This document shows positions 1-64,000 of a stretch of 64,000 nt of DNA, one piece after another. The position numbers and the translations under genes are program-made. The DNA is taken from positions 64,001 through 128,000 of the forward strand of contig CAVTBV010000006.1 of NCBI GenBank assembly GCA_963733095.1, written 5' to 3'. This DNA comes from Candidatus Bathyarchaeota archaeon. GTDB lineage: Archaea > Thermoproteota > Bathyarchaeia > Bathyarchaeales > Bathycorpusculaceae. How positions within the stretch are numbered: the first letter of the stretch is position 1; each line of letters begins with the position of its first letter. The notes beneath the pieces are model-generated. The model was not told where the DNA came from. It saw only the letters and a program-made list of their open reading frames with translations, and made no database searches.

Positions 1-270
1 GCAACCGGAGCCTACAGCCTACAATGGACACCTGATATCACCGGCAAATACACTGTCATAGCAACCTTCGCAGGCTCAAACTCATATTATGGATCATCAG
101 CAGAAACATCGTTTGCAGTAGACGCAGCAGCAGCAACCCCAGCGCCAACTCAAGAACAAACACAATCAATGACTGATACATACTTGTTACCTAGCGTGGC
201 AGCAATTATTGTTGCAATCGCAGTAGTCGGTATAGTGCTTGCATTGTTGATGCTAAAGAAGCGGTCATAA
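1..270 (+). CDS. 3' end of a surface/secreted protein with C-terminal TM anchor (partial, runs off window)
   Basis: Frame 1 is open from base 1: ...WTPDITGKYTVIATFAGSNSYYGSS...LLPSVAAIIVAIAVVGIVLALLMLKKRS*. Hydrophobic anchor plus basic tail. Confidence 0.8.
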   Translation, partial: ATGAYSLQWTPDITGKYTVIATFAGSNSYYGSSAETSFAVDAAAATPAPTQEQTQSMTDTYLLPSVAAIIVAIAVVGIVLALLMLKKRS

Positions 271-322
271 AGACAAACAAAAATAGTTTCCTCTTTTCCC
301 CTTTTTTAGTTCGTCTAGAATA

Positions 323-637
323 TTGGAAAAAAAACATAGGTTGAGAGAAACATTGGAAAAACTGAAAACGACATTGCCGTTTAAAGTAGATAATCAAGTG
401 CCTTCTGCTTTGGAGGTTCATGGTTCTAAACGAATTAAGCCTAGAGCTCTCGTGTTCAAAGCGCATGATGATGATCTTCATAAAATTAAAGAATTGATAG
501 AAACGCAGTTTCCCGATGTTGAGCTCCTCTACGTTACGACTGGTCCTGCTAAGGGTTTTCTTCACGTTACTAAATCGATGCCTTTTGAATTGCAAGATTC
601 TTCTGGGAATCCATTTTATAGTGTTGAGGGGTTGTAG
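323..637 (+). CDS. hypothetical protein
   Basis: 104-aa ORF with protein-like composition; no motif recognised. Confidence 0.55.
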   Translation: MEKKHRLRETLEKLKTTLPFKVDNQVPSALEVHGSKRIKPRALVFKAHDDDLHKIKELIETQFPDVELLYVTTGPAKGFLHVTKSMPFELQDSSGNPFYSVEGL

Positions 638-781
638 ATTTCTTTCAGTTTCTTGCCTGAACAAAAACCGTTTTTGCTTCTCTTTTTAGTTAGGAAAATG
701 CGTTGTTGAAGAGTTGGGGTTGGGTAGGCTCGGGTTAATTTAACGAAGTCAATCAGAAAAGAGTTTAGCATTTCTGATAAA

Positions 782-1237
782 ATGCCGCCTGAAACCATAA
801 CTGACGACTCCCCACTAATCCGAGATGAAACCCGCAGAAAACCCAAAGGTATCAGCACAAAACAACTAAGAAAAACCGTCCACGACCTTTGCGTCAAGGC
901 AGGCTTCATTAAACCTAACAAAACTGTAACCATGTATAATCTCAGAGTCCACAGTATTCGCAAATACTTTAAAACTCAAATGCTTGCTTTAGGTGTACAA
1001 CCCGATTACGTTGACTACTTTATGGGACACACTGTTGATACTTATCACGATATTCAAAGCTTAGGCATCGACAGAATGCGATCCATTTATGCCGCTGCCG
1101 GATTCGCAATAGGAAAGAAAACCCAAATCAGCAAACTTGTGGGCAACATATCAGCAGTTGGAGAAATTGAGAATCATCAGTTATCGGTTCTCACGGTGCA
1201 ACTTAGGGATATACTTCGCAAAGCCGCGGAGACGTAA
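782..1237 (+). pseudogene. truncated tyrosine recombinase/integrase (C-terminal catalytic part only)
   Basis: HSIRKYFKT (HxxR) and FMGHTVDTY (H...Y) motifs. The N-terminal half is missing. Ends 16 bp from the tRNA-Leu 3' end. Confidence 0.8.
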
Positions 1238-1253
1238 AAATGCTTATCTGGAA

Positions 1254-1377
1254 TGGTGCTACGGGCAGGATTTGAACCTGCGAACCCCTGAGGGAAAGGA
1301 TTTCCCATCATAGGGCCTTGCTGGCCAAATGTTTGATCTTGAGTCCTTCACCTTTGACCTAGCTTGGTTACCGTAGC
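1254..1377 (-). tRNA. tRNA-Leu(CAA) with 36-nt intron (1302-1337) and encoded CCA
   Basis: Reverse complement reads GCTACGG...AAGGA-CTCAAG|intron|ATCCTT, a long variable arm, GGTTCAAATCC and CCGTAGC-ACCA. Spliced length 88 nt. Confidence 0.93.
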
Positions 1378-1474
1378 ACACGTTTCGGATAGAAAACTGT
1401 CTGCTTCTATCTTATTAATCATTTCCCGTCTACCGCAAAAGTAAAACACTCATCCAACGATACATTACGCAAGC

Positions 1475-2383
1475 ATGCAAACCCACCACAAGGTAATCCT
1501 TGGAAATAGCCAACAAATGACTGAAATCTCCAGCGGTAGCGTCGAGTTGATGGTGACTTCGCCACCATACCCCATGATTGCGATGTGGGATGAGCTTTTC
1601 TTTAAGGCTGACCCAAATATTGCAAGTTTGTTTCAAAAACTTGATGCAGATAGTGGCGACGGAATTGCGAGACAAATCTACACTGCAATGCATAACTATT
1701 TAGCTAAAGTTTGGGCTGAAACCTACCGTGTCCTCCTCGACGGCGGTATAGCATGCATAAACATCGGTGACGCAACCCGAACAGTAAACGGCAGATTCCA
1801 ACTCTTCCCAAACCACAGCCGAATCATCGAAGTCTGCGAAAAAATTGGCTTCACAACGCTACCCTATGTTCTATGGAAGAAACCCACCAACAAACCTTCT
1901 TACAAGGGCAAGGGTGCTTTTTTGGGTTCAGGTTTCCTTCCCCCGAACGCTTATGTTACGCTGGATTGTGAGTTTATTCTGGTTTTTAGAAAAGGGAAGC
2001 TGCGAAAATTTGAACCCAAAGATGTGTTGAGGTATGAGAGTGCTTTCACTAAGGAGCAAAGGGATGAATGGTTTAGCCAAATCTGGTCAGTAAAAGGAAC
2101 GCGGCAAACTGCCAGCGAACTGGAACGCAGAACCGCCGCTTACCCTCAAGAAATCGCTGAGCGCCTAATCCGAATGTTCAGTGTCAAAGGCGAAACCGTA
2201 CTCGACCCGTTTTTGGGCTCAGGAACAACCACAAAAATCGCCATGCAAAATGAACGCAACAGCATCGGATACGAAACAGACCCAAATTTGTTACCTTTAA
2301 TAAACAAAAAAACAGACAACAGTACGGTACAAGGGGCATGGCTAGAAATAATCAAACGCCTAGAAAACTTTGAAAAATTTTAA
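1475..2383 (+). CDS. N4-cytosine/N6-adenine DNA methyltransferase (beta class)
   Basis: TSPPY catalytic motif precedes the VLDPFLGSGTT SAM-binding motif. Confidence 0.9.
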   Translation: MQTHHKVILGNSQQMTEISSGSVELMVTSPPYPMIAMWDELFFKADPNIASLFQKLDADSGDGIARQIYTAMHNYLAKVWAETYRVLLDGGIACINIGDATRTVNGRFQLFPNHSRIIEVCEKIGFTTLPYVLWKKPTNKPSYKGKGAFLGSGFLPPNAYVTLDCEFILVFRKGKLRKFEPKDVLRYESAFTKEQRDEWFSQIWSVKGTRQTASELERRTAAYPQEIAERLIRMFSVKGETVLDPFLGSGTTTKIAMQNERNSIGYETDPNLLPLINKKTDNSTVQGAWLEIIKRLENFEKF

Positions 2384-2427
2384 TATATGCTTTAACTATT
2401 TTCAGACGAAAAAAGGTATAAGCTTAA

Positions 2428-2745
2428 TTGGTTAAAAAAGACTCAGACAACAGAAAACCCCTGGGATTTGGTAACACTTCAAGGAGATTTGCTCATTCAA
2501 ACAGGCACCAGAAGGGTGAGATTGCTCGTGATCGTTTTGCATTTGATCAGGCTATGCAGGGGCATGATTGCCAAAAAATTCGGCGCGACGGCGATTTCGT
2601 GGTTCAGAAGCGTGATTTTTTTGGGAACAAAATTGGTGAGCCCACGACTTTTGAGGTTAAGATGGGGGATTCGAAGTTGACGGAGGCGCAGTTAGAGAGG
2701 CAGCGTCGGTTGGGGCGGAATCGTTACAGGGTTGTTCGGTACTAG
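2428..2745 (+). CDS. small PD-(D/E)XK nuclease-like protein
   Basis: Pattern KGE...GDFVV...FEVKMGDSKLTEAQ (E...D...ExK...Q). Confidence 0.55.
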   Translation: MVKKDSDNRKPLGFGNTSRRFAHSNRHQKGEIARDRFAFDQAMQGHDCQKIRRDGDFVVQKRDFFGNKIGEPTTFEVKMGDSKLTEAQLERQRRLGRNRYRVVRY

Positions 2746-3247
2746 TTTTCTGGTTTGCTTTTGGCAAGTTCCACAATCAACCTGAGCGTGTACTGGGCTT
2801 AGAACATTAAAATCAGCGAGGTACGTTCTTTGTCAGAGGTAGTTGTGCCTAAGAAGCTTCTTCACTACAACTACCTCTAAAAACTACAATCTGTAAAAAA
2901 CTGCTGATTTCGCTTCGACGGGAACAAAGAATCTGAATCTTCTGTTTTTGCAGGTTTCTGAGGTTTCTTCTGCCGCAATTCAGCTTTGGCTTCACACAGC
3001 TCCGAGCCGAAAAGTTTTTTTCAATCAGATGCACTATGAATGTTTATTAGCGATTCAGTTTAGACTCATAATGAATAAAAATGTTTATATGCAAGGTATG
3101 CGGCTTGTGTTTGTGCTCTTAGAAAAGTTAGTTGACCCTTTTTCGAGTTGGACCTATCCAGCATCGGAGGAAATGAAAAATTGAAAACACGCTTAACAAA
3201 AATTCACAGGCAGCATTACATGTTAAATTTATGGGAGATTTGAAAAC

Positions 3248-6200
3248 TTGACTAATGTACAAAAAGAAGATATCCATTATCTTTTGAAAACTTTCTTCAA
3301 CGAGAAAGGATTAGTTCGCCAGCACCTTGACAGCTACAACGAATTTATCGACCATGGACTCCAAGAAGTCGTAGATGAAGTAGCTGAAATTCCCATTGAA
3401 GTTCCCGAAAGCCCCTACAAGGTGAAACTTGGTCAAATCTGGGTAATTGACCCGCAATCACGCATTACAGGTCCATACGCAACTGAGGTGGATGGAACAA
3501 AACATGAAATTTACCCCATGGAAGCAAGACTACGCAACTTGGCGTATTCTGCTCCAATTGCTTTAGAAATGACTCCCGTCGTAGATGGAAGAGAACAGGA
3601 CACTGAACTTGTTTATATAGGAAATATCCCGGTTATGCTGAAAAGCAAACTTTGCTTCCTCAGCCAACTCAGCAAAGAAGAACTCATCGCGGCAGGAGAA
3701 GATCCTGATGATGCAGGCGGATACTTTGTTGTTAACGGCAGTGAACGCGTCATCGTAGCCATGGAAGACTTGGCTCCAAACCGCGTAATAGTCGACATAG
3801 ATGAAAAAGGCACCTCACCGGTTTATCAAGCAAAAATTTTCTCAACAACCGTCGGCTTCAGAGCTAGAATCGAACTTAAACTCAAATCAGACGACGCAAT
3901 CTACGTCACCATGCCGGGAGTTCCCACAGAAATCCCCTTCGTCGTCATCATGCGCGCTTTAACCATGGAAAAAGACAAAGATATCGCCGAAGCGGTTTCA
4001 CTGGACCCGGACACCCAAACTCAACTATCCGCATCATTCGAAAAAGCCATCGGCGTAGACACACCATCTGACGCCATCCTCTTTATCGGCAACCGCGTTG
4101 CCCATGGACAAGTCGAAGAATACAGGCTTCAAAAAGCAGAAACCGCCCTAGACAAAAACTTCCTCCCACACCTTGGCAGAAGCGACAAAAACCGCAAGGA
4201 AAAAGCCATATTCCTAGGTGAAATGGCATACCGCGTTATCCAACTAAAAACAGGAAGACGCCAACCAGACGATAAAGACCACTTCAAGAACAAACGACTA
4301 AGACTTGGTGGTCCATTGCTAGCTGATTTATTCCGCGTTTCATTCCGCAACTTAACACGGGACATTAAATACCAGCTTGAACGCATCGGCGTTAAAGGCC
4401 CAATCATAACCGTCTCCGCAGCTGTGCGACCGGGAATTATCACTGAACGTTTCCAGCATGCACTGGCCACAGGTAACTGGGGAAGAGGCCGAGTCGGTAT
4501 CACACAACTTTTGGACCGAACAAACTATATATCAACTTTAAGCCACCTGCGCAGGCTCCAATCACCCCTCAGTAGAAGCCAACCAAACTTCGAAGCCAGA
4601 GACTTACACCCAACCCACTGGGGACGCTTATGCCCCAACGAAACTCCTGAAGGCTCAAACTGTGGTCTTGTCAAAAACCTCGCACTATCAGCCTCAATCG
4701 CTGTAGGAGTAAACCCGGACAAAATTAAGCAGCTTCTCTTTGAAATGGGCACGGTGCCAGCATACGAATCCTCCACCGACTTGCGCATTTCAGGCGCCAA
4801 AGTCTTCGTTGACGGCAACATAATAGGCTACTGCAACAACCCGCAAGAGATGGTGCAGTCTTTCCGCCAGAAACGCAGATCAGGAGAAATATCAACCGAA
4901 GTTAACGTAACTTACTTCTCTAAAGCCCAAACTGAGACCGAAGAAGTCCACGCAAACTGCGACGAAGGCAGAGTCAGACGCCCACTCATCATAGTTGAAA
5001 ACGGGGTTGCAAAACTCGGCTCCAAACATTTTGAGAAAATCGGACTTGGCGAATGGACTTGGGAAGACCTTGTTAAGAACGGTTTAGTTGAGTATTTGGA
5101 TGCTGAAGAAGAAGAAAACGCTTACATCGCACTCTGCTACGACGCCATTGAACCTAAATCTACACATGTAGAGATTGCAACATTCACAATTCTTGGAATT
5201 TGCGCCTCAACCATTCCCTATCCAGAACACAACCAGTCACCACGCAACTCATACCAAGCCGCAATGGCTAAACAGGCACTGGGAGTCTACGGAACAAACT
5301 TCCACCACCGTGTCGACTCACGCTCACACATCCTACACTACCCACAAGTCCCAATGGTTCAAACCGAAAACATGGATGTCATGGGTTACAAACAACGTCC
5401 CACAGGACAAAACTGTGTCGTTGCCGTGCTCAGCTTCGAAGGCTACAACATGGAAGACGCCATCATCTTCAACAAAGCATCCATCGAACGAGGCTTAGCC
5501 AGATCAACTTTCTACCGAATCTACGAAGCAGAATGCCGCCAGTACCTCGGAGGCTTAAAAGACAAATTCACTGTTCCAGAACCAGGTACAAGAGGCTACC
5601 GTGGTGAACAATACTATCGTTTACTTGAACCCGACGGCATAATCGGCTTAGAATCCCAAGTTGTCGGTGGCGACGTCTTAATCGGCAGAATCAGCCCTCC
5701 AAGATTCCTTGAAGAATACAAAGAATTCGAAGTTAAAGGCCCCTCAATGCGTGACACATCAGTAGACATGCGCCCCTCCGAAACAGGCATCGTTGACGGA
5801 ATATTCGTAACGATGTCGGGCGAAGGAAGCCAACTTGTCAAAGTCCGCGTCAGAGACCAAAGAGTCCCAGAACTCGGCGACAAATTCGCTTCACGCCACG
5901 GACAGAAAGGAGTCATCGGATTAATCGTTCCCCAAGAAGACCTACCCTTTACAGAAGACGGCATAGTCCCAGACCTAATAATCAACCCACACGCAATCCC
6001 CTCAAGAATGACCATCGGACAATTCATCGAATCACTCTCAGGGAAAGCCGCATGCGCAAGAGGCAAACCAGGCGATGGCACACCGTTCTCAAACGAAGGC
6101 CCCGACGAAGTACGCAAAAACCTAGTCAAACTCGGTTTCAGCCAAACCGGCAGCGAAGTCTTCTACAACGGCGCAACAGGCGAAAAATTCGTTGCAGACG

Positions 6201-6613
6201 TATTCGTTGGAATCGTCTACTACCAAAAACTCCACCACATGGTTGCTGATAAAATCCATGCCAGAGCCCGCGGTCAAGTACAAATGCTCACACGCCAGCC
6301 AACTGAAGGACGCGCTCGGGGTGGAGGTCTACGTTTCGGAGAAATGGAACGCGACTGCCTCATCGGACACGGAGCCGCCATGCTATTACGAGACAGACTA
6401 CTGGAAGAATCTGACAAATACACTCTCTATATCTGCGAAAACTGCGGACAAATCGCTTACTTCGACATGAAGCAAAGGCGTTATGTCTGCAAGATATGCG
6501 ACGAGAAAGCAAAGATTGCACCAGTCATCGTATCTTACGCTTTCAAGCTTCTGCTGCAAGAACTGCAGAGCTTATGCATCACACCAAAATTAAGGCTAAA
6601 GGAGAAGGCATAA
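3248..6613 (+). CDS. rpoB: DNA-directed RNA polymerase subunit Rpo2 (B, unsplit)
   Basis: GDKFASRHGQKG, GGLRFGEMERD and a C-terminal Zn finger. Confidence 0.99.
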   Translation: MTNVQKEDIHYLLKTFFNEKGLVRQHLDSYNEFIDHGLQEVVDEVAEIPIEVPESPYKVKLGQIWVIDPQSRITGPYATEVDGTKHEIYPMEARLRNLAYSAPIALEMTPVVDGREQDTELVYIGNIPVMLKSKLCFLSQLSKEELIAAGEDPDDAGGYFVVNGSERVIVAMEDLAPNRVIVDIDEKGTSPVYQAKIFSTTVGFRARIELKLKSDDAIYVTMPGVPTEIPFVVIMRALTMEKDKDIAEAVSLDPDTQTQLSASFEKAIGVDTPSDAILFIGNRVAHGQVEEYRLQKAETALDKNFLPHLGRSDKNRKEKAIFLGEMAYRVIQLKTGRRQPDDKDHFKNKRLRLGGPLLADLFRVSFRNLTRDIKYQLERIGVKGPIITVSAAVRPGIITERFQHALATGNWGRGRVGITQLLDRTNYISTLSHLRRLQSPLSRSQPNFEARDLHPTHWGRLCPNETPEGSNCGLVKNLALSASIAVGVNPDKIKQLLFEMGTVPAYESSTDLRISGAKVFVDGNIIGYCNNPQEMVQSFRQKRRSGEISTEVNVTYFSKAQTETEEVHANCDEGRVRRPLIIVENGVAKLGSKHFEKIGLGEWTWEDLVKNGLVEYLDAEEEENAYIALCYDAIEPKSTHVEIATFTILGICASTIPYPEHNQSPRNSYQAAMAKQALGVYGTNFHHRVDSRSHILHYPQVPMVQTENMDVMGYKQRPTGQNCVVAVLSFEGYNMEDAIIFNKASIERGLARSTFYRIYEAECRQYLGGLKDKFTVPEPGTRGYRGEQYYRLLEPDGIIGLESQVVGGDVLIGRISPPRFLEEYKEFEVKGPSMRDTSVDMRPSETGIVDGIFVTMSGEGSQLVKVRVRDQRVPELGDKFASRHGQKGVIGLIVPQEDLPFTEDGIVPDLIINPHAIPSRMTIGQFIESLSGKAACARGKPGDGTPFSNEGPDEVRKNLVKLGFSQTGSEVFYNGATGEKFVADVFVGIVYYQKLHHMVADKIHARARGQVQMLTRQPTEGRARGGGLRFGEMERDCLIGHGAAMLLRDRLLEESDKYTLYICENCGQIAYFDMKQRRYVCKICDEKAKIAPVIVSYAFKLLLQELQSLCITPKLRLKEKA

Positions 6614-6614
6614 C

Positions 6615-9600
6615 ATGTCACAGGAAGAATTAATACATAAAATAGTAGACGAAATCTCATTCGGTTTAATCTCACCTAAAGACCTCCGTAAACAATCAGT
6701 CGTAGAAATCCAAACACCAGACACCTATGACGAAGACGGTGCACCAATCACAGCAGGGTTAATGGATGGCAGACTAGGCACTCTTGAACCAAGGCAAAGA
6801 TGCAAAACTTGCGGCAACACAGCAATCCGCTGCCCAGGACACTTCGGACACATCGAACTTGCGGTACCAATCGTACACATAGAATTTACAAAGATTATTT
6901 TTGACCTCTTAAAAGCAACATGCCGCACATGCGGTCGCATTCTCCTCTCAGAAGACGCATCCAAAAAGGCACGCCAAAGACTCGAACGCTTCAACGACCT
7001 TTTGGGAACAATCCCCGATGAAATCTACAAAGAAGTCCTAACTGAGATCAAAGCAAAACAATGCCCCTACTGTGCAGCAGCCCAATTCAAAATTACCTTT
7101 GAAAAACCAACAAAGTTTATTGAGCAAACTGAAGCAGGCTCAGAACCTCTAACTCCCAGCATGATACGGGAAAGGCTGGAACGCATCTCAGATGAAGACC
7201 TTGAAATTTTAGGTTTTAACCCCAAAGTTGCACGTCCAGAATGGATGGTTCTTCAGGTTCTCCCGGTTCCACCAGTCTATGTGCGTCCATCAATCACTCT
7301 TGAATCAGGTATCCGCTCAGAAGACGACTTAACCCATAAACTCGTCGACATCATACGTATCAACCAGCGTTTGAAAGAAAACATGGAAGCAGGTGCACCA
7401 ACCCTAATTATCCAGGACCTATCCGAACTTCTACAATACCACGTTACCACGTACTTCAACAACGAGGCATCAGGTATTCCTCCAGCACGTCACCGTAGTG
7501 GTAGAGCCCTAAAGACCCTCTCTCAACGCTTGAAAGGTAAAGAAGGACGTTTCAGAAGCAACCTCTCAGGAAAACGTGTCGACTTCTCAGCTCGTACCGT
7601 CATATCGCCCGATCCTAACCTTGACATAAACGAAGTCGGTGTTCCACAAGATGTAGCCATGCGACTTTCAGTTCCAGAGAAGGTTACCGCTTGGAACATC
7701 GAAGAAATGAAGAAATTCGTAGTTAATGGTCCAGAAAACTATCCAGGTGCACTCTACATAATCCGCCCAGACGGCAAACGTATCCGGCTTGAATTCGTTG
7801 TTGACCGCACAAAAATCGCAGAAGCAGTAGAATTAGGCTTCATAGTCGAACGTCACCTCAAGAACGGTGACATAGCCATCTTTAATCGACAGCCTTCACT
7901 TCACCGCATGTCCATCATGGCCCACTACGTTCGTGTTTTACCCTACAAGACTTTCCGTATGCATTTATGTGTCTGTCCACCTTACAACGCAGACTTTGAC
8001 GGCGACGAAATGAACCTCCACGTTCCACAAAGTGAAGAAGCCCGAACTGAAAGCTTGCTGCTCATGCAGGTTCAAGACCAAATTCTCTCGCCAAGGTTCG
8101 GCGGACCAATCATCGGTGCCATCAGAGATTTTATCACAAGCGCCTACTACTTCACCAGAAAAGGAAACTACCTGACTCGAAGTCAAGTAAACAGACTACT
8201 AACTTCCACCGGCTATGTAGGCGAAGTACCCACACCCGAAATCAAGGACCCTCAACCCATGTGGTCAGGAAAACAAATCTTCAGCCTATACCTGCCAAAA
8301 ACACTAAACTACGTCTTGAAAGCCAACATTTGCCAAGGCTGCACGAAATGTGAAGAAGAGGCATGCAAACATGATGCATATGTAGTTGTCCGAAACGGCC
8401 AACTCGTCTCCGGCATTATTGATAGACGTTCAATCGGTTCTGAACAATCCGAAAGTCTGCTTCACAGAATCATCAAAGACTACGGTACACAAGCAGGAAG
8501 AGAATTCCTAAACAAAGTAACACATTTACTCAAACAATTCATCTCTATGCGTGGCTTCAGCTACACCTATGACCAACTGGTCCTCTCACCAAAAGCCCGC
8601 AACCGAATGACAAAGACCATGGACCGTATCCAAAAGAAAATCGACGAACACATCGAAAACTTCCGAAACGGAACCCTCCCACGCTTGCCAGGACAAACCC
8701 TTGAAGAATCCTTCGAAATCTACGTCATGCACGAATTAGCCGTAGCCCGAGATGAATCAGGCAAAATAGCAGACGACGACTTCACATTGGAAAACGCAGG
8801 CATCGTCATGACAAGAGCAGGAGCAAGAGGCTCAAGCTTAAACATCGGTCAAATGGCCGCTTGCGTTGGGCAACAATCAGTTCGAGGCAAACGTATCTTA
8901 AGAGGTTACGCAGGTCGAGCATTGCCACACTTCGTCGACGGTGACCCAAGCCCAAGAGCCAGAGGCTTCGTATACAACTCCTATCAGACTGGACTCGATG
9001 CGATTGAGTTCTTCTTCCACGCTATGGGTGGCAGAGAAGGTCTAGTTGACACAGCCGTTCGCACACAACAAAGCGGTTACATGCAGAGACGATTAATCAA
9101 CGCACTTGAGCACATTCGTTTAGAGTACGACAGCACTGTCCGTGACTCAGCAGGCGATATTATCCAATTCCGCTATGGAGAAGACGGCGTTGACCCAGCA
9201 AAAAGTGATCATGGTAAAGCAGTCAACGTTAACCGACTGATCGAACAGATAAAGCTTGGTGAAGAAAAAGGCGAAGTAGCATCCACGGAACACATTAAAA
9301 AACAACTAAAGAACGTAGAAAACCAGTTAACCCCCATCTTGCTAAACCAGCTTAAGCAAAACTTTGCAAAGAACAAGCTTACAGCAAAAGCAGTAACGAA
9401 AGCTGCAACTCAGACAGCTGAACAGTACAAACGAGCCTTGATGGAGCCGGGCGAAGCAGTCGGTATTGTTGCAGCCCAATCAATCGGTGAACCAGGCACT
9501 CAGATGACCCTTAGAACCTTCCACTACGCTGGTGTCAAAGAACAAAACGTCACCTTAGGCTTACCACGTCTAATCGAAATCGTAGACGCACGCAGAATCC

Positions 9601-10448
9601 CTTCAACCCCAATCATGACCATCTACCTGCAAGGCGACCACGCAAAGAGCAAAGAAGGCGCCGTTGAAGTTGCACGAAACATCATCTACACTTCAGTTGA
9701 AAACTTGGCTTCAGCAATCTACGAAGACCCCGTTCGCGAAGCAATAATCATTGAATTAAACAAGCAGATGATGGATGACCGAGCTATAACGATGGATGAG
9801 CTAAAAGAACGCATGGAACTGCAAAATGCAACCGTGACAGTCACAGACACAACCGTCGAGATTAAACCAAAGAAAGCTGAACAACTCAAACGCATGTTGG
9901 CTAAGGTTCCAGGATACCAGGTTAAAGGTGTTCCAGACATAAAACGTGTCCTAGTTACCGAAGAGAACGGTGAATGGGTAATACGCACTGACGGCTCAAA
10001 CCTGTCCAAAGTCCTCGAAGTCATAGGCGTAGATACATCACGAACAACCACCAACAACATCCACGAAATCGCTAAAACCCTCGGAGTAGAAGCTTCAAGA
10101 AACGCATTAGTCAACGAAGCCAAAGGTGTCTTAGAAGACCAAGGCTTAGACGTAGACGTACGCCACGTAATGCTCGTAGCAGACATGATGACTACCACAG
10201 GCGATGTACAGCAAATCGGCAGACACGGAATCAGCGGCAAAAAAGCCAGTGTCCTCGCGCGCGCCGCATTCGAAATCACGGTCCCCAACATTGTTGAGGC
10301 AGCCGTGAAGGGTGAAAGTGATCCTTTGGCTGGCGTAACAGAAAACGTTATAGTTGGGCAATCAATACCAATCGGCACAGGCTTAGTTGAACTGTACATG
10401 TCAACATTTGAAACGCAAGAAAAAGATGGAGGAAAAACAGAAGCATGA
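6615..10448 (+). CDS. rpo1: DNA-directed RNA polymerase subunit Rpo1 (A' and A'' in one ORF)
   Basis: NADFDGD catalytic motif and the A'' motif SIGEPGTQMTLRTFH lie in one 1277-aa ORF. Confidence 0.99.
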   Translation: MSQEELIHKIVDEISFGLISPKDLRKQSVVEIQTPDTYDEDGAPITAGLMDGRLGTLEPRQRCKTCGNTAIRCPGHFGHIELAVPIVHIEFTKIIFDLLKATCRTCGRILLSEDASKKARQRLERFNDLLGTIPDEIYKEVLTEIKAKQCPYCAAAQFKITFEKPTKFIEQTEAGSEPLTPSMIRERLERISDEDLEILGFNPKVARPEWMVLQVLPVPPVYVRPSITLESGIRSEDDLTHKLVDIIRINQRLKENMEAGAPTLIIQDLSELLQYHVTTYFNNEASGIPPARHRSGRALKTLSQRLKGKEGRFRSNLSGKRVDFSARTVISPDPNLDINEVGVPQDVAMRLSVPEKVTAWNIEEMKKFVVNGPENYPGALYIIRPDGKRIRLEFVVDRTKIAEAVELGFIVERHLKNGDIAIFNRQPSLHRMSIMAHYVRVLPYKTFRMHLCVCPPYNADFDGDEMNLHVPQSEEARTESLLLMQVQDQILSPRFGGPIIGAIRDFITSAYYFTRKGNYLTRSQVNRLLTSTGYVGEVPTPEIKDPQPMWSGKQIFSLYLPKTLNYVLKANICQGCTKCEEEACKHDAYVVVRNGQLVSGIIDRRSIGSEQSESLLHRIIKDYGTQAGREFLNKVTHLLKQFISMRGFSYTYDQLVLSPKARNRMTKTMDRIQKKIDEHIENFRNGTLPRLPGQTLEESFEIYVMHELAVARDESGKIADDDFTLENAGIVMTRAGARGSSLNIGQMAACVGQQSVRGKRILRGYAGRALPHFVDGDPSPRARGFVYNSYQTGLDAIEFFFHAMGGREGLVDTAVRTQQSGYMQRRLINALEHIRLEYDSTVRDSAGDIIQFRYGEDGVDPAKSDHGKAVNVNRLIEQIKLGEEKGEVASTEHIKKQLKNVENQLTPILLNQLKQNFAKNKLTAKAVTKAATQTAEQYKRALMEPGEAVGIVAAQSIGEPGTQMTLRTFHYAGVKEQNVTLGLPRLIEIVDARRIPSTPIMTIYLQGDHAKSKEGAVEVARNIIYTSVENLASAIYEDPVREAIIIELNKQMMDDRAITMDELKERMELQNATVTVTDTTVEIKPKKAEQLKRMLAKVPGYQVKGVPDIKRVLVTEENGEWVIRTDGSNLSKVLEVIGVDTSRTTTNNIHEIAKTLGVEASRNALVNEAKGVLEDQGLDVDVRHVMLVADMMTTTGDVQQIGRHGISGKKASVLARAAFEITVPNIVEAAVKGESDPLAGVTENVIVGQSIPIGTGLVELYMSTFETQEKDGGKTEA

Positions 10449-10762
10449 TAGACATAGATAAAGCATTAGCGTCTGCAGTGAAAACAGGAAAGGTATCCTT
10501 TGGAACCAACGTTGCATTGCAAAACGCCAAAACTGGCAAAGCTAAGATGATAGTTTTAGCCACAAACTGTCCAAAAGACATAAAAGAACAAATAGAATAC
10601 TATGGAGAAATCTCTAAAGTCCCCGTCATAACCTACAAAGGTGGATCAATGGATTTAGCGGAAGTCTGTAAGAAACTCTTCATTATATCTGCCTTAAGCA
10701 TCCGCGAAACAGGGGATTCAGATATTCTCAAAGTAACCGAGGAAACTCAGGTACAAGAATAA
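10445..10762 (+). CDS. rpl30e: 50S ribosomal protein L30e
   Basis: AVKTGKVSFG...LATNCP...G.SDIL; canonical position after rpo1. Confidence 0.97.
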   Translation: MIDIDKALASAVKTGKVSFGTNVALQNAKTGKAKMIVLATNCPKDIKEQIEYYGEISKVPVITYKGGSMDLAEVCKKLFIISALSIRETGDSDILKVTEETQVQE

Positions 10763-10810
10763 AAACGGAGGAAAAAAAGAACGAGTGGCATAAAAATTAC
10801 CTGCGACGAA

Positions 10811-11215
10811 ATGCGATACATTGCTTTATTTGAAAGCATCAGCGGCGCAAGCGTAAAAGACTGTATAGTCGACGAAGTAGAACAGCGAGCTATATTCATC
10901 GTCAACCAAGGTCAAGTAGGCGTTGCCATCGGCAAGGGCGGACGAAACATCCACACCCTTGAACGAATGACCGGCAAAAAACATGAAATCATTGAGTACA
11001 GCGAAGACCCAGCAACATTCATTAAAAACGCCTTAAAACCCGCAGCAGTTAGAGAAATCCGCGTCACCGAACGCACTGATGGCAAAAAAATGGCAGTCAT
11101 AACCGTCAACCCGAAAGATAAGGGCGTCGCGATAGGTAAGAACGGCAAGAACGCCGAACGTTTGCGCTTTTTGGCAAAACGGTATTTCGACATTCAGAAC
11201 GTCAGCATCTCCTAA
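10811..11215 (+). CDS. nusA: archaeal NusA (two KH domains); true start possibly upstream near 10781
   Basis: Two KH GxxG motifs (AIGKGGRN, AIGKNGKN); follows rpl30e. Confidence 0.96.
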   Translation: MRYIALFESISGASVKDCIVDEVEQRAIFIVNQGQVGVAIGKGGRNIHTLERMTGKKHEIIEYSEDPATFIKNALKPAAVREIRVTERTDGKKMAVITVNPKDKGVAIGKNGKNAERLRFLAKRYFDIQNVSIS

Positions 11216-11424
11216 GAGTCCGTAACTGGCTATTAGGCGATGAACACGTCGGTGATTCTCATCGTGTATTGTTAAACCTAGACTGTATAAGGCTCCAATT
11301 TTGGTTTTCCAATCACTTTAATTGGTTTATCGTCGATTTTAGCTGTCAGTCAAGAAACCTTTACTGGGTGTAGTCAACAAACCTTGACGAGAACCCTTTA
11401 ATTTTAAACTAGATTCAGAGATTA

Positions 11425-12978
11425 GTGGTGAAACGGATGAAACATCAAAATTCCATCATCACTTTCGCTTTTTTAACCCTACTGATATGCATCGTTTTAA
11501 CCGCTGAAATTACCCTGCAAAACGTTGTAGCGCAAACCCAGGCAACCACCCCATCATTAAACGATGACTGGTCGATGTTTCATCATGACCTAAACCGCAC
11601 AGGAACATCCAAATCCAATTCATCCAACGGCAATCTGCTTTGGCGATTCTTTACAGGACCCTCCATAACCCCCTCAGTGGCTGACCGGTTACGGGCATCC
11701 CCAACAGTTGTCAACGGCGTTGTGTACATTGGCTCAGACAACAGCATTTTTTATGCTTTGAACGCGACAACTGGTTCCCCAATTTGGCAAGTTAATGTGG
11801 GCAGTGTTGTGGAGTCATCGGCTGCGGTTGTTGATAATGTGGTTTACGTTGGGCTTTTGTGGGATGGGCATAACGGTTATGTCGAGGCTTTGAATGCTAC
11901 CTCTGGCTCAGTAATCTGGCGGTTTGCAACCAACAGTGGCATCGAGTCCTCTCCTGCAGTCGTCAACGGAGTAGTCTATATCGGCTCATTTTCCGGTTAT
12001 GTTTATGCATTAAACGCTACAGACGGCACGGTGATTTGGTCATACCTTACTGGCGGCACAACATTTTCTTCTCCAGCTATAGTTGACGGGATTCTCTACA
12101 TTGGCTCAGGCGATGGAAACGTCTATGCCCTAAACATCGACAACGGCTCGTTATTCTGGAAGTCGCACGTCGGCAACCAAGTGTATGCTTCTCCCGCAGT
12201 CATTAATGCCACAGTATATGTCGGCTCTGATGATGGTCATGTTTGTGCTTTGAGGGCAACTGAGGGTTCAATGGTTTGGCAAGCCAACATCGGCGTCGGA
12301 GATAACTCTGACGACTCTCCCGCCGTAGCTAATGGCATCGTGTACTTTGGTTCCCGCAACGGCTACTATGCATTCAACGCTACTGATGGCTCACAAATCT
12401 GGTTCTTTGCATCCCCATACTCTTCCCGACAGTTTACAGGATATGTGTACTCGTCTCCTGCGGTTGCTGGTGATGTTGTTTACTTTGGGTCATGTGACGG
12501 CTACGTGTTCGCTTTGAATGCCTATGACGGGTCCATTGTCTGGTCGTACCGTGCTGGCATCTTTGTGTTTTCATCGCCTGCCATCGTCAACGGCGTCGTC
12601 TATGTGGGGTCCTATGACGGTTATGTTTACGCTTTAGGCACAACAGGTTCAACTCCAACTCAAACCCCAACTCCAACTATTCAACCGACCGTGTCTCCCT
12701 CACCAACTCCGACTGCCCTCCCAACTGTTACCCCCACCACTATCCCAACCCCACAGCCAACAGAACATCCAACATCCAAAACACACCCAACCCCAACTCC
12801 AACACAAACTCAATCACCACCCCAACTATACATAAATCAACCAACAACGGGACCAGTTGTCGCCATCGACCCGAACACTTCTGCAAACTGGCTAATACTC
12901 GGTGCTAGCATCATTGCAGCATTGGTAGCGGTAATATTCTTCGTGCAAATCTACAGAACCCCGCAGGAAACTCACTAA
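11425..12978 (+). CDS. cell-surface PQQ-like (BamB-type) beta-propeller protein with PT linker and TM anchor
   Basis: Signal peptide, WSMFHHD, about 8 SSPAVVNGVVYIGS...YALNA.G..W repeats, Pro/Thr tract and C-terminal TM helix. Confidence 0.9.
   Translation: MVKRMKHQNSIITFAFLTLLICIVLTAEITLQNVVAQTQATTPSLNDDWSMFHHDLNRTGTSKSNSSNGNLLWRFFTGPSITPSVADRLRASPTVVNGVVYIGSDNSIFYALNATTGSPIWQVNVGSVVESSAAVVDNVVYVGLLWDGHNGYVEALNATSGSVIWRFATNSGIESSPAVVNGVVYIGSFSGYVYALNATDGTVIWSYLTGGTTFSSPAIVDGILYIGSGDGNVYALNIDNGSLFWKSHVGNQVYASPAVINATVYVGSDDGHVCALRATEGSMVWQANIGVGDNSDDSPAVANGIVYFGSRNGYYAFNATDGSQIWFFASPYSSRQFTGYVYSSPAVAGDVVYFGSCDGYVFALNAYDGSIVWSYRAGIFVFSSPAIVNGVVYVGSYDGYVYALGTTGSTPTQTPTPTIQPTVSPSPTPTALPTVTPTTIPTPQPTEHPTSKTHPTPTPTQTQSPPQLYINQPTTGPVVAIDPNTSANWLILGASIIAALVAVIFFVQIYRTPQETH
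12650..12835 (+). repeat. low-complexity Pro/Thr linker (ccaact-type codon repeats)
   Basis: TPTQTPTPTIQPTVSPSPTPT... within the surface protein. Confidence 0.7.
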
Positions 12979-13134
12979 ACCCGCTGACCACTTTCACCAA
13001 AACAAGCTATCCCAAGTGAGGTGACCCAAAAAAAGAATTCTGCACCGAATAGGAATAAATCTGCTCGAAGAAAAAACAATCCTCTTTTTTCTATTTTTGT
13101 GTAAATTTTATAGCTTGCTTATGCATATGTACTT

Positions 13135-14436
13135 GTGATTCGAATGGCTGACTCCCACGAAGATGAAATTTACTCAACGATGTTTAGTTCACTTAAGCAT
13201 CCGGTCAGGCGCAAGATTCTTCGAATGCTAGGAATCAAACCCATGACTTTTATGGAGATGGTTGAGGAACTTGGAGTTTCAACGCCACATTTAACCTATC
13301 ACCTTGAAAACCTCGGTGAACTGGTCTCTAAAATGGATGATGGCAAGTACAAGTTGTCTGCTTTTGGATTAGCCACTGTAGGTGCAATGAAGGGTGTCGA
13401 AGATGTTCGGGAATGTGAGCCGAAACGCGGTGTGGTGACTTCAAGGTGGAAACTCTTTTCGGTAGTGATGCTGATTTCGGTTTTGGCTTTATCGGGTGTG
13501 GCTGGTTTAGAGTATTATTCTATTAACCAGCTTTCTGGGGCTCAGAACTCGATTTCCGTTGAGAATCAGCAGTTATTGTCTTGGGGTATAGGCGCGGATA
13601 AAGTGGCTAATTTTCTTTCAAATCTGACGCAGATTGAAACAAAAAACTATACGATTTCCCTGATGAGTGATACAATGCAGTGGCGAGCTGATTTTGGCGG
13701 TGTCGCTGAAGAAGTCACGCAGTACTCACTAAAGAGCAGCATAAGCGATTTGAACGTGTACTTGCGTTACAGGAATAATCACTTCTCAAGATACGAGCTT
13801 AACATGATTGAAAGCTCACCCATATACTCGCAGGTCCAGCCAAACGATGTCCTGCAGAACGCAAAATATGTACTCTCTCGCTACAGAACCTACTCCGGCG
13901 ATTCATACTTAAACAACATGACTAATATTTTAGCCGCAGTCAGCACCATAAGTAACATGAATGTTACTCAGGGCAACATAAAATTGCAGATTACCGTTTC
14001 AGGAGATACCGTGACATTTCTCTGGATGTACACCGAAAACGGCATAGACTACCAAGCCAAGGGTTTACAGATGACCTTCCAAAACAACGTGTTAACCGTG
14101 TTGTCCGATGGCTATTTCCTATTTAATGTCGGAAGCACCAACATGGCTATTAGTCAAGAACAGGCCATAAACACTGCTAAAAATTACGTCAAAACATTAA
14201 CCTACAACATCGAGAACAAACCAACTTCTGGCTTTAGCGTCATAGACCCACCTGTGTCTGTTCAACTCATCCCACATCCAAGAGGCAACTCAGTCAACCT
14301 GATTCCTTACTGGTACATTGAAATGAGCCTTACCCAGACTTATGCAGGAGGTTACAACGAAGTTGCTGTCGGAATTTACGCTGACACAGGAGAAGTATCA
14401 GATGTACAATTGCTAAGCAGTAGCACAGAAATATAG
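13135..14436 (+). CDS. membrane-anchored ArsR-type wHTH regulator with large extracytoplasmic domain
   Basis: LKHPVRRKIL...LTYHLENL wHTH, then a TM helix (LFSVVMLISVLALSGVAGL), then about 300 aa of N/S/T-rich domain. Confidence 0.85.
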   Translation: MIRMADSHEDEIYSTMFSSLKHPVRRKILRMLGIKPMTFMEMVEELGVSTPHLTYHLENLGELVSKMDDGKYKLSAFGLATVGAMKGVEDVRECEPKRGVVTSRWKLFSVVMLISVLALSGVAGLEYYSINQLSGAQNSISVENQQLLSWGIGADKVANFLSNLTQIETKNYTISLMSDTMQWRADFGGVAEEVTQYSLKSSISDLNVYLRYRNNHFSRYELNMIESSPIYSQVQPNDVLQNAKYVLSRYRTYSGDSYLNNMTNILAAVSTISNMNVTQGNIKLQITVSGDTVTFLWMYTENGIDYQAKGLQMTFQNNVLTVLSDGYFLFNVGSTNMAISQEQAINTAKNYVKTLTYNIENKPTSGFSVIDPPVSVQLIPHPRGNSVNLIPYWYIEMSLTQTYAGGYNEVAVGIYADTGEVSDVQLLSSSTEI

Positions 14437-14466
14437 ACTTTGCAGCTTACGTTTCCGGGAAAAAAC

Positions 14467-14715
14467 TTAGGTTGATCTAGTTTCATACACAATAACTGCA
14501 TCAGTCTTAATCTGCATGACTAAGTCGTGTCCTTCAACAATTTTCCGTAGATTACCCATGCTTTCCTTTGAAAGGTTTGCCTTGATGTTGATGTGGTAAC
14601 CGTTATATAGTGGATACATGGCTTTCTGGGGTATCAAGGTGATGGTTGCTCCATCTAACCCTGGACACCTGTCCACAATTTCTCTCAGTAGGATTGCGAT
14701 TTCCGCGAACTTCAT
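14467..14715 (-). CDS. hypothetical protein
   Basis: 82-aa ATG-started ORF with protein-like composition. Confidence 0.6.
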   Translation of the reverse strand: MKFAEIAILLREIVDRCPGLDGATITLIPQKAMYPLYNGYHINIKANLSKESMGNLRKIVEGHDLVMQIKTDAVIVYETRST

Positions 14716-14914
14716 GAATTTAACCTATTAAATATTTGTAGTATAAACATAAAAAGTCTTCACATAAAAACCTGTTGATGCATATTAAATTCTGCTATTT
14801 TTGTGTGGATTTGGCTGTCAAACCTCTTTTTAAAATTCATTCTTTTTATTAGTCTTTGAGCTTTCAGATGAATGAAACATAAATCTAAGTTCGCTAATAA
14901 AATTAACGAAACTA

Positions 14915-15217
14915 TTATTGCCACCACTTCTTTTTCGGTTTAATGAATAAAATTTCCTTATTTTGCGTTAGTTCAAAAATCTTGCCTAAAGAGTATTCGG
15001 GCGCTTTGGCTTCGCAGATGCCCCCCGTAAGCTCAACTTTTACAGTCCCTTTTTTATCGATATCTTTTGAAAGTATAAACCTTTTAAATGGGGCTCTATT
15101 TCTGAGATTTTCAACCCACTGTTGAGGCGATATCGGTTCTTTTTCTAACCTAATAATTTTTGCAATGACATTTTCAATAGGTTTATTTTCAAAATCGACA
15201 ACTTTTGCAATAAGCAT
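14915..15217 (-). CDS. hypothetical protein
   Basis: 100-aa ORF; no motif recognised. Confidence 0.55.
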   Translation of the reverse strand: MLIAKVVDFENKPIENVIAKIIRLEKEPISPQQWVENLRNRAPFKRFILSKDIDKKGTVKVELTGGICEAKAPEYSLGKIFELTQNKEILFIKPKKKWWQ

Positions 15218-15390
15218 GAAAGGCTTGCTGCTGGAGCCTTTTGAGTTTCTTGGATGTCCAATTGTAAATCGCTAATTTTTTAATCTGTTGATAGTACATT
15301 TAGCTTTTGAGCATAAACCACTTTAGCCATTTCGAAAAATTTTTGAAAAACAAAATCAAGTTTCGTATTACTGTTACTTGTCAGGGGTAT

Positions 15391-16161
15391 TCAGGCAACA
15401 GTCATTCCTGATTCTACCCCAATTAAAACAGGATTAAATTCTCCATCAAGAATAACTATTTGCTCGATATTTGAGAAGAAAGCAGCAGTTGGAGAATAGA
15501 CTTCAGAATATTCCAGTTTCATCTCTATAACGTGGCAGTCAGAGAAGTTGAAGTCATACGCCCATTCTGTCATTTGGTAGCCCGATTGGTTTCTGTAAAA
15601 GAACTGCATGTGAACTGATTCCTTACGCATGAGTGAACCGTCAGGGGTTGTAGTAACGATCGTAGTATTGTGCCAAGTTGCACCTTCAGGAGCTGGACTG
15701 TTAAAGATACGAAACTCAGAACGCCTAGTGACGTTTGCTTCATAAGATAGTTCTATCTGCTTAGGGTCTCCTCTTCCCTGCATGTTATCATACCTTGTTT
15801 CATAGTAGTTTATGACCGCTGAGTCGATGAAGTTCGCTGACGTATTTGTTAAGTAAGTGTCTGGATGAAGGTAAGCCTCTGGGTCTGATGAACCAGTGAA
15901 GGGTTCTTTTAAAAGAATGGCTGAATAGTTGATAGACTCTGCTGTGTTGAGTGCTGTTTCTTCTTGGTTATCTAAGTTTCTATAGATGCTTTTCTGGTAT
16001 TTTAGAGGGATTTGAGTGCTATCCCAGATGAGCAAAGATATAACAATTATGCTCATCATGCAGACAACAAATATTACACGTTTCTTATTACGCACCCTGC
16101 TGAACCTCAGTCTTGTATTTGTATGCTGCTGACTTTTAAAACTGGTCCTATAACTATTCAA
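15391..16161 (-). CDS. membrane-anchored extracytoplasmic protein
   Basis: Basic N-terminus followed by a TM helix (VIFVVCMMSIIVISLLIW). Confidence 0.7.
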   Translation of the reverse strand: MNSYRTSFKSQQHTNTRLRFSRVRNKKRVIFVVCMMSIIVISLLIWDSTQIPLKYQKSIYRNLDNQEETALNTAESINYSAILLKEPFTGSSDPEAYLHPDTYLTNTSANFIDSAVINYYETRYDNMQGRGDPKQIELSYEANVTRRSEFRIFNSPAPEGATWHNTTIVTTTPDGSLMRKESVHMQFFYRNQSGYQMTEWAYDFNFSDCHVIEMKLEYSEVYSPTAAFFSNIEQIVILDGEFNPVLIGVESGMTVA

Positions 16162-16556
16162 GTTAATGAGCTATCAATCAGGTTATTGAAAATAAAATCT
16201 GAAATTTCGTATTAATGTTAACAACTATGGGCGCAGTCGGCTTCTCTCTCGCTTTCAGGTATCTGGCGGTTTTCACGTTTTCTTTGTTATATCAGCCAGT
16301 GTATCTTTGTCGACACCATGCAACTTGACCGAGTAATAAATTTTGTCATTTTCATTAGCGTTCTAACCGACATTCAATACGCTTGTTTATCGGCTTAGAT
16401 TAATTGAAGTCTCATCAGAGAAAGGCGTAAAGAGCCCTAAATTGCCATATTAAGAAAAAGGGGAACATTTGCGGGAGATATCGGCATTTTAGTCAAAATT
16501 GTTTTAATAAGACGCCTTTCAATAGTGTGAACGCTTCAAAATAGAGGCAAACAATC

Positions 16557-18473
16557 TTGTTAATCAAAGAAGTCATCCTTGAAAATTTCATGAGTTACGA
16601 ATACGCCAGAGTCCCCTTTAAACAAGGCGTAAATATAATTGGAGGGCCAAACGGCGCAGGGAAATCCTCCCTTCTGCTGGCTATCTCAGTTGGTTTGGGG
16701 CAAACCTACACTGAACGCTCCCGAAAACTAAGCGATTTAATCCGTTGGGGACAAGACCAAGCCCGAGTCACACTCATCCTCGACAACAGCAAACAAGGCA
16801 ACAAACGTCCAGTCTCAAAATATAGCAAAGACCAACTCTTCCTAACCCGCGTACTGCGACGAGATGGAAAATACTTTTTTGAACTCGAAAACCGAGTTGC
16901 CAGCAAACAAGACATTGAACGGTTGCTCGGCAAATTCGGAGTTGACCCCGACAACATGCTAATCATCATGCATCAGAACATGGTGGAGCAATTCAGCGTT
17001 TTAAGTAATGTAGAAAAACTGTATATGGTTGAAGCAGCCGTGGGTTTGGAACCTTTCAGAGAAAATGTCGTGCAAGCCAAAACCAAACTGATGCGTATAC
17101 TGAGCCAAGAAGAATCAGTCAGCAAACTCCTTGAGCAAGCCCAACAAACCTTGGCTTACTGGCATGAACAATACGAGAAGTACCAAGAGAAAAAGCAGTT
17201 ACAGCTAAAACGCCGGTTTTTGGACCGTGAACTAATCTGGGCCGAAGTTGAAAAACGCGAAGCCGCAATCAAGGATTTACAGACCAAGTTTAACAAGAAC
17301 CAACAGTTTTTGGGCAAGATTGAAGATGACCGACAAGCAATAATCGGCGAACTCGATGGCTTACAGACAAAGCAGCAAACCTTGAAGGACAAAGCCAGTA
17401 CTGTTTTTGAACAGCGAGTAAGCTTAGAACGTGAGGTTGCACAAAACGAATCGACCTTATCGTTTATTGAACAGTTGCTCACCGAAGCCCAAGCTATAGA
17501 AGCCCTTGCCAATAAGAGCCAGTTTAAGCTTCTTCGAAGCAAGAACCTTGAAAAAATGCTGGAAACCTCCAGACAAAAAATCGAAAAAGCAAACGAGGAA
17601 ATTAAAGAAACCAAACAAATGAATCTTAAACTCGATGACTCTTCTGAGAAAATTTCCTCCGAGACTCTGGAAAAACGTGTAACTCTTGGTTTGCTGGAGT
17701 TTAAGCGGGCAAATGCAATCGCTGACATGAAAAACATCGAGAAATCGATTAAGGAAGCCGAAGAAAACCTCAGTGTTGCAATCCAAAAAGCTCAACCTTC
17801 TGGCGAGCGCATAGCAGTCCTTAAAAGTAACGCAGAAATCCAAGACGAAATCGCCTTAACCAATGGGCACTTAGCTGCGTTGGCTGACGTTTCAGAGGAC
17901 ATTGAACGTCAGTATGAATCGTACTCAAAGCTTTATTTAGAACTAAAAGAGAAGGCGCAGTTGGTTGCCGAGAACCGCGAGAAAACTCTTGAAGAAGTCA
18001 AAACCCGCATGCAATCTTGGCGGACCGTTATGGAGAATCTGATTGAACGGGTAAATGTTGAATACCAGAAAATTATGAGTCAAACCCGTGCAACTGGAGA
18101 AGTGAAGCTTTCAAGCGTTCAGGATGTTGAGACTGCTGGGCTTGAGATTTATGTTGGGTTTAAAGGAAGCAAACCCGTAGCGTTGGACGCTTACACGCAA
18201 AGCGGTGGCGAACGAACCACAGCGACTATGGGTTTTCTTTTGGCTTTGCAGCAGCATGTGCGCTCCCCCTTCCGTGCAGTCGACGAATACGACATTCACA
18301 TGGACCCCAAAAACCGAGAAATGATAGCTAAAGTCCTTGTTGCAATGATTAAAGATGCCAGCGCACAATACGTTGTGATTACTCCCAGCCAAATTACTTT
18401 TGCACAACAGGACGCTAACGTCATCACTGTGCAGAACCTTGAAGGAAAATCAATCGTGCGTGAGGTTGCCTAA
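16557..18473 (+). CDS. short SMC-family ATPase, Smc5/6-like (ClsN/Arcadin-4/Sph-type)
   Basis: Walker A GPNGAGKSS, Q-loop MHQN, coiled coil, signature QSGGER, Walker B/D-loop PFRAVDEYDIHMD, and VITP. Confidence 0.92.
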   Translation: MLIKEVILENFMSYEYARVPFKQGVNIIGGPNGAGKSSLLLAISVGLGQTYTERSRKLSDLIRWGQDQARVTLILDNSKQGNKRPVSKYSKDQLFLTRVLRRDGKYFFELENRVASKQDIERLLGKFGVDPDNMLIIMHQNMVEQFSVLSNVEKLYMVEAAVGLEPFRENVVQAKTKLMRILSQEESVSKLLEQAQQTLAYWHEQYEKYQEKKQLQLKRRFLDRELIWAEVEKREAAIKDLQTKFNKNQQFLGKIEDDRQAIIGELDGLQTKQQTLKDKASTVFEQRVSLEREVAQNESTLSFIEQLLTEAQAIEALANKSQFKLLRSKNLEKMLETSRQKIEKANEEIKETKQMNLKLDDSSEKISSETLEKRVTLGLLEFKRANAIADMKNIEKSIKEAEENLSVAIQKAQPSGERIAVLKSNAEIQDEIALTNGHLAALADVSEDIERQYESYSKLYLELKEKAQLVAENREKTLEEVKTRMQSWRTVMENLIERVNVEYQKIMSQTRATGEVKLSSVQDVETAGLEIYVGFKGSKPVALDAYTQSGGERTTATMGFLLALQQHVRSPFRAVDEYDIHMDPKNREMIAKVLVAMIKDASAQYVVITPSQITFAQQDANVITVQNLEGKSIVREVA

Positions 18474-19300
18474 TGCAGACCGTGAAACATAACAAGAAGC
18501 TGGGCAAAGAAAAACTGGAACGCATAATTGAAATGTGCCTTGCCATAGAAAACCACACTGTCGAACCCTTCACACTCAACATTGACGAAATAATCAAAGT
18601 CGTAAAGGAATATTTCCCCAATTGGGCAGACACCGAAGAACTAAAACTCGACGCCGAAACCCTTCACCACTTAGCCACCGTAATTAAAATTCAAAGCGAA
18701 TGGGTAAAACAGCGATCAAACTCGCTCTACGCGGACCCGTTCTTGTTGGAAGAAAAAATCCGCCAAACCAGCAAGCAGGGCATAGTTGATGTGTTTTTGG
18801 CGGCTTGGAGTCCGCTGGTTGAGTTTGAGCAGCTTAGTCTCCACCGTCTGGCACAGGGGTTGCTGTATTGGGGTGCGTTGGCTCCTATGGGTGATCGCTG
18901 GAAAGACATAGATGTTTCCCAAGTTGCCATGGGTTCAGTTAGCCGCGACGAGCTGGTTAAGCAGCGGGTTTTAAGTGACCGCGAATTTTCTGAGGAGCTG
19001 GAGTGTTACTGGCATGAACTCAAAGTTAAAGTCCAAGAAAAAGGGGCAGCTGGTAAGGTTGCCTACTGGGATTTCATCGGTGCCGACACGTACGAGGAAA
19101 CGGTGCAGCGGGCTTTCTTGACGAGTTTTCTGGTAACTTATGGTTATGCCACATTAGAGATTGATAGGTTAGAAGAGTCAGTCTTCATTTTGCCCTTCGA
19201 TAAGCCCCGCAAAGAAACACTTACGGAGCAGTCGACGTCGGTTCCAATCGCTGTGTCGTGTCAAGATTGGCAAAAATGGAAACGAGGCGAAAAAATTTGA
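18473..19300 (+). CDS. kleisin (ScpA/Nse4-like)
   Basis: Overlaps the SMC stop codon. ScpA-like N-terminus (VEPFTLNIDEII...LATVIKIQSE) and a C-terminal wH (RAFLTSFLVTYGYATLEID...VFI). Confidence 0.7.
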   Translation: MQTVKHNKKLGKEKLERIIEMCLAIENHTVEPFTLNIDEIIKVVKEYFPNWADTEELKLDAETLHHLATVIKIQSEWVKQRSNSLYADPFLLEEKIRQTSKQGIVDVFLAAWSPLVEFEQLSLHRLAQGLLYWGALAPMGDRWKDIDVSQVAMGSVSRDELVKQRVLSDREFSEELECYWHELKVKVQEKGAAGKVAYWDFIGADTYEETVQRAFLTSFLVTYGYATLEIDRLEESVFILPFDKPRKETLTEQSTSVPIAVSCQDWQKWKRGEKI

Positions 19301-19941
19301 GCAGCAAGAAAAAAGGTGTCTACGCAGGCAAAGTCAAGAAAGCAACCCAGATGCTCTTCTACAAACGCCACCAGAAACCTGGCGTAAAAGGGTGGGAACT
19401 GCACAAAGCCTTGGGTTCCGATTATCCTAAAGTGCTGGATTTGTTGGAGGATTATCTAAAGCCGCTTGATTTGCAGGTTAAAGTGGTTTTTGAAGAGGAA
19501 AAAGCCCCTGAAAAACCAACCCTCGAGGAGCTGGATAAAGCCCGATTCTTCGTTGCGCTCGCAAACGGCTCAGTAATAAAAGATAAGCTCATGGGTTGGC
19601 GAGTCGACGATTTAGCAGGTCTAGCCATAACAATAAGCTACATAATCAGCAAAAAAGGACAAGCTGCACGAAAAGACATCGAAAAAATGTTAGCTGAAAA
19701 AATGCCAAACTGGAAAATCGGTTTAAACCTTGACAGATACATCCGCTACGGCTACCTTATGCAGGACGAGAAGGGGCAGCTTTTCTTGGATTGGCGTACA
19801 CGCGCGGAAGTTGACCAGAAAGCGCTCATCAACATGCTGCTTAACGCGGAGAAACAAGCTGAAGAAGCCGCCGAACCCGCATCCCAAGAGCAGGAAACCG
19901 GAGACTCAGAAGAAGCTAACACAGAAGAAGAAACCAAGTAA
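19297..19941 (+). CDS. KITE tandem winged-helix subunit (ScpB/Nse1/Nse3-like)
   Basis: TTG start overlaps the kleisin stop. Two wH-like halves; LDRYIRYGYL...LDWRTRAEV resembles Nse1/MAGE WH-B. Acidic tail. Confidence 0.62.
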   Translation: MSSKKKGVYAGKVKKATQMLFYKRHQKPGVKGWELHKALGSDYPKVLDLLEDYLKPLDLQVKVVFEEEKAPEKPTLEELDKARFFVALANGSVIKDKLMGWRVDDLAGLAITISYIISKKGQAARKDIEKMLAEKMPNWKIGLNLDRYIRYGYLMQDEKGQLFLDWRTRAEVDQKALINMLLNAEKQAEEAAEPASQEQETGDSEEANTEEETK

Positions 19942-19942
19942 G

Positions 19943-20509
19943 CTAAACCGCTAAAACAGCAATATAACAGTTCACGGCTTCTTCATCCACAAACGTATTA
20001 ACCTCCATCCCTGAACCGTCAAGGATATCCATGAATTTTTCTAGCGGAAATGCCTTCTTGAGCCCCGTAACAATAATCCTGCCACCGGTCCCAGCAACGC
20101 GCTTTAGCTCTTGCAGGGTTTCGGAGGGTTTGGGCATGTTCTGCAATATGGTAAAGGCGAATATGGCGCCAAAATAGCCGTCTTTGAAGGGCAGGTGGTC
20201 GGCGTCAGCTTGAAGGATATGGGTGTTTTGGAAGGGGTAAACGTGGGATTTGGCTTTTTGAAGGAGTATGCGCGAGAAGTCAACGCCTATGGCTATTTCA
20301 ACTTTATCGGCAACTTCACGGAAAAATAGTCCCGAGCCGCATCCAACATCCAAAACCTTTTTTCCCTCTAAATGAACGTTTTCCAGCGCCTTATCGTATT
20401 TCCTCTGCTGCTCCTCGCCGTACTGCTCATCGTAACTCGCCGCTGTCACATCATACCGCCCCATCACCTTGCGCTTCTCTTTCCAAGCCTTCAACGCGTA
20501 ATCCTTCAA
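19943..20509 (-). CDS. class I SAM-dependent methyltransferase
   Basis: VLDVGCGSG and ADADHLPF motifs. Confidence 0.9.
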   Translation of the reverse strand: MKDYALKAWKEKRKVMGRYDVTAASYDEQYGEEQQRKYDKALENVHLEGKKVLDVGCGSGLFFREVADKVEIAIGVDFSRILLQKAKSHVYPFQNTHILQADADHLPFKDGYFGAIFAFTILQNMPKPSETLQELKRVAGTGGRIIVTGLKKAFPLEKFMDILDGSGMEVNTFVDEEAVNCYIAVLAV

Positions 20510-20555
20510 GAAATCTTATGTACCCAAACCCACCCTAAATAGTTGGCTGAAACCT

Positions 20556-21350
20556 ATGCTGCAAAACAACAAACTCACAGTCCTAAAAGAGCCCTCTATC
20601 GCGGAAGCCGCTGTTCTCATCGAAAAAGCCTTCGCCCAACGAAGAACTCTTGTCGTCGCAGGTACCTGCCATGTCCACTACGTCGGCAGAGCACGCAGCA
20701 CCCTCGAAGAGGGCGAACGCCTCCTCATAATCAAATCCGACGGCAGCCTCCTCGTTCACCGCCCAGTCGGTTACGAACCCGTCAACTGGCAACCCGCAGG
20801 CAGCATCTTCCACGTCGAAATCAAGCAGGAAGGACTCGAAATCCACGGCGTGCGCCAAAAACCCCGCGAAAGCGTCCGCGTAACCTTCAAAAACATCTAC
20901 ATGCTCAGCGCCCTCCAACTTACCGATGCAGGAGATTTCCTTTTGCATGCCAGCGAAGACGACATGCACCGCGCCATTCTCCTCAAACCCGAACTCCTCG
21001 AAGAAGGGTTTAAGCCGATTAGCTGGGAGAAAAAAGTGGAACCCGGCTTCGTAGATATCTACGGGGAAGACAAAGATGGCAAACTCGTCATCGTGGAAGT
21101 GAAACGCAAAATAGCGTCCAAAGAAGCTGCGCTCCAGTTGGCTAAGTACATTGAACCCATAAAAGCCAAGGTGAACCGTGAAGTCCGCGCGGTTTTGGCT
21201 GCTCCGAGTTTGGGGAAGGATGTGCAGAGGTTGATGGTTACGCTTGGATTAGAATACAAAGCTCTGGATCCGAAGGTCTGTGCTGAAGTGCTCAAGAAGA
21301 CGGAGAACTCTAAACTCGAGAGTTTCTTTAACCAAAAAGAGGTTGTCTAA
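20556..21350 (+). CDS. nucS: mismatch-specific endonuclease NucS/EndoMS
   Basis: YVGRARSTL..GERLLIIKSDGSLLVH...PVNWQP; G.VD...IVEVKR...QLAKY. Confidence 0.96.
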   Translation: MLQNNKLTVLKEPSIAEAAVLIEKAFAQRRTLVVAGTCHVHYVGRARSTLEEGERLLIIKSDGSLLVHRPVGYEPVNWQPAGSIFHVEIKQEGLEIHGVRQKPRESVRVTFKNIYMLSALQLTDAGDFLLHASEDDMHRAILLKPELLEEGFKPISWEKKVEPGFVDIYGEDKDGKLVIVEVKRKIASKEAALQLAKYIEPIKAKVNREVRAVLAAPSLGKDVQRLMVTLGLEYKALDPKVCAEVLKKTENSKLESFFNQKEVV

Positions 21351-21479
21351 ATGAACAGGAAAGTGGTAGCCGTTGCCTTAGTAGCGGTTCTCGCAGTCTC
21401 AATCAGCCTATTATCCTTTACTCTCAAAACCAACCAGAACCCAACCAAACCAACGTATACACCCCAACAGGCACCTTAA
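21351..21479 (+). pseudogene. short signal-peptide ORF, probably the relic of a secreted protein
   Basis: MNRKVVAVALVAVLAVSISLLSF... stops after 42 codons. Confidence 0.35.
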
Positions 21480-21763
21480 ACTACGCACCAGGACACGCAA
21501 TCTACCCTGGCACCTCAACAACCACCGTAACTCCATCCCTTTCGCCCAGCCCATGCGCAATAATGTTCTCGGAACAAGACGGACACGGTGGCACAACTAA
21601 CCGTACAGTCGACGCCTTCATCTATGTCAACTTCATCGGTCAATTTACGTTTCCACCAAACTCCTCCTCTGGCATAGGCTTTCCCACAGTCAGTCTGACG
21701 TAAAACAGCTCGCCTTAAGATGCAAAAAAATATGCCTAAAACAAAAGAAAGAGAAGAAAAAAA

Positions 21764-22948
21764 TTATTCTTCTTCTGAGGGGAGACCGATTTTGCGTAAG
21801 TAATCTTTGGCGTATTTGGGGTTGTAGGCTAAGAGTTCTTTGCTGCGAAGTAAGCGGCGGTCGAGGCGGTCGAGGGCGACGCGGAAGGTGGGTTCGATGC
21901 CCCAACCTTCGGATGCGCTGTAGAATGTGCCGCGGGCGGTTCGGAATTGGAGGCGGCAGTGGACTAGGGGGGTGTCGCGGACGCCGTTGTTGCCGTGGCT
22001 TTTCATGTAGACGAAGAGGGTTCCGAGTTGGAAGGCTTCTTGGTAGCGGTGGGAGAATGAGTCAAATTCGTCCATCATGTATGCTTGTTGGTCGGCGGAC
22101 ATTTCGACGCCTTTGGTGCCGAATTGGATGGTTAATTTGCGTTGCGCTTCGCCTCCAAGCTGTGAGATGGGTTCCAGAAAATCGAGTTTGGTTACGACGC
22201 CGACGAGGCGCTCGTTTGCGACGACGGCGACGCAGGAAATGTTGTGTTCATGCATCTTTTTCTCCGCCGCCTGTAGGCTCGTCTTAGGGTCTACCGTGAT
22301 GGCGGGGCTCGACATGATGCCTTTAACCGCGACGCCCAACGTCTCGATTTTTTCGCCCACCATGTCGCCTTGGGTCTGGTGGCGTTGAGGCCAATAGATG
22401 TTCTGCAGGATGTCTTCCATGCTGACCATGCCGACGAGTTTGCCGGCCTCCAAAATCGGAACGTGGCTGATGCCGTATTCCCGCATCAAACCCAAAACTG
22501 CGCCGACACTTCGGTTAGACTCCAAGGTGTGGGGGGCGCGGCTCATGACTTTTTCAACGTCGGTTTTGCCCCAACCGTTTGTTACCGCGCCGTGGATAAC
22601 GTTCTCGTCAGTTACAAACCCCAGCAACTTACCTTTCTCGAAGAGAGCCAGTTGGCGCATGCCGCTGCCGATCATAAGCTTCGCCACTTCACTCAAAGAA
22701 ACATCCCCGCTGACCTGGGGTGCAACCTGCATGAGTGAACGTACCTTGGCGACGGTGGGGTCAAGGCGCGAACGTAGAATTGCCCGTCGAGTAATCATGC
22801 CGATGTACTTGCCTTTTTCATCTAAAACGGCGAGCACCGGAGGCATGCCCTTCTTGAAGGCTTCTAGGCACCTGGAGAGTGTGTCGTTGTCTTGAACTGA
22901 GTTAAATCCTGTGGAAAAAATATCCTTTGCAGAAACAGATATGGGCAT
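21764..22948 (-). CDS. 4xCBS protein with C-terminal HPF/RaiA-like domain (ribosome hibernation factor type)
   Basis: Four CBS repeats, then LTIQF...LFVYMKSH...HCRLQFRTARGTFYSASEGWG....FRVALDRLDRRL, which matches the HPF/S30AE beta-alpha-beta3-alpha pattern. Confidence 0.8.
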   Translation of the reverse strand: MPISVSAKDIFSTGFNSVQDNDTLSRCLEAFKKGMPPVLAVLDEKGKYIGMITRRAILRSRLDPTVAKVRSLMQVAPQVSGDVSLSEVAKLMIGSGMRQLALFEKGKLLGFVTDENVIHGAVTNGWGKTDVEKVMSRAPHTLESNRSVGAVLGLMREYGISHVPILEAGKLVGMVSMEDILQNIYWPQRHQTQGDMVGEKIETLGVAVKGIMSSPAITVDPKTSLQAAEKKMHEHNISCVAVVANERLVGVVTKLDFLEPISQLGGEAQRKLTIQFGTKGVEMSADQQAYMMDEFDSFSHRYQEAFQLGTLFVYMKSHGNNGVRDTPLVHCRLQFRTARGTFYSASEGWGIEPTFRVALDRLDRRLLRSKELLAYNPKYAKDYLRKIGLPSEEE

Positions 22949-23283
22949 AAGATTTCACTGGAAAGCTATAGTGAGAAGGAGAATTTAAACGTTAATAAGC
23001 CCAAATTTGCCATGGCGCAGAGGGTGAAATCTTGTTAAACACCTTAACCCCAACATGCTTCATCCTCCATCGGAGGACCCATAACCACATAACCTAGACT
23101 TGGTTTAGTGGCTTGCAGGTCACCAATTAAAGATTGCTGCTTTCTCAGGTTTTTTCCGTGAGAACCCAAGTTTTTTCAAGCAATATTTATATCAAAAGCA
23201 CTTTATTCACATTTTAATCTATAATTTAGAGGGCGTTGGACTAATCTTTGCCTGGCGCCAATTAAAATCTTTGGTGGTAAAAT

Positions 23284-24231
23284 ATGCCGTTAAAAACCAT
23301 AAAGAAAGATGCGGCAGACGCTTTAACATTAGAATGGGTTTTGCAAGTTAAGGATTACAAGTTAATCCTTGACAAGAACCGCTGTGTCGGTTGCCAAGTG
23401 TGTACAGTGGCTTGTCCAAAAGAAGCCATAAAAACCGAGAAACAGCCTAAACTCAAGGGAGAAAAGGCAAAGAAAGCCAAAGTTGACGTTGACTTGACAA
23501 AATGCAACTTCTGCGGAATCTGCGACGTCACCTGTCCATATGGGGCAATCAAAGTAACCCTAAACGATACACACAACCTACCTATCCTCGAAAAAGACAG
23601 TTACCCCCAAATGGTCCGAGACTTCGCCGTAGATACAAGCAAATGCGAAAAAGAATGCGTTGAATGCGAAAACGCATGCCCACTCAAACTCATAAAACTC
23701 TCAAAAGTTGGCTTCGACGGCATCCCAGTCCAAAACGTCCTGGCTCTCACACCAAACGAGAAAAAACGTGTCCAAATCAGTCTTGACGTCCAAAAAGATT
23801 ACTGCCCAACTTGCAAAATATGTGAGCTCAAATGTAAGCAGGGCGCTTTAAAAGTCAAAAAAGCTTTCGAAGGAAAAACAGAAATAATCCAAGCAAAGTG
23901 CCCTGAAGGTTGCACTGATTGCTTAGATGTTTGCCCTATCCCTGGAGCACTAGTGCTGGGTGAAGACAAGAAAGTACACGTTAACGATTCATTATGTACC
24001 TTCTGCGGCGCATGCAAGAATGTTTGTCCAGTGGAAGATGCTTTGCGTGTAAAACGCACAAAAGTCCTGCATACACCCATCCATTCGGGCACATGGAACA
24101 AAGCCTTAGAACGAATAACCAGCTCCGCTGACGCAGCTAAGGAATTAAAAGCCCAAGCCGCCGTGAACAGACGCAAAGTCGTCGAGAAACGATTCGTGTC
24201 TGAGGCGCTCAAAACGGAGGAACTCAAATGA
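23284..24231 (+). CDS. polyferredoxin (FwdF/MvhB-like)
   Basis: Six CxxCxxCxxxC(P)-type [4Fe-4S] motifs. Confidence 0.9.
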   Translation: MPLKTIKKDAADALTLEWVLQVKDYKLILDKNRCVGCQVCTVACPKEAIKTEKQPKLKGEKAKKAKVDVDLTKCNFCGICDVTCPYGAIKVTLNDTHNLPILEKDSYPQMVRDFAVDTSKCEKECVECENACPLKLIKLSKVGFDGIPVQNVLALTPNEKKRVQISLDVQKDYCPTCKICELKCKQGALKVKKAFEGKTEIIQAKCPEGCTDCLDVCPIPGALVLGEDKKVHVNDSLCTFCGACKNVCPVEDALRVKRTKVLHTPIHSGTWNKALERITSSADAAKELKAQAAVNRRKVVEKRFVSEALKTEELK

Positions 24232-26684
24232 GTAATTCACAAACACAAACTACACAACCAGAAACATGCGTCGCTTACAAACCAGAAGAGTTGCGAGTTG
24301 GCGTTTTCGTCTGCCACTGCGGACTCAACATTGCAGGAACCGTGGACGTTAAAGCAGTAGCTGAATACGCAAGAACTATTCCAGACGTAGTTTTCGTCAA
24401 AGAAAATCGCTATACTTGCGCGGATCCCGGTCAAGCAGAAATCCGAAAAGCCATAAAAGAACAAAACCTAAACCGCGTAGTCATCGCTGCATGCTCACCC
24501 AGAATGCACGAACCCACTTTCCGACGAACAGTCTCAGAGGCAGGCTTAAACCCGTTCCTCTACGAGATGGCGAACATTCGCGAATTCGCCTCATGGTGTC
24601 ACCAAAGCGACCCCAAAGCCGCAACGGAACGCGCCAAAGACTCCGTGCGTATGGCGGTGGCAAAAGTACGTTTAATGCAGCCTCTCCAAACCATCGAAGT
24701 CCCAGTCACCAACAAAGCACTCATAATCGGCGGCGGAATCGCAGGCATGAACGCAGCCTTAGACCTCGCCGAAATGGGCTACAAAGTCTACATGCTCGAA
24801 AATACCCAGAGCATCGGTGGCCACATGGCAGCGCTCGACAAAACCTTCCCAACCCTTGACTGCAGTATTTGCATCGAAGGACCAAAAATGGTAGATTGCG
24901 CACGCCACCCAAACATCACAATATTCGCTAAATCGGAACTCGTTAAAGTTGACGGTTACATCGGCAACTTTAAAGTAAAGATCCGCAAAAACCCTCGCTA
25001 CGTCCTCACCGACAAATGCACGGGCTGCGGTGAATGCAAGGATGCTTGCCCAATCGAGTACCCAAACGAATGGGATATGAACCTTGGAACCCGCAAAGCC
25101 ATCTCCGTGCCCTTCGACCAGACGGTGCCCCTGATTTACTCCATCAACAGGGATTACTGTATTGAATGCTTCAAATGTACTGAAGCTTGTGGTGAGCGCC
25201 AAGCCATTGACTTTAACCAGCAGCCTGAAGAGGTCGATTTCGATGTTGGCGCAATCATCGTTTCAACCGGCTTTGATATTTACCTTCCATACGACATGCC
25301 CTTGATTGGCTACGGAAAATACCCCAACGTCATCACCAGCATGGAATTCGAACGACTAATCCTCGCAGCTGGTCCCACAGGCGGCAAAGTCATCCGCCAA
25401 TCCGATGGGCAAAAACCCCACAAAATTGCGTTCATCCAATGTGTGGGCAGTAGAGATAAGACACACTACCCGTACTGCTGCAACTTCGGTTGCATGTACA
25501 CGCTCAAGCATGTTGTTCAACTTAAAGAGAAGTACAAGGAAGACATTGAAGTCTACGTTTTCTACATGGACATACGCAGTCCAGGCAAAGGCTACGAAGA
25601 ATTCTACGATCGCGCAAGGGAACGAGGCGTAAACTTTATCCGCGGACGAGTAAGCCGCATCGACGAAGACCCCAAAACCCACAACCTAACTGTTCACTCC
25701 GAAGATTCACTGCTCGGAACCCCAATTGAAGTAGACGCCGACATGGTTGTCCTTGTAACTGCAGCTATACCCAAGAAAGGCTCCGAAGATATAGCACGCA
25801 TCCTAAACCTCTCACGCGGCTCAGACGGGTTCTTCATGGAAGCCCACCCCAAACTCAAACCCATGGATGCACCGACCGACGGAGTTTTCTACGCCGGTGC
25901 ATGCGTAGGCTTAAAAGATATTCCAGCCAGTGTTTCCCAAGGCAGCGGCGCCGCATCCCGGGCAGCAACAGTTATCAGCAAACCCAAATGGAAGATTGAA
26001 CCAATAATCAGCATTGTTGACGAAGCGAAATGCAAGAAATGCGGCGTCTGCGTCGACAAATGCCCTTATGGCGCAATAAGACAGGAAAAAGGCCAACCCG
26101 CCAGCATAATCACTGCAAGCTGCCACGGCTGCGGAACATGCGTTGCAGAATGTCCACAACACGCAATCACACAAATGCACTTCACCGACGCCCAAATTAT
26201 GGCGCAGGTTCGAGCTGCACTTCAAGAAAATCCAGAAGAAAAAATCTTGGCTATACTCTGCAACTGGTGCAGCTACGCAGGTGCAGACCTTGCAGGCATA
26301 AGCCGATGTGACTACCCCGCAAGCGTAAGAGCCATCCGAGTCATGTGCAGCGGCAGAGTCGCCAGAGAATTCGTCCTCGAAGCACTAAGACTTGGTGCAG
26401 GGATGGTTCTTCTTGGTGCATGCCACTTACCCTACGACTGTCACTACATCAGCGGAAACTACAAGATGAAAGCCCGAACCGACGCCCTCAAAGGCATGCT
26501 GACCAAACTGGGCATGAGTCCAGAGCGGTTCCGAGTAGAATACGTTTCAGCCGCCGAAGGCATCCACTACGCTGAAGTCATCAGAGAAATCGACGCCGAC
26601 ATGAAAGCATTGGGCAAAGAGAAAATAAAAGCAGAAAACGCCAAACTCAAGCCAATCCTTGAGAACATGCTAAAGCGCAAATAA
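24228..26684 (+). CDS. hdrA: heterodisulfide reductase subunit A fused to MvhD
   Basis: GVFVCHCG.NI, GGGIAG FAD motif, KTFPTLDCS.C, ferredoxin motifs; C-terminal MvhD motifs CNWCSYAGAD and VMCSGRV. Confidence 0.96.
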   Translation: MSNSQTQTTQPETCVAYKPEELRVGVFVCHCGLNIAGTVDVKAVAEYARTIPDVVFVKENRYTCADPGQAEIRKAIKEQNLNRVVIAACSPRMHEPTFRRTVSEAGLNPFLYEMANIREFASWCHQSDPKAATERAKDSVRMAVAKVRLMQPLQTIEVPVTNKALIIGGGIAGMNAALDLAEMGYKVYMLENTQSIGGHMAALDKTFPTLDCSICIEGPKMVDCARHPNITIFAKSELVKVDGYIGNFKVKIRKNPRYVLTDKCTGCGECKDACPIEYPNEWDMNLGTRKAISVPFDQTVPLIYSINRDYCIECFKCTEACGERQAIDFNQQPEEVDFDVGAIIVSTGFDIYLPYDMPLIGYGKYPNVITSMEFERLILAAGPTGGKVIRQSDGQKPHKIAFIQCVGSRDKTHYPYCCNFGCMYTLKHVVQLKEKYKEDIEVYVFYMDIRSPGKGYEEFYDRARERGVNFIRGRVSRIDEDPKTHNLTVHSEDSLLGTPIEVDADMVVLVTAAIPKKGSEDIARILNLSRGSDGFFMEAHPKLKPMDAPTDGVFYAGACVGLKDIPASVSQGSGAASRAATVISKPKWKIEPIISIVDEAKCKKCGVCVDKCPYGAIRQEKGQPASIITASCHGCGTCVAECPQHAITQMHFTDAQIMAQVRAALQENPEEKILAILCNWCSYAGADLAGISRCDYPASVRAIRVMCSGRVAREFVLEALRLGAGMVLLGACHLPYDCHYISGNYKMKARTDALKGMLTKLGMSPERFRVEYVSAAEGIHYAEVIREIDADMKALGKEKIKAENAKLKPILENMLKRK

Positions 26685-26843
26685 AAGCCCTCCTTATACT
26701 TTATCTATAACTACCTTTTTCCACATGCTAATGCTGGCTGTTTTCAGCCAACTGACTTACCCTTTTAGATATAGACCCCTCTATCGTTTCTGCGATGAAC
26801 CAAATTAGGATTCTAATAGGGCTCCAAATAAGCTGAATCTTAG

Positions 26844-27053
26844 CTAGCTGCTCGTTTTCTTGAACCATGCGATGCCTATAACTGCTACAGTTATGGCTGT
26901 TAGGGCTGCTATCGGGTTGAAGGCTTGCAGTGCAGAATAAGACTCAATCAAAAATGCCATCAAAGCTACAATCGAAACCAAATATACCGCTGTTCCCACC
27001 GCTAAACGTTTATGGCTCAATTTCCAACTCACAACCCGTGCTTTCAGATACAT
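26844..27053 (-). CDS. small two-TM membrane protein
   Basis: Two hydrophobic stretches. Confidence 0.55.
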   Translation of the reverse strand: MYLKARVVSWKLSHKRLAVGTAVYLVSIVALMAFLIESYSALQAFNPIAALTAITVAVIGIAWFKKTSS

Positions 27054-27161
27054 TTAAGGGTTGTTTTGATATAATGCTAAGCAGACGAACAGGCTGTTCA
27101 GATATTAGGACAGCATGCTAAAGCGTAAAAAATAAAAATAAATTAAGATCTAAAGAAAAAT

Positions 27162-27440
27162 TTAATCTTCTTCGTAGAGTTTTCTTTCCTTAATTTTCAG
27201 TGTTTCTTCGTCGCCGATAACTCTGAAAGTTTCAGATAGCTCATGCTTGTGCAGGAACTTTTTAACGATTATGCGCACGTACTTCTTTGCTAGCGCTTCA
27301 CCTTCACCTTTTACTGTTACGGTTTTTCCTTCTGTGGTCACATCTCCACCTGTCTTGTCCTTGAGGAAATCAGCCAGTTTCTCGAATAGTTTGCTTTCTT
27401 CGCCTTTAAGTTCTGAAGCTTCAACCTTCATTTCAATCAT
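27162..27440 (-). CDS. rpl22e: ribosomal protein eL22 (L22e) homologue
   Basis: L.DFLKDK...KTVTV...KKYVRIIVKKFLHKHEL...FRVI aligns by eye to the eL22 motif KRYLKYLTKKYLKK...DWLRVI. Acidic tail. Confidence 0.75.
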   Translation of the reverse strand: MIEMKVEASELKGEESKLFEKLADFLKDKTGGDVTTEGKTVTVKGEGEALAKKYVRIIVKKFLHKHELSETFRVIGDEETLKIKERKLYEED

Positions 27441-27693
27441 TTTTCTTGTTCACCTCGATTCCTGTTGCGCCAATTAACTTTGATTTAGCTACTTTCTCAC
27501 GGTTTCTCTATTGATAAGTTTTATGCCGCCCCTTGTCAGTTCGCCCGTCGAGTCCTTCTCACTGCATAGCTCAGACTCTAGTGCTCATCATCCAAACAGG
27601 TATTTAGCAACAGAACATAAGACTGTTACGCTGCTGTTGTGGAGAAACATTTTTTTTGCGCAATTTTGTCTTTAATTAAGTAGTTAAGATAGT

Positions 27694-28205
27694 ATGGATT
27701 TGTCAGATGCCCTTTTGAAGAGGAGAAGCATAAGAAACTACAAGAAACAGGAATTTCCGCAGGGCACTGTTGAGTAGCTGATTGAAGCAACAAGGCAAGC
27801 TCCGTCCGCAGGCAACATTTAGCCAAGGGAATTCAATGCAACAAGTAATCAAAAAACCAAATGCGGCATTTCATATGCTGCCTTTGGGCAAAAAGACCTT
27901 GAAGATGCGCTGTATTAATCGTTGTCTGCGCTGATGAGAAACGCGCAGCTGAGAGCTATGATGTGCGGGGTGAGAACCTTTATTCTGTTCAGGATACAGC
28001 CTCAGCTATCCAAAACATCCTGTTAACCGCTTGAGTTTAGGTTCATGTTGGATTGGCGCTTTCAAGGAGGATGAGGTTAAAAGGTCATTAATGCACCAAA
28101 AGATACGTCCTGTTGTGTTGATTCCAGTTGTATGCCCTGAGGAGTCTCCAACCGCGCGGCAAAGATGACCTCTAAACGAAAGTAATACACAAAGAGATCT
28201 TTTAA
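27694..28205 (+). pseudogene. nitroreductase-family pseudogene
   Basis: MDLSDALLKRRSIRNY...QAPSAGNI*P...[12 protein letters not shown]...GSCWIGAF, with two in-frame TAGs and several frameshifts. Confidence 0.85.
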
Positions 28206-28401
28206 ATTGCAGGGTTCTGCTGAAATCGTTTAGTCAAAATCTATATTTCAATATTCATAAAGTTTAAAAGCGCCTTTCCTATCTATGGTTGAACTTCAAT
28301 GGATGAATGTCCATGTGTGAATCGGTAGAACGCTGGTTCAACAAACATGTGACAATTCGACACTGAAAGAATCATAATCACAAGGAGGAAAAGAAAAAGA
28401 A

Positions 28402-28527
28402 ATGTTATCGCGAGATTGCGATGGATGCTCCCAAATGCGCTCCTGCAGTAAACGATTCGGTATTGCCAATAAGGGCGAAAAAGTTTACTGTCCAGATGGA
28501 ACAGCCCATTTAGTTGACGGCAACTAA
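28402..28527 (+). CDS. 41-aa Cys/His-rich microprotein (putative metal binding)
   Basis: AGGAGG upstream; MLSRDCDGCSQMRSCSKRFGIANKGEKVYCPDGTAHLVDGN*. Below the ORF-track size cutoff. Confidence 0.6.
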   Translation: MLSRDCDGCSQMRSCSKRFGIANKGEKVYCPDGTAHLVDGN

Positions 28528-28611
28528 ACCGGCAAAAACTGTAGTTTAGGAAATAAAATTTTTTCTATTTTCTTTGTTTTAACTTTTCAGTATTCAGTAT
28601 TTTAGATGACG

Positions 28612-29020
28612 TTAGCGCTTTTCTAATTTTTTCTTAATTTCGCTTAGTATTTCTGAGAAATCAGCTTCTTGGTCCGGTTTCATTCCATTCTTGGAAACAC
28701 TTAGTATTGTAGTGTAATCTTTGGAATATAGGGCTTTATTCATCTCTTTCATGGTTCGGTTGTTGCCGAATATGCGGTAAGTGCAGAATAGGATGGCTTT
28801 TTTGCCTTCCATGTTAGACATGCCTTCCATGAATGCTTCGGTTTCTTTGGCAGGGCTTAAACCTTCTACGTGTGTGCTATGGATTACGAGGTCGTAGGAA
28901 TCAGTAGTTGATGGTAGCGTCCCGCTATGTCAAAGATTAGAACTTTTGCTGCTTCAGCTATGGCTTGGGCTAAACGTTTTGTGTTGCATGTTCTGAAAAA
29001 TAAACTACACATGTATTCAT
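28612..29020 (-). pseudogene. flavodoxin-like pseudogene
   Basis: MNTCVVYFS/(frameshift)/NTKRLAQAIAE...SYDLVI...EGKKAILFCTY; the frame is broken. Confidence 0.75.
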
Positions 29021-29117
29021 AGTTCAAATTAGATTGACTTCAGACAAAAAATCCTATTCTATTACAGGTAGTAAGTTTAAAAGTTCAACCAAATAGTATT
29101 TGTGTGAGCGAAAAACC

Positions 29118-30890
29118 ATGGATTACGCCATAATCGCCGATGCCTACGAAAAAATCGAAGCAACCCCCAAACGCCTAGAAATGACTGATTTGCTTGTTGA
29201 ATTGCTTAAAAAAACCCCAAAAGGAATCATTTCCAGAGTCGTTTATTTAACGCAGGGAAAACTGTACCCCGACTTCATGGGAGTTGAGATGGGTGTTGCT
29301 GAAAAGCTCGCCATAAAAGCCTTGACTCGTGCTTCTGGGCATAGAGAAAGTGAAATTCAATCTGAACTGCAAAAAAGTGGCGACATAGGCGAAACCTCGG
29401 AAAAACTACTCGCTAAACGCAAACAATCCACATTCTTTACAAGAAAGCTTACAGCTGAGCGGGTTTACGAGACTCTTGATAAATTGGCGAAAACTTCAGG
29501 TAGCGGCGCGGTAGATACAAAGATGACGCTTCTCTCGGGACTGCTTACTGACTCGTCATCTAAAGAGGCAAAATGGATAATTCGAACCGTGACGGGTAAC
29601 TTGCGGTTGGGCATTGCAGATATGACGGTGCTTGACGCCTTAGCGATAGCTTACGGCGGCGGAAAAGAATCTCGTGAACTCATCGAACGCGCCTACAACA
29701 TCTCGTCCGACTTGGGCAGGGTCGCAAACGTCGTTGCCGAAAAAGGCATGGAAGGAATCAGGCAGTTTCAAGTTATGGTTTTTGAACCAATAAGGCCAAT
29801 GCTTGCTGAGCGACTGGGTGCTCCAGAAGAAATTTTGGAAAAGTTCAGCGGCAAATGCGTAGCCGAATACAAGTACGACGGCGAAAGAATCCAGGCACAC
29901 AAAAAAGACGATAAAGTCATCCTGTATTCTAGGCGCCTCGAGAACATCTCTAACCAATATCCCGACGCGGTCGAATTAATAAAGGAAAAAATCGCGGCTA
30001 AAGAAGCCATATTAGAAGCTGAATGTGTTGCGATGGATTTAGAAACAGGAGATATGCTTCCCTTTCAGGAATTGATGCATCGTCGCCGCAAATACGGGAT
30101 AGAAACCGCCATACAAGACTACCCAATCTCGCTTTTCGCCTTCGACGCCCTCTACGTCGACGGCAAAGACCTAACCCTCGACCCCTTCCTACAAAGACGC
30201 AAAGCCCTCGAAAAAATCATCAAACAAAGCGACAGAATAAAACCAGCCACACAAAAACCTGTCAGTAGCCCCAAGGAACTCGAAGACTTCTTTGAGGAAG
30301 CCATATCGGAAGGCTGCGAAGGTTTAATGTGCAAATCAGTTGCCAAAGACTCGGTCTATCAAGCGGGTAGTCGCGGTTGGCTTTGGATAAAACTGAAGCG
30401 TGACTACCGCAGCGAAATGACCGATACCGTGGATTTAGTTGTGGTAGGCGCCTTTCACGGCAGAGGCAAACGTGTGGGTGCTTATGGCGCTTTGCTCTTA
30501 GCCACCTACAACGATGAAACAGACACGTTTGAAACCGTAACTAAATGCGGCACAGGTTTTACAGATAAAGACTTGGCGCAACTTCATCAGATGTTACAGA
30601 AACATGTAATTCCACGCAAAAACACCCGTGTCCAATCTACTATGGAGGCAGATGTTTGGTTTGAGCCCGCGTTGGTCTTGGAGATTTTAGGTGCCGAAGT
30701 TACCTTGAGCCCGATTCACATGACTGCAATGCACTCCATACGCAAAGGTGCAGGCTTTGCCATTCGGTTTCCACGCTTTACAGGCAAATACCGCACCGAC
30801 AAAGCCCCTGAAGACGCAACAACCTCCAAGGAAATTGAGGAGATGTACCGTGGGCAACTAAAGAAAATCGGTGAAGCCCCAAAAAGCTAA
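29118..30890 (+). CDS. lig: ATP-dependent DNA ligase
   Basis: Motif I EYKYDGER, EGLMCK, WIKLK, RFPRF. Confidence 0.98.
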   Translation: MDYAIIADAYEKIEATPKRLEMTDLLVELLKKTPKGIISRVVYLTQGKLYPDFMGVEMGVAEKLAIKALTRASGHRESEIQSELQKSGDIGETSEKLLAKRKQSTFFTRKLTAERVYETLDKLAKTSGSGAVDTKMTLLSGLLTDSSSKEAKWIIRTVTGNLRLGIADMTVLDALAIAYGGGKESRELIERAYNISSDLGRVANVVAEKGMEGIRQFQVMVFEPIRPMLAERLGAPEEILEKFSGKCVAEYKYDGERIQAHKKDDKVILYSRRLENISNQYPDAVELIKEKIAAKEAILEAECVAMDLETGDMLPFQELMHRRRKYGIETAIQDYPISLFAFDALYVDGKDLTLDPFLQRRKALEKIIKQSDRIKPATQKPVSSPKELEDFFEEAISEGCEGLMCKSVAKDSVYQAGSRGWLWIKLKRDYRSEMTDTVDLVVVGAFHGRGKRVGAYGALLLATYNDETDTFETVTKCGTGFTDKDLAQLHQMLQKHVIPRKNTRVQSTMEADVWFEPALVLEILGAEVTLSPIHMTAMHSIRKGAGFAIRFPRFTGKYRTDKAPEDATTSKEIEEMYRGQLKKIGEAPKS

Positions 30891-30934
30891 AACTGATAAG
30901 TCTCTTTGCTTAAGTAGTTGCGAGTGCTGAAGCT

Positions 30935-31555
30935 TTGTCGATTGACCCAGAAAAAATGAAAACTATGATTGCCTTCAAAAAACGTCTTGAAGACCGGCTG
31001 GAAAAATTAAGCGCTGAAACTGCAGAGGTCCAAGCAACCCTTGATACCGTTAACCAGATTCTGCTCGAAAAAGGCTTCAAACGCGGCGACATAAAAGAAG
31101 TGTCAGTTTCTCCGATACCTGTTCCCAAAGAAGTGGTCTTGCCCAAACACGAACCCGAACCACCCACACCTGTACCTACTCAGCAACACACGGAACCTGA
31201 AAGCGTCATACCCCTAAAAACCATGGCGGAAGAACCCTTGGCACTCATGTACTTTGACAAACAAACCATACATGTAATGCCTGATGAAAGCAAAAACTTC
31301 AGCGTAAACACGCCGCCATTCACAAATTTCCTTGTTGAGAAGGTTTTCTCTAAGATGCAGGAAAAAGACAAAGAACTGGTTAGACTGGGGCAGATTGGGA
31401 CTGATAAAATGTTCTCTTACAACATCGTTCGCGAAGGTGATTTGATACGCGAAATAATCATCAAGAATGTCGATGATGAGCGACTCAAGGAGCTTAAATC
31501 GAGCATCCGCTGGACTTTCGAGAAAATGTATGAAAAAATGAAAATTAGCAGCTAA
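30935..31555 (+). CDS. hypothetical protein (N-terminal coiled coil, Pro-rich linker)
   Basis: 206-aa ORF directly downstream of lig. Confidence 0.8.
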   Translation: MSIDPEKMKTMIAFKKRLEDRLEKLSAETAEVQATLDTVNQILLEKGFKRGDIKEVSVSPIPVPKEVVLPKHEPEPPTPVPTQQHTEPESVIPLKTMAEEPLALMYFDKQTIHVMPDESKNFSVNTPPFTNFLVEKVFSKMQEKDKELVRLGQIGTDKMFSYNIVREGDLIREIIIKNVDDERLKELKSSIRWTFEKMYEKMKISS

Positions 31556-31556
31556 G

Positions 31557-31883
31557 CTACATTGAATGTTTTTGCAGGCTATCAGTTATTCTGTTTTTCG
31601 GGCATAAACCTACGAGTCTTTCTGCTTCTTTGCCGTCCTTGAAAATTATCATAGTTGGGATGCTGAAGACTTGGAATTTTTCTGCTGTAGCAGGGTTCTC
31701 GTCAACGTCGAGTTTGCCGATTAAAACTTTGCCGCTGTATTCTTTGGCTAATTCCACGATTGTTGGAGCTAAGGCTCTACAGGGACCACACCAGTTCGCC
31801 CAGAAATCCACAAAAACCAACTTGTTATTCTTGATTGTTTCTTCAAAATTTGTGTCGGTTACATGAAAAGGTTCAGTGCTCAT
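31557..31883 (-). CDS. trxA: thioredoxin
   Basis: DFWANWCGPC and SIPT motifs. Confidence 0.97.
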   Translation of the reverse strand: MSTEPFHVTDTNFEETIKNNKLVFVDFWANWCGPCRALAPTIVELAKEYSGKVLIGKLDVDENPATAEKFQVFSIPTMIIFKDGKEAERLVGLCPKNRITDSLQKHSM

Positions 31884-32017
31884 TTGTTACATTCTCCATT
31901 TATTGACTATACTATTTTTAGGCTTGTTTGATATAAACCGTTCGCGACGACCGAAAAGTCATTGACAAAGCTCAATTGTCAAAACAAAGTCTCGAACTCA
32001 CCAAAGAATTCTTTGGT

Positions 32018-32329
32018 TTATCGATTAGTTTTTCTTTCGTGGTCTTTTTTTTGTTTAGTCCATTCCTGATGTTTATGGAGTAGGTTGCGGAGTTGCTGGT
32101 TTATGAAGTCGTCTGCGCTGAGAAATTCTCTGCCTAAATCGGTTAATGCTTCTTGGATTTTATCGTACTCGTCTTTGGGGACTTCGACGCATGTGTATTG
32201 TTCTTTTATTGAGCCGAGTTATTTTCGAAGGGCGTCGCGGATGAATTCTTCCCGGCTGGTGTAGCCAAGTTGTCGGTTGGTTTCGATTAGGTTTTGGGTT
32301 ATCTTTAAGAGTTCAGGTGGGAGTGACAA
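32018..32329 (-). pseudogene. tandem ribbon-helix-helix protein with in-frame stop
   Basis: LSLPPELL...GYTSREEFIRDALRK*...VEVPKDEYDKI...SADDFINQQLR; TAA at 32219-32221. Confidence 0.65.
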
Positions 32330-32524
32330 TAGACTAAAAACACTTCCGAGAAATAGAAACCAAATACGGGAGAGAAAAAAGAAGCACCTTCAAAGATCGT
32401 CTAATCATTATAGGCTTAAAAGAATACATAAAAACAAATAATAAGAAACAGTGAGAGCTACCGAATCGATGGCAACTATGTTACCAGTGACCACAGTAGC
32501 CCTAATCCATCCGTCTGCCGGACC

Positions 32525-32904
32525 CTAATCTATATGCCATCTTTTCGCAACTTTCACAATCAAGAAAATAATGAAAGCAACGATCAAGAACGTAATCAAC
32601 GCAACTAAGAAGTCACCGATACCGAAGGACTGACTCAATACCCTCGCTGAATATGTGGCTAAATTAGATAAGTTAGGTATTGCTAAACCTAAGAGCGGAA
32701 TGATGAAATCTTTCACAAGTGCTTGAACCAAGATTCCAGCGTACAAAGCCAAGAGAATGCAGCAGCTAAGCCAAGAATTTTGTATTTTGACAAAAAGTCT
32801 TTGAATTCATTCCATAAACCTTTGGGCGGTTGTATAGGTGGTGCTTTTTCCAAAGATTCGCGGATTTTCCTTAACTCTACTAACATTTCGTCTTCTTTAC
32901 TCAA
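32525..32904 (-). pseudogene. mscL: large-conductance mechanosensitive channel, frameshifted
   Basis: LWNEFKDFL.KY.ILGLAAAF in one frame continues as LALY...LVKDFIIP...GDFLVALITFLIVAFIIF in another; one base is missing near 32752. Confidence 0.85.
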
Positions 32905-33073
32905 TCAAAACCCCTGACAGTAAGTTTCACCACTAAGCTTAAGAATAAATCGCTCCAACATTTTGACATGTGATTGATTGCTTACTCCCACAAAACCATA
33001 TACTCAACTAAAAGGTTGAGACCTTGAACCTCAAGCACCTTAATTCTTAAACAAAAATTTTGGTCTTCCAATT

Positions 33074-34075
33074 ATGAATCGCAAGGAACTTTACTGGATT
33101 TTCAAGACATCCTATCACGGTTGGTTAGAAGATAATGCCACCCTCCGGGCAGCAGCACTTACATTTTTCATAATCTTACCCTTACCAACGCTGTTGCTTA
33201 TTGTGATAGCAATTTTTGCGGCGTTTTTCGGTCAAAGCCAAGCCATCCAAATACTTGTGACTCAAATTTCTGCGGTTGGGGGACCTGCAGTGGCAGAATT
33301 ATTTAGGCAGCTCCTTTCTAATGCCTCTTCACCTTTCACTTCGGCCTGGACCGCTGTTGTCGTGGTTGGTTTTTCTATTGGCGGTGCGATTGGAGCTTTT
33401 TCAGTTTTGCGGGACGCGATGGATTCTATTTGGGAAGTTAGGGTACCCAAAGGGAGGTCTTTATGGAAAAGAGTTAGGCAGACAATCGGACCGTTTGTTC
33501 TTGTTTCTGCGCTCGGCTTAATAGTCATAGTTTGGACCGCGATTGCCGGCAGTTTGTTTAGCCTGATTAAGTGGTATTCAATAAATGGAACTCTAACCAT
33601 AATTGTCATAGCAATAGCTCAAGTTGTCTTATCGTTCGCAGTAGCAACATTGCTCTTAGCAATAATCTACAAAATGATTCCCGAGGCAAAAGTTCACTGG
33701 CGCGATGTTGTCGTGGCATCGGTCACAACAGGTATCGTATTTACCTTGACGAACTACATTTTTGGGACATACATTCAGACCTTCACAGTTACCACACTCA
33801 TCGGAACCGCAGGTGCATTGGTTATTATTCTACTTTGGATTTTTGTTCTAAATCAAATAGTGCTCTTCGGAGCTGAACTCTCCAAAGTCTACGCCACAAA
33901 TGCAGGGAAACATGCAAGGCAATATTTGCCTGCAACCTTCGAGAAAATTGTCGAACCCCTTGAGAAAGCAGGTAAGTTAATCGAACAAGCAACAAAGAAT
34001 GAATTTGAAACCGAAGAAAAACCCATTGGTTCAATTGTGGAAAAAAAGAAGGAGCAAGAGAAACCCGAGCAATAA
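33074..34075 (+). CDS. YihY/BrkB family membrane protein
   Basis: D.ATLRAAALTFF...P.LL, AMDSIW and IVLFGAEL motifs; six TM helices. Confidence 0.9.
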   Translation: MNRKELYWIFKTSYHGWLEDNATLRAAALTFFIILPLPTLLLIVIAIFAAFFGQSQAIQILVTQISAVGGPAVAELFRQLLSNASSPFTSAWTAVVVVGFSIGGAIGAFSVLRDAMDSIWEVRVPKGRSLWKRVRQTIGPFVLVSALGLIVIVWTAIAGSLFSLIKWYSINGTLTIIVIAIAQVVLSFAVATLLLAIIYKMIPEAKVHWRDVVVASVTTGIVFTLTNYIFGTYIQTFTVTTLIGTAGALVIILLWIFVLNQIVLFGAELSKVYATNAGKHARQYLPATFEKIVEPLEKAGKLIEQATKNEFETEEKPIGSIVEKKKEQEKPEQ

Positions 34076-34163
34076 ATACTCAAGCCTGCAAGTCTGAGTA
34101 TGTTTTTTGCGACACACAAATTGTTAATACCAAATTTTGTCTTATCGTGTTAGCGGGTTGTCT

Positions 34164-34454
34164 ATGAGGCGCTCCAAACTTGAAATGGAAGTCGATATTC
34201 TAAAGGTTCTGGCGAAAAATGGGCCTTTGCAGCTAACACACATCATGCATCAAGCAAACGTTAGTGTCAATTTGCTGAAAGAATACGTCGCTTTTTTAAT
34301 GAAACAAGGTTTGATTGAAGAAGTGGCTATCGAGAAGAAAAACGTAGTTTACGCAAATACTAATCGTGGAACCGCCGTCCTTAGGTTCTTTGTAGTATTG
34401 GATACGTCCCTTATAGTCAAAGAAGAAGGCAAATTCTTGCCTGTCCCTTACTAA
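34164..34454 (+). CDS. winged-helix DNA-binding protein
   Basis: MRRSKLE...DIL...LTHIM..ANV...L...GLI...T.RG. Confidence 0.85.
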   Translation: MRRSKLEMEVDILKVLAKNGPLQLTHIMHQANVSVNLLKEYVAFLMKQGLIEEVAIEKKNVVYANTNRGTAVLRFFVVLDTSLIVKEEGKFLPVPY

Positions 34455-34462
34455 GTCTAGCT

Positions 34463-34855
34463 TTAATCAATTCGAAATACTCCTGTTCCACCGAATATTC
34501 CGTTCTCATCGTCTAAACCAAAATAAATACATATCCTTTGTCCTTTATCGGTTATAAAATATAATGTTTTGTTTTCGAAGTTTTTTTCTCGGATAAGGTC
34601 TAACCTGATGAGGAAATTGAGGAATTCGTTTGGGGCGATTGCGTTGATTTGAGCTTTGCGCATTATTTGTTGTTGTGTTATAGCGTCGCCATTGTCTAGA
34701 ACTTTGATGATGGCGAGGTACATCTCCATTCTGGAAAGCACTTGGTTTTTCGTCCCTTTCATGGATAAAAATTGAGACTCGACGATTATTAAGGCTTTCG
34801 ACTCAAGTCTGTTATCACGAGAAACGTCTAAAGTGTTCTCCCCTAAACAAAACAT
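34463..34855 (-). CDS. winged-helix DNA-binding protein (start uncertain)
   Basis: SRMEMYLAII...IMRKAQIN...YFITDKG. Confidence 0.75.
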   Translation of the reverse strand: MFCLGENTLDVSRDNRLESKALIIVESQFLSMKGTKNQVLSRMEMYLAIIKVLDNGDAITQQQIMRKAQINAIAPNEFLNFLIRLDLIREKNFENKTLYFITDKGQRICIYFGLDDENGIFGGTGVFRID

Positions 34856-34940
34856 ACCGTCAACTTTTGATCAAAAAAGTAATTTTCCACCGTAAAAAGT
34901 TTAAAAGTTCCTCCAAGATATTTTCAAACCGTAATCTTTT

Positions 34941-35269
34941 ATGAAAAAAATCTTCTCACTCATCATCATAATTTCATGCCTTTACTTAGGCTCCATTAAC
35001 ACAGTTTTTGGTGAAATGATATATCCTCCAACGACATGGATGTCTACTATGACCAAGTCACTGAAATGATGGTACAGTGGCGCCAAGAAAGCCTTCAGAC
35101 AAGCGGCCCTCTTCAGACCAATTGCACACAGGTGATGAAAATGATTTCATCTAATGTTTGGACAATTCCTGAATTCTCACCGTTTAATGTCGTCACAGCA
35201 TTCATTATAGGCGGAGTAGTCTCAGCGGTAATTTTCGGAGTAGCTAAATTCAAGAGGGCTTCTGTATAA
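34941..35269 (+). pseudogene. internally deleted secreted protein with PEF-CTERM-like tail
   Basis: A signal peptide (MKKIFSLIIIISCLYLG) is joined out of frame to ...WTIPEFSPF-TM-KFKR. Confidence 0.55.
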
Positions 35270-35313
35270 AAATGAAGTCTAAGTTTAGGTTGAAACGTTA
35301 GATTAAGCCTAAC

Positions 35314-35658
35314 TTAGGGGTTATTTTTCCCAAAAGTCTGTGGATCAATCTGCTTGCGTTTGCCGTCTTTATCTATTACGTACATGTGGAAGTCGTATTC
35401 GCTGCAGTAATTCTTGAATTCCATGTATCTTTGCATGTTGCCCTCAAACATTTCTGGGGTTGCTATTTCACAAATCCTTGTCACGCAGCCTTTCTTTTCT
35501 GCTTGAACATCAGGACGGTAACCCTTCGCAACCTCAGATGGTTTCTCGTAGCCCGCCACGTCAGCTTTAACTAACCAGTTATCTCGTTTCAAATCTTCAG
35601 CAACAGCTTTAACACACGCGTCATGGGTCTCTTCAGATTTACTTTTTTTCTCAGTCAT
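35314..35658 (-). CDS. hypothetical protein, PD-(D/E)XK-fold-like
   Basis: H...V...L....W.VKAD...RPDVQAEK.....CEI.T pattern. Confidence 0.6.
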   Translation of the reverse strand: MTEKKSKSEETHDACVKAVAEDLKRDNWLVKADVAGYEKPSEVAKGYRPDVQAEKKGCVTRICEIATPEMFEGNMQRYMEFKNYCSEYDFHMYVIDKDGKRKQIDPQTFGKNNP

Positions 35659-35882
35659 ACATTGAACCTCATATTCATTTTTGGTTTGTTCTACTGTTTT
35701 TTCTGATTCTTTTAACGCCTTGTTATTCCAGCATGCCCAAGACATGCGAATGTAAAACAGATAGCTCAGACATTTTCTTATTTGAGGTATCTTTTACTCA
35801 TAAAAGGCGCCTAATTATAAACTATTTTTCGGGCAAATAAAACTTTTTGGAGCTCTCAGCGTCCAATCAAACTTTGCTAAAA

Positions 35883-36122
35883 TTATGCTAAGGGTTGTTT
35901 GCTGGCTAAGTTGAAAATTTGGCCAATTAGGAACTGCTCAGCGCTCAAATGCTTAGTCGCATGATTCTTTAATGCCACTGACATGGCTGCAACATCTGGG
36001 ACTAACAAAATTTTTGCGCCGCAAGAACATTTCACAAGGGGCATTTTTGTTTTGAACTTTTCATTATTTTCCCAAGTGAATGATTTTTCGGATTTTAATT
36101 TAGTTCCTTGAATTTTCTTCAT
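35883..36122 (-). CDS. small CxC...H-xxx-H zinc-binding protein
   Basis: VKCSCGAKILLVPD...NHATKH. Confidence 0.6.
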   Translation of the reverse strand: MKKIQGTKLKSEKSFTWENNEKFKTKMPLVKCSCGAKILLVPDVAAMSVALKNHATKHLSAEQFLIGQIFNLASKQPLA

Positions 36123-36352
36123 GAGTCAAGCTTCCGATTAAAATAAGGCGAACAGTTATCTCTAAATGCTTTAGCGCTGGCTCAACATAAGTATTTGTTG
36201 TAGGTACAATGCAGTCACAATACAAAAGATTTGTAAACATAGTGTTTACCAACAAGTTTTCTGTAATTTTATGTTTTTTCTTAAAGGTAGTGAATTTGTT
36301 TGGAAAATTTCATATGAGAGTTAATCTGATAAACTATCGAATGTGCCCTGAC

Positions 36353-36808
36353 ATGACACAAATTGAACTGGATACTATCGATAGACGTTTACTGGAGTTT
36401 TTGCAGCTTGATGCAAGAGTCTCGTTTGCTGACCTTAGCCGCAAATTAGACGTTGCCGAGGCCACTGTCCGCTTTAGAGTTAAGCGGCTTGTGGACAAAG
36501 GTGTAATTTCCCGGTTTGCTGCTTTGCTTGACCCTGCTAAAGTTGGTTTTGGTGTGAGTGGAGCGATTTTGCTTAAAATTGACCCTGCCTATCTGGAGGC
36601 GGCATGCAAGGCGCTGGTGGCTTTTGATGAGACACTGTACTTGTTCCAGAGCACGGGTGAGTATGATGTGGTTTCGGTTATCTTGGCTCGCGACATGGTT
36701 CATCTAAACGACTTGGTTAAACGCACTAAGATGATTCCCGGTGTGAAAGATGCACGAGTGTCGGTGACGACAAGGTTTTTGAAGTTTGATCCTACTATAA
36801 AGTTTTAA
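36353..36808 (+). CDS. Lrp/AsnC family transcriptional regulator
   Basis: LDTIDRRLL..LQLDAR...ATVRFRVKRL...TGEYD. Confidence 0.93.
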   Translation: MTQIELDTIDRRLLEFLQLDARVSFADLSRKLDVAEATVRFRVKRLVDKGVISRFAALLDPAKVGFGVSGAILLKIDPAYLEAACKALVAFDETLYLFQSTGEYDVVSVILARDMVHLNDLVKRTKMIPGVKDARVSVTTRFLKFDPTIKF

Positions 36809-36816
36809 TTCCGTTC

Positions 36817-36868
36817 GTGTTGCGGAATACGCAACACCTGTGCATGTCAGCTGAGTTTTTCCGCAACA
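36817..36868. promoter_or_regulatory. palindrome plus extra half-site upstream of ahbA (putative operator)
   Basis: GTGTTGCG-GAATA-CGCAACAC (36817-36837) and TTCCGCAACA (36859-36868). Confidence 0.45.
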
Positions 36869-36956
36869 TTAATACGTCGTTCTAACATGACAGTAACCTC
36901 AATCGGTTACCCTTTCCAATGGGTACCTGCCAGAAGTAAACTTTGCTTTAGGATGG

Positions 36957-37445
36957 TTGAAATTGGTGAGTGAAAACTCTAAAAACTTCGATGAAATTGA
37001 CCGTAAAATAGTGCAAATCCTCCAAGACGACTTCCCAATAGTTGAGCGTCCATGGAAAGATGTAGGTGACAAACTCAACCTCTCAGAAGACGACGTAATA
37101 AACCGCTTAAAACGCCTCAACGAACAAGGCATTGCCCGAAAAATAGGTTCCATAGTGGACGCCTCAAAGCTTGGGTTAACAGCTGCAACTTTAGTTGCGA
37201 TGAAAGTGCCAAAAAACAAAGTTTCTGAAGTAGCCAGCATCATCAACTCATATGGCACCATCTCGCACAATTATGAACGTGAACACGAATACAACGTGTG
37301 GTTCACCATAACCGCTTCCAACAACGATGAGTTAACTATAATACTTGAAGACATCAGGCAAAAAACAGGAATCAGCCCCGGCGACATCCTCAACCTACCC
37401 ACCAAAAACCGCTTCAAAATAAACGTCCGTTTCCAACTGACTTAA
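36957..37445 (+). CDS. ahbA: siroheme decarboxylase subunit alpha
   Basis: LQDDFPIVERP...TLVAMKVP...ISHNYEREHEYNVWFT. Confidence 0.9.
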   Translation: MKLVSENSKNFDEIDRKIVQILQDDFPIVERPWKDVGDKLNLSEDDVINRLKRLNEQGIARKIGSIVDASKLGLTAATLVAMKVPKNKVSEVASIINSYGTISHNYEREHEYNVWFTITASNNDELTIILEDIRQKTGISPGDILNLPTKNRFKINVRFQLT

Positions 37446-37446
37446 G

Positions 37447-37989
37447 GTGACTGTGATGGACGAAATTGACCGCAAAATCCTGTCAGAAACCAACAAAGGT
37501 CTCCTTTTAACCCCTGAACCCTTCAACCAAATCGCAGCCCAAATAGGTATAACAACCCAAGAAGTTATTGCTCGAATAGTCAAACTGCAGGAAAACGGAG
37601 TTATTAGGCGGTTTGGCGCTTCAATCAAACCTAATGACATTGGTTTTTCAGCAAACGCCTTAGTCGCGTGGAAGGTGCCTGAAAACCGCGTTCAAGACGT
37701 CGGCTCCCGTTTATCTAAATTCGGTGAAGTTACACATTGCTACGAACGCACACCTGTTGTTGGCAAATGGGAATATAACCTCTACACCGTTATCCATGCA
37801 CGAGAACGCGGAGCAGTCGAGAAGTTAGTTAAGAACCTTTCAGAGGCAATTGCCGTGAGTGATTACTTGATTTTGTACAGCACAAGAGACCTTAAAAAAA
37901 CATTAGCCCACTCACCCTCAACCATCCTGTTTCCAGAAGAAACTGCTGTTGTAGCATCAGAAAATCTTAAGGAGACAAGAAAAATTTGA
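37447..37989 (+). CDS. ahbB: siroheme decarboxylase subunit beta
   Basis: IRRFGA...NALVAWKV...VTHCYER...WEYNLYTVIH...STRDLKKT. Confidence 0.9.
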   Translation: MTVMDEIDRKILSETNKGLLLTPEPFNQIAAQIGITTQEVIARIVKLQENGVIRRFGASIKPNDIGFSANALVAWKVPENRVQDVGSRLSKFGEVTHCYERTPVVGKWEYNLYTVIHARERGAVEKLVKNLSEAIAVSDYLILYSTRDLKKTLAHSPSTILFPEETAVVASENLKETRKI

Positions 37990-39134
37990 TTAACATTACT
38001 AAACTTTGGTGCGGCACTCCCGGCTCTATGGACCAGCTGCGTTATGGCAGCGCAGTGCATCAGAAACCCGTCGTCGTTTGGAATACCTCACGAAGATGCA
38101 ACCTGAACTGCGTACATTGTTACTCTAAATCCGAAAACAAACTCTATCCAAACGAATTAACCACAGCCGAAGCAAAAGCCTTTGTAGAGGACATTGCAGA
38201 ATTCGGCGTTCCAGTGCTCCTTTTCTCAGGCGGTGAACCCTTGATGAGAAGTGACCTCTTCGAAATTGCCAAACTTGCAAGCAACAAACGTATACGCGCG
38301 GTCCTATCCACAAACGGGACCCTCATCACTGAAACCGCAGCTAAACAACTAAAAACCGCAGGTTTCTCCTACGTCGGCGTCAGCTTAGATGGCATCGGAG
38401 AAACTAACAATAAATTCCGAGGCAAAGAAAACGCCTTCGAAGCCGCAGTTGCAGGAATCCGAAACTGCCTAAACGCAGGAGTTAAACCCGGGTTACGCTT
38501 CACCGTCACCAAACACAACGTCAAAGACCTGCCTGAGATTTTCGATTTTATAGAAGCTGAAAAAATCCCTCGTGCCTGCTTCTACCACTTAGCCTACGTC
38601 GGAAGAGGAAGCGCCATAGCAAAGGACGACCTCACACATGAGCAAACACGAGATTTTATGGATTATATTTTGGCACAAACCGAGGCGTTCCATAAAAAGG
38701 GAGTGGGCACGGAAATCTTGACGGTTGATAACCATGCTGATGGGGCCTATCTTTACTTGAAACTTAAACAGAAAGACCCTTATAGAGCTGAGGAGGTTTT
38801 GCGGCTTTTGAGGTTGAACAAGGGCAATAGCTCTGGCAGGGGTATTGGCTGTGTAGATTCTAACGGGTTTGTGCATCCTGACCAGTTCTGGCGGCATTAC
38901 TCCCTTGGCAACATACGAGAACGGCGATTCAGCGAAATCTGGACCGACAACAATGAGCCCCTTCTCCAAGCGTTGCGCAACCGAAAAGACCATCTCGGCG
39001 GAAAATGTAGCCAATGCCGATTCCTCGAAGTATGCAATGGGAACCTCCGTGTTCGTGCCGAAGCCATTTACAGCGACATTTGGGCGTCTGACCCCGCATG
39101 CTATCTAACCCAGCAGGAAACCGCGCCCCTATAG
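37986..39134 (+). CDS. ahbC: 12,18-didecarboxysiroheme deacetylase (radical SAM/SPASM)
   Basis: MINITKLWCG...KPVVVWN...CNLNCVHC, LTVDNHADG, CNGNLRVRA..., DPACY. Confidence 0.9.
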   Translation: MINITKLWCGTPGSMDQLRYGSAVHQKPVVVWNTSRRCNLNCVHCYSKSENKLYPNELTTAEAKAFVEDIAEFGVPVLLFSGGEPLMRSDLFEIAKLASNKRIRAVLSTNGTLITETAAKQLKTAGFSYVGVSLDGIGETNNKFRGKENAFEAAVAGIRNCLNAGVKPGLRFTVTKHNVKDLPEIFDFIEAEKIPRACFYHLAYVGRGSAIAKDDLTHEQTRDFMDYILAQTEAFHKKGVGTEILTVDNHADGAYLYLKLKQKDPYRAEEVLRLLRLNKGNSSGRGIGCVDSNGFVHPDQFWRHYSLGNIRERRFSEIWTDNNEPLLQALRNRKDHLGGKCSQCRFLEVCNGNLRVRAEAIYSDIWASDPACYLTQQETAPL

Positions 39135-39145
39135 GACAGACAAAA

Positions 39146-40222
39146 ATGACTAAACCAGAAAAGCATAACTCCGCTCAAACTCTTGCTTTGGCGCCCAACG
39201 TTATAGCCTGGGAATCTACCCGAGCCTGCAACTTTGCCTGCGTCCACTGTCGCGCCCAAGCCCAAAGGCTACCTGACCCAAACCAACTCACCACCCAAGA
39301 AGCTCTCAACTTAATGGACCAAATCGCTGAGTTCTGCAGACCAGTCTTAATCATCAGCGGCGGCGACCCCCTGCAGAGAAACGACATTTTCGAAATCGCC
39401 TCGTACGCTTCAAGCCGCGGTATCCGAGTTGTTATGTCTCCCAGCGGCAGCGACATCACGCTTGATATCATTCAAAAAATGAAGACTTCCGGAGTGAAAA
39501 TGATTTCAATTAGCTTAGATGGCTCCTCGCCTGAGATTCACGATAAATTCCGTCGGGTCCAGGGCGCTTTTGAGTTGGCTATGAAGAATATGTCTTTAGC
39601 ACGTCAGGGTCATTTGGCTTTCCGAGTTAACACAACTGTTACCCAGCATAACATCAGTGACCTTTCGGGTATCCTCAAGTTGGCGGCTGAAGTTGGTGCT
39701 AAAGAATGGGATGTGTTCATGCTGGTGCCCACGGGAAGAGGCAAAGTGGATATGGAAATCTCGCCCAGCCAGTACGAGCGGACGCTGCAGTACATCTACA
39801 ATGCCAGCCGCACCTCACCGATTCCCATTAAAATGACCTGCGCACCCCATTATATGCGCGTAATTGCCCAGCAGAATAAACATGAACCTTCTCAACCCTT
39901 AGCTGCGGGGCGAGGGCACAGTGGCGGAAGAGGCTGCATGTCAGGCAACGGTTTCTGTTTCATTTCGCATGTTGGAGACGTTTTCGGCTGTGGTTTCCTT
40001 CCTATCCCTGCGGGTAACATTCGGCAGCAAACCTTCAAACAAATCTACCAACAATCCCCACTTTTTCTAGAGTTGCGCAATCATAACTTATTGAAGGGCA
40101 AATGTGGGGCATGCGAATACAAAACAACCTGCGGCGGGTGCCGTGCAAGAGCTTTATCCGTTCATAAAAGCTACTTGGAAGAGGAGCCCTACTGCATCTT
40201 TACACCTAAAAAGCAAGCCTAA
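39146..40222 (+). CDS. ahbD: AdoMet-dependent heme synthase (radical SAM/SPASM)
   Basis: AWESTRACNFACVHCRA, FMLVPTGRG, TCAPHY.R, CGGCRARA; follows ahbABC. Confidence 0.88.
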   Translation: MTKPEKHNSAQTLALAPNVIAWESTRACNFACVHCRAQAQRLPDPNQLTTQEALNLMDQIAEFCRPVLIISGGDPLQRNDIFEIASYASSRGIRVVMSPSGSDITLDIIQKMKTSGVKMISISLDGSSPEIHDKFRRVQGAFELAMKNMSLARQGHLAFRVNTTVTQHNISDLSGILKLAAEVGAKEWDVFMLVPTGRGKVDMEISPSQYERTLQYIYNASRTSPIPIKMTCAPHYMRVIAQQNKHEPSQPLAAGRGHSGGRGCMSGNGFCFISHVGDVFGCGFLPIPAGNIRQQTFKQIYQQSPLFLELRNHNLLKGKCGACEYKTTCGGCRARALSVHKSYLEEEPYCIFTPKKQA

Positions 40223-40334
40223 CCTTCCCCTTTGGTTTCAACATAGAACAACTTTTGGATCCAAATAGTCTCCAAATATAAGTTAAAATCTCGACAAGCA
40301 AACTTGGTAAGGAAGCCGATTGGAGGTGAGATGA

Positions 40335-40412
40335 TGGTGGGCCGAGGCGGATTTGAACTGCCGACCTTTCGATTATCAGTCGAACGCTCCAGCCAAGCTG
40401 AGCTACCGGCCC
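40335..40412 (-). tRNA. tRNA-Ile(GAT) with encoded CCA
   Basis: GGGCCGG...TTCGA-CTGATAA-TCGAA...GTTCAAATC...TCGGCCC-ACCA; full cloverleaf. Confidence 0.96.
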
Positions 40413-40509
40413 CCATTTTTTGAGGTGACACAAATCTAATATTATGTGGGTTTATAAGAATTGCCGTAAATCTTTTAATGCAACTCCATCATTGAGTTGT
40501 AGGGTTTAG

Positions 40510-40529
40510 GGGTTCGTAGCCTAGCACGG
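40510..40529 (+). repeat. left att site: GGGTTCGTAGCCTAGCACGG (tRNA-Arg nt 1-20)
   Basis: Identical to 58936-58955; the sequences diverge on both sides. Confidence 0.93.
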
Positions 40530-40588
40530 CATATATCGCTGCTGGTGATATCACCTTTAAATTCTCTACCTACAAAATGCATCTTCCC

Positions 40589-40615
40589 TTTTTCTTTTTT
40601 TGGCTTATTTTTTTT
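40589..40615 (+). terminator. oligo-T archaeal terminator just inside the left att site
   Basis: T5-C-T7-GGCTTA-T8. Confidence 0.5.
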
Positions 40616-40673
40616 GGGTCTGCATATCTCATCACTGTTTACCCTCTTTCTTCCTACCAGTGGAGGCTCTTGA

Positions 40674-41000
40674 TTGACTCAGGACAACGATTTTGTTATT
40701 GTACCTTTTAAAAGCAGAAAGCGTCTTTTCCGCTCAGATAAGGGTAAGCGGCATAACTATCCCAAAGAACGCAAGTTTTGGAATTTGATGTGTCATGGAC
40801 ATTCTGGCTCTAATTTAGGTTTTAACCCAACAGGCGCCAATAGTGCTGTCATGGACAATGATAAAACGTTCAAGCATTCGACTGAGCTGCGTGAGTATTG
40901 GCAGCTTGAGAAGCGCAAGCAAAGAAACCAAGCGAGGAGCGTCAAGGAAGCTAAAACCGAACAAATCAGGAAACTGGGAGGCGGTGAGCGACTTGTTTGA
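40674..41000 (+). CDS. basic hypothetical protein (element)
   Basis: GGAGG upstream; RSDKGKRH motif; K/R rich. Confidence 0.65.
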   Translation: MTQDNDFVIVPFKSRKRLFRSDKGKRHNYPKERKFWNLMCHGHSGSNLGFNPTGANSAVMDNDKTFKHSTELREYWQLEKRKQRNQARSVKEAKTEQIRKLGGGERLV

Positions 41001-41721
41001 AGACTTCAAAGAGAAAGTGCGTAAGCACAGCCAAATCGAACAGAAGCCGTTGAGTGCTTCACTGTCTCCTCAGATCCTTGAGAAGCTTAAAAAAGAGGGC
41101 GTAGACCCAGATAATTTTACTCTGAAGCAGTTATGGCCTGAAGTTCTAGACAAGGATGGCACTGATTTATCTCTCATGTCCGGCGCAGAAATGGAAGTGA
41201 TGGTGGCTTATGGAACGCTTCGTAAGTATCTTATCGAGAAGTATCCGCAGTCTCAACAAGAAGCCAAGGCGCTTGGTCAGGTTTGGGATGAAGAGCCGGA
41301 CGAGCCCTACCAAATCAACGCAGTTAAAGCCCGAGAAGATCCGAAAGGCAAGCTCTTCTGGCAATCGGTCCTAAAAATGGCAGCCATATTTGACAAAGTA
41401 CGTGTGTTGCAGACTCAAGCCTTAGAATACGAGAAAATCTGTATCCGCATGTACTGGCATCTCTCCTATAATTGGACTCATGCTCCAAACGTCGAGGTTT
41501 TTAGAGGCAGCTTTGAGAATCGTGACGGTGACATTTTCGAGATAGTGGAGACCTACTTCAAAATCTGCAGAAAATATCATGTTTCAACCTTTGAGAAGCC
41601 ATACTACTTTTTGCCTGATGAGCGTAAGCGAGACATAAAGCTGGAGGGCGACATGCTCAAGCGCACGGGCAGCTACAATGAAAATGAAATCCGCATTTCA
41701 ATTTTGGAAGGAATACCGTGA
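40984..41721 (+). CDS. hypothetical protein (element)
   Basis: GTG start after GGAGG, overlapping the previous gene. Confidence 0.75.
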   Translation: MSDLFEDFKEKVRKHSQIEQKPLSASLSPQILEKLKKEGVDPDNFTLKQLWPEVLDKDGTDLSLMSGAEMEVMVAYGTLRKYLIEKYPQSQQEAKALGQVWDEEPDEPYQINAVKAREDPKGKLFWQSVLKMAAIFDKVRVLQTQALEYEKICIRMYWHLSYNWTHAPNVEVFRGSFENRDGDIFEIVETYFKICRKYHVSTFEKPYYFLPDERKRDIKLEGDMLKRTGSYNENEIRISILEGIP

Positions 41722-42152
41722 ACGATATCCTCGAAAGACGCTTAGAATTCCTAAAGCTCGAAGCAAAAGGTTTAACGCTCTGTGAAATTGTGAAGGTTCT
41801 AAGCGAAAAATACCAAACCTCAGAGAGAAACATCTACTACGACGCAGAAAACCGCGACACCTGGCAACCCGTCCTAACCCAACTCTTCGACTTAGACAAA
41901 GCACGGCTCATAATCGTGAATCGGTACGACTATCTTTACCGTGTGGCAAGCCTCCATTTTCAGACTGCAGGGGAAACGCAAAAACCAGTTTACCTCTCTA
42001 AGATGGTTGACATAACTGATCGCCTTGTAACCTTGCTGGGGCTAGAGACGCTTAAAGAAAAACAAGATAAAGAGAAGCACGAAGTGGAAATTGAAAAAGA
42101 AATCGCAGAAAATGAAGCCTTATTGCAAGCTTCAAAATTTGGGAGGACGTAG
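41718..42152 (+). CDS. HTH protein, terminase small subunit-like
   Basis: N-terminal HTH (RRLEFLKL..KGLT..EIV..LSEKYQTSERNIYYD), then helical oligomerisation-type segments ending in LLGL. TerS-like size and layout. Confidence 0.5.
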   Translation: MNDILERRLEFLKLEAKGLTLCEIVKVLSEKYQTSERNIYYDAENRDTWQPVLTQLFDLDKARLIIVNRYDYLYRVASLHFQTAGETQKPVYLSKMVDITDRLVTLLGLETLKEKQDKEKHEVEIEKEIAENEALLQASKFGRT

Positions 42153-42372
42153 TTATTACTTTTCACCAAAAAACTTAAAGTATTGCCCTGCATTTCACCC
42201 AAATAGAGAGCCGCACTCTATCCTTGTTAGTAAACAAGTGGATTCGACTAGCCTATAGTTGCCCTGTAAACCAAAATGTTACTGCGGATTTCTTGTGCGA
42301 GGAGCAACCTATGATTACTATTTTACTAAATAGAGGAAATCTGGATCATCACCAAATAACAAAAAACGCTCT

Positions 42373-43536
42373 TCAATGCTTGTGTTTTCTAAAGTAAGTC
42401 AACAATGTTAATGCTGTTGCGGTGGTGAATACTGTGAGAATTGTCAATGGTGAGAACTCTGGAACTGTAGGAGTGGGTGTGGGCGATATGGACGGCAAAG
42501 AGTCATCGGAAACAAATTGAATGGAGCTGTTACCCATAGCAAGCATCAAATTCTTTCCTGTATCGTAAACCATGAAAACGCTGCTTATAGGAACAGTTTC
42601 AATAACACTTCTTGTTTTATCTGATATTATGTAGGTTGTGTTAAGCGCAGTGCCCGCAAACAAGACACTCTTTACTGGGTCATAAGCAACACATATTGGG
42701 TTATATTCCAGCGGAATGGAGTCTATTACTGTATGGGTTTTATCGGATATAACTAGCACAGACCTATTAGAAGGCAGATATATTTCGCCTGTTACGGCGT
42801 CATAGGCTCCAGCAGCCCCTATACCACTGTCTAAGGGCACGGTTGCAATAACGGAATTAGTGGCATCCGATATTACTGACAGGAAATGTATCGGGTTTTC
42901 GCCTGGTCTATTTTTTTCACGGTAGACATATATTTCTCCCTTTCCAGAATCGTAGATTAAGCGTGATGGAGGCGGATCGTCTCCTAAGGGTATGGTTTCC
43001 ACTACTTGTTTGGTTGTCTCTGATATGACTAAGACCTCGGCAGTGAGAGTGCTATAGTCATAGCTGCCGACGAATATTTCGCCTCTGCCAGAATCATAAA
43101 CTATAAATCCGATACCTCTATCTCCTTGGCCTGAGTTTTTGTTCAAGTCGATAGTTGCCATCACTGAATTGCTGGCATCAGATATAACTGATATAGTGCC
43201 TGAGCCTTGATTTGCAACATAAATTTCATGAAGCGCAGAGGCATAGGCAATGCTGACTGGATTTTGACCAACTGTGACATTTGCAAGAACTTTGTAGTTG
43301 CTGTCTGATATTGCTGCTACTGTATTGGTTGGCTTGGAAAGCGGCATTCCCAACTCATTGGTGTATGAATAATCTGTGGTTACCCACACTGCGCCTTTAT
43401 AAGAATCATAAGCCATAATTGGCGGTCCATTATATGGAATCGATTTGACTATTTCAATTGCTTGAACTGGAATTATAGATGTCAATACCACCAAAACTGC
43501 CAGAAATAGAATAAACAAGCAATTCGCGGTCTTCAT
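42373..43536 (-). CDS. YncE/YVTN-type beta-propeller surface protein with PEF-CTERM-like anchor
   Basis: Signal peptide, repeats YDSGKGEIYV...SVISDATNSVIATV, then TPTPTVPEF-TM-RKHKH. Confidence 0.88.
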   Translation of the reverse strand: MKTANCLFILFLAVLVVLTSIIPVQAIEIVKSIPYNGPPIMAYDSYKGAVWVTTDYSYTNELGMPLSKPTNTVAAISDSNYKVLANVTVGQNPVSIAYASALHEIYVANQGSGTISVISDASNSVMATIDLNKNSGQGDRGIGFIVYDSGRGEIFVGSYDYSTLTAEVLVISETTKQVVETIPLGDDPPPSRLIYDSGKGEIYVYREKNRPGENPIHFLSVISDATNSVIATVPLDSGIGAAGAYDAVTGEIYLPSNRSVLVISDKTHTVIDSIPLEYNPICVAYDPVKSVLFAGTALNTTYIISDKTRSVIETVPISSVFMVYDTGKNLMLAMGNSSIQFVSDDSLPSISPTPTPTVPEFSPLTILTVFTTATALTLLTYFRKHKH

Positions 43537-43899
43537 TTTCGATTTGCTCCAATTAGACAGTCGGTTGTGTTCCTAATAGATATTTGCACAGTTTCGTTTG
43601 TTGACTAAAATTTCCCCAACAAGATTGAGTAGTTGGCGATCGTGTCTTCCGGAAAAGTTACAAAGACAGAAAAAACTACTTATAAAGTAAATATAATGAG
43701 AATCGAAGAGTAAACGTAAGCCTAATACCCTCTTAAGCCTGAATAAAATAGATAGCCCTCCCTTCTGTTATTGAAACCTCGACATAACAATAGAGCGGTA
43801 CTGCCTTAATAACGCAAAGCCTCGATTAAGCCACAATTTTGGTCATAAAGTTTAAAGCGTATAAAAAAAGGAGATGGTTGTTTGAACAGATTCTTACGG

Positions 43900-44784
43900 C
43901 TAAGCAACAGGTCGGAATAAATTTTCTCGTGTCAACTGAGCTGAGGGAACAAGATCATTGTAGAGAAAACCGCTTTCATAACTGCCAAGCTGTACTACAT
44001 CTTTAGGAGCACTAGTTAATGGGTCTTCAAAGATGGAAACTGAACTGTTTGTCATCGTTACGTAACCAATTCTGTAGACAGTGACTGAGACGGAATTTGG
44101 TTTTCCTGCACCAAATAGTCCTAACGCGCTAACCGGTGAGTTAGTGTACGATGTAATGGTACCAAGTGTGTCGGTTAAAAACGATTTGTTGCTATCCCAT
44201 TTAAATTTAAAGTTGCCTGCAAGGTTGCTATAAAGACTAGCGTTATACAAGTCGGGTACATATTGAATCAAAGTCGATAGGGAAGCATTAGAAAGCGAAG
44301 AATCATAGGTGGTTCCCATAAAATAAGCACGGTATTCTGCAGGTCCTGTATCTGCAGCAATTTTGATTCCATAGACTTCAACAACCGCATCGCTACCCGG
44401 AAACTGCACTTGCGAAGTTAACGTGATATTCAACCGTATTACTGACGGATATTGGGTGAAAAGGCGCATCGTCGTGTCTGTTCCTTTCTCGAAATATGTG
44501 CTTACATTGGATGGGGCGGGTCCAACATATGCGTATGCTACGTGGACTTGAAATTGTGTCTGTGGAGACGCCACTTCATGGGGGGCAGTAGGAATGCTTG
44601 TTTGGGAGGGCGTTTGGATGGTGTCAGGAGGTTGGATAGAGCCAGGAGGTTGGATAAGTGTAGGAGATTGGATAGAGGTAGCTAAAGCGAGTGAGATTGG
44701 AATAGTAAGCATAAGTGCAATAATCAAGCCTAATGCAATCTTTCGTTTGTCAGAAGATAGAAGTTTATTGATAGGGTTATGCAT
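43900..44784 (-). CDS. secreted/membrane-anchored protein
   Basis: Basic patch plus TM/signal peptide, IQPP repeats, S/T-rich body. Confidence 0.75.
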   Translation of the reverse strand: MHNPINKLLSSDKRKIALGLIIALMLTIPISLALATSIQSPTLIQPPGSIQPPDTIQTPSQTSIPTAPHEVASPQTQFQVHVAYAYVGPAPSNVSTYFEKGTDTTMRLFTQYPSVIRLNITLTSQVQFPGSDAVVEVYGIKIAADTGPAEYRAYFMGTTYDSSLSNASLSTLIQYVPDLYNASLYSNLAGNFKFKWDSNKSFLTDTLGTITSYTNSPVSALGLFGAGKPNSVSVTVYRIGYVTMTNSSVSIFEDPLTSAPKDVVQLGSYESGFLYNDLVPSAQLTRENLFRPVA

Positions 44785-45511
44785 AGGGATCCAACCAATC
44801 ACCGTAAGTGGAAAACTGGCTGTAATAATGTGCTGTTAGGAAAGCATAAGACGAAATTTCTTCTGGCATGTTGGACCAATACCCGCTAGTCTGGGCATAT
44901 TTATAGTAGACAGTCCAAGGATTATTGATGTAGAAGAATGCACCCCGAGTCATGCCTTCGGCTGAATAGCGGTCGCCAAAATCCCAATTCCACTGAGAAC
45001 CGACGTAATTACAATAGTAATAAACATACTGCTGACCATTCCAATATCGAATGTCCGGATGTTTCCATTCGTCATATTCATAATACCAATAGGAATTCAG
45101 CCATTCACCGCTAGAGTAGTCATAAGTAACGTAGCGAGTTGCAGATGGTAGACCGAAATCAACGTCAAAAGTCATTTGCATCGGCGGCATTGTACGTACT
45201 GGAGAGTCATCATAAGTGCTACTACTACACCCTGCTTGGGTACTAAACCACCAGTTTCCGTAATTGTAATATGGATCATAATAGTAAGCATAAGGGTCAT
45301 AGTCTGTATATAAGCCGAGTCCGACCATCATGTTGTCAGATGCACCTAGGGCAGAATGCTCGCAGTCGTTAAAACACGGGTAGTCAGAAGGAGGATTATA
45401 ATTATCACTGCACCAGCTTTTACCCGAAGGCCCAACTGCTAATGTCATTGGCAATGAGATCATTAGCATAACAAATACAAGCGCAAATATTGTTATATGA
45501 ATTTTGTGCAT
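44777..45511 (-). CDS. Tyr/Trp-rich secreted protein
   Basis: AGGTGA upstream, signal peptide, very high Y/W content and several Cys. Confidence 0.75.
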   Translation of the reverse strand: MHKIHITIFALVFVMLMISLPMTLAVGPSGKSWCSDNYNPPSDYPCFNDCEHSALGASDNMMVGLGLYTDYDPYAYYYDPYYNYGNWWFSTQAGCSSSTYDDSPVRTMPPMQMTFDVDFGLPSATRYVTYDYSSGEWLNSYWYYEYDEWKHPDIRYWNGQQYVYYYCNYVGSQWNWDFGDRYSAEGMTRGAFFYINNPWTVYYKYAQTSGYWSNMPEEISSYAFLTAHYYSQFSTYGDWLDPYA

Positions 45512-45922
45512 TTCTATCACCTGTTTGTATTGCCTTTGTTTGTTCTCTTTGTGCCCTTCCCTTAGGGCTAGGCGGTGACACGCCCCCAAGGCAATCAGCC
45601 CTGGCTTCGCTAACTTATTTGATATTGTATGAGAGCTAAAGCAAGCATGCCAGTCGTGTTAATTGTGACAAGAAGTCGCTGATTTTTTAGTCATCCGTTT
45701 CAGCCCTCATATTCTTGGGTGAAAGCGTTTGCTTTCCAACCCGTCTATCTAGCGGGCTTTGCTTATAAAATGCTATTAAGCCTTAGTATTCCTAATCCTA
45801 TTCCTAATCCAATCATGACTAAAACTGCATAAGTGTTAAACAAATCAAAAACGAATTGTCGAAAAAGTACTGCTTATAAACTGGTAAGATTTAACAATTT
45901 TTACAAGAGAAGGTGCTTGAAA

Positions 45923-46234
45923 ATGGAGAGAACAAACGTTCATAAGAAAATCTTCGTAGCCTTCTCAGATCTAGCTATCATGGTAGCGCTGAAAAATCAA
46001 ATCATGACGGGCTATGCCATCAACAAGTATTTTGTGAGAAAAACCGGAGACATAGCAAGCACCAGCACGGTTTACTCTACACTTGCAACTATTGAGAGAA
46101 AAGGCCTAATAAAATGTGTTAGGAATAAAAGCGGTCGAGCTTATGCTTTAACAGACGAAGGCGAGAAAATCGTCAACTGTGTAAGTAGCGTAATTGAAGA
46201 AAGCAAACGATTCATCGACAAACTTCTCACATAG
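45923..46234 (+). CDS. PadR-like wHTH regulator
   Basis: MTGYAINKY...STSTVYSTL..IERKGLI...YALTDEG. Confidence 0.85.
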   Translation: MERTNVHKKIFVAFSDLAIMVALKNQIMTGYAINKYFVRKTGDIASTSTVYSTLATIERKGLIKCVRNKSGRAYALTDEGEKIVNCVSSVIEESKRFIDKLLT

Positions 46235-46423
46235 CGCCACTGCAAAAACCAAAGATTTTTGATTTATTGTTATTTTTTAGGTGTTGTCTATTGGTAGAGT
46301 CTTTTTTACGAGCAAGCTTTGCTTCTGGTTTTTAGGCATTATTTCTTTTTTTGTGTTAGCGGATGCTATAACTTGCAAAGTTTCTTATACCGAATTAGCG
46401 CATGGATAAAGAAAGGTGGGCTG

Positions 46424-46822
46424 ATGAAAAAGAAATTCATTTTAGCAATAGCAGTTGTAACTATTCTGTTAGTAGCGATTGGCGTAGGATTGTTTTTTTT
46501 CAACGGTCAAGCTCCTCCTGAGGTTAAAGCCCGTGATTCGGCAATCAGTTATATTAAAGACAACCATTCCGAAACGTCTTTTATGATGCATACTTTTGCT
46601 TGGGAAGGTGGAATACGATATAATTTTGAAGCTGGAAAAGACTCCTACATTTACTCGAGTCCAGATCAGGGGTGGAGTCTAACCATTCAACGCCCTGAAG
46701 GCGCCACTGACGCAACTTATACCATACTGGCTGTCTGCACTTCAGGCGGCGCTGTTCTTGAGTGGCACGGAACATACCACGACGGAGTAATCACCGAAAC
46801 AAGTTATCGGCTTACTCAATAG
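46424..46822 (+). CDS. small membrane-anchored exported protein
   Basis: MKKKFILAIAVVTILLVAIGVGLFFF signal anchor. Confidence 0.75.
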   Translation: MKKKFILAIAVVTILLVAIGVGLFFFNGQAPPEVKARDSAISYIKDNHSETSFMMHTFAWEGGIRYNFEAGKDSYIYSSPDQGWSLTIQRPEGATDATYTILAVCTSGGAVLEWHGTYHDGVITETSYRLTQ

Positions 46823-47020
46823 AAAACAACGCACTAAATCCCTACTTTGTCTGGTCCAGAAAACGTCAAAGTACCAATATCAACAGTAGTATGCTTGGGT
46901 TCGCAATGAAGAAAGCAATAGGCTGACAAATGCCAATGCAAGAAGCCAAGGCAAATTAAAATTAGGTTTATTGAATCTAGCCATTGTTGGAGTGATAAGC
47001 CCTTATTTTTTGAGCGATTG

Positions 47021-47338
47021 TTAAAGTGGGGATTGTTTTGATTGAACTATTCCCCTCTTCAACGCTAAAAAGACAAAGAACTGAGCACATGCCGCTACAA
47101 CAGCTGCTTTCAATGCAGATAAGCCCTCCAGGCCAGCAACAGACCCCCCACCCAAAGTGCTAAAGAAGGTTAAGCCGCTGATGATTGCAGCATCAACAAG
47201 CGCATCTTCCCAGTCGAACTTTTGCATTGAAATATTTGCCAAACTGTTCGTGCAATAGATGATTAATCCCTTAACAGTTAATCTCGGAATATAGTTTCTT
47301 TCTTTTAGGATACTTGTACATTTCTTTACTGTCGCCAT
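47021..47338 (-). CDS. small two-TM membrane protein (holin-like)
   Basis: Two hydrophobic helices and a basic C-terminus; downstream of the tail-fibre-like gene. Confidence 0.5.
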   Translation of the reverse strand: MATVKKCTSILKERNYIPRLTVKGLIIYCTNSLANISMQKFDWEDALVDAAIISGLTFFSTLGGGSVAGLEGLSALKAAVVAACAQFFVFLALKRGIVQSKQSPL

Positions 47339-47408
47339 TTGTCTACCACTTTTTTTTACTTTTGGTTTTTTTACAAAAAAGGAAAAAGGAAATTATTTGC
47401 TTTGACTT

Positions 47409-47600
47409 CTAGTTTTTGCTGGTTTTCTGCTGATTCGCTTTTAAGTCAGCGTTCTCCTTTTTTAAAGTGCCATTCTCGTCCATAATTGTCTTCATTACAC
47501 TGTTGAGCTGGGTCATCATGTCGTTGATGCGCAGGTTAAGCATGCCGATCTGTTGCATGACTGGTGAAGCTTCAGCTGTGTTTTCGGTCAATGTAGTCAC
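47409..47600 (-). CDS. small coiled-coil protein
   Basis: GGAGGTG start; heptad pattern LNLRINDMMTQLN...LKKENADLK. Confidence 0.65.
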   Translation of the reverse strand: MTTLTENTAEASPVMQQIGMLNLRINDMMTQLNSVMKTIMDENGTLKKENADLKANQQKTSKN

Positions 47601-47635
47601 CTCCGGGCGAGTTTGATTTTTGGTTGAGTGGTGAG

Positions 47636-50600
47636 TTATGCTGTTGTTAACTTAGTCTTCAATTGTTCAACTTCTGCATTTAGCTGTTCAATCCGTTTTT
47701 GCAATTCTGCATTGACCGCGTCGTTCTCATCAAATTTTTCTACCATCTTGCGCTGCACTGAAAGATGCCAACCATTGACTTTACCAACTTCGCAGAAGCC
47801 GTCTCCGTCTAGCAAGTGCTTAATGGTATCTGGGTCAATTATTTCTTTGCCGTCTGGGTCTGTTTTGGTTTTCATTCTGCGGATCAGGTCCAAGTCGTCG
47901 TAAGCATCAAACGCGCCATGGCTTGTTTTGTATAACAGATAGTTTGCATAGACCGATCCCCAATATGGATAACCAGATACGCCTGCACCATTTCCGCCTA
48001 AACTGCCGTTGTTGTCACCGTATGGGTATATGCCGAGCCCAGTTGAGTAGGATTTCATGTGGTTCATGAAGTAGAGATAACCCGTTGCGGTTGGCTGCCA
48101 ATAGTCGCATTTCATTATTGAACAGTTTAGAGCGCCAAGTCCACCTGAACCGTTATCGATGGCCAACACGTTTGCGGCAGCTCTTCTCATATAGACGTCC
48201 CAACCGCCCGATCCGTTTGACCAGCCAATGTAGTTGTCCCCGCCAATTTTTATGTACCCCGCAAGTTCCATAGATCCAACGCCATTGTCTAAACAGCTGT
48301 TTGCCGTATATATCGCGCCGTTGCTACGCACGATCTTTAATCCCTGCCCTAAAAATGAAGCATCGTCTCCATATCTAAGCAAGAGATAATCGTTGCCTGC
48401 ATTTCCGCCAGAAGTCGTACCCCATAGATATTCCGCCCAAAAGCCTTTGCCAGATTGACCAAATAGGTAATGGTGCAATGAATTATCGGCAGTTTGTTGA
48501 GTGACTATGTATGATCCAGCAGTGATCGTTCCTGCAACTCCAAAGCTGCCAGAAGCGTTAATTTGTCCAAGTTGTGACCATCCACCGGCAGCTGGCATTC
48601 GATAGAAAATAAATGAGTCATCTGCTCCAACGGCTATGGACCATGATGGATAAGACGCACTAGCTTGTGTATTAGTAGAACGGTTCCAATTAGAGCGCAT
48701 TTGAAAATTATTTAGAGCCTCGCGAGAAACCATGTTTTCTTGGAATTGTGCGTATCCCTGCAATGAGAGAGCACCTGTTAGCGTGCAATTTCCTGATGCA
48801 TCAAGAACCATTCTGTTACTGCCGTTTTGTGTGCCCCAGGTAAATCCATTGTAGGACTGGAAATCTAAGGTTCCACCGTACGTGCAGGCAATATAGTTTG
48901 CATTGTTATCTCCAAGATATATCCAAGCTTTGTCACCGTTTGTTGTCCAACGGTTTGAAATTCTCAGGATTGAACTTGCATCGGAGGTATTTTTTATGTC
49001 TAAATTAATAGATGCCCCATTGTAATCTATTATAATTGGCGTTGAGACTGTACCACCGTTCCATCCGCCTGATGTTTGCCACGTGGGGGAGCTGCCTGAA
49101 CCGTTGCTCGTTAAGACTTGTCCTGATGTGCCTCTGCTTCCACCTATGTTTAATGGACAGTTGATGTTTATGCCTGCCGGGCTTCCACTGTTTAGAGGCT
49201 GCAAGCTGTTGATGAAGATCGAGCCGACGTCTAAACCAGCCTTATCAGTGACACCGTTAACGTCGGTTACAGCTAAAGTTGTCGTATTAACCCATGTCAA
49301 TTTAGCATTGTTGTTGAACTGCGCATATCCAGAAATATTGGCATTGCCACTGACTGTTAAACCGTTGTTTATGGTTAGGGTTGTCGCTGAGCTGATGCTG
49401 TTTGCTGTGAGGTTTGTGCAGTAGATTGCGTTCCATTTTTGACTCGATGAGCCCAAGTCCAATTGCTTTCCTGAAGCCGGTAACAGACTACCCGAGCTAC
49501 TGCTTGATGTTATAGTTAAAATTAAGCCAGTGTTATCGATGCTGAACGTTAGGTACTGTGGGGTTGGCGTTGCTGAATTATTACCCAATATTAGATTGCG
49601 AGTGTACATATTTTGCCACATCTTGGTTGACTCGCCGATGCTAGAATGATTGTCGGTGTTAGGTTTGATTGAGTTGTCGTCTGCAAGTGTCAAGACTCCA
49701 TTAACAAATAACCCTGAGACAGATGCGTCAATTTCGCCATCAACAAGAAGGTCGCCATGGACAGTTAGGTTACCCAAATCCAAATGAGCAGGCGTATGTC
49801 CATCAAACTGGAATAGGAACAACGTATCATAATAACCTGAGAAATTACCCGGATTCCATGAGGATCCATCAAACATTTTGTGAGTGCCGCCCGAGTTGTA
49901 CAATTGCCCTGGTTCAGCATTGCTTGGAAGATAATTATCACTGGAGACATAAGGATATGGAATACCCGAGGAATCCAGTGAAATACATGGAGGTGAAGAT
50001 AATACAGGTTTGCCTCTGAAACCATGGTTAAGTACAATTGCCCCTTGCTGGCTAGCGACCAATCCACCTACCTGAAGGTCTTTTTTTACGAGAAAGGACT
50101 CATTCGTTCCGAGGAATGGAATATGATCACCGTAAGCAGGGTTTGTTAACAGAAACAGCTCTGAATACCTTTGATTATAGCCTTCGCCAGTTGTGGTATC
50201 CAAAAATCTTTCGGCACTTTGACCTTGTGGCAGCTCACCGGTTAGGAAGATAGCTTTGATATATTCATCTTCAATTACTGCATGAGCGGTTGCTACCTTG
50301 CGATCGGCTAAAGGAATTGATGTATCAGTTGGTTCTGAAATTGTAACGATTGTTGTATCAGGTGAGTAACCGGAGCCTTCATTTGTAATGTTGATTCTGG
50401 TGACTCGTTTGTAGGGTGAGCCTTCATATTCTGCAGTGGCAGATGCTCCTGAACCTGCTCCAGATATTGAAACCGTAGGAGTAGAGATATAACCAAAACC
50501 ACCTGCTTTTCCTTTTGCACCTGTTAGAATGATTTGTTCAACGATGCCAGTCTGAAAATTAACAATTGCCATAGCACTTGCTGTATCACCCGCTTCCTGG

Positions 50601-50866
50601 GGGTTCGAAATGTACACTGCAGGGAAGGAAGTGTAACCGCCACCCCCACTGTTTACCGTAATTGATGTAACGGTTTTATAAGTTGAGTTAATTGTTGCAG
50701 TTGCCGTTGCGTTTGTGGTGGCACCACCGCCTACAATAGTTACCGAAGGAGCTGAAGTGTAGCCGCTACCTCCACCTGCACCCACTTGCAAATGAGCCAT
50801 CATTTGAAGGCTGGGTAGCGAAGGTGAATTGCATTTCAACTTTACAATGTCTGTGAAATCAGTCAT
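47636..50866 (-). CDS. tail-fibre/spike-like adhesin (1076 aa)
   Basis: GSGYTSAPSVTI.GGG..ATATA repeats, phage-fibre motifs (P.TDN..SIG....W, LDLGSSSQKW..IY, GTSGQVLTSNG.GS.PTW) and a C-terminal coiled coil. No signal peptide. Confidence 0.8.
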   Translation of the reverse strand: MTDFTDIVKLKCNSPSLPSLQMMAHLQVGAGGGSGYTSAPSVTIVGGGATTNATATATINSTYKTVTSITVNSGGGGYTSFPAVYISNPQEAGDTASAMAIVNFQTGIVEQIILTGAKGKAGGFGYISTPTVSISGAGSGASATAEYEGSPYKRVTRINITNEGSGYSPDTTIVTISEPTDTSIPLADRKVATAHAVIEDEYIKAIFLTGELPQGQSAERFLDTTTGEGYNQRYSELFLLTNPAYGDHIPFLGTNESFLVKKDLQVGGLVASQQGAIVLNHGFRGKPVLSSPPCISLDSSGIPYPYVSSDNYLPSNAEPGQLYNSGGTHKMFDGSSWNPGNFSGYYDTLFLFQFDGHTPAHLDLGNLTVHGDLLVDGEIDASVSGLFVNGVLTLADDNSIKPNTDNHSSIGESTKMWQNMYTRNLILGNNSATPTPQYLTFSIDNTGLILTITSSSSSGSLLPASGKQLDLGSSSQKWNAIYCTNLTANSISSATTLTINNGLTVSGNANISGYAQFNNNAKLTWVNTTTLAVTDVNGVTDKAGLDVGSIFINSLQPLNSGSPAGININCPLNIGGSRGTSGQVLTSNGSGSSPTWQTSGGWNGGTVSTPIIIDYNGASINLDIKNTSDASSILRISNRWTTNGDKAWIYLGDNNANYIACTYGGTLDFQSYNGFTWGTQNGSNRMVLDASGNCTLTGALSLQGYAQFQENMVSREALNNFQMRSNWNRSTNTQASASYPSWSIAVGADDSFIFYRMPAAGGWSQLGQINASGSFGVAGTITAGSYIVTQQTADNSLHHYLFGQSGKGFWAEYLWGTTSGGNAGNDYLLLRYGDDASFLGQGLKIVRSNGAIYTANSCLDNGVGSMELAGYIKIGGDNYIGWSNGSGGWDVYMRRAAANVLAIDNGSGGLGALNCSIMKCDYWQPTATGYLYFMNHMKSYSTGLGIYPYGDNNGSLGGNGAGVSGYPYWGSVYANYLLYKTSHGAFDAYDDLDLIRRMKTKTDPDGKEIIDPDTIKHLLDGDGFCEVGKVNGWHLSVQRKMVEKFDENDAVNAELQKRIEQLNAEVEQLKTKLTTA

Positions 50867-51003
50867 GCTTTCGCCTTCTTATTATTTAAGAGGCCATTCT
50901 TCATTGTTTGAAACCGGAATCCACTAAAAAGATTCCCAGAGTTCAAGGGCTGAGCGAAATTTTCGTCCCAGCTATTTTTTGGTTTTGATTTTTGTTCTAA
51001 CAT
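50863..51003 (-). CDS. 46-aa ORF coupled to the tail-fibre gene
   Basis: MLEQKSKPKNSWDENFAQPLNSG...KKAKA*; its TGA overlaps the fibre ATG (ATGA). Confidence 0.4.
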   Translation of the reverse strand: MLEQKSKPKNSWDENFAQPLNSGNLFSGFRFQTMKNGLLNNKKAKA

Positions 51004-51056
51004 TTTAGATCATCAACTAAGCACTCGCATTTTTGTAATTTAAACAATTTTATGGC

Positions 51057-51199
51057 TTTTTCAGCATAAAAAATTCATTACTAACTATTCGGTAAGAAAA
51101 ATTTAGCATGATTTTTTCATAATGAACTTTTCAGCATGAATTATTCAAGCTGAATTTTTGGGGGTGAATTATTAGTCATGAAAGGAAAATGCTGAAAAA
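51057..51199. promoter_or_regulatory. array of TTYAGCAT-N6-TTCA repeats (three direct, one inverted core)
   Basis: TTCAGCATaaaaaaTTCA, TTTAGCATgattttTTCA and TTCAGCATgaattaTTCA, plus ATGCTGAAAAA at 51189. Confidence 0.5.
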
Positions 51200-51320
51200 T
51201 CAAGAAGAGTGTTTATTAAGGATTGCATGTCGTCTTTCATTTTCATTGAATTTAGGATTGGAAGGAAAAACAAGCAGTTTGCCATAAGCCTTTTAACAAC
51301 AACAGTTTATTTAATTTAAT

Positions 51321-52175
51321 ATGGGCGAGGTCATCAAGTATTTCTCGTTGATCCTTATCGCTATTTTGGTGTTTTCAAGTTTAATTATTATTAAATCTGC
51401 ATATGCTCAAACAACGCCTAAGCCAATTGTTCCTGAATTCACTCTAGAAGTTGTTCGCAGTTCTTATGAGCATCCTGCGGTTTACTCAATAGACCCGTAT
51501 ACTGGGGAAAATGTGACAATTGTTCAAGCAAGAGTTGATTATGTGACGGAGATAGTTATTACGATTAAGAATCAACTGTTTGCATCATATAAAGACTCAA
51601 ATGGCAACTGGATTGAACTTTTCTACAATATTCAATCAAAGGGACATTTTTCACATTCGTGGAATACTATTTCAAATATGTACGATATCGGTCCACTAAA
51701 ACAATCAGACACTGGCTTTACAACTCAGAGCTATTGGGCAAACTCTACTCCGGCAAATGCCCAAATTGATTTCAGAGCCCAGGCAATGATAGGGTTTTAT
51801 CATGATGTTTACACTGGTCAAACACTTAATGGATATAGTCCAGTGTTTGTTGGAGAAAACAGCGCGTGGAGTAGCATACAAACTCTTAATATTACCGATA
51901 GCTCGACAATAATCTCCGAAACAGAGCCTTCTTCATCTCCTGCATCGCCCTCGCATAACCCAACCGAGACGCCTCAGCAACCAAAGATTAAAACTGGGGT
52001 TTTGTTTGGTCTCAACTGGGAGCAAATAGCCATAATCCTGTTAGGCATCACAGTTATTTTTTTAATGATTACATTAATTCTTTCAAGCAGAAGAAGTGCA
52101 AAGCAGACCAGCAATGTCGTTAATGCTTCGTTTCCTCAAGCGCTTTTAACATTGTTACTCCTTTATCGGTCATAA
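51321..52175 (+). CDS. secreted/surface protein with C-terminal TM
   Basis: Signal peptide, KPIVPEFT, YSIDPYTG, IDFRAQAMIG, S.WS..QT; P/S/T linker, then TM helix. Confidence 0.82.
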   Translation: MGEVIKYFSLILIAILVFSSLIIIKSAYAQTTPKPIVPEFTLEVVRSSYEHPAVYSIDPYTGENVTIVQARVDYVTEIVITIKNQLFASYKDSNGNWIELFYNIQSKGHFSHSWNTISNMYDIGPLKQSDTGFTTQSYWANSTPANAQIDFRAQAMIGFYHDVYTGQTLNGYSPVFVGENSAWSSIQTLNITDSSTIISETEPSSSPASPSHNPTETPQQPKIKTGVLFGLNWEQIAIILLGITVIFLMITLILSSRRSAKQTSNVVNASFPQALLTLLLLYRS

Positions 52176-52371
52176 CATATTTGGCTCGATATTTGGGCGA
52201 GTTTTTCTCGACATAGCCACTAAAAACTAAATGGGTAAACGTATTTTCAAAACTTGCATGAGTACCCGCTTTCGCAATGGTGCGTTTCGCTAGTTCTGTT
52301 CGGCTCAAAGGCTGACGACTAAGCTCATGCAAAATGATTTTTGTCAATTCTATGTTCAAATTCTTCATCAA
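52120..52371 (-). CDS. small wHTH protein
   Basis: ILHELSRQPLSRTEL...LVFSGYVEK...YVMTDKG; GGAGG upstream. Confidence 0.75.
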   Translation of the reverse strand: MMKNLNIELTKIILHELSRQPLSRTELAKRTIAKAGTHASFENTFTHLVFSGYVEKNSPKYRAKYVMTDKGVTMLKALEETKH

Positions 52372-53033
52372 GCCTTTAGTCCTCCTTATGAACAGATTAC
52401 CAATTGCACATTTCTAACTGCAGTCTTCTTCGGTGTGCCAGACGGTCCATATGCGTACGCCATAGCGTTTCAATAAGAGTTTTAGAGCCAGGATTATGAA
52501 TGAGACAACTCCAATTTCTTGCTCAATGGCGGTTATCTGCTCAAATAAAATTCGTATCATCCATACACTTCCAAACTGTTTATTACCCTTTATTCTTTTA
52601 AACTACAAGATAAACCGACACTCTAGAGTCGGGGAGGGTTAAACGAAAGTGAAAATTACTGCTTTTACTAATCAACACCTAGGTAACTACTGAGCTGTAA
52701 CTTGTTTGAAAAGAAAACGGGTGAAGAAGAGGAAGACTGGCGCTACTCCTGATGAACCTTATGATCTTGAGGATGAACCATAAGTCGGTCTTTTTCAGGG
52801 CTTAGGTTTCTCCAACATTGATTGAACTTTTGTGTAACATGTAACTTAATCTTTATCGTTTCCTCTGGCATATGATAGCTCGTGCCACAAAGGCGCTTAT
52901 AGGTTTCAGCGTAAACTTCAACCGATAATTTCTTTGACATAAAACCCAATCATCACTAACTACCTGTGAAACTTGCTAACACTAAGCATGAAAAAGACCC
53001 AACTTCCAAATCAGTCATAGTTGTAGACACTAC

Positions 53034-53303
53034 TTAGCCTTGCTTTTCAATCGGTACTCTAATTTTTTCAGACATAAGTTTAGGCAAAAGTAAGTCCCGA
53101 GTATTTGTTAAATTGCGTAACTCGCTTTCGTTTAGAAGAACTTTACCATCTAAAGCTTATATCAGTTCACCAAACTTTTCCTGCAAATCCTTTGATGAAA
53201 TAATTACCTCAAACTCATTCACATCTTGCTTATTGACTTGTCCTCTATTAATCAAGCACATTAAATCGAAGAAGATAAAAGCTCTTTGACCTGATACTTT
53301 CAT
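53034..53303 (-). pseudogene. hsdS: relic C-terminus of type I R-M specificity subunit
   Basis: ...LQEKFGELI*ALDGKV...LRNLTNTRDLLLPKLMSEKIRV matches the HsdS C-terminal RD.LLPKLMSG motif. In-frame TAA at 53157-53159. Confidence 0.7.
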
Positions 53304-53317
53304 CACTCGAATGTTTC

Positions 53318-54103
53318 CTACTTTAGCCTTTCAACAAGTCGTTTTAGAGGCGCAAGAGTGCTTTGGTTTTTCTGCTCAATTTCAGTTGTTACTCTTGAGA
53401 AAATTTGATAAAGATTTTCGTTGTGAAGATTGCCGTTTCCATGCAAAAATGAAACCTGAAAAGCGAATGCTTCAATAAAAATCTCGCGCAATGTTATCAA
53501 CTCCATATTTAGGAATTCCTTTATGTCCAATTCAGCATCTTTTGCACTCATTCCCTGTTGATCTATCATGATTTTCTTCACGTAATCTACGTTAGGCAAT
53601 TTATCTTTCGCTATGGCCTCTGCTGCGGCATTTACTATCGCTCGATAAATATCTGATCCATAATGCTGCTCAAACCAATCTATCTCCTTGAAAACTGCAA
53701 AATCTAACGTGACACCGCAGACTTTTAGAAACTTTGCTAAATCTTTTAGATTACACGGCTTTATCTTGCTAACAATAACTTGGTTTGATAGGTCAATTGT
53801 GTAATTATATTTGCCGTTTGCTGATAAAAAATCACTAGATGTCGGCACAATCGAGTTTAGAAAAGTGAAGACACCTTTGAGAGTCAAGGCGTAAATCTTC
53901 TTTTCTTTTCCTCCTTTCTCAGAAGGTTCAACCCTTACTAACTTGATAAAGCCTTGACTTTCCAAGGGCTTGAGAGTTCTGAGGATAGTCCGATAGCTAA
54001 GACCTGTTTCTCCAGGCATTTTATATTGTTCTAATTCAGCGGTTGTTAGAAATGCTCTCATTATTTTTGTTTCAGTTTTAACTGCAGTCTTTGTCCTTGA
54101 CAA
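53318..54103 (-). CDS. wHTH transcriptional regulator (putative element repressor)
   Basis: GLSYRTILRTLKPLESQGFI...GGKEKKIYALTLKG; divergent from the replication operon. Confidence 0.75.
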   Translation of the reverse strand: MSRTKTAVKTETKIMRAFLTTAELEQYKMPGETGLSYRTILRTLKPLESQGFIKLVRVEPSEKGGKEKKIYALTLKGVFTFLNSIVPTSSDFLSANGKYNYTIDLSNQVIVSKIKPCNLKDLAKFLKVCGVTLDFAVFKEIDWFEQHYGSDIYRAIVNAAAEAIAKDKLPNVDYVKKIMIDQQGMSAKDAELDIKEFLNMELITLREIFIEAFAFQVSFLHGNGNLHNENLYQIFSRVTTEIEQKNQSTLAPLKRLVERLK

Positions 54104-54177
54104 TGTGACATTACCTATCGTATTATGCCAAACAATGCTTATAAGGTTATTGGAACATTATACCAATCGATGTGACA
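54103..54177. promoter_or_regulatory. bidirectional switch region
   Basis: Palindromic CTTATAAG (54138-54145) lies midway between two ATGTGACA direct repeats (54103, 54170). Confidence 0.5.
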
Positions 54178-54181
54178 AAAT

Positions 54182-54358
54182 ATGCCCATAATCAGGAAAC
54201 TGACAACAGTAGGCGCATCAAAGGGAATAACCCTGCCAAAAAGCTGGCTAGAGAACGCCGAGCAACAAACAGGTGAAAAAATAATAGCAATCGCCCTTGA
54301 AGTTAACGATACAATAACTATTCAGCCAGTTTTTGCAAAAAAGGAGAACCAACAATGA
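54182..54358 (+). CDS. AbrB/MazE-type DNA-binding protein (58 aa, not in ORF track)
   Basis: MPIIRKLTTVGASKGITLPKSWLE...LEVNDTITIQPV; the stop overlaps the next ATG. Confidence 0.85.
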   Translation: MPIIRKLTTVGASKGITLPKSWLENAEQQTGEKIIAIALEVNDTITIQPVFAKKENQQ

Positions 54359-54753
54359 GCGGCGAACACAAGATTGACCTATCAAAGCTCAACGATTTTG
54401 AAATCTCGACGCTAATAATCGAGCGCAATACTTGTCAACATAAGGCCGAACAGATAGACGAACTTCTAAACAAGATCGGGGAAGCCAAAGGATATACCGA
54501 TGCAACTCTTCCAATCAAGAGTGAACCGAGCCAATTGCCCGGGACAGACTTCGATAAGCTACCATGGAAGTCCTATAGAACTAAGCAAGCCGCAGGTCCA
54601 AATGAGGCCGCATGGATTTTCTCCAACACTAAAGGTGATGAAGCGTTACTAGCTGCTTTAAAGTCAAAAAACGGAAGGGTAACCATTGAAAGTTTTGAGT
54701 ATCAACTTCAAGGAAATGCAAAGCAATTCGTTGCTAGGAACCCAATCAAATAA
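54355..54753 (+). CDS. hypothetical protein (element replication operon)
   Basis: Coupled ORF; LPWKSY...AWIFS motif. Confidence 0.75.
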   Translation: MSGEHKIDLSKLNDFEISTLIIERNTCQHKAEQIDELLNKIGEAKGYTDATLPIKSEPSQLPGTDFDKLPWKSYRTKQAAGPNEAAWIFSNTKGDEALLAALKSKNGRVTIESFEYQLQGNAKQFVARNPIK

Positions 54754-54765
54754 GGAGTTAAGTGA

Positions 54766-55833
54766 GTGCTGGCAGTTCAATACTATGTTGAAAATTCTTC
54801 AGATGAAACTCAAGCGCTCAATCTGTTAAAGAGACTCTTTGTCAACCGGACTGATTGTTACTGCATCCAACTCAAGCAACAAGGATACACTCGCATAACC
54901 GAGCCGTTAACCGATGAAGTATTGCTGCGTCATTTAAACGGCGACATGACAGTTGGGTCATATCAAATAGACGTTTACAATTGTGTTAAGTGGCTGTGTT
55001 TCGATTTTGATCCTGAAAAGTTACCTATTCCAAAAGGAGCAGTTAAACAAGTTTTATCAATAATGCTGGAAAAACAAAAAGGAGAGAACGGTACCAAAAC
55101 ACCAAGAATATGGCCCAACAGCATTATCTTGGAGTCTTCACGCTATCCTGACCCATCATACCATATTTGGGTGCTATTTCAAGACGCAATTAAAGCCAAA
55201 GCTGCCCGATGGTTGGGGCTATACATTCTTGAAATGGCAGGTTTAAGTCCTAAGCAAGTTGAAGTTTTCCCCAAACAAGATGAAGTTACACTAGAGAGAC
55301 CGTTTGGTAACTTTGTGAAGTTGCCTTTTGGGAAGCATCAGGTTGAAGGTAAATGGAGCAGAATGTTGGACTTAGAGACCTTTGAGCCATTGCCATCTGA
55401 AGAGCTAGAAAGCAAATATGGCTTAACTTTTAGTGAAAAGGACCTGGAGCAACTTGAAGGGTTACAAACAAAGAAGAACGTTCAAGTCAAGTTTGATGCG
55501 CCAACAGTTTCCAAGGAATTAGGGGGCAAAGATGAAGAAAAAACTGCACACTTTCTATCACGATACTGGTTGCCCGGGTACAGAAACGATCTAACTCTAA
55601 GTTTTTGTGGCATGTGCATAAAACAAGGCATCAGCCACAAATCCGCAAAACGAGTAATAGGGGAAGTCTGTGAGAGAACAGGTACTTCTTCTTGTGAGAC
55701 TTCGGAATTTCTTCAGAAAGTAGATTACCAGTTTACCAATCGAGCCAACCTTGGAAGTTTGAAGGGCAGTTCCGGTATCAGAGAAGTCATTGAAGCGATA
55801 AAAGAAAAACAAACCGTTCAGGTGCATACTTAA
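54766..55833 (+). CDS. AEP-family primase-polymerase with PriCT-like C-terminus
   Basis: LFVNRTD, HL.G..TVGSY, CFDFD (DxD), SYHIWVLF, EVFPKQ, GNFVKLPFG; C-terminal G.RND. Confidence 0.85.
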   Translation: MLAVQYYVENSSDETQALNLLKRLFVNRTDCYCIQLKQQGYTRITEPLTDEVLLRHLNGDMTVGSYQIDVYNCVKWLCFDFDPEKLPIPKGAVKQVLSIMLEKQKGENGTKTPRIWPNSIILESSRYPDPSYHIWVLFQDAIKAKAARWLGLYILEMAGLSPKQVEVFPKQDEVTLERPFGNFVKLPFGKHQVEGKWSRMLDLETFEPLPSEELESKYGLTFSEKDLEQLEGLQTKKNVQVKFDAPTVSKELGGKDEEKTAHFLSRYWLPGYRNDLTLSFCGMCIKQGISHKSAKRVIGEVCERTGTSSCETSEFLQKVDYQFTNRANLGSLKGSSGIREVIEAIKEKQTVQVHT

Positions 55834-57464
55834 TGTTGAGCAATAAACTAGAAAAAATTGAAAAAGATGTAGAAGAAAAAGACGTTTACGTTCAAAAGCC
55901 AACGGTAGTAACTCGAGAGTTTATAGCGGAAGAAGTCTGGGACAGAAGAGATCATCCTCAATATTTAGTTTACCGCTTCAAGGAAGACGCCTTTGAAACC
56001 CAAAAAGAAATTTCATCAGGGGAAACTAACGCTAAAGGACAAAACATCATCTATGTTCCGGTTTACAACGATTCTCTAAAGAAAGGCCTGATAATTGTTC
56101 CGAGCGGATTTAGTGAAACTACGTTTAAGCAATTGTTTGAGGAGATAGATAAGTTTGCGCTGCTAAGTTACGATCCTTGCGGACAGGATGCTCTTGTTAA
56201 CTTGCTTACACGAATCTGCGTTGGATCATGGTTTCTTGACCGGTTTGTTTCTGACCCCGTTTTTGACATAGCTGGAAGCGGAAAATTTGCACCTATAATC
56301 CCAATTCGTGGACCAAGCCAAAGCGGCAAAAACCGCTTAGCCTTTGTTCTAAGATTACTAAGTTACAAACCATACTTTGAAATGTCGACTTACCGAATAC
56401 CCAGCCTTTACCGACCAATGGATCTCTGGCAAGGAACACTTGTGCTTGACGAAGCAGACTTCGCAAACACTAACGAGAAAAGCGAACTAGTACATTTCTT
56501 GAATTGCCGAGCAACTGGAACACCGTTAAGTAGACAAAACCCAAACAACCCAGGAGTCACGGATACTTTCACCAATTTTGGTCTAACAATCGTAACGCAG
56601 CGTAGGCCTTTTGATGATAACGCAACAGAAAGCCGAGCTTTGCCTTTCTACAGCGAAGCCAGCGACAAGCGCCTGCCAGTGATTGAAACAGACGAAATGC
56701 TCAAGCAAGGCTTAGAACTGCAAAACAAGCTCCTGTACCTGAGAATGAAGTATTACCGACAGGTTTCAATAAACAAGGAAGCCTGGGTCGATGAATTAAA
56801 TGACCATCGGCTAGTAGCTTCACTGTTGCCTCTTATCGCCTTAAGCAGTCATGAGCCAAGCCTAAAAGACACCATAACAAAAACCGCTAAAGAGGTAGAA
56901 AAGGCAAAGATAGAGGAAAAAGCTAACAGCATGGATGGTCTAATTATCAATTTCTTATGGGATAAAATCAATGAAGGCCTATTCGACAACTGGCGACCCA
57001 ACATCTTTTACATACTAGATAAACGGGAAATAGGAACTGTAGATGATGACAAAGAAATAGAGCAGAAGACTGCTTTAACAACAAAAGAACTAGCGGACCA
57101 GTTTAAATGGAGCTCACAGTCAATCCGTAAGGCTTTAGGCAGTTTAGGCATTGCCGAAAAAGGGTTGCCTACTCAAGTAAAAGTTGATGGTCGCAATTCT
57201 AGAGTTATCTTTTTTGATCCAAGGAGAATTGAGAAGCGGCTTAGAGAATTTGTAGTTAATTATTCACCTGGAAAGGTAGCGGAAGTAACGCGAGTAACGG
57301 ATTTAGCATGCGGTATACCTGATAGTCCGTTATTTGCTTTTTCAAGAAAAGATGAAATGCTGCATAGAAAAAGCGTTACTTCCGTTACCAGCGTTACCGA
57401 GCCTGAGCATTTCCTTTCTGATTTTGAGGATAAATGTGAACCGCCAAGCGAGGAGGTATCCTGA
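55833..57464 (+). CDS. primase-associated P-loop ATPase/helicase-like replication protein
   Basis: Walker A GPSQSGKN, Walker B LVLDEAD, arginine finger ESR, C-terminal wH; coupled to the primase. Confidence 0.75.
   Translation: MLSNKLEKIEKDVEEKDVYVQKPTVVTREFIAEEVWDRRDHPQYLVYRFKEDAFETQKEISSGETNAKGQNIIYVPVYNDSLKKGLIIVPSGFSETTFKQLFEEIDKFALLSYDPCGQDALVNLLTRICVGSWFLDRFVSDPVFDIAGSGKFAPIIPIRGPSQSGKNRLAFVLRLLSYKPYFEMSTYRIPSLYRPMDLWQGTLVLDEADFANTNEKSELVHFLNCRATGTPLSRQNPNNPGVTDTFTNFGLTIVTQRRPFDDNATESRALPFYSEASDKRLPVIETDEMLKQGLELQNKLLYLRMKYYRQVSINKEAWVDELNDHRLVASLLPLIALSSHEPSLKDTITKTAKEVEKAKIEEKANSMDGLIINFLWDKINEGLFDNWRPNIFYILDKREIGTVDDDKEIEQKTALTTKELADQFKWSSQSIRKALGSLGIAEKGLPTQVKVDGRNSRVIFFDPRRIEKRLREFVVNYSPGKVAEVTRVTDLACGIPDSPLFAFSRKDEMLHRKSVTSVTSVTEPEHFLSDFEDKCEPPSEEVS
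57275..57398. repeat. two inverted arrays of three 9-bp iterons (candidate origin)
   Basis: GGTAGCGGA-AGTAACGCG-AGTAACGGA (57275-57301) and AGCGTTACT-TCCGTTACC-AGCGTTACC (57372-57398). Confidence 0.6.
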
Positions 57465-57470
57465 GAGTTT

Positions 57471-58847
57471 ATGGTTGAGGTTCAGGGAAAAGCGTCTGCC
57501 TCTCCCGGCATACTTGGCAGTAACAGCGTTGACGATGGCACATGTCTTAGTGCTGTGCTTGAAGCTGGGACGCTCCCAAATGAGCCTCAACCAAACGTTA
57601 CCACAACCATATCCCCGGGTAGCTACGATGCACCCATTAAAACGGTCCAATGCCCCGAGTGCGGCAGCACTAAAGTGTTCCGAAACGGCTTTTCCGACAG
57701 CGATTTTGATGCGAGAATTCAGCGTTATGTCTGCCGATCCTGCGGCCGCCGCTTTTCTGATCCAGACGATCTAAAGAGGGCAAAACAAGTCGCAGACAAT
57801 TATCTGCATACGTTGAACTTAAAAGTGGCAGACACTAATATCGAAGATAGCCAAGTATGCGTCTTAAAGGAAGAGGCGAAAAACTTGACACTCGAAACGT
57901 CTGAGAAAATCAGCGTTTTGCAGGGAGAAAAACAAGCAGCACGCGGAATAGACCTTATCGTCAGAGACTTTCAGTGGCAACTCAAGATAGAAGGCAAAGT
58001 GGACGTCACTATCAGAAACTATGGTTACTCGCTTCTACGGCTCTCAAAGCTAGGTGTTGACCTATTCAACCCTGAATCCTTCAAAGAAGGCATGGCATTC
58101 AACGATACCCTAAAGAAAATGACTCCCATAAGGCGGCATGGGTTAACCAAAGCCTACAAAAGTTTCTTAGCTCACAACGGCATTAAAGCAGAGATACCCA
58201 AAATCAAATTCAAACGCAAAATCCCCTACATACCGCCAAAAGAGCACCAAGATCAGCTTTTCTCACGTTGCAGCCCTCAAATGGCGGCTTTCTGCTTCAC
58301 GATGCAAGCAACCGGTGCCAGACCCATTGAGGCTCTTAGAATCGAATGGAACGACATCGACAGATCCCACAAGCGAATCAACATTAACCATCCAGCCAAA
58401 GGCGGCAACAGTCGAAGTATACCTGTTAGCGAGCAACTCATAGAAATGCTGCTGATACTGCCACACGTCAACGGTAAACTGGTCTTCACATACGGAACAA
58501 CCGACAACGCAGGGAATGTCTTTAGAAGAATGCGCACCAGAGCAGTCAGACAATTCGGCAACCCAGAGCTGAAAAGAATTAGCTTCTACAGTTGCCGATA
58601 CTGGAGAGCAACCAAAGAACGCCACGCCAAAGGCAACCCCGACGCCGTCCAATACCTACTAGGACACAGCTCCTTAGCCTACGTTCAAATCTACGCACAG
58701 CTAGCCGCTCAATGTTTCGGCGACCAAGAATATGATGTGATAGAAGTCAGAGATGCCCAGACACTAAGAGAAGTCGGCAGGAAGGGCTACGAGAAATACG
58801 GCGAACTCAACGGCGTATTATACTACCGCAAGCCCAAAACGGATTGA
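57471..58847 (+). CDS. tyrosine integrase with N-terminal Zn ribbon
   Basis: CPECGS...CRSCGR; catalytic TGARPIEAL (R), AKGG (K), FYSCR (YxxR), LLGHS (H) and IYA (Y). Ends 88 bp from the right att site. Confidence 0.92.
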   Translation: MVEVQGKASASPGILGSNSVDDGTCLSAVLEAGTLPNEPQPNVTTTISPGSYDAPIKTVQCPECGSTKVFRNGFSDSDFDARIQRYVCRSCGRRFSDPDDLKRAKQVADNYLHTLNLKVADTNIEDSQVCVLKEEAKNLTLETSEKISVLQGEKQAARGIDLIVRDFQWQLKIEGKVDVTIRNYGYSLLRLSKLGVDLFNPESFKEGMAFNDTLKKMTPIRRHGLTKAYKSFLAHNGIKAEIPKIKFKRKIPYIPPKEHQDQLFSRCSPQMAAFCFTMQATGARPIEALRIEWNDIDRSHKRININHPAKGGNSRSIPVSEQLIEMLLILPHVNGKLVFTYGTTDNAGNVFRRMRTRAVRQFGNPELKRISFYSCRYWRATKERHAKGNPDAVQYLLGHSSLAYVQIYAQLAAQCFGDQEYDVIEVRDAQTLREVGRKGYEKYGELNGVLYYRKPKTD

Positions 58848-58935
58848 TGCGACATGAAAAACCTAAATACACCGTATACCTCTAAAAAACCGCTATCACA
58901 TTTAGCACCGTGTACTAGCAGTTCATCATGGAAAA

Positions 58936-59011
58936 GGGTTCGTAGCCTAGCACGGATTAAGGTGTCGGCCTTCGGAGCCGGAGATCGAGGGTTCAAATCC
59001 CTCCGGACCCG
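58936..59011 (+). tRNA. tRNA-Arg(TCG); nt 1-20 form the right att site
   Basis: GGGTTCG...TCGGC-CTTCGGA-GCCGG...GGTTCAAATCC...CGGACCC-G; no encoded CCA. Confidence 0.95.
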
Positions 59012-59128
59012 CTTTTCTGGAATGATTTTTTGAAGTGACCTATTGTTGATGTGTTTTCTTTTTAGTTTCTAGTAAATCTTAAATCGCTAGCTCATACATA
59101 ATGAAGCCTTGAGCAAGAGGGCGATAAT

Positions 59129-60079
59129 ATGGTAGATATAATTCAAATTATAGCAATAATTGTACCCATAGTAGTACTCGTATATGCCTTTCTCTCTGCA
59201 CTACGGATAGTTAGACCCACCGAAAAAGGCTTAGTTGAACGCCTCGGCAAATACCACCGCTTCGTGCACGGGGGCATAACTTTTCTTGTGCCCTTCGTGG
59301 ATCGCATTATAAAAGTCAACATCACCGAACGCATGACGCCAGTACAGCGTCAAGACGTCATCACAAGGGACAAAGTCTTCATGGGTGTCGACGCCGTTGT
59401 ATTCTACAAGGTTAAACCGGATGAAATTTCTGTGAAAGCCTCGCAGTATTATGTAAATAACTATGAATCCCAAATTGACACTTTGGCAAGGACGGTTCTC
59501 AGAGATATCATAGGCGGCATGGACATGACTGTAGCAAACACATCCCGACCAACAATAAACCAAAAACTCAAAGAAGCCTTAGATGAGCAGACCAGAGATT
59601 GGGGAATTGAAATCGTTCGAGCAGAAATCAAAGACTTAGAACCGCCCAGAGGATTAATGAGCTCTATGGAATCGGTCCTTAAAGCCGACAACGAAAGACA
59701 AGCAGCAGAAAAAACAGCAATTGCCCAAGCAACTTTAGCAAGCGGACAGAAGAATGCTGCGATTCAAGTCGCAGAGGGACAAAAACAAGCAGCAATCCTA
59801 CAAGCTGAAGGACAAAAAACCGCTACTATCGAGATAGCTGAAGGTGACGCTCAAGCCACCAAACTCCGTAATGAGGCATTAACTACTTACTTCAAAGACA
59901 GCGCTATCACGTTCAAACAACTGGATACTATTTCCGCTTCATTGATGAACAACACAAAAATTATTGTTCCCGAAGGCAAAGCCATTTCATTGATCCTAAA
60001 CGAACAGGAAAACCTATCCAAAGCAACCATACTTCCAGTTCCAACGCCGCCATCACAGAAAAGCAGCAAACAAATGTAA
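59129..60079 (+). CDS. SPFH/band 7 (stomatin-like) protein
   Basis: N-terminal TM, GLVERLGKY, QDVITRD...DAVVFY, WGIEIVRAEIKD, AEGQK repeats. Confidence 0.95.
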   Translation: MVDIIQIIAIIVPIVVLVYAFLSALRIVRPTEKGLVERLGKYHRFVHGGITFLVPFVDRIIKVNITERMTPVQRQDVITRDKVFMGVDAVVFYKVKPDEISVKASQYYVNNYESQIDTLARTVLRDIIGGMDMTVANTSRPTINQKLKEALDEQTRDWGIEIVRAEIKDLEPPRGLMSSMESVLKADNERQAAEKTAIAQATLASGQKNAAIQVAEGQKQAAILQAEGQKTATIEIAEGDAQATKLRNEALTTYFKDSAITFKQLDTISASLMNNTKIIVPEGKAISLILNEQENLSKATILPVPTPPSQKSSKQM

Positions 60080-60387
60080 CATCCACAGTAAACCTCTCTT
60101 TTCTTGTTTTTGAGGTTCTTTGTTTGCGAATTGCACTTTGTAAGTTAGACAATTTCATTTCGCTAACAAAAATATCCTCTTTTTACCTCTAACCTGCCAA
60201 ATATGGTAATTGGAAAAATTAGTAAACCACACTTCTCAAAAACGCTTAATTCACGTCAAGCACTATAGGCGTTGGTTAACGGGTACCGTGACGGCTAAAC
60301 CAACATTAGACAGCTTGCCCGTAGCGTCGAAAGAACATAGGTGGCATAAAAATCGTAACAATACTCTTCGCAGTTGCTCCCCTATTC

Positions 60388-61866
60388 ATGCTGCTGATTG
60401 GTTTAATACTGGGCGTTGGGTTCGAGTTAGCTCCTGTGAAGCGATTAAGAAAAAAATTTTTGTTTTTGGGAGTTTTTGCTTTAATTGCAGGTCTCTGTTT
60501 AGTCATTTCTGCATGGTTCTTTAGTTCCAGTTTATCTTCTGTTTACTTCTTTGGGGATTTCTCTTCAGGTTTTGGGGCCTCGTTCTTTAATGGTTTGGGA
60601 AATAGTTTGCCCTTTGTTGAAGCACTAATTTTAATTGCTGTTTTTGAAGTTAGTTTAGCAGTGGGGTTTGTATCATCATTGAAGGTTGGAGAGTTTCAAA
60701 CTAAACGTAAAAGTAAAAAAGCCGAGAAAGAAAACGTTGAGAAATCAGTCTCCGAATCAAAAAGCCCTGAGAATAATGTTTCCTTAAACGGCGGGTCAGT
60801 AACAAAGGCTTCTTCTGTTTCTATGGAGTTAGATACAGATGCTTTTGAAGATGAGCAGGGTCTGCGCAAAGACGAACAGAATATGATGGTTCTATTCCTC
60901 TATGGCAAAGTAACCCAAATCACCCCAGTGGTTGATTCCACAAGACCCGAAGGCTACTATTTTGATGGTGTTCCACAGCTAGATTGGGATACTAAACGGT
61001 CAAGGCAGGCGATTGATTCCCTTGTTAGGAAAGGGTACCTTAAAGCTGAATTAGTCGACAAAGTTATCGTTTGTACTGCTTGTGGGTCAGCGGATGTTAG
61101 GCTCAAAAAATTGTGTCCTGAATGCATGTCTTTGAGGTTGCGCAAGGAAAGCATTATCGAACATTTCTCTTGCGGCACAGTGGAGCGGCAAGTGGCGTTT
61201 GAAACGGCAGATGGCGATTTGGTGTGTCCTAAATGCAAAGCAAAGTTGCAGCTAATCGGTTCAGACTATCGCATATTGCCTCCTGCCTACGTGTGTTTAG
61301 GCTGCAATGTACGAAGTAGTGACCCTCTACTGGTGGTTAAATGTGATAACTGTGGCTCGACAGCGCAACTAGATGAGGAACCTGAAGTGTTTCTCTACAA
61401 ATACACCCCGAACTCGGAATCACCAATGAAGGGGCTGCAACAGATGAGGCCCATTGAGGTTTGTGCAAACTTCTTCAAATCCCTCGGATACACGATTGTT
61501 ACGCCTGCCTTTGTAAGCGGACGATCCGAAACACAGCACCTCTTTGACCTGTTAATCTTGGGTAGAGTCGGCTGGTTAGAACCTCAAAACATGTTGGCGA
61601 CAAAATCTGAATTGCGCAAAGATAACGGCACCACCGTCGTTGACATTTTGATTTCCAGCAGACTGATCAATATAGAAGAAATGATGCGTATCTATGGCAT
61701 GACAAACGACATTGACTGTGACTCGTTGATTTTTGTCATTCCCGGTTTGACTGAGAATGCACGTAACTTTGCCGCAGCCAACAACATGAAGGTAAGTGAA
61801 GGCAAAACAATCGAGGATGCCTTAGCGAATTCCAAGATACCTAAAGTCAGCTGCAAAACAGTTTAA
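60388..61866 (+). CDS. membrane protein with TackOD1-like wHTH/Zn-ribbon domain and C-terminal restriction-endonuclease-like fold
   Basis: Three TM helices; L..KGYL...CTACGS..CPEC...IEHFSCG...CPKC..L..IG.DY; C-terminal G.S...H.FD. Confidence 0.7.
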   Translation: MLLIGLILGVGFELAPVKRLRKKFLFLGVFALIAGLCLVISAWFFSSSLSSVYFFGDFSSGFGASFFNGLGNSLPFVEALILIAVFEVSLAVGFVSSLKVGEFQTKRKSKKAEKENVEKSVSESKSPENNVSLNGGSVTKASSVSMELDTDAFEDEQGLRKDEQNMMVLFLYGKVTQITPVVDSTRPEGYYFDGVPQLDWDTKRSRQAIDSLVRKGYLKAELVDKVIVCTACGSADVRLKKLCPECMSLRLRKESIIEHFSCGTVERQVAFETADGDLVCPKCKAKLQLIGSDYRILPPAYVCLGCNVRSSDPLLVVKCDNCGSTAQLDEEPEVFLYKYTPNSESPMKGLQQMRPIEVCANFFKSLGYTIVTPAFVSGRSETQHLFDLLILGRVGWLEPQNMLATKSELRKDNGTTVVDILISSRLINIEEMMRIYGMTNDIDCDSLIFVIPGLTENARNFAAANNMKVSEGKTIEDALANSKIPKVSCKTV

Positions 61867-61875
61867 GCGCTTCTC

Positions 61876-62292
61876 TTATTTTTTGAGGTAGTCTTTTAAC
61901 ATTTGTTCGTGTTCAAAAGCCAAAGGTTTCGGCAACTCGTTTAGGTTGAAGAGTTTGATTTCTTGGATTTCACTTTCTTGTTTTTTGATTTCTCCGCCCA
62001 CAGGTTTGACGACAAAACAGGTTGGGTAATACTCGTATTCGACATCATCTTCAACGCCCTTCTCCACGTATTCACCTAGTTTTCTAACGATGTTTACGTC
62101 GAGTCCGGTTTCCTCCTTCACTTCCCGAACAATGGTTTGTTCGATGGTTTCGCCAGGGTCCATTCTTCCGCCTGGCAATGCCCAGTAACCCTTGAAGGGA
62201 ATCGTGTTGCGTTTAATCAGTAAAATTTTGTCTTCGGGAAACGGAATTATCGCGGTCGAAGTCTTACCGGTAAACTTTTTAATCAAAATCAA
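61876..62292 (-). CDS. NUDIX hydrolase
   Basis: Nudix box PGGRMDPGETIEQTIVREVKEETGL. Confidence 0.95.
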   Translation of the reverse strand: MILIKKFTGKTSTAIIPFPEDKILLIKRNTIPFKGYWALPGGRMDPGETIEQTIVREVKEETGLDVNIVRKLGEYVEKGVEDDVEYEYYPTCFVVKPVGGEIKKQESEIQEIKLFNLNELPKPLAFEHEQMLKDYLKK

Positions 62293-62294
62293 TC

Positions 62295-63101
62295 CTACGT
62301 TGTTAGTTTGTATCTCCAGTTAATCACGATGGATATGGCGAAGATTATGATGCCTGCGAAAACAACCAGCGGACCAGGGAATGGAATAGAGGAGGTTGAA
62401 CCTAAAAAGAGGCTCCAGACTAGAACTCCTGAGAACCCAGCCACGGCACCAAAAACTGAACTTAGCCATGAGTATCTGCGCATGTGTGAACTCAAGTTTT
62501 TTGCGGCTATCGCGGGCACGATTACGAGGAAACCTACGAGTAGTGTTCCAACTATTTGGATGCCGATGGCGACGACGATAGAGACTAGGAAAAGATAGAG
62601 GAGGTTTACTCTTGCGACTTTGATACCTTTTGAGATTGCAAGGTCCTCCGAAATCATTGCCAAGATTAATTTGTCGTAGATGACTTTTGTTAGAACTATA
62701 GCTGCGACGCATACTGCTGCGGCTACTGCGGCGCTTAGAAGTGTTACTTGGGAAATGTCTCCGAAAAGCGCCGCCTCAAGTGCATCCAAATTATCCCCAT
62801 AAATCAAAATACCGATTGCTAAAGCAAGAGTAAACATTGCGCCCACGAGTGCTTCGAAAGAAATTTTTGTTGTCCTTTGGATTTGCCAAATTATGGCTGC
62901 GGAAACAAACAAGAAGGCAAAGGCACCAAGAAACGGGTTAAAATGAAAAGAAATGCCAATAGCCAAACCGGGTAATGCAACGTGAGATAGTGCATCGCCC
63001 ACCAGAGCCATCTTCTCCAAAACCATCAAAGAGCCTAAATAACCAGTGGCTACGCCCACAAATATTGATAGGGCTAAGCTGTAGAATGTCGAGTCAAGCA
63101 T
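62295..63101 (-). CDS. Zn/Mn ABC transporter permease (ZnuB-like)
   Basis: MALVGDALSHVALPG, LFGDI, VG.LLV...VPA.AA. Confidence 0.93.
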   Translation of the reverse strand: MLDSTFYSLALSIFVGVATGYLGSLMVLEKMALVGDALSHVALPGLAIGISFHFNPFLGAFAFLFVSAAIIWQIQRTTKISFEALVGAMFTLALAIGILIYGDNLDALEAALFGDISQVTLLSAAVAAAVCVAAIVLTKVIYDKLILAMISEDLAISKGIKVARVNLLYLFLVSIVVAIGIQIVGTLLVGFLVIVPAIAAKNLSSHMRRYSWLSSVFGAVAGFSGVLVWSLFLGSTSSIPFPGPLVVFAGIIIFAISIVINWRYKLTT

Positions 63102-63106
63102 AAAGG

Positions 63107-63799
63107 TCAGGCTTCTCCCCGTTCGGTTTCAACGCAGACGGTTTCACCGTAAATCTGCCTCTGGATGTCTGGTTTAGCTATTTCCCCTGAGGGTCCACAG
63201 AAGGTGACGCATTTGTTTATGGCAAGCAAGTTGTCAGCATATTCTTGGACGATGTGGATGTTGTGTGTAATTAGGAAAATGGTTATTTTCTGTGTTTTCT
63301 TGATTTCGTTGAGCATGAGGTAGATGGGTTCTTCACTGTCCATGTCCACGCCGGTTGTAGGCTCATCCAAAAGCAGTACGTTGGGGTTGTCGTTTAGTGC
63401 CCAAGCAATCAACACCCGCCGAAGTTGCCCACCCGATAGTACTCCTAACCGCTTGTTCAAGATATTGCCATCAGTCAACCTTACTTTTTTGAGGGCATTT
63501 TCTATGTCGGCTCCATTTCCAATGGACAAGAACTCTCTAACAGACATTGGAATGTCGGAAACTGCGACGTACTGGGGAACATAGCCAATTTTGACTTTCT
63601 CTGTCCAATCTATTGAACCCGTGTGAGGAACCAAGTTCAGGAGTGTTTTAAGCAGGATGGTTTTTCCAGCGCCGTTTGGTCCAAGGATGGCTAATGTGGT
63701 TCCTTTCTTAACGTTGAAGCTGATGTGGTCTAGTAAGACTTGGTTCTGCAGTTTTACGCCAAGATTTGAAACCTTCAATACGTACCCGTTTTCTTCCAA
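63107..63799 (-). CDS. Zn/Mn ABC transporter ATPase (ZnuC-like)
   Basis: GPNGAGKT, IGYVPQ, LSGGQ, LLDEPTTGVD. Confidence 0.93.
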   Translation of the reverse strand: MEENGYVLKVSNLGVKLQNQVLLDHISFNVKKGTTLAILGPNGAGKTILLKTLLNLVPHTGSIDWTEKVKIGYVPQYVAVSDIPMSVREFLSIGNGADIENALKKVRLTDGNILNKRLGVLSGGQLRRVLIAWALNDNPNVLLLDEPTTGVDMDSEEPIYLMLNEIKKTQKITIFLITHNIHIVQEYADNLLAINKCVTFCGPSGEIAKPDIQRQIYGETVCVETERGEA

Positions 63800-64000
63800 A
63801 CAATAACACCTTTCGCGACCAAATTGGCACAAAGCGCAGATAATATCAGTAAGAGGAGTGCAATAAGTATTTTGAAACAGCCAAACACTATGGTGATAAT
63901 TGGTTGCTTAAAACCAGTTGCTCCTTATCGGATAGCCAGCCTTCGTGTTTGAGGGTAACTAAGCCCTTCAAAGCATTTTCAATGAATAAACTATTATCTA

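Follow-up and report, generated by a model that had tools for sequence, protein, structure and literature searches.

The window analysed here, a whole stretch of 64,000 nucleotides of Candidatus Bathyarchaeota DNA, contains an 18.4-kb unit with a tail-fibre gene and no recognisable head genes, which raises the question of what kind of mobile element this is. The original prediction took it for an archaeal analogue of the phage-inducible chromosomal islands (PICIs) of bacteria. The analysis favours, with a probability of about 0.5, an intact, integrative and self-replicating, plasmid-like "cryptic integrated element" (CIE) that carries a virus-derived fibre cassette; it may ride on head-tailed viruses. 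New here are its membership of a family, the head-gene-free relatives with variable cargo, and the homology of its fibre and fibre partner to those of a tailed provirus.

The unit is bounded, as had been proposed, by exact 20-nucleotide direct repeats (GGGTTCGTAGCCTAGCACGG) at positions 40510 to 40529 (attL) and 58936 to 58955 (attR), spaced 18,426 nucleotides apart and matching at 20 of 20 positions. This is the sole exact long direct repeat within positions 40000 to 59500, the 20-mer occurs at these two sites only across the whole 2.84-Mb assembly, and by our own arithmetic the chance expectation for such exact 20-mers in 19.5 kb is approximately 2e-4. The attR copy forms the first 20 nucleotides of a tRNA-Arg(tcg) gene (58936 to 59012, plus strand), and attL is a copy of this 5' end. 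In the host flank, 97 nucleotides outside attL, ARAGORN identifies a tRNA-Ile(gat) gene (40335 to 40412, minus strand); the same flank adjoins a sister element in genome G001. Metagenome contigs in three of four runs present an element-free junction from the tRNA-Ile flank (40478) to the tRNA-Arg gene (58941), which hints only weakly at an empty site in relatives because the anchors are short (25 to 30 nucleotides at 90% likeness).

The predicted integrase and archaeo-eukaryotic primase (AEP) were both confirmed by family matches. The intact tyrosine integrase (57471 to 58847, plus strand), with an N-terminal zinc ribbon, matches Phage_integrase at 3.9e-15, the Zn ribbon at 1.6e-6 and phrog_1 at 1.4e-24, and shares 48 to 51% identity with its counterpart in the G001 element, which occupies the same tRNA site. 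The primase-polymerase (54766 to 55833, plus strand) matches AEP-TOTE (PF22548, 7e-25) and phrog_5362 (8e-20), and its homologue in the relative L116 is 62% identical. The intervening gene product (55833 to 57464, plus strand), previously read as an ATPase, contains Walker A-like (GPSQSGKN) and Walker B-like (LVLDEAD) motifs and a C-terminal winged helix-turn-helix (wHTH) but has no match in Pfam, PHROGs, NCBIfam or the PDB. A weak homologue occupies the equivalent position in L116, and this P-loop NTPase-like protein is a candidate helicase or initiator. A conserved 132-residue protein (54355 to 54753, plus strand) is 57% identical to that of G001 and 66% to that of L126.

The proposed regulatory switch consists of a 261-residue wHTH protein (53318 to 54103, minus strand), 39% identical to its G001 counterpart, and a 58-residue AbrB/SpoVT/MazE-like protein (54182 to 54358, plus strand). 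Their genes are indeed transcribed divergently, with 78 nucleotides between them, but the assignment as a switch is built on sub-threshold family matches: PadR (0.006) and eWH for the former and PF04014 (8.1e-4; 19.7 bits, the cut-off being 24.7) for the latter. A further PadR-type wHTH regulator (45833 to 46234, plus strand), 67% identical to the G001 copy, matches Pfam PadR over the cut-off (4.2e-7).

Next to attL lies a trio of plus-strand genes. The first is a small basic ORF of 108 residues (40674 to 41000), which shows 64% identity in the G001 element and is present in 17 of 68 metagenome loci; its N-terminal 40 residues and upstream DNA are conserved at four other sites of the source genome. 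The second, backbone gene A, encodes an all-helical protein of 242 residues (40993 to 41721), the most likely start being the TTG at 40993 rather than that of the listed ORF (40843 to 41721), because the homologues start there. These homologues are 46 to 80% identical, lie invariably upstream of gene B and occur in 12 of 401 genomes of the class, all 12 within the source genome's own family. No match to gene A was found in Pfam, PHROGs, NCBIfam, the PDB or the ESM Atlas, nor by Foldseek with its AF2 model (pLDDT, 65.8). The third, backbone gene B (41718 to 42152), encodes 144 residues modelled as an N-terminal HTH followed by long helices (AF2 pLDDT, 78.3). It retrieves 665 protein clusters at an E value of ≤1e-3, the best 120 of which are at least 71% identical. 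Genes A and B occur together in all seven genome loci; of the 68 metagenome loci, mostly short contigs, 57 contain both. Judged by these homologies, the element is a member of a widespread family of Bathyarchaeia integrative elements that has the gene pair 40993/41718 as its hallmark.

Two relatives are complete or near-complete enough for the absence of head genes to be judged, and their backbone genes are 46 to 90% identical. The sister element in G001 spans 29.6 kb at the same tRNA-Arg/tRNA-Ile site, has its own exact 20-bp repeats, and shares, besides the integrase, 132-residue and PadR genes compared above, the wHTH gene, a two-helix protein (62%), the fibre cassette and the trio (64 to 79%). 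Its additional DNA encodes a radical SAM protein, a glycosyltransferase and a PQQ propeller, together with a 374-residue ORF whose homologue in locus L003 is a NosD/beta-helix protein. L116 is a whole 19.8-kb contig with integrase, P-loop protein and primase at one end, the gene A/B pair at the other and, in the middle, genes for type ISP restriction-modification and for a metallo-beta-lactamase-fold protein that includes an RMMBL domain; it carries no fibre. The large terminase (TerL), portal and major capsid protein (MCP) genes that the original prediction would have taken as the mark of a deleted provirus are present in neither relative (0 of 2), nor are other terminase or capsid genes. Relatives share an integrase, a replication module, regulators, the highly conserved trio and a variable cargo bay. 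The replication modules differ (that of L126 is an MCM fusion), and the cargo bay may be filled with surface proteins, fibre cassettes or restriction-modification genes. IMG/VR yielded no member of the family.

The cassette of the present element comprises five genes. The largest encodes the 1,076-residue fibre (47636 to 50866, minus strand), which has no signal peptide; N-terminal repeats and a conserved "anchor" (about residues 215 to 400) lead into a variable shaft, and the C terminus forms a coiled coil. Its homology is mosaic. Residues 32 to 176 match PHROGs annotated as tail-fibre or virion structural proteins, at 3.5e-16 to 9.4e-7, and homologues lie in a provirus of G004. The 63-residue coiled-coil partner (47409 to 47600, minus strand), a putative fibre assembly factor, follows fibre genes in eight of eight Bathyarchaeia loci at 57 to 94% identity, provirus copies included, and one IMG/VR contig carries it downstream of an 812-residue ORF. 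The "holin-like" protein of 105 residues (47021 to 47338, minus strand) has two C-terminal hydrophobic helices, is 62 to 93% identical in L006, G001 and L121, and has no match in Pfam, PHROGs or NCBIfam. Divergent from the fibre gene is that of a secreted, membrane-anchored 284-residue protein (51321 to 52175, plus strand; signal and anchor read from the sequence), whose family pairs with fibre genes in L002 to L009 and which is a putative surface or exclusion protein. The fifth member is a small wHTH protein of 83 residues (52120 to 52371, minus strand; weak HTH_45 match, 0.0026), 56 to 70% identical beside the cassette in L004, L006 and L009.

In the G004 provirus, fibre homologues and then the 63-residue gene lie directly upstream of genes for TerL (5e-14), portal (5e-20), scaffold (4e-10) and an HK97-type major head protein (1e-14). 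These homologies place the fibre-like protein of the original prediction in the tail-fibre family of head-tailed Bathyarchaeia viruses. The cassette is accessory and lies outside the family backbone. Among family elements it was seen in only three (the present element, G001 and L121), and orphan cassettes lie between host genes in other genomes (L004, L005 and L007). That a fibre gene of 1,076 residues has stayed intact speaks more for a lifestyle tied to virions than for simple cargo, which weighs against the favoured reading.

The remaining cargo is dominated by secreted or membrane proteins. A YVTN beta-propeller protein (42373 to 43536, minus strand; TIGR02276, 3.8e-18) has a signal-like N terminus and a hydrophobic C terminus, read as a membrane anchor. 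It is followed by a secreted or membrane protein of 300 residues with an N-terminal hydrophobic segment (43900 to 44802, minus strand) and by a Tyr/Trp-rich, secreted protein of 270 residues (44777 to 45589, minus strand). Paralogues of these two in C14 are 67% and 49% identical, respectively, and homologues in L120/L121 are 60% and 51% identical. A 167-residue membrane protein with a hydrophobic segment (46319 to 46822, plus strand) is 85% identical in L121.

All 20 ORFs of the element are open, and scans of these 20 (Pfam, E ≤ 0.1; PHROGs, E ≤ 0.05; NCBIfam on 10 ORFs) gave no match to families of conjugation, tape-measure, terminase, portal or capsid proteins, in agreement with the first reading. 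The search for a co-resident tailed provirus in the source genome found no helper, portal or MCP, and the single TerL of that genome adjoins an ABC ATPase gene. Across the genus, tailed viruses are common (TerL in 53 of 61 genomes, HK97-type MCP in 25 of 61). No excised or circular form was seen: terminal repeats were present in 0 of 15 whole contigs tested, and in no public sequencing run did coverage of the words sampled from the element exceed 6%.

The identification of gene B as a small terminase (TerS) remains tentative. No sequence match was obtained (Pfam, PHROGs and NCBIfam included), and its best Foldseek matches, the small terminases of G20c and P74-26, have an E value of 0.41 and a TM score of 0.32. 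These proteins fill 9 of the best 14 listed PDB rows, but re-examination by VIA-align did not rank them. Its nearest neighbours in the ESM Atlas are clusters of HTH_23 proteins and of hypothetical Uroviricota proteins. On the model, a TerS-like gene B is a weak lead. Gene B is usually followed not by packaging genes but by a 189-residue gene and by genes for a GNAT protein and a small P-loop ATPase. Since no function is assigned to the trio or to the P-loop protein, 40674, 40993, 41718 or the P-loop protein may have an unrecognised virion or packaging role.

Satellites of the PICI and P4 type bring together an integrase, two divergent regulators and a module for priming and replication, without head genes, in about 10 to 20 kb, and variable defence or cargo bays are typical of bacterial satellites; to our knowledge, classical PICIs and P4 have no fibre gene. 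The element has this same architecture, cargo bay included. As a satellite of head-tailed Bathyarchaeia viruses it would, when a helper infects or is induced, excise, prime its own replication and be packaged in helper capsids, with gene B perhaps acting as a small-terminase-like specificity factor and its own fibre on the helper tail shifting the host range of the particles carrying it. The tailed-virus type of fibre and partner, the fold of gene B and its tailed-virus neighbours in the ESM Atlas, and the abundance of tailed viruses in the genus point in this direction, and a precedent for a satellite with its own tail-fibre gene exists in MiniFlayer, from Streptomyces phages (PMC10690885). 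Against this, the TerS comparison is non-significant, and gene B is far more conserved than the integrase (26 to 51%) and usually keeps company other than packaging genes. The cassette is absent from L116, no family member appears in IMG/VR, and the source genome has a lone TerL in place of a tailed provirus. No homology to PICI or P4 genes was found beyond generic integrase and primase superfamilies, and the element differs from them in its archaeal host, in its fibre gene and in having no demonstrated terS, sid or cpm analogue. The integrase, regulators, primase and lack of head genes of the supposed PICI analogue have thus held up, but its TerS, helper and excision have not; with these unsupported and the cassette accessory, a PICI-like lifestyle is plausible but less likely than the cryptic-element reading.

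The element could also be a non-tailed virus, for instance spindle-shaped or pleomorphic, with capsid proteins among its unannotated small membrane or secreted proteins, the 105-residue protein being the MCP and the fibre a terminal fibre, compare fusellovirus VP1 and VP4. Reminiscent of fuselloviruses are its 18 kb, its tRNA-directed tyrosine integrase, its large fibre and the small protein with its two hydrophobic helices; the SSV1 record includes an end-filament protein of comparable size, and a spindle-shaped Bathyarchaeia provirus, Huangdivirus, has been described (PMC10848311). This is nevertheless unlikely, as hhalign of the two-helix family against SSV1 VP1/VP3 gives a probability of 0.1%, there is no PHROG or Pfam match and no tblastn match among 50,697 phage and archaeal-virus records, and the relatives of the fibre reside in a tailed provirus. 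The two-helix gene and the cassette are moreover missing from L116 and are therefore not family hallmarks, whereas capsid genes would be. A head-tailed provirus stripped by deletion of the genes for head and tail, with those for lysogeny, replication and fibre retained, would account for the tailed-virus cassette and for the orphan cassettes among host genes. Yet the ORFs are all open and the att repeats identical, and the G004 provirus has in common with the element only the fibre, the 63-residue partner and the secreted-protein family, with no integrase, primase or gene-pair homologue in the stretches examined. Recent decay is decidedly unlikely because neither relative (29.6 and 19.8 kb) has a terminase, portal or capsid gene, or head and tail genes generally, and their cargo is variable.

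As a cryptic integrated element with a captured cassette, the unit would work as follows. The integrase would recombine an attP identical to the tRNA 5' end, restoring the tRNA, and after excision the circle would be copied by the primase and NTPase, with the switch set by the divergent wHTH/AbrB-like pair. The cargo here consists of secreted surface proteins and a host-recognition cassette captured from head-tailed viruses. A fibre without signal peptide would matter only alongside virions, and the cassette therefore most likely acts during infection by a tailed virus of matching tail type, where it would either place the element's fibre on helper particles or spoil them. The surface protein, transcribed divergently from the fibre, could make the receptor inaccessible in the carrier state.

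The CIEs of archaea were defined for Thaumarchaeota by Krupovic et al. 2019 (PMC6563490), with 17 kb as the median size of the class. In that account they share with the present element a tyrosine integrase, a tRNA att site, a size near the median and the lack of virus hallmark or conjugation genes, and with its family an AEP/MCM replication module, (w)HTH regulators and restriction-modification and other cargo. They are described there as without discernible signature genes, whereas the present family has its trio; some of its members also carry a tailed-virus fibre cassette, whereas the main text of PMC6563490 contains neither "tail fiber" nor "satellite". MiniFlayer, as portrayed in the relevant sections of PMC10690885, resembles the element as a helper-dependent element with its own fibre/adsorption module but has its own encapsidation genes, no primase or lysogeny module, and fibres that grip the helper neck; the two have no sequence relation. 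A plasmid-derived replication module is likewise joined to an incomplete virion module in pSSVx, pSSVi and the haloarchaeal SRCEs (bioRxiv 10.1101/2025.02.15.638363) and in the putative NMV2S of an Asgard siphovirus (bioRxiv 10.64898/2026.08.12.739948), and the sections on these four report no fibre gene. According to the same descriptions, pSSVx, pSSVi and SRCEs are small circles of 2.7 to 9 kb that depend on spindle-shaped viruses and encode an MCP and/or AAA+ ATPase, whereas the present element is integrative, of 18 kb and linked to head-tailed viruses. Head-tailed proviruses of Bathyarchaeia include the families "Fuxiviridae" and "Kunpengviridae", as named in PMC10848311. In the G004 provirus (locus L002/L092) the cassette leads into TerL, portal, scaffold and HK97 MCP genes, whereas in the element it sits in a plasmid-like backbone without them; the two share a fibre anchor 39% identical over 307 residues, a 63-residue partner 57 to 78% identical and the paired secreted-protein family.

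The 18.4-kb unit at 40510-58955 is bounded by an exact 20-bp repeat (40510-40529 and 58936-58955), the sole long exact direct repeat within 40000-59500, and this 20-mer occurs at no third place in the assembly (2.84 Mb, 16 contigs). The copy at 58936-58955 constitutes the initial 20 nt of a tRNA-Arg(tcg) gene (58936-59012, plus strand), and a tRNA-Ile(gat) gene (40335-40412, minus strand) lies just beyond the outer side of the other copy. Because the repeat copy coincides with the start of the tRNA and the integrase gene stops 88 nt short of it, the element appears to have replaced, and to restore, the 5' end of tRNA-Arg. The att-bounded unit of the original prediction is thus real, with one of its repeats inside a tRNA gene. 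Like PICI/P4-like islands, it falls in the 10 to 20 kb size range and carries its integrase next to a terminal att site. Its G+C content drops to 0.37-0.40 at 50-55 kb, compared with 0.42-0.45 for the contigs.

Twenty ORFs of the element were scanned against Pfam and PHROGs, and 10 of those also against NCBIfam. Matches above curated cut-offs identify an integrase with an N-terminal zinc ribbon (57471-58847) and an AEP primase (54766-55833; 7e-25), which confirms both of these predicted genes, as well as a PadR winged-helix protein (45833-46234) and a protein with YVTN beta-propeller repeats (42373-43536). Sub-threshold matches were obtained for a small winged-helix protein (52120-52371), a 261-aa winged-helix protein (53318-54103) and the AbrB/MazE-like 58-aa protein that faces the latter (54182-54358); the divergent switch proposed for this locus therefore stands as a facing gene pair, with family identities that come from sub-threshold matches. 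The protein following the primase (55833-57464), predicted to be an ATPase, contains motifs resembling Walker A and Walker B, as well as an HTH region at its C terminus. It is the sole NTPase-like product of the element, and it matched no family in Pfam, PHROGs or NCBIfam, with nothing usable from PDB profile and sequence searches. The AEP primase and this neighbor form a replication module of the element's own, as expected of PICI/P4-like satellites. Signal-like or membrane segments are present in five of the element proteins.

None of the 20 ORFs matched capsid, portal, terminase, tape-measure, tube or conjugation families, in a scan limited by the sensitivity of HMMs for archaeal viruses. 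The claim that no portal, large terminase, capsid, tape-measure or conjugation gene is recognizable was upheld at this level, and the absence of a complete virion gene set from the scanned ORFs agrees with the definition of PICI/P4-like satellites.

A sister element of 29.6 kb in a second genome (G001) occupies the same site between tRNA-Ile and tRNA-Arg(tcg), with the host flanks in common and its own exact 20-bp repeats (C4, 39428 and 69021). The two elements have in common the integrase (48% identity), a 132-aa gene (57%), a winged-helix protein, a two-helix protein (62%), PadR (67%), the fiber cassette and a trio of backbone genes starting at 40674, 40993 and 41718 (64, 68 and 79%, respectively). 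The additional 11 kb of the sister element encodes a GT4 glycosyltransferase, a PQQ beta-propeller, a radical SAM protein, large unknown proteins and a 374-aa ORF homologous to the NosD/beta-helix protein of the related locus L003, and none of these extra ORFs matched a head or tail family. A fiberless relative of 19.8 kb (L116, a whole contig) is framed by the integrase, a P-loop protein and the primase (62%) on one side and the pair 40993-41721 and 41718-42152 on the other. Its middle holds defense-type cargo (6505-11251), namely a restriction-modification system of type ISP (Type_ISP_C, 6e-75) and a protein of the metallo-beta-lactamase fold that includes an RMMBL domain. In a third element (L121), the cargo order and fiber cassette are alike (two-helix protein 93%, 63-aa protein 92%). 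In L126 and L128, an integrase gene immediately precedes the pair, which equals the integrase, att, trio order that the circular form of the window element would have. The replication module is variable, with the AEP primase in the window element and L116 and an MCM fusion in L126.

Homologues of 40993 were found in 12 of the 401 class genomes sampled, every one within the window's own family. The 41718 family comprises 665 protein clusters, with identities of 71% or more for the best 120, and 57 of 68 metagenome loci with 41718 also have 40993 (these loci are mostly short, and only 19 reach 4.5 kb). No family members were found in IMG/VR. The family cargo includes restriction-modification systems, STAND NTPases, surface proteins and the fiber cassette. 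Large STAND/AAA_16-TPR NTPases are encoded at L138:4909-7923 and L185:6246-9836, the latter with a KaiC-like domain. Several relatives have, after the pair, a 189-aa gene, a small (207-aa) P-loop ATPase and a 148-aa GNAT acetyltransferase (L115, 3586-5230; L116; L128; L129; L138), a set that may be a toxin-antitoxin or defense module and that is also present in the window's genome (G000, in which the window spans C6:64001-128000) without the pair, at C16:42373-43864. The gene after ORF 40674-41000 probably starts at a TTG that precedes the stop codon of this ORF, an overlap of 8 nt (40993-41000), and in the relatives at G387:C42 and G357:C8 similarity in the downstream frame extends upstream across one stop codon. 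Translational coupling or a frameshift could be the cause of this pattern.

The fiber gene (47636-50866) encodes a 1,076-aa protein without a signal peptide, ending in a C-terminal coiled coil. Its N-terminal repeats match PHROGs of virion structural and tail-fiber proteins, and its homology is mosaic: residues 1 to 370 are 42 to 57% identical to metagenomic proteins whose other parts differ, and residues 365 to 620 share 68% identity with another Bathyarchaeota protein. The Peptidase_S74 chaperone domain of tail fibers is present in 2 of the 15 closest relatives, with no match in the element's own fiber. At eight Bathyarchaeia genome loci, fiber relatives lie in a common cassette, which comprises a small winged-helix gene, an oppositely oriented gene for a secreted protein with a membrane anchor, the fiber, a 63-aa coiled-coil protein and sometimes a 105-aa two-helix protein. 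In a tailed provirus of genome G004 (L002/L092) and in L003, tandem fiber/63-aa pairs are followed directly by TerL (5e-14), and in G004 the portal (5e-20), scaffold (4e-10) and HK97-type major head protein (1e-14) come next. The 63-aa proteins of the element and the provirus are 57 to 78% identical, and another copy occurs in one IMG/VR contig downstream of an 812-aa ORF. Judged by sequence and gene neighborhood, the fiber-like adhesin of the original prediction is a tailed-virus fiber.

Among 61 genus genomes, this genome included, the fiber anchor region (residues about 215-400) was found in 14. Only 4 of 18 anchor matches, at G409:C27 and G425:C1, have a TerL match at a distance of about 10 kb or less; fiber cassettes therefore also exist outside proviruses, and host genes flank those of L004, L005 and L007. 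Single-protein scans of IMG/VR with the fiber or the P-loop protein as query returned zero relatives, and the fiber alignment yielded 80 loci that all match the N-terminal repeat region alone, a generic phage domain uninformative on context. The G004 fiber arrays are flanked by two TerL genes in divergent orientation, a layout also seen in G005/G425:C1. The second TerL gene (minus strand; L002/L093, G004:C2:47356-52300) is accompanied by secreted-protein genes. On one side of them lies a series of small ORFs on the plus strand, and on the other three ORFs with homology to G000:C16:61864-63886, of which the last is SecY, the only one annotated. The small-ORF series is a putative ribosomal-protein operon.

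For the TerS-like HTH protein of the original prediction (41718-42152), model comparison gave a weak resemblance to small terminases and sequence comparison no match. Its AlphaFold2 model (pLDDT 78.3) has an HTH (helices 3-16, 21-31 and 36-41) followed by three long helices (46-83, 89-106 and 109-142), as in the small-terminase layout, and the best PDB rows in Foldseek are the G20c and P74-26 small terminases (E value 0.41, probability 0.72, TM score 0.32). A second look with VIA-align gave only generic helical hairpins, and sequence searches, among them Pfam, PHROGs, NCBIfam and PDB, retrieved no TerS match. The nearest ESM Atlas entries, unnamed tailed-virus clusters and HTH_23 proteins, provide a lead only. 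In none of the 19 loci that reach 4.5 kb does TerL follow the 41718 homologue; the single nearby TerL (L185) lies past an integrase and a tRNA. On its model, 41718-42152 would be the element's sole candidate for packaging redirection of the terS/ppi/cpm/sid type. Its unusual conservation and neighbors that are not packaging genes better suit a regulator, or a protein in contact with a conserved host component. The model of 40993-41721 is all-helical at low confidence (65.8), with noise only in Foldseek and nothing usable in the ESM Atlas, and PDB profile and sequence searches with either protein gave nothing usable.

The co-resident tailed provirus sought under the original prediction was not recognized in G000, which is 95% complete and has one TerL (C8:5404-6849; phrog_2, 2e-33), preceded by a 147-aa HTH protein and followed by an ABC ATPase gene. 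Portal and MCP were not found in G000 by Pfam, by tblastn with 31 ORFs of the G004 stretch L092 or by the genus MCP search, and therefore no resident helper is visible. phrog_9232 matched nothing in G000, and neither did phrog_1650, an uninformative search in that its control matched nowhere. BLASTP detected no similarity between 41718 and the 147-aa HTH protein. TerL is present in 53 of the 61 genus genomes, with up to seven copies each, and the G004-type MCP in 25, G000 not among them. The 481-aa TerL of G000 lies outside a recognizable provirus (locus C8:5404-7249), and L185 has another pair of an HTH protein (150 aa) and TerL, adjoining tRNA-Arg. Many TerL genes of the genus may be such solitary pairs.

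No public run contains more than 6% of the element's sampled words. In the contigs of four wetland metagenome runs, the element appears in scattered low-depth pieces with no circular junction, a thin coverage that carries no weight on excision, and in three of the four runs the tRNA-Ile flank is joined to tRNA-Arg without the element. These joins are probably empty sites in relatives, weakly so because the anchors are only 25 to 30 nt at 90% likeness. Terminal repeats were found in none of 15 whole contigs. The single CRISPR array of G000 (C1:190709-192914, 37-nt repeat) holds at least 29 spacers, and the 29 extracted matched neither the element nor the remaining genome or the related loci compared (E ≤ 0.01).

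The reading with the most support, at a probability of about 0.5, is that the unit is an integrative element of plasmid-like type, belonging to a new and abundant Bathyarchaeia family and with a tail-fiber cassette in its cargo bay. In the available text of PMC6563490, cryptic integrated elements are a class described for Thaumarchaeota. Such elements have an integrase and direct repeats without a virus hallmark, conjugation or transposase module, with which the window element, the G001 element and L116 agree, and they combine an MGE-type replication protein (AEP, S3H or MCM) with variable cargo, as does the element's family. Unlike the Thaumarchaeota elements as described in that text, the window family is marked by the signature trio, and some of its members carry a fiber cassette of viral origin. 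A recently decayed provirus is unlikely. TerL, portal and HK97-fold MCP, which mark a Caudoviricetes provirus, had no match in the element, and identical libraries detected all three in the G004 provirus. Relatives that routinely carry terL, portal or MCP, named beforehand as what would speak for a deleted provirus, were not found, as the G001 element and L116 are without head genes. An unrecognized non-tailed virus is possible at low odds and unsupported. The product of 47021-47338 has two hydrophobic helices, but its hhalign probability against SSV1 VP1/VP3 was 0.1%, on very shallow alignments, and PHROGs, a PDB sequence search and tblastn in the phage collection all lacked a match, so that its candidacy as a spindle-virus capsid protein was set aside and kept as a low-odds rival. 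As for a morphogenetic AAA+ ATPase of the SSV/ATV type, the one NTPase-like protein (55833-57464) is encoded beside the primase and lacks a family match.

The most interesting live alternative to the plasmid-like element is a satellite of tailed viruses, which is possible if tentative. A fiber without a signal peptide would be sensible only alongside virions, tailed viruses are frequent in the genus, and bacterial satellites have a like layout of integrase, regulator and primase with variable cargo. The PICI analogue originally predicted is partly supported, by its island layout and replication module, with a weak candidate for a packaging gene and no helper provirus seen in G000. In its fuller form, about as tentative, an integrative satellite with its own receptor-binding fiber, 63-aa assembly partner and cognate surface protein would retarget the helper virions that package it to hosts that the satellite selects, and the trio would be its helper-exploitation module.

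Bathyarchaeia are among the commonest sediment archaea, and an abundant integrative family in them with tailed-virus fiber cassettes would give the study of virus satellites or virus interference in uncultured archaea a concrete candidate. On the conservative reading alone, it is a new family of archaeal integrative elements, easily recognized by the 40993/41718 pair, and it shows host-recognition cassettes traveling between tailed viruses and plasmid-like elements; the small portable cassette (winged-helix protein, secreted protein, fiber and 63-aa partner) forms a putative fiber and receptor-masking pair. Known archaeal virus satellites are few: in the text available from bioRxiv 10.1101/2025.02.15.638363, only pSSVx and pSSVi are described before SRCEs, all tied to spindle-shaped viruses, and that from bioRxiv 10.64898/2026.08.12.739948 has a single further case, a small element that is the putative satellite of an Asgard siphovirus. 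If the satellite reading were true, the family, with its 665 HTH-gene clusters, would be the first integrative PICI-like satellites known in Archaea.

Elsewhere in G000, tblastn located many more integrases of this zinc-ribbon type on C2, C3, C5, C8, C9, C13, C14 and C16. The small basic ORF that opens the element has four further copies in this genome, with the upstream stretch conserved at each. The sequences of these regions (C2:53283-62304, C14:10672-26910, C16:18682-43864, C3:81833-86799, C13:346408-347270 and C13:496864-496983) point to several related or decayed integrated elements in G000, and C14 carries paralogues of both secreted proteins encoded at 43900-45589.
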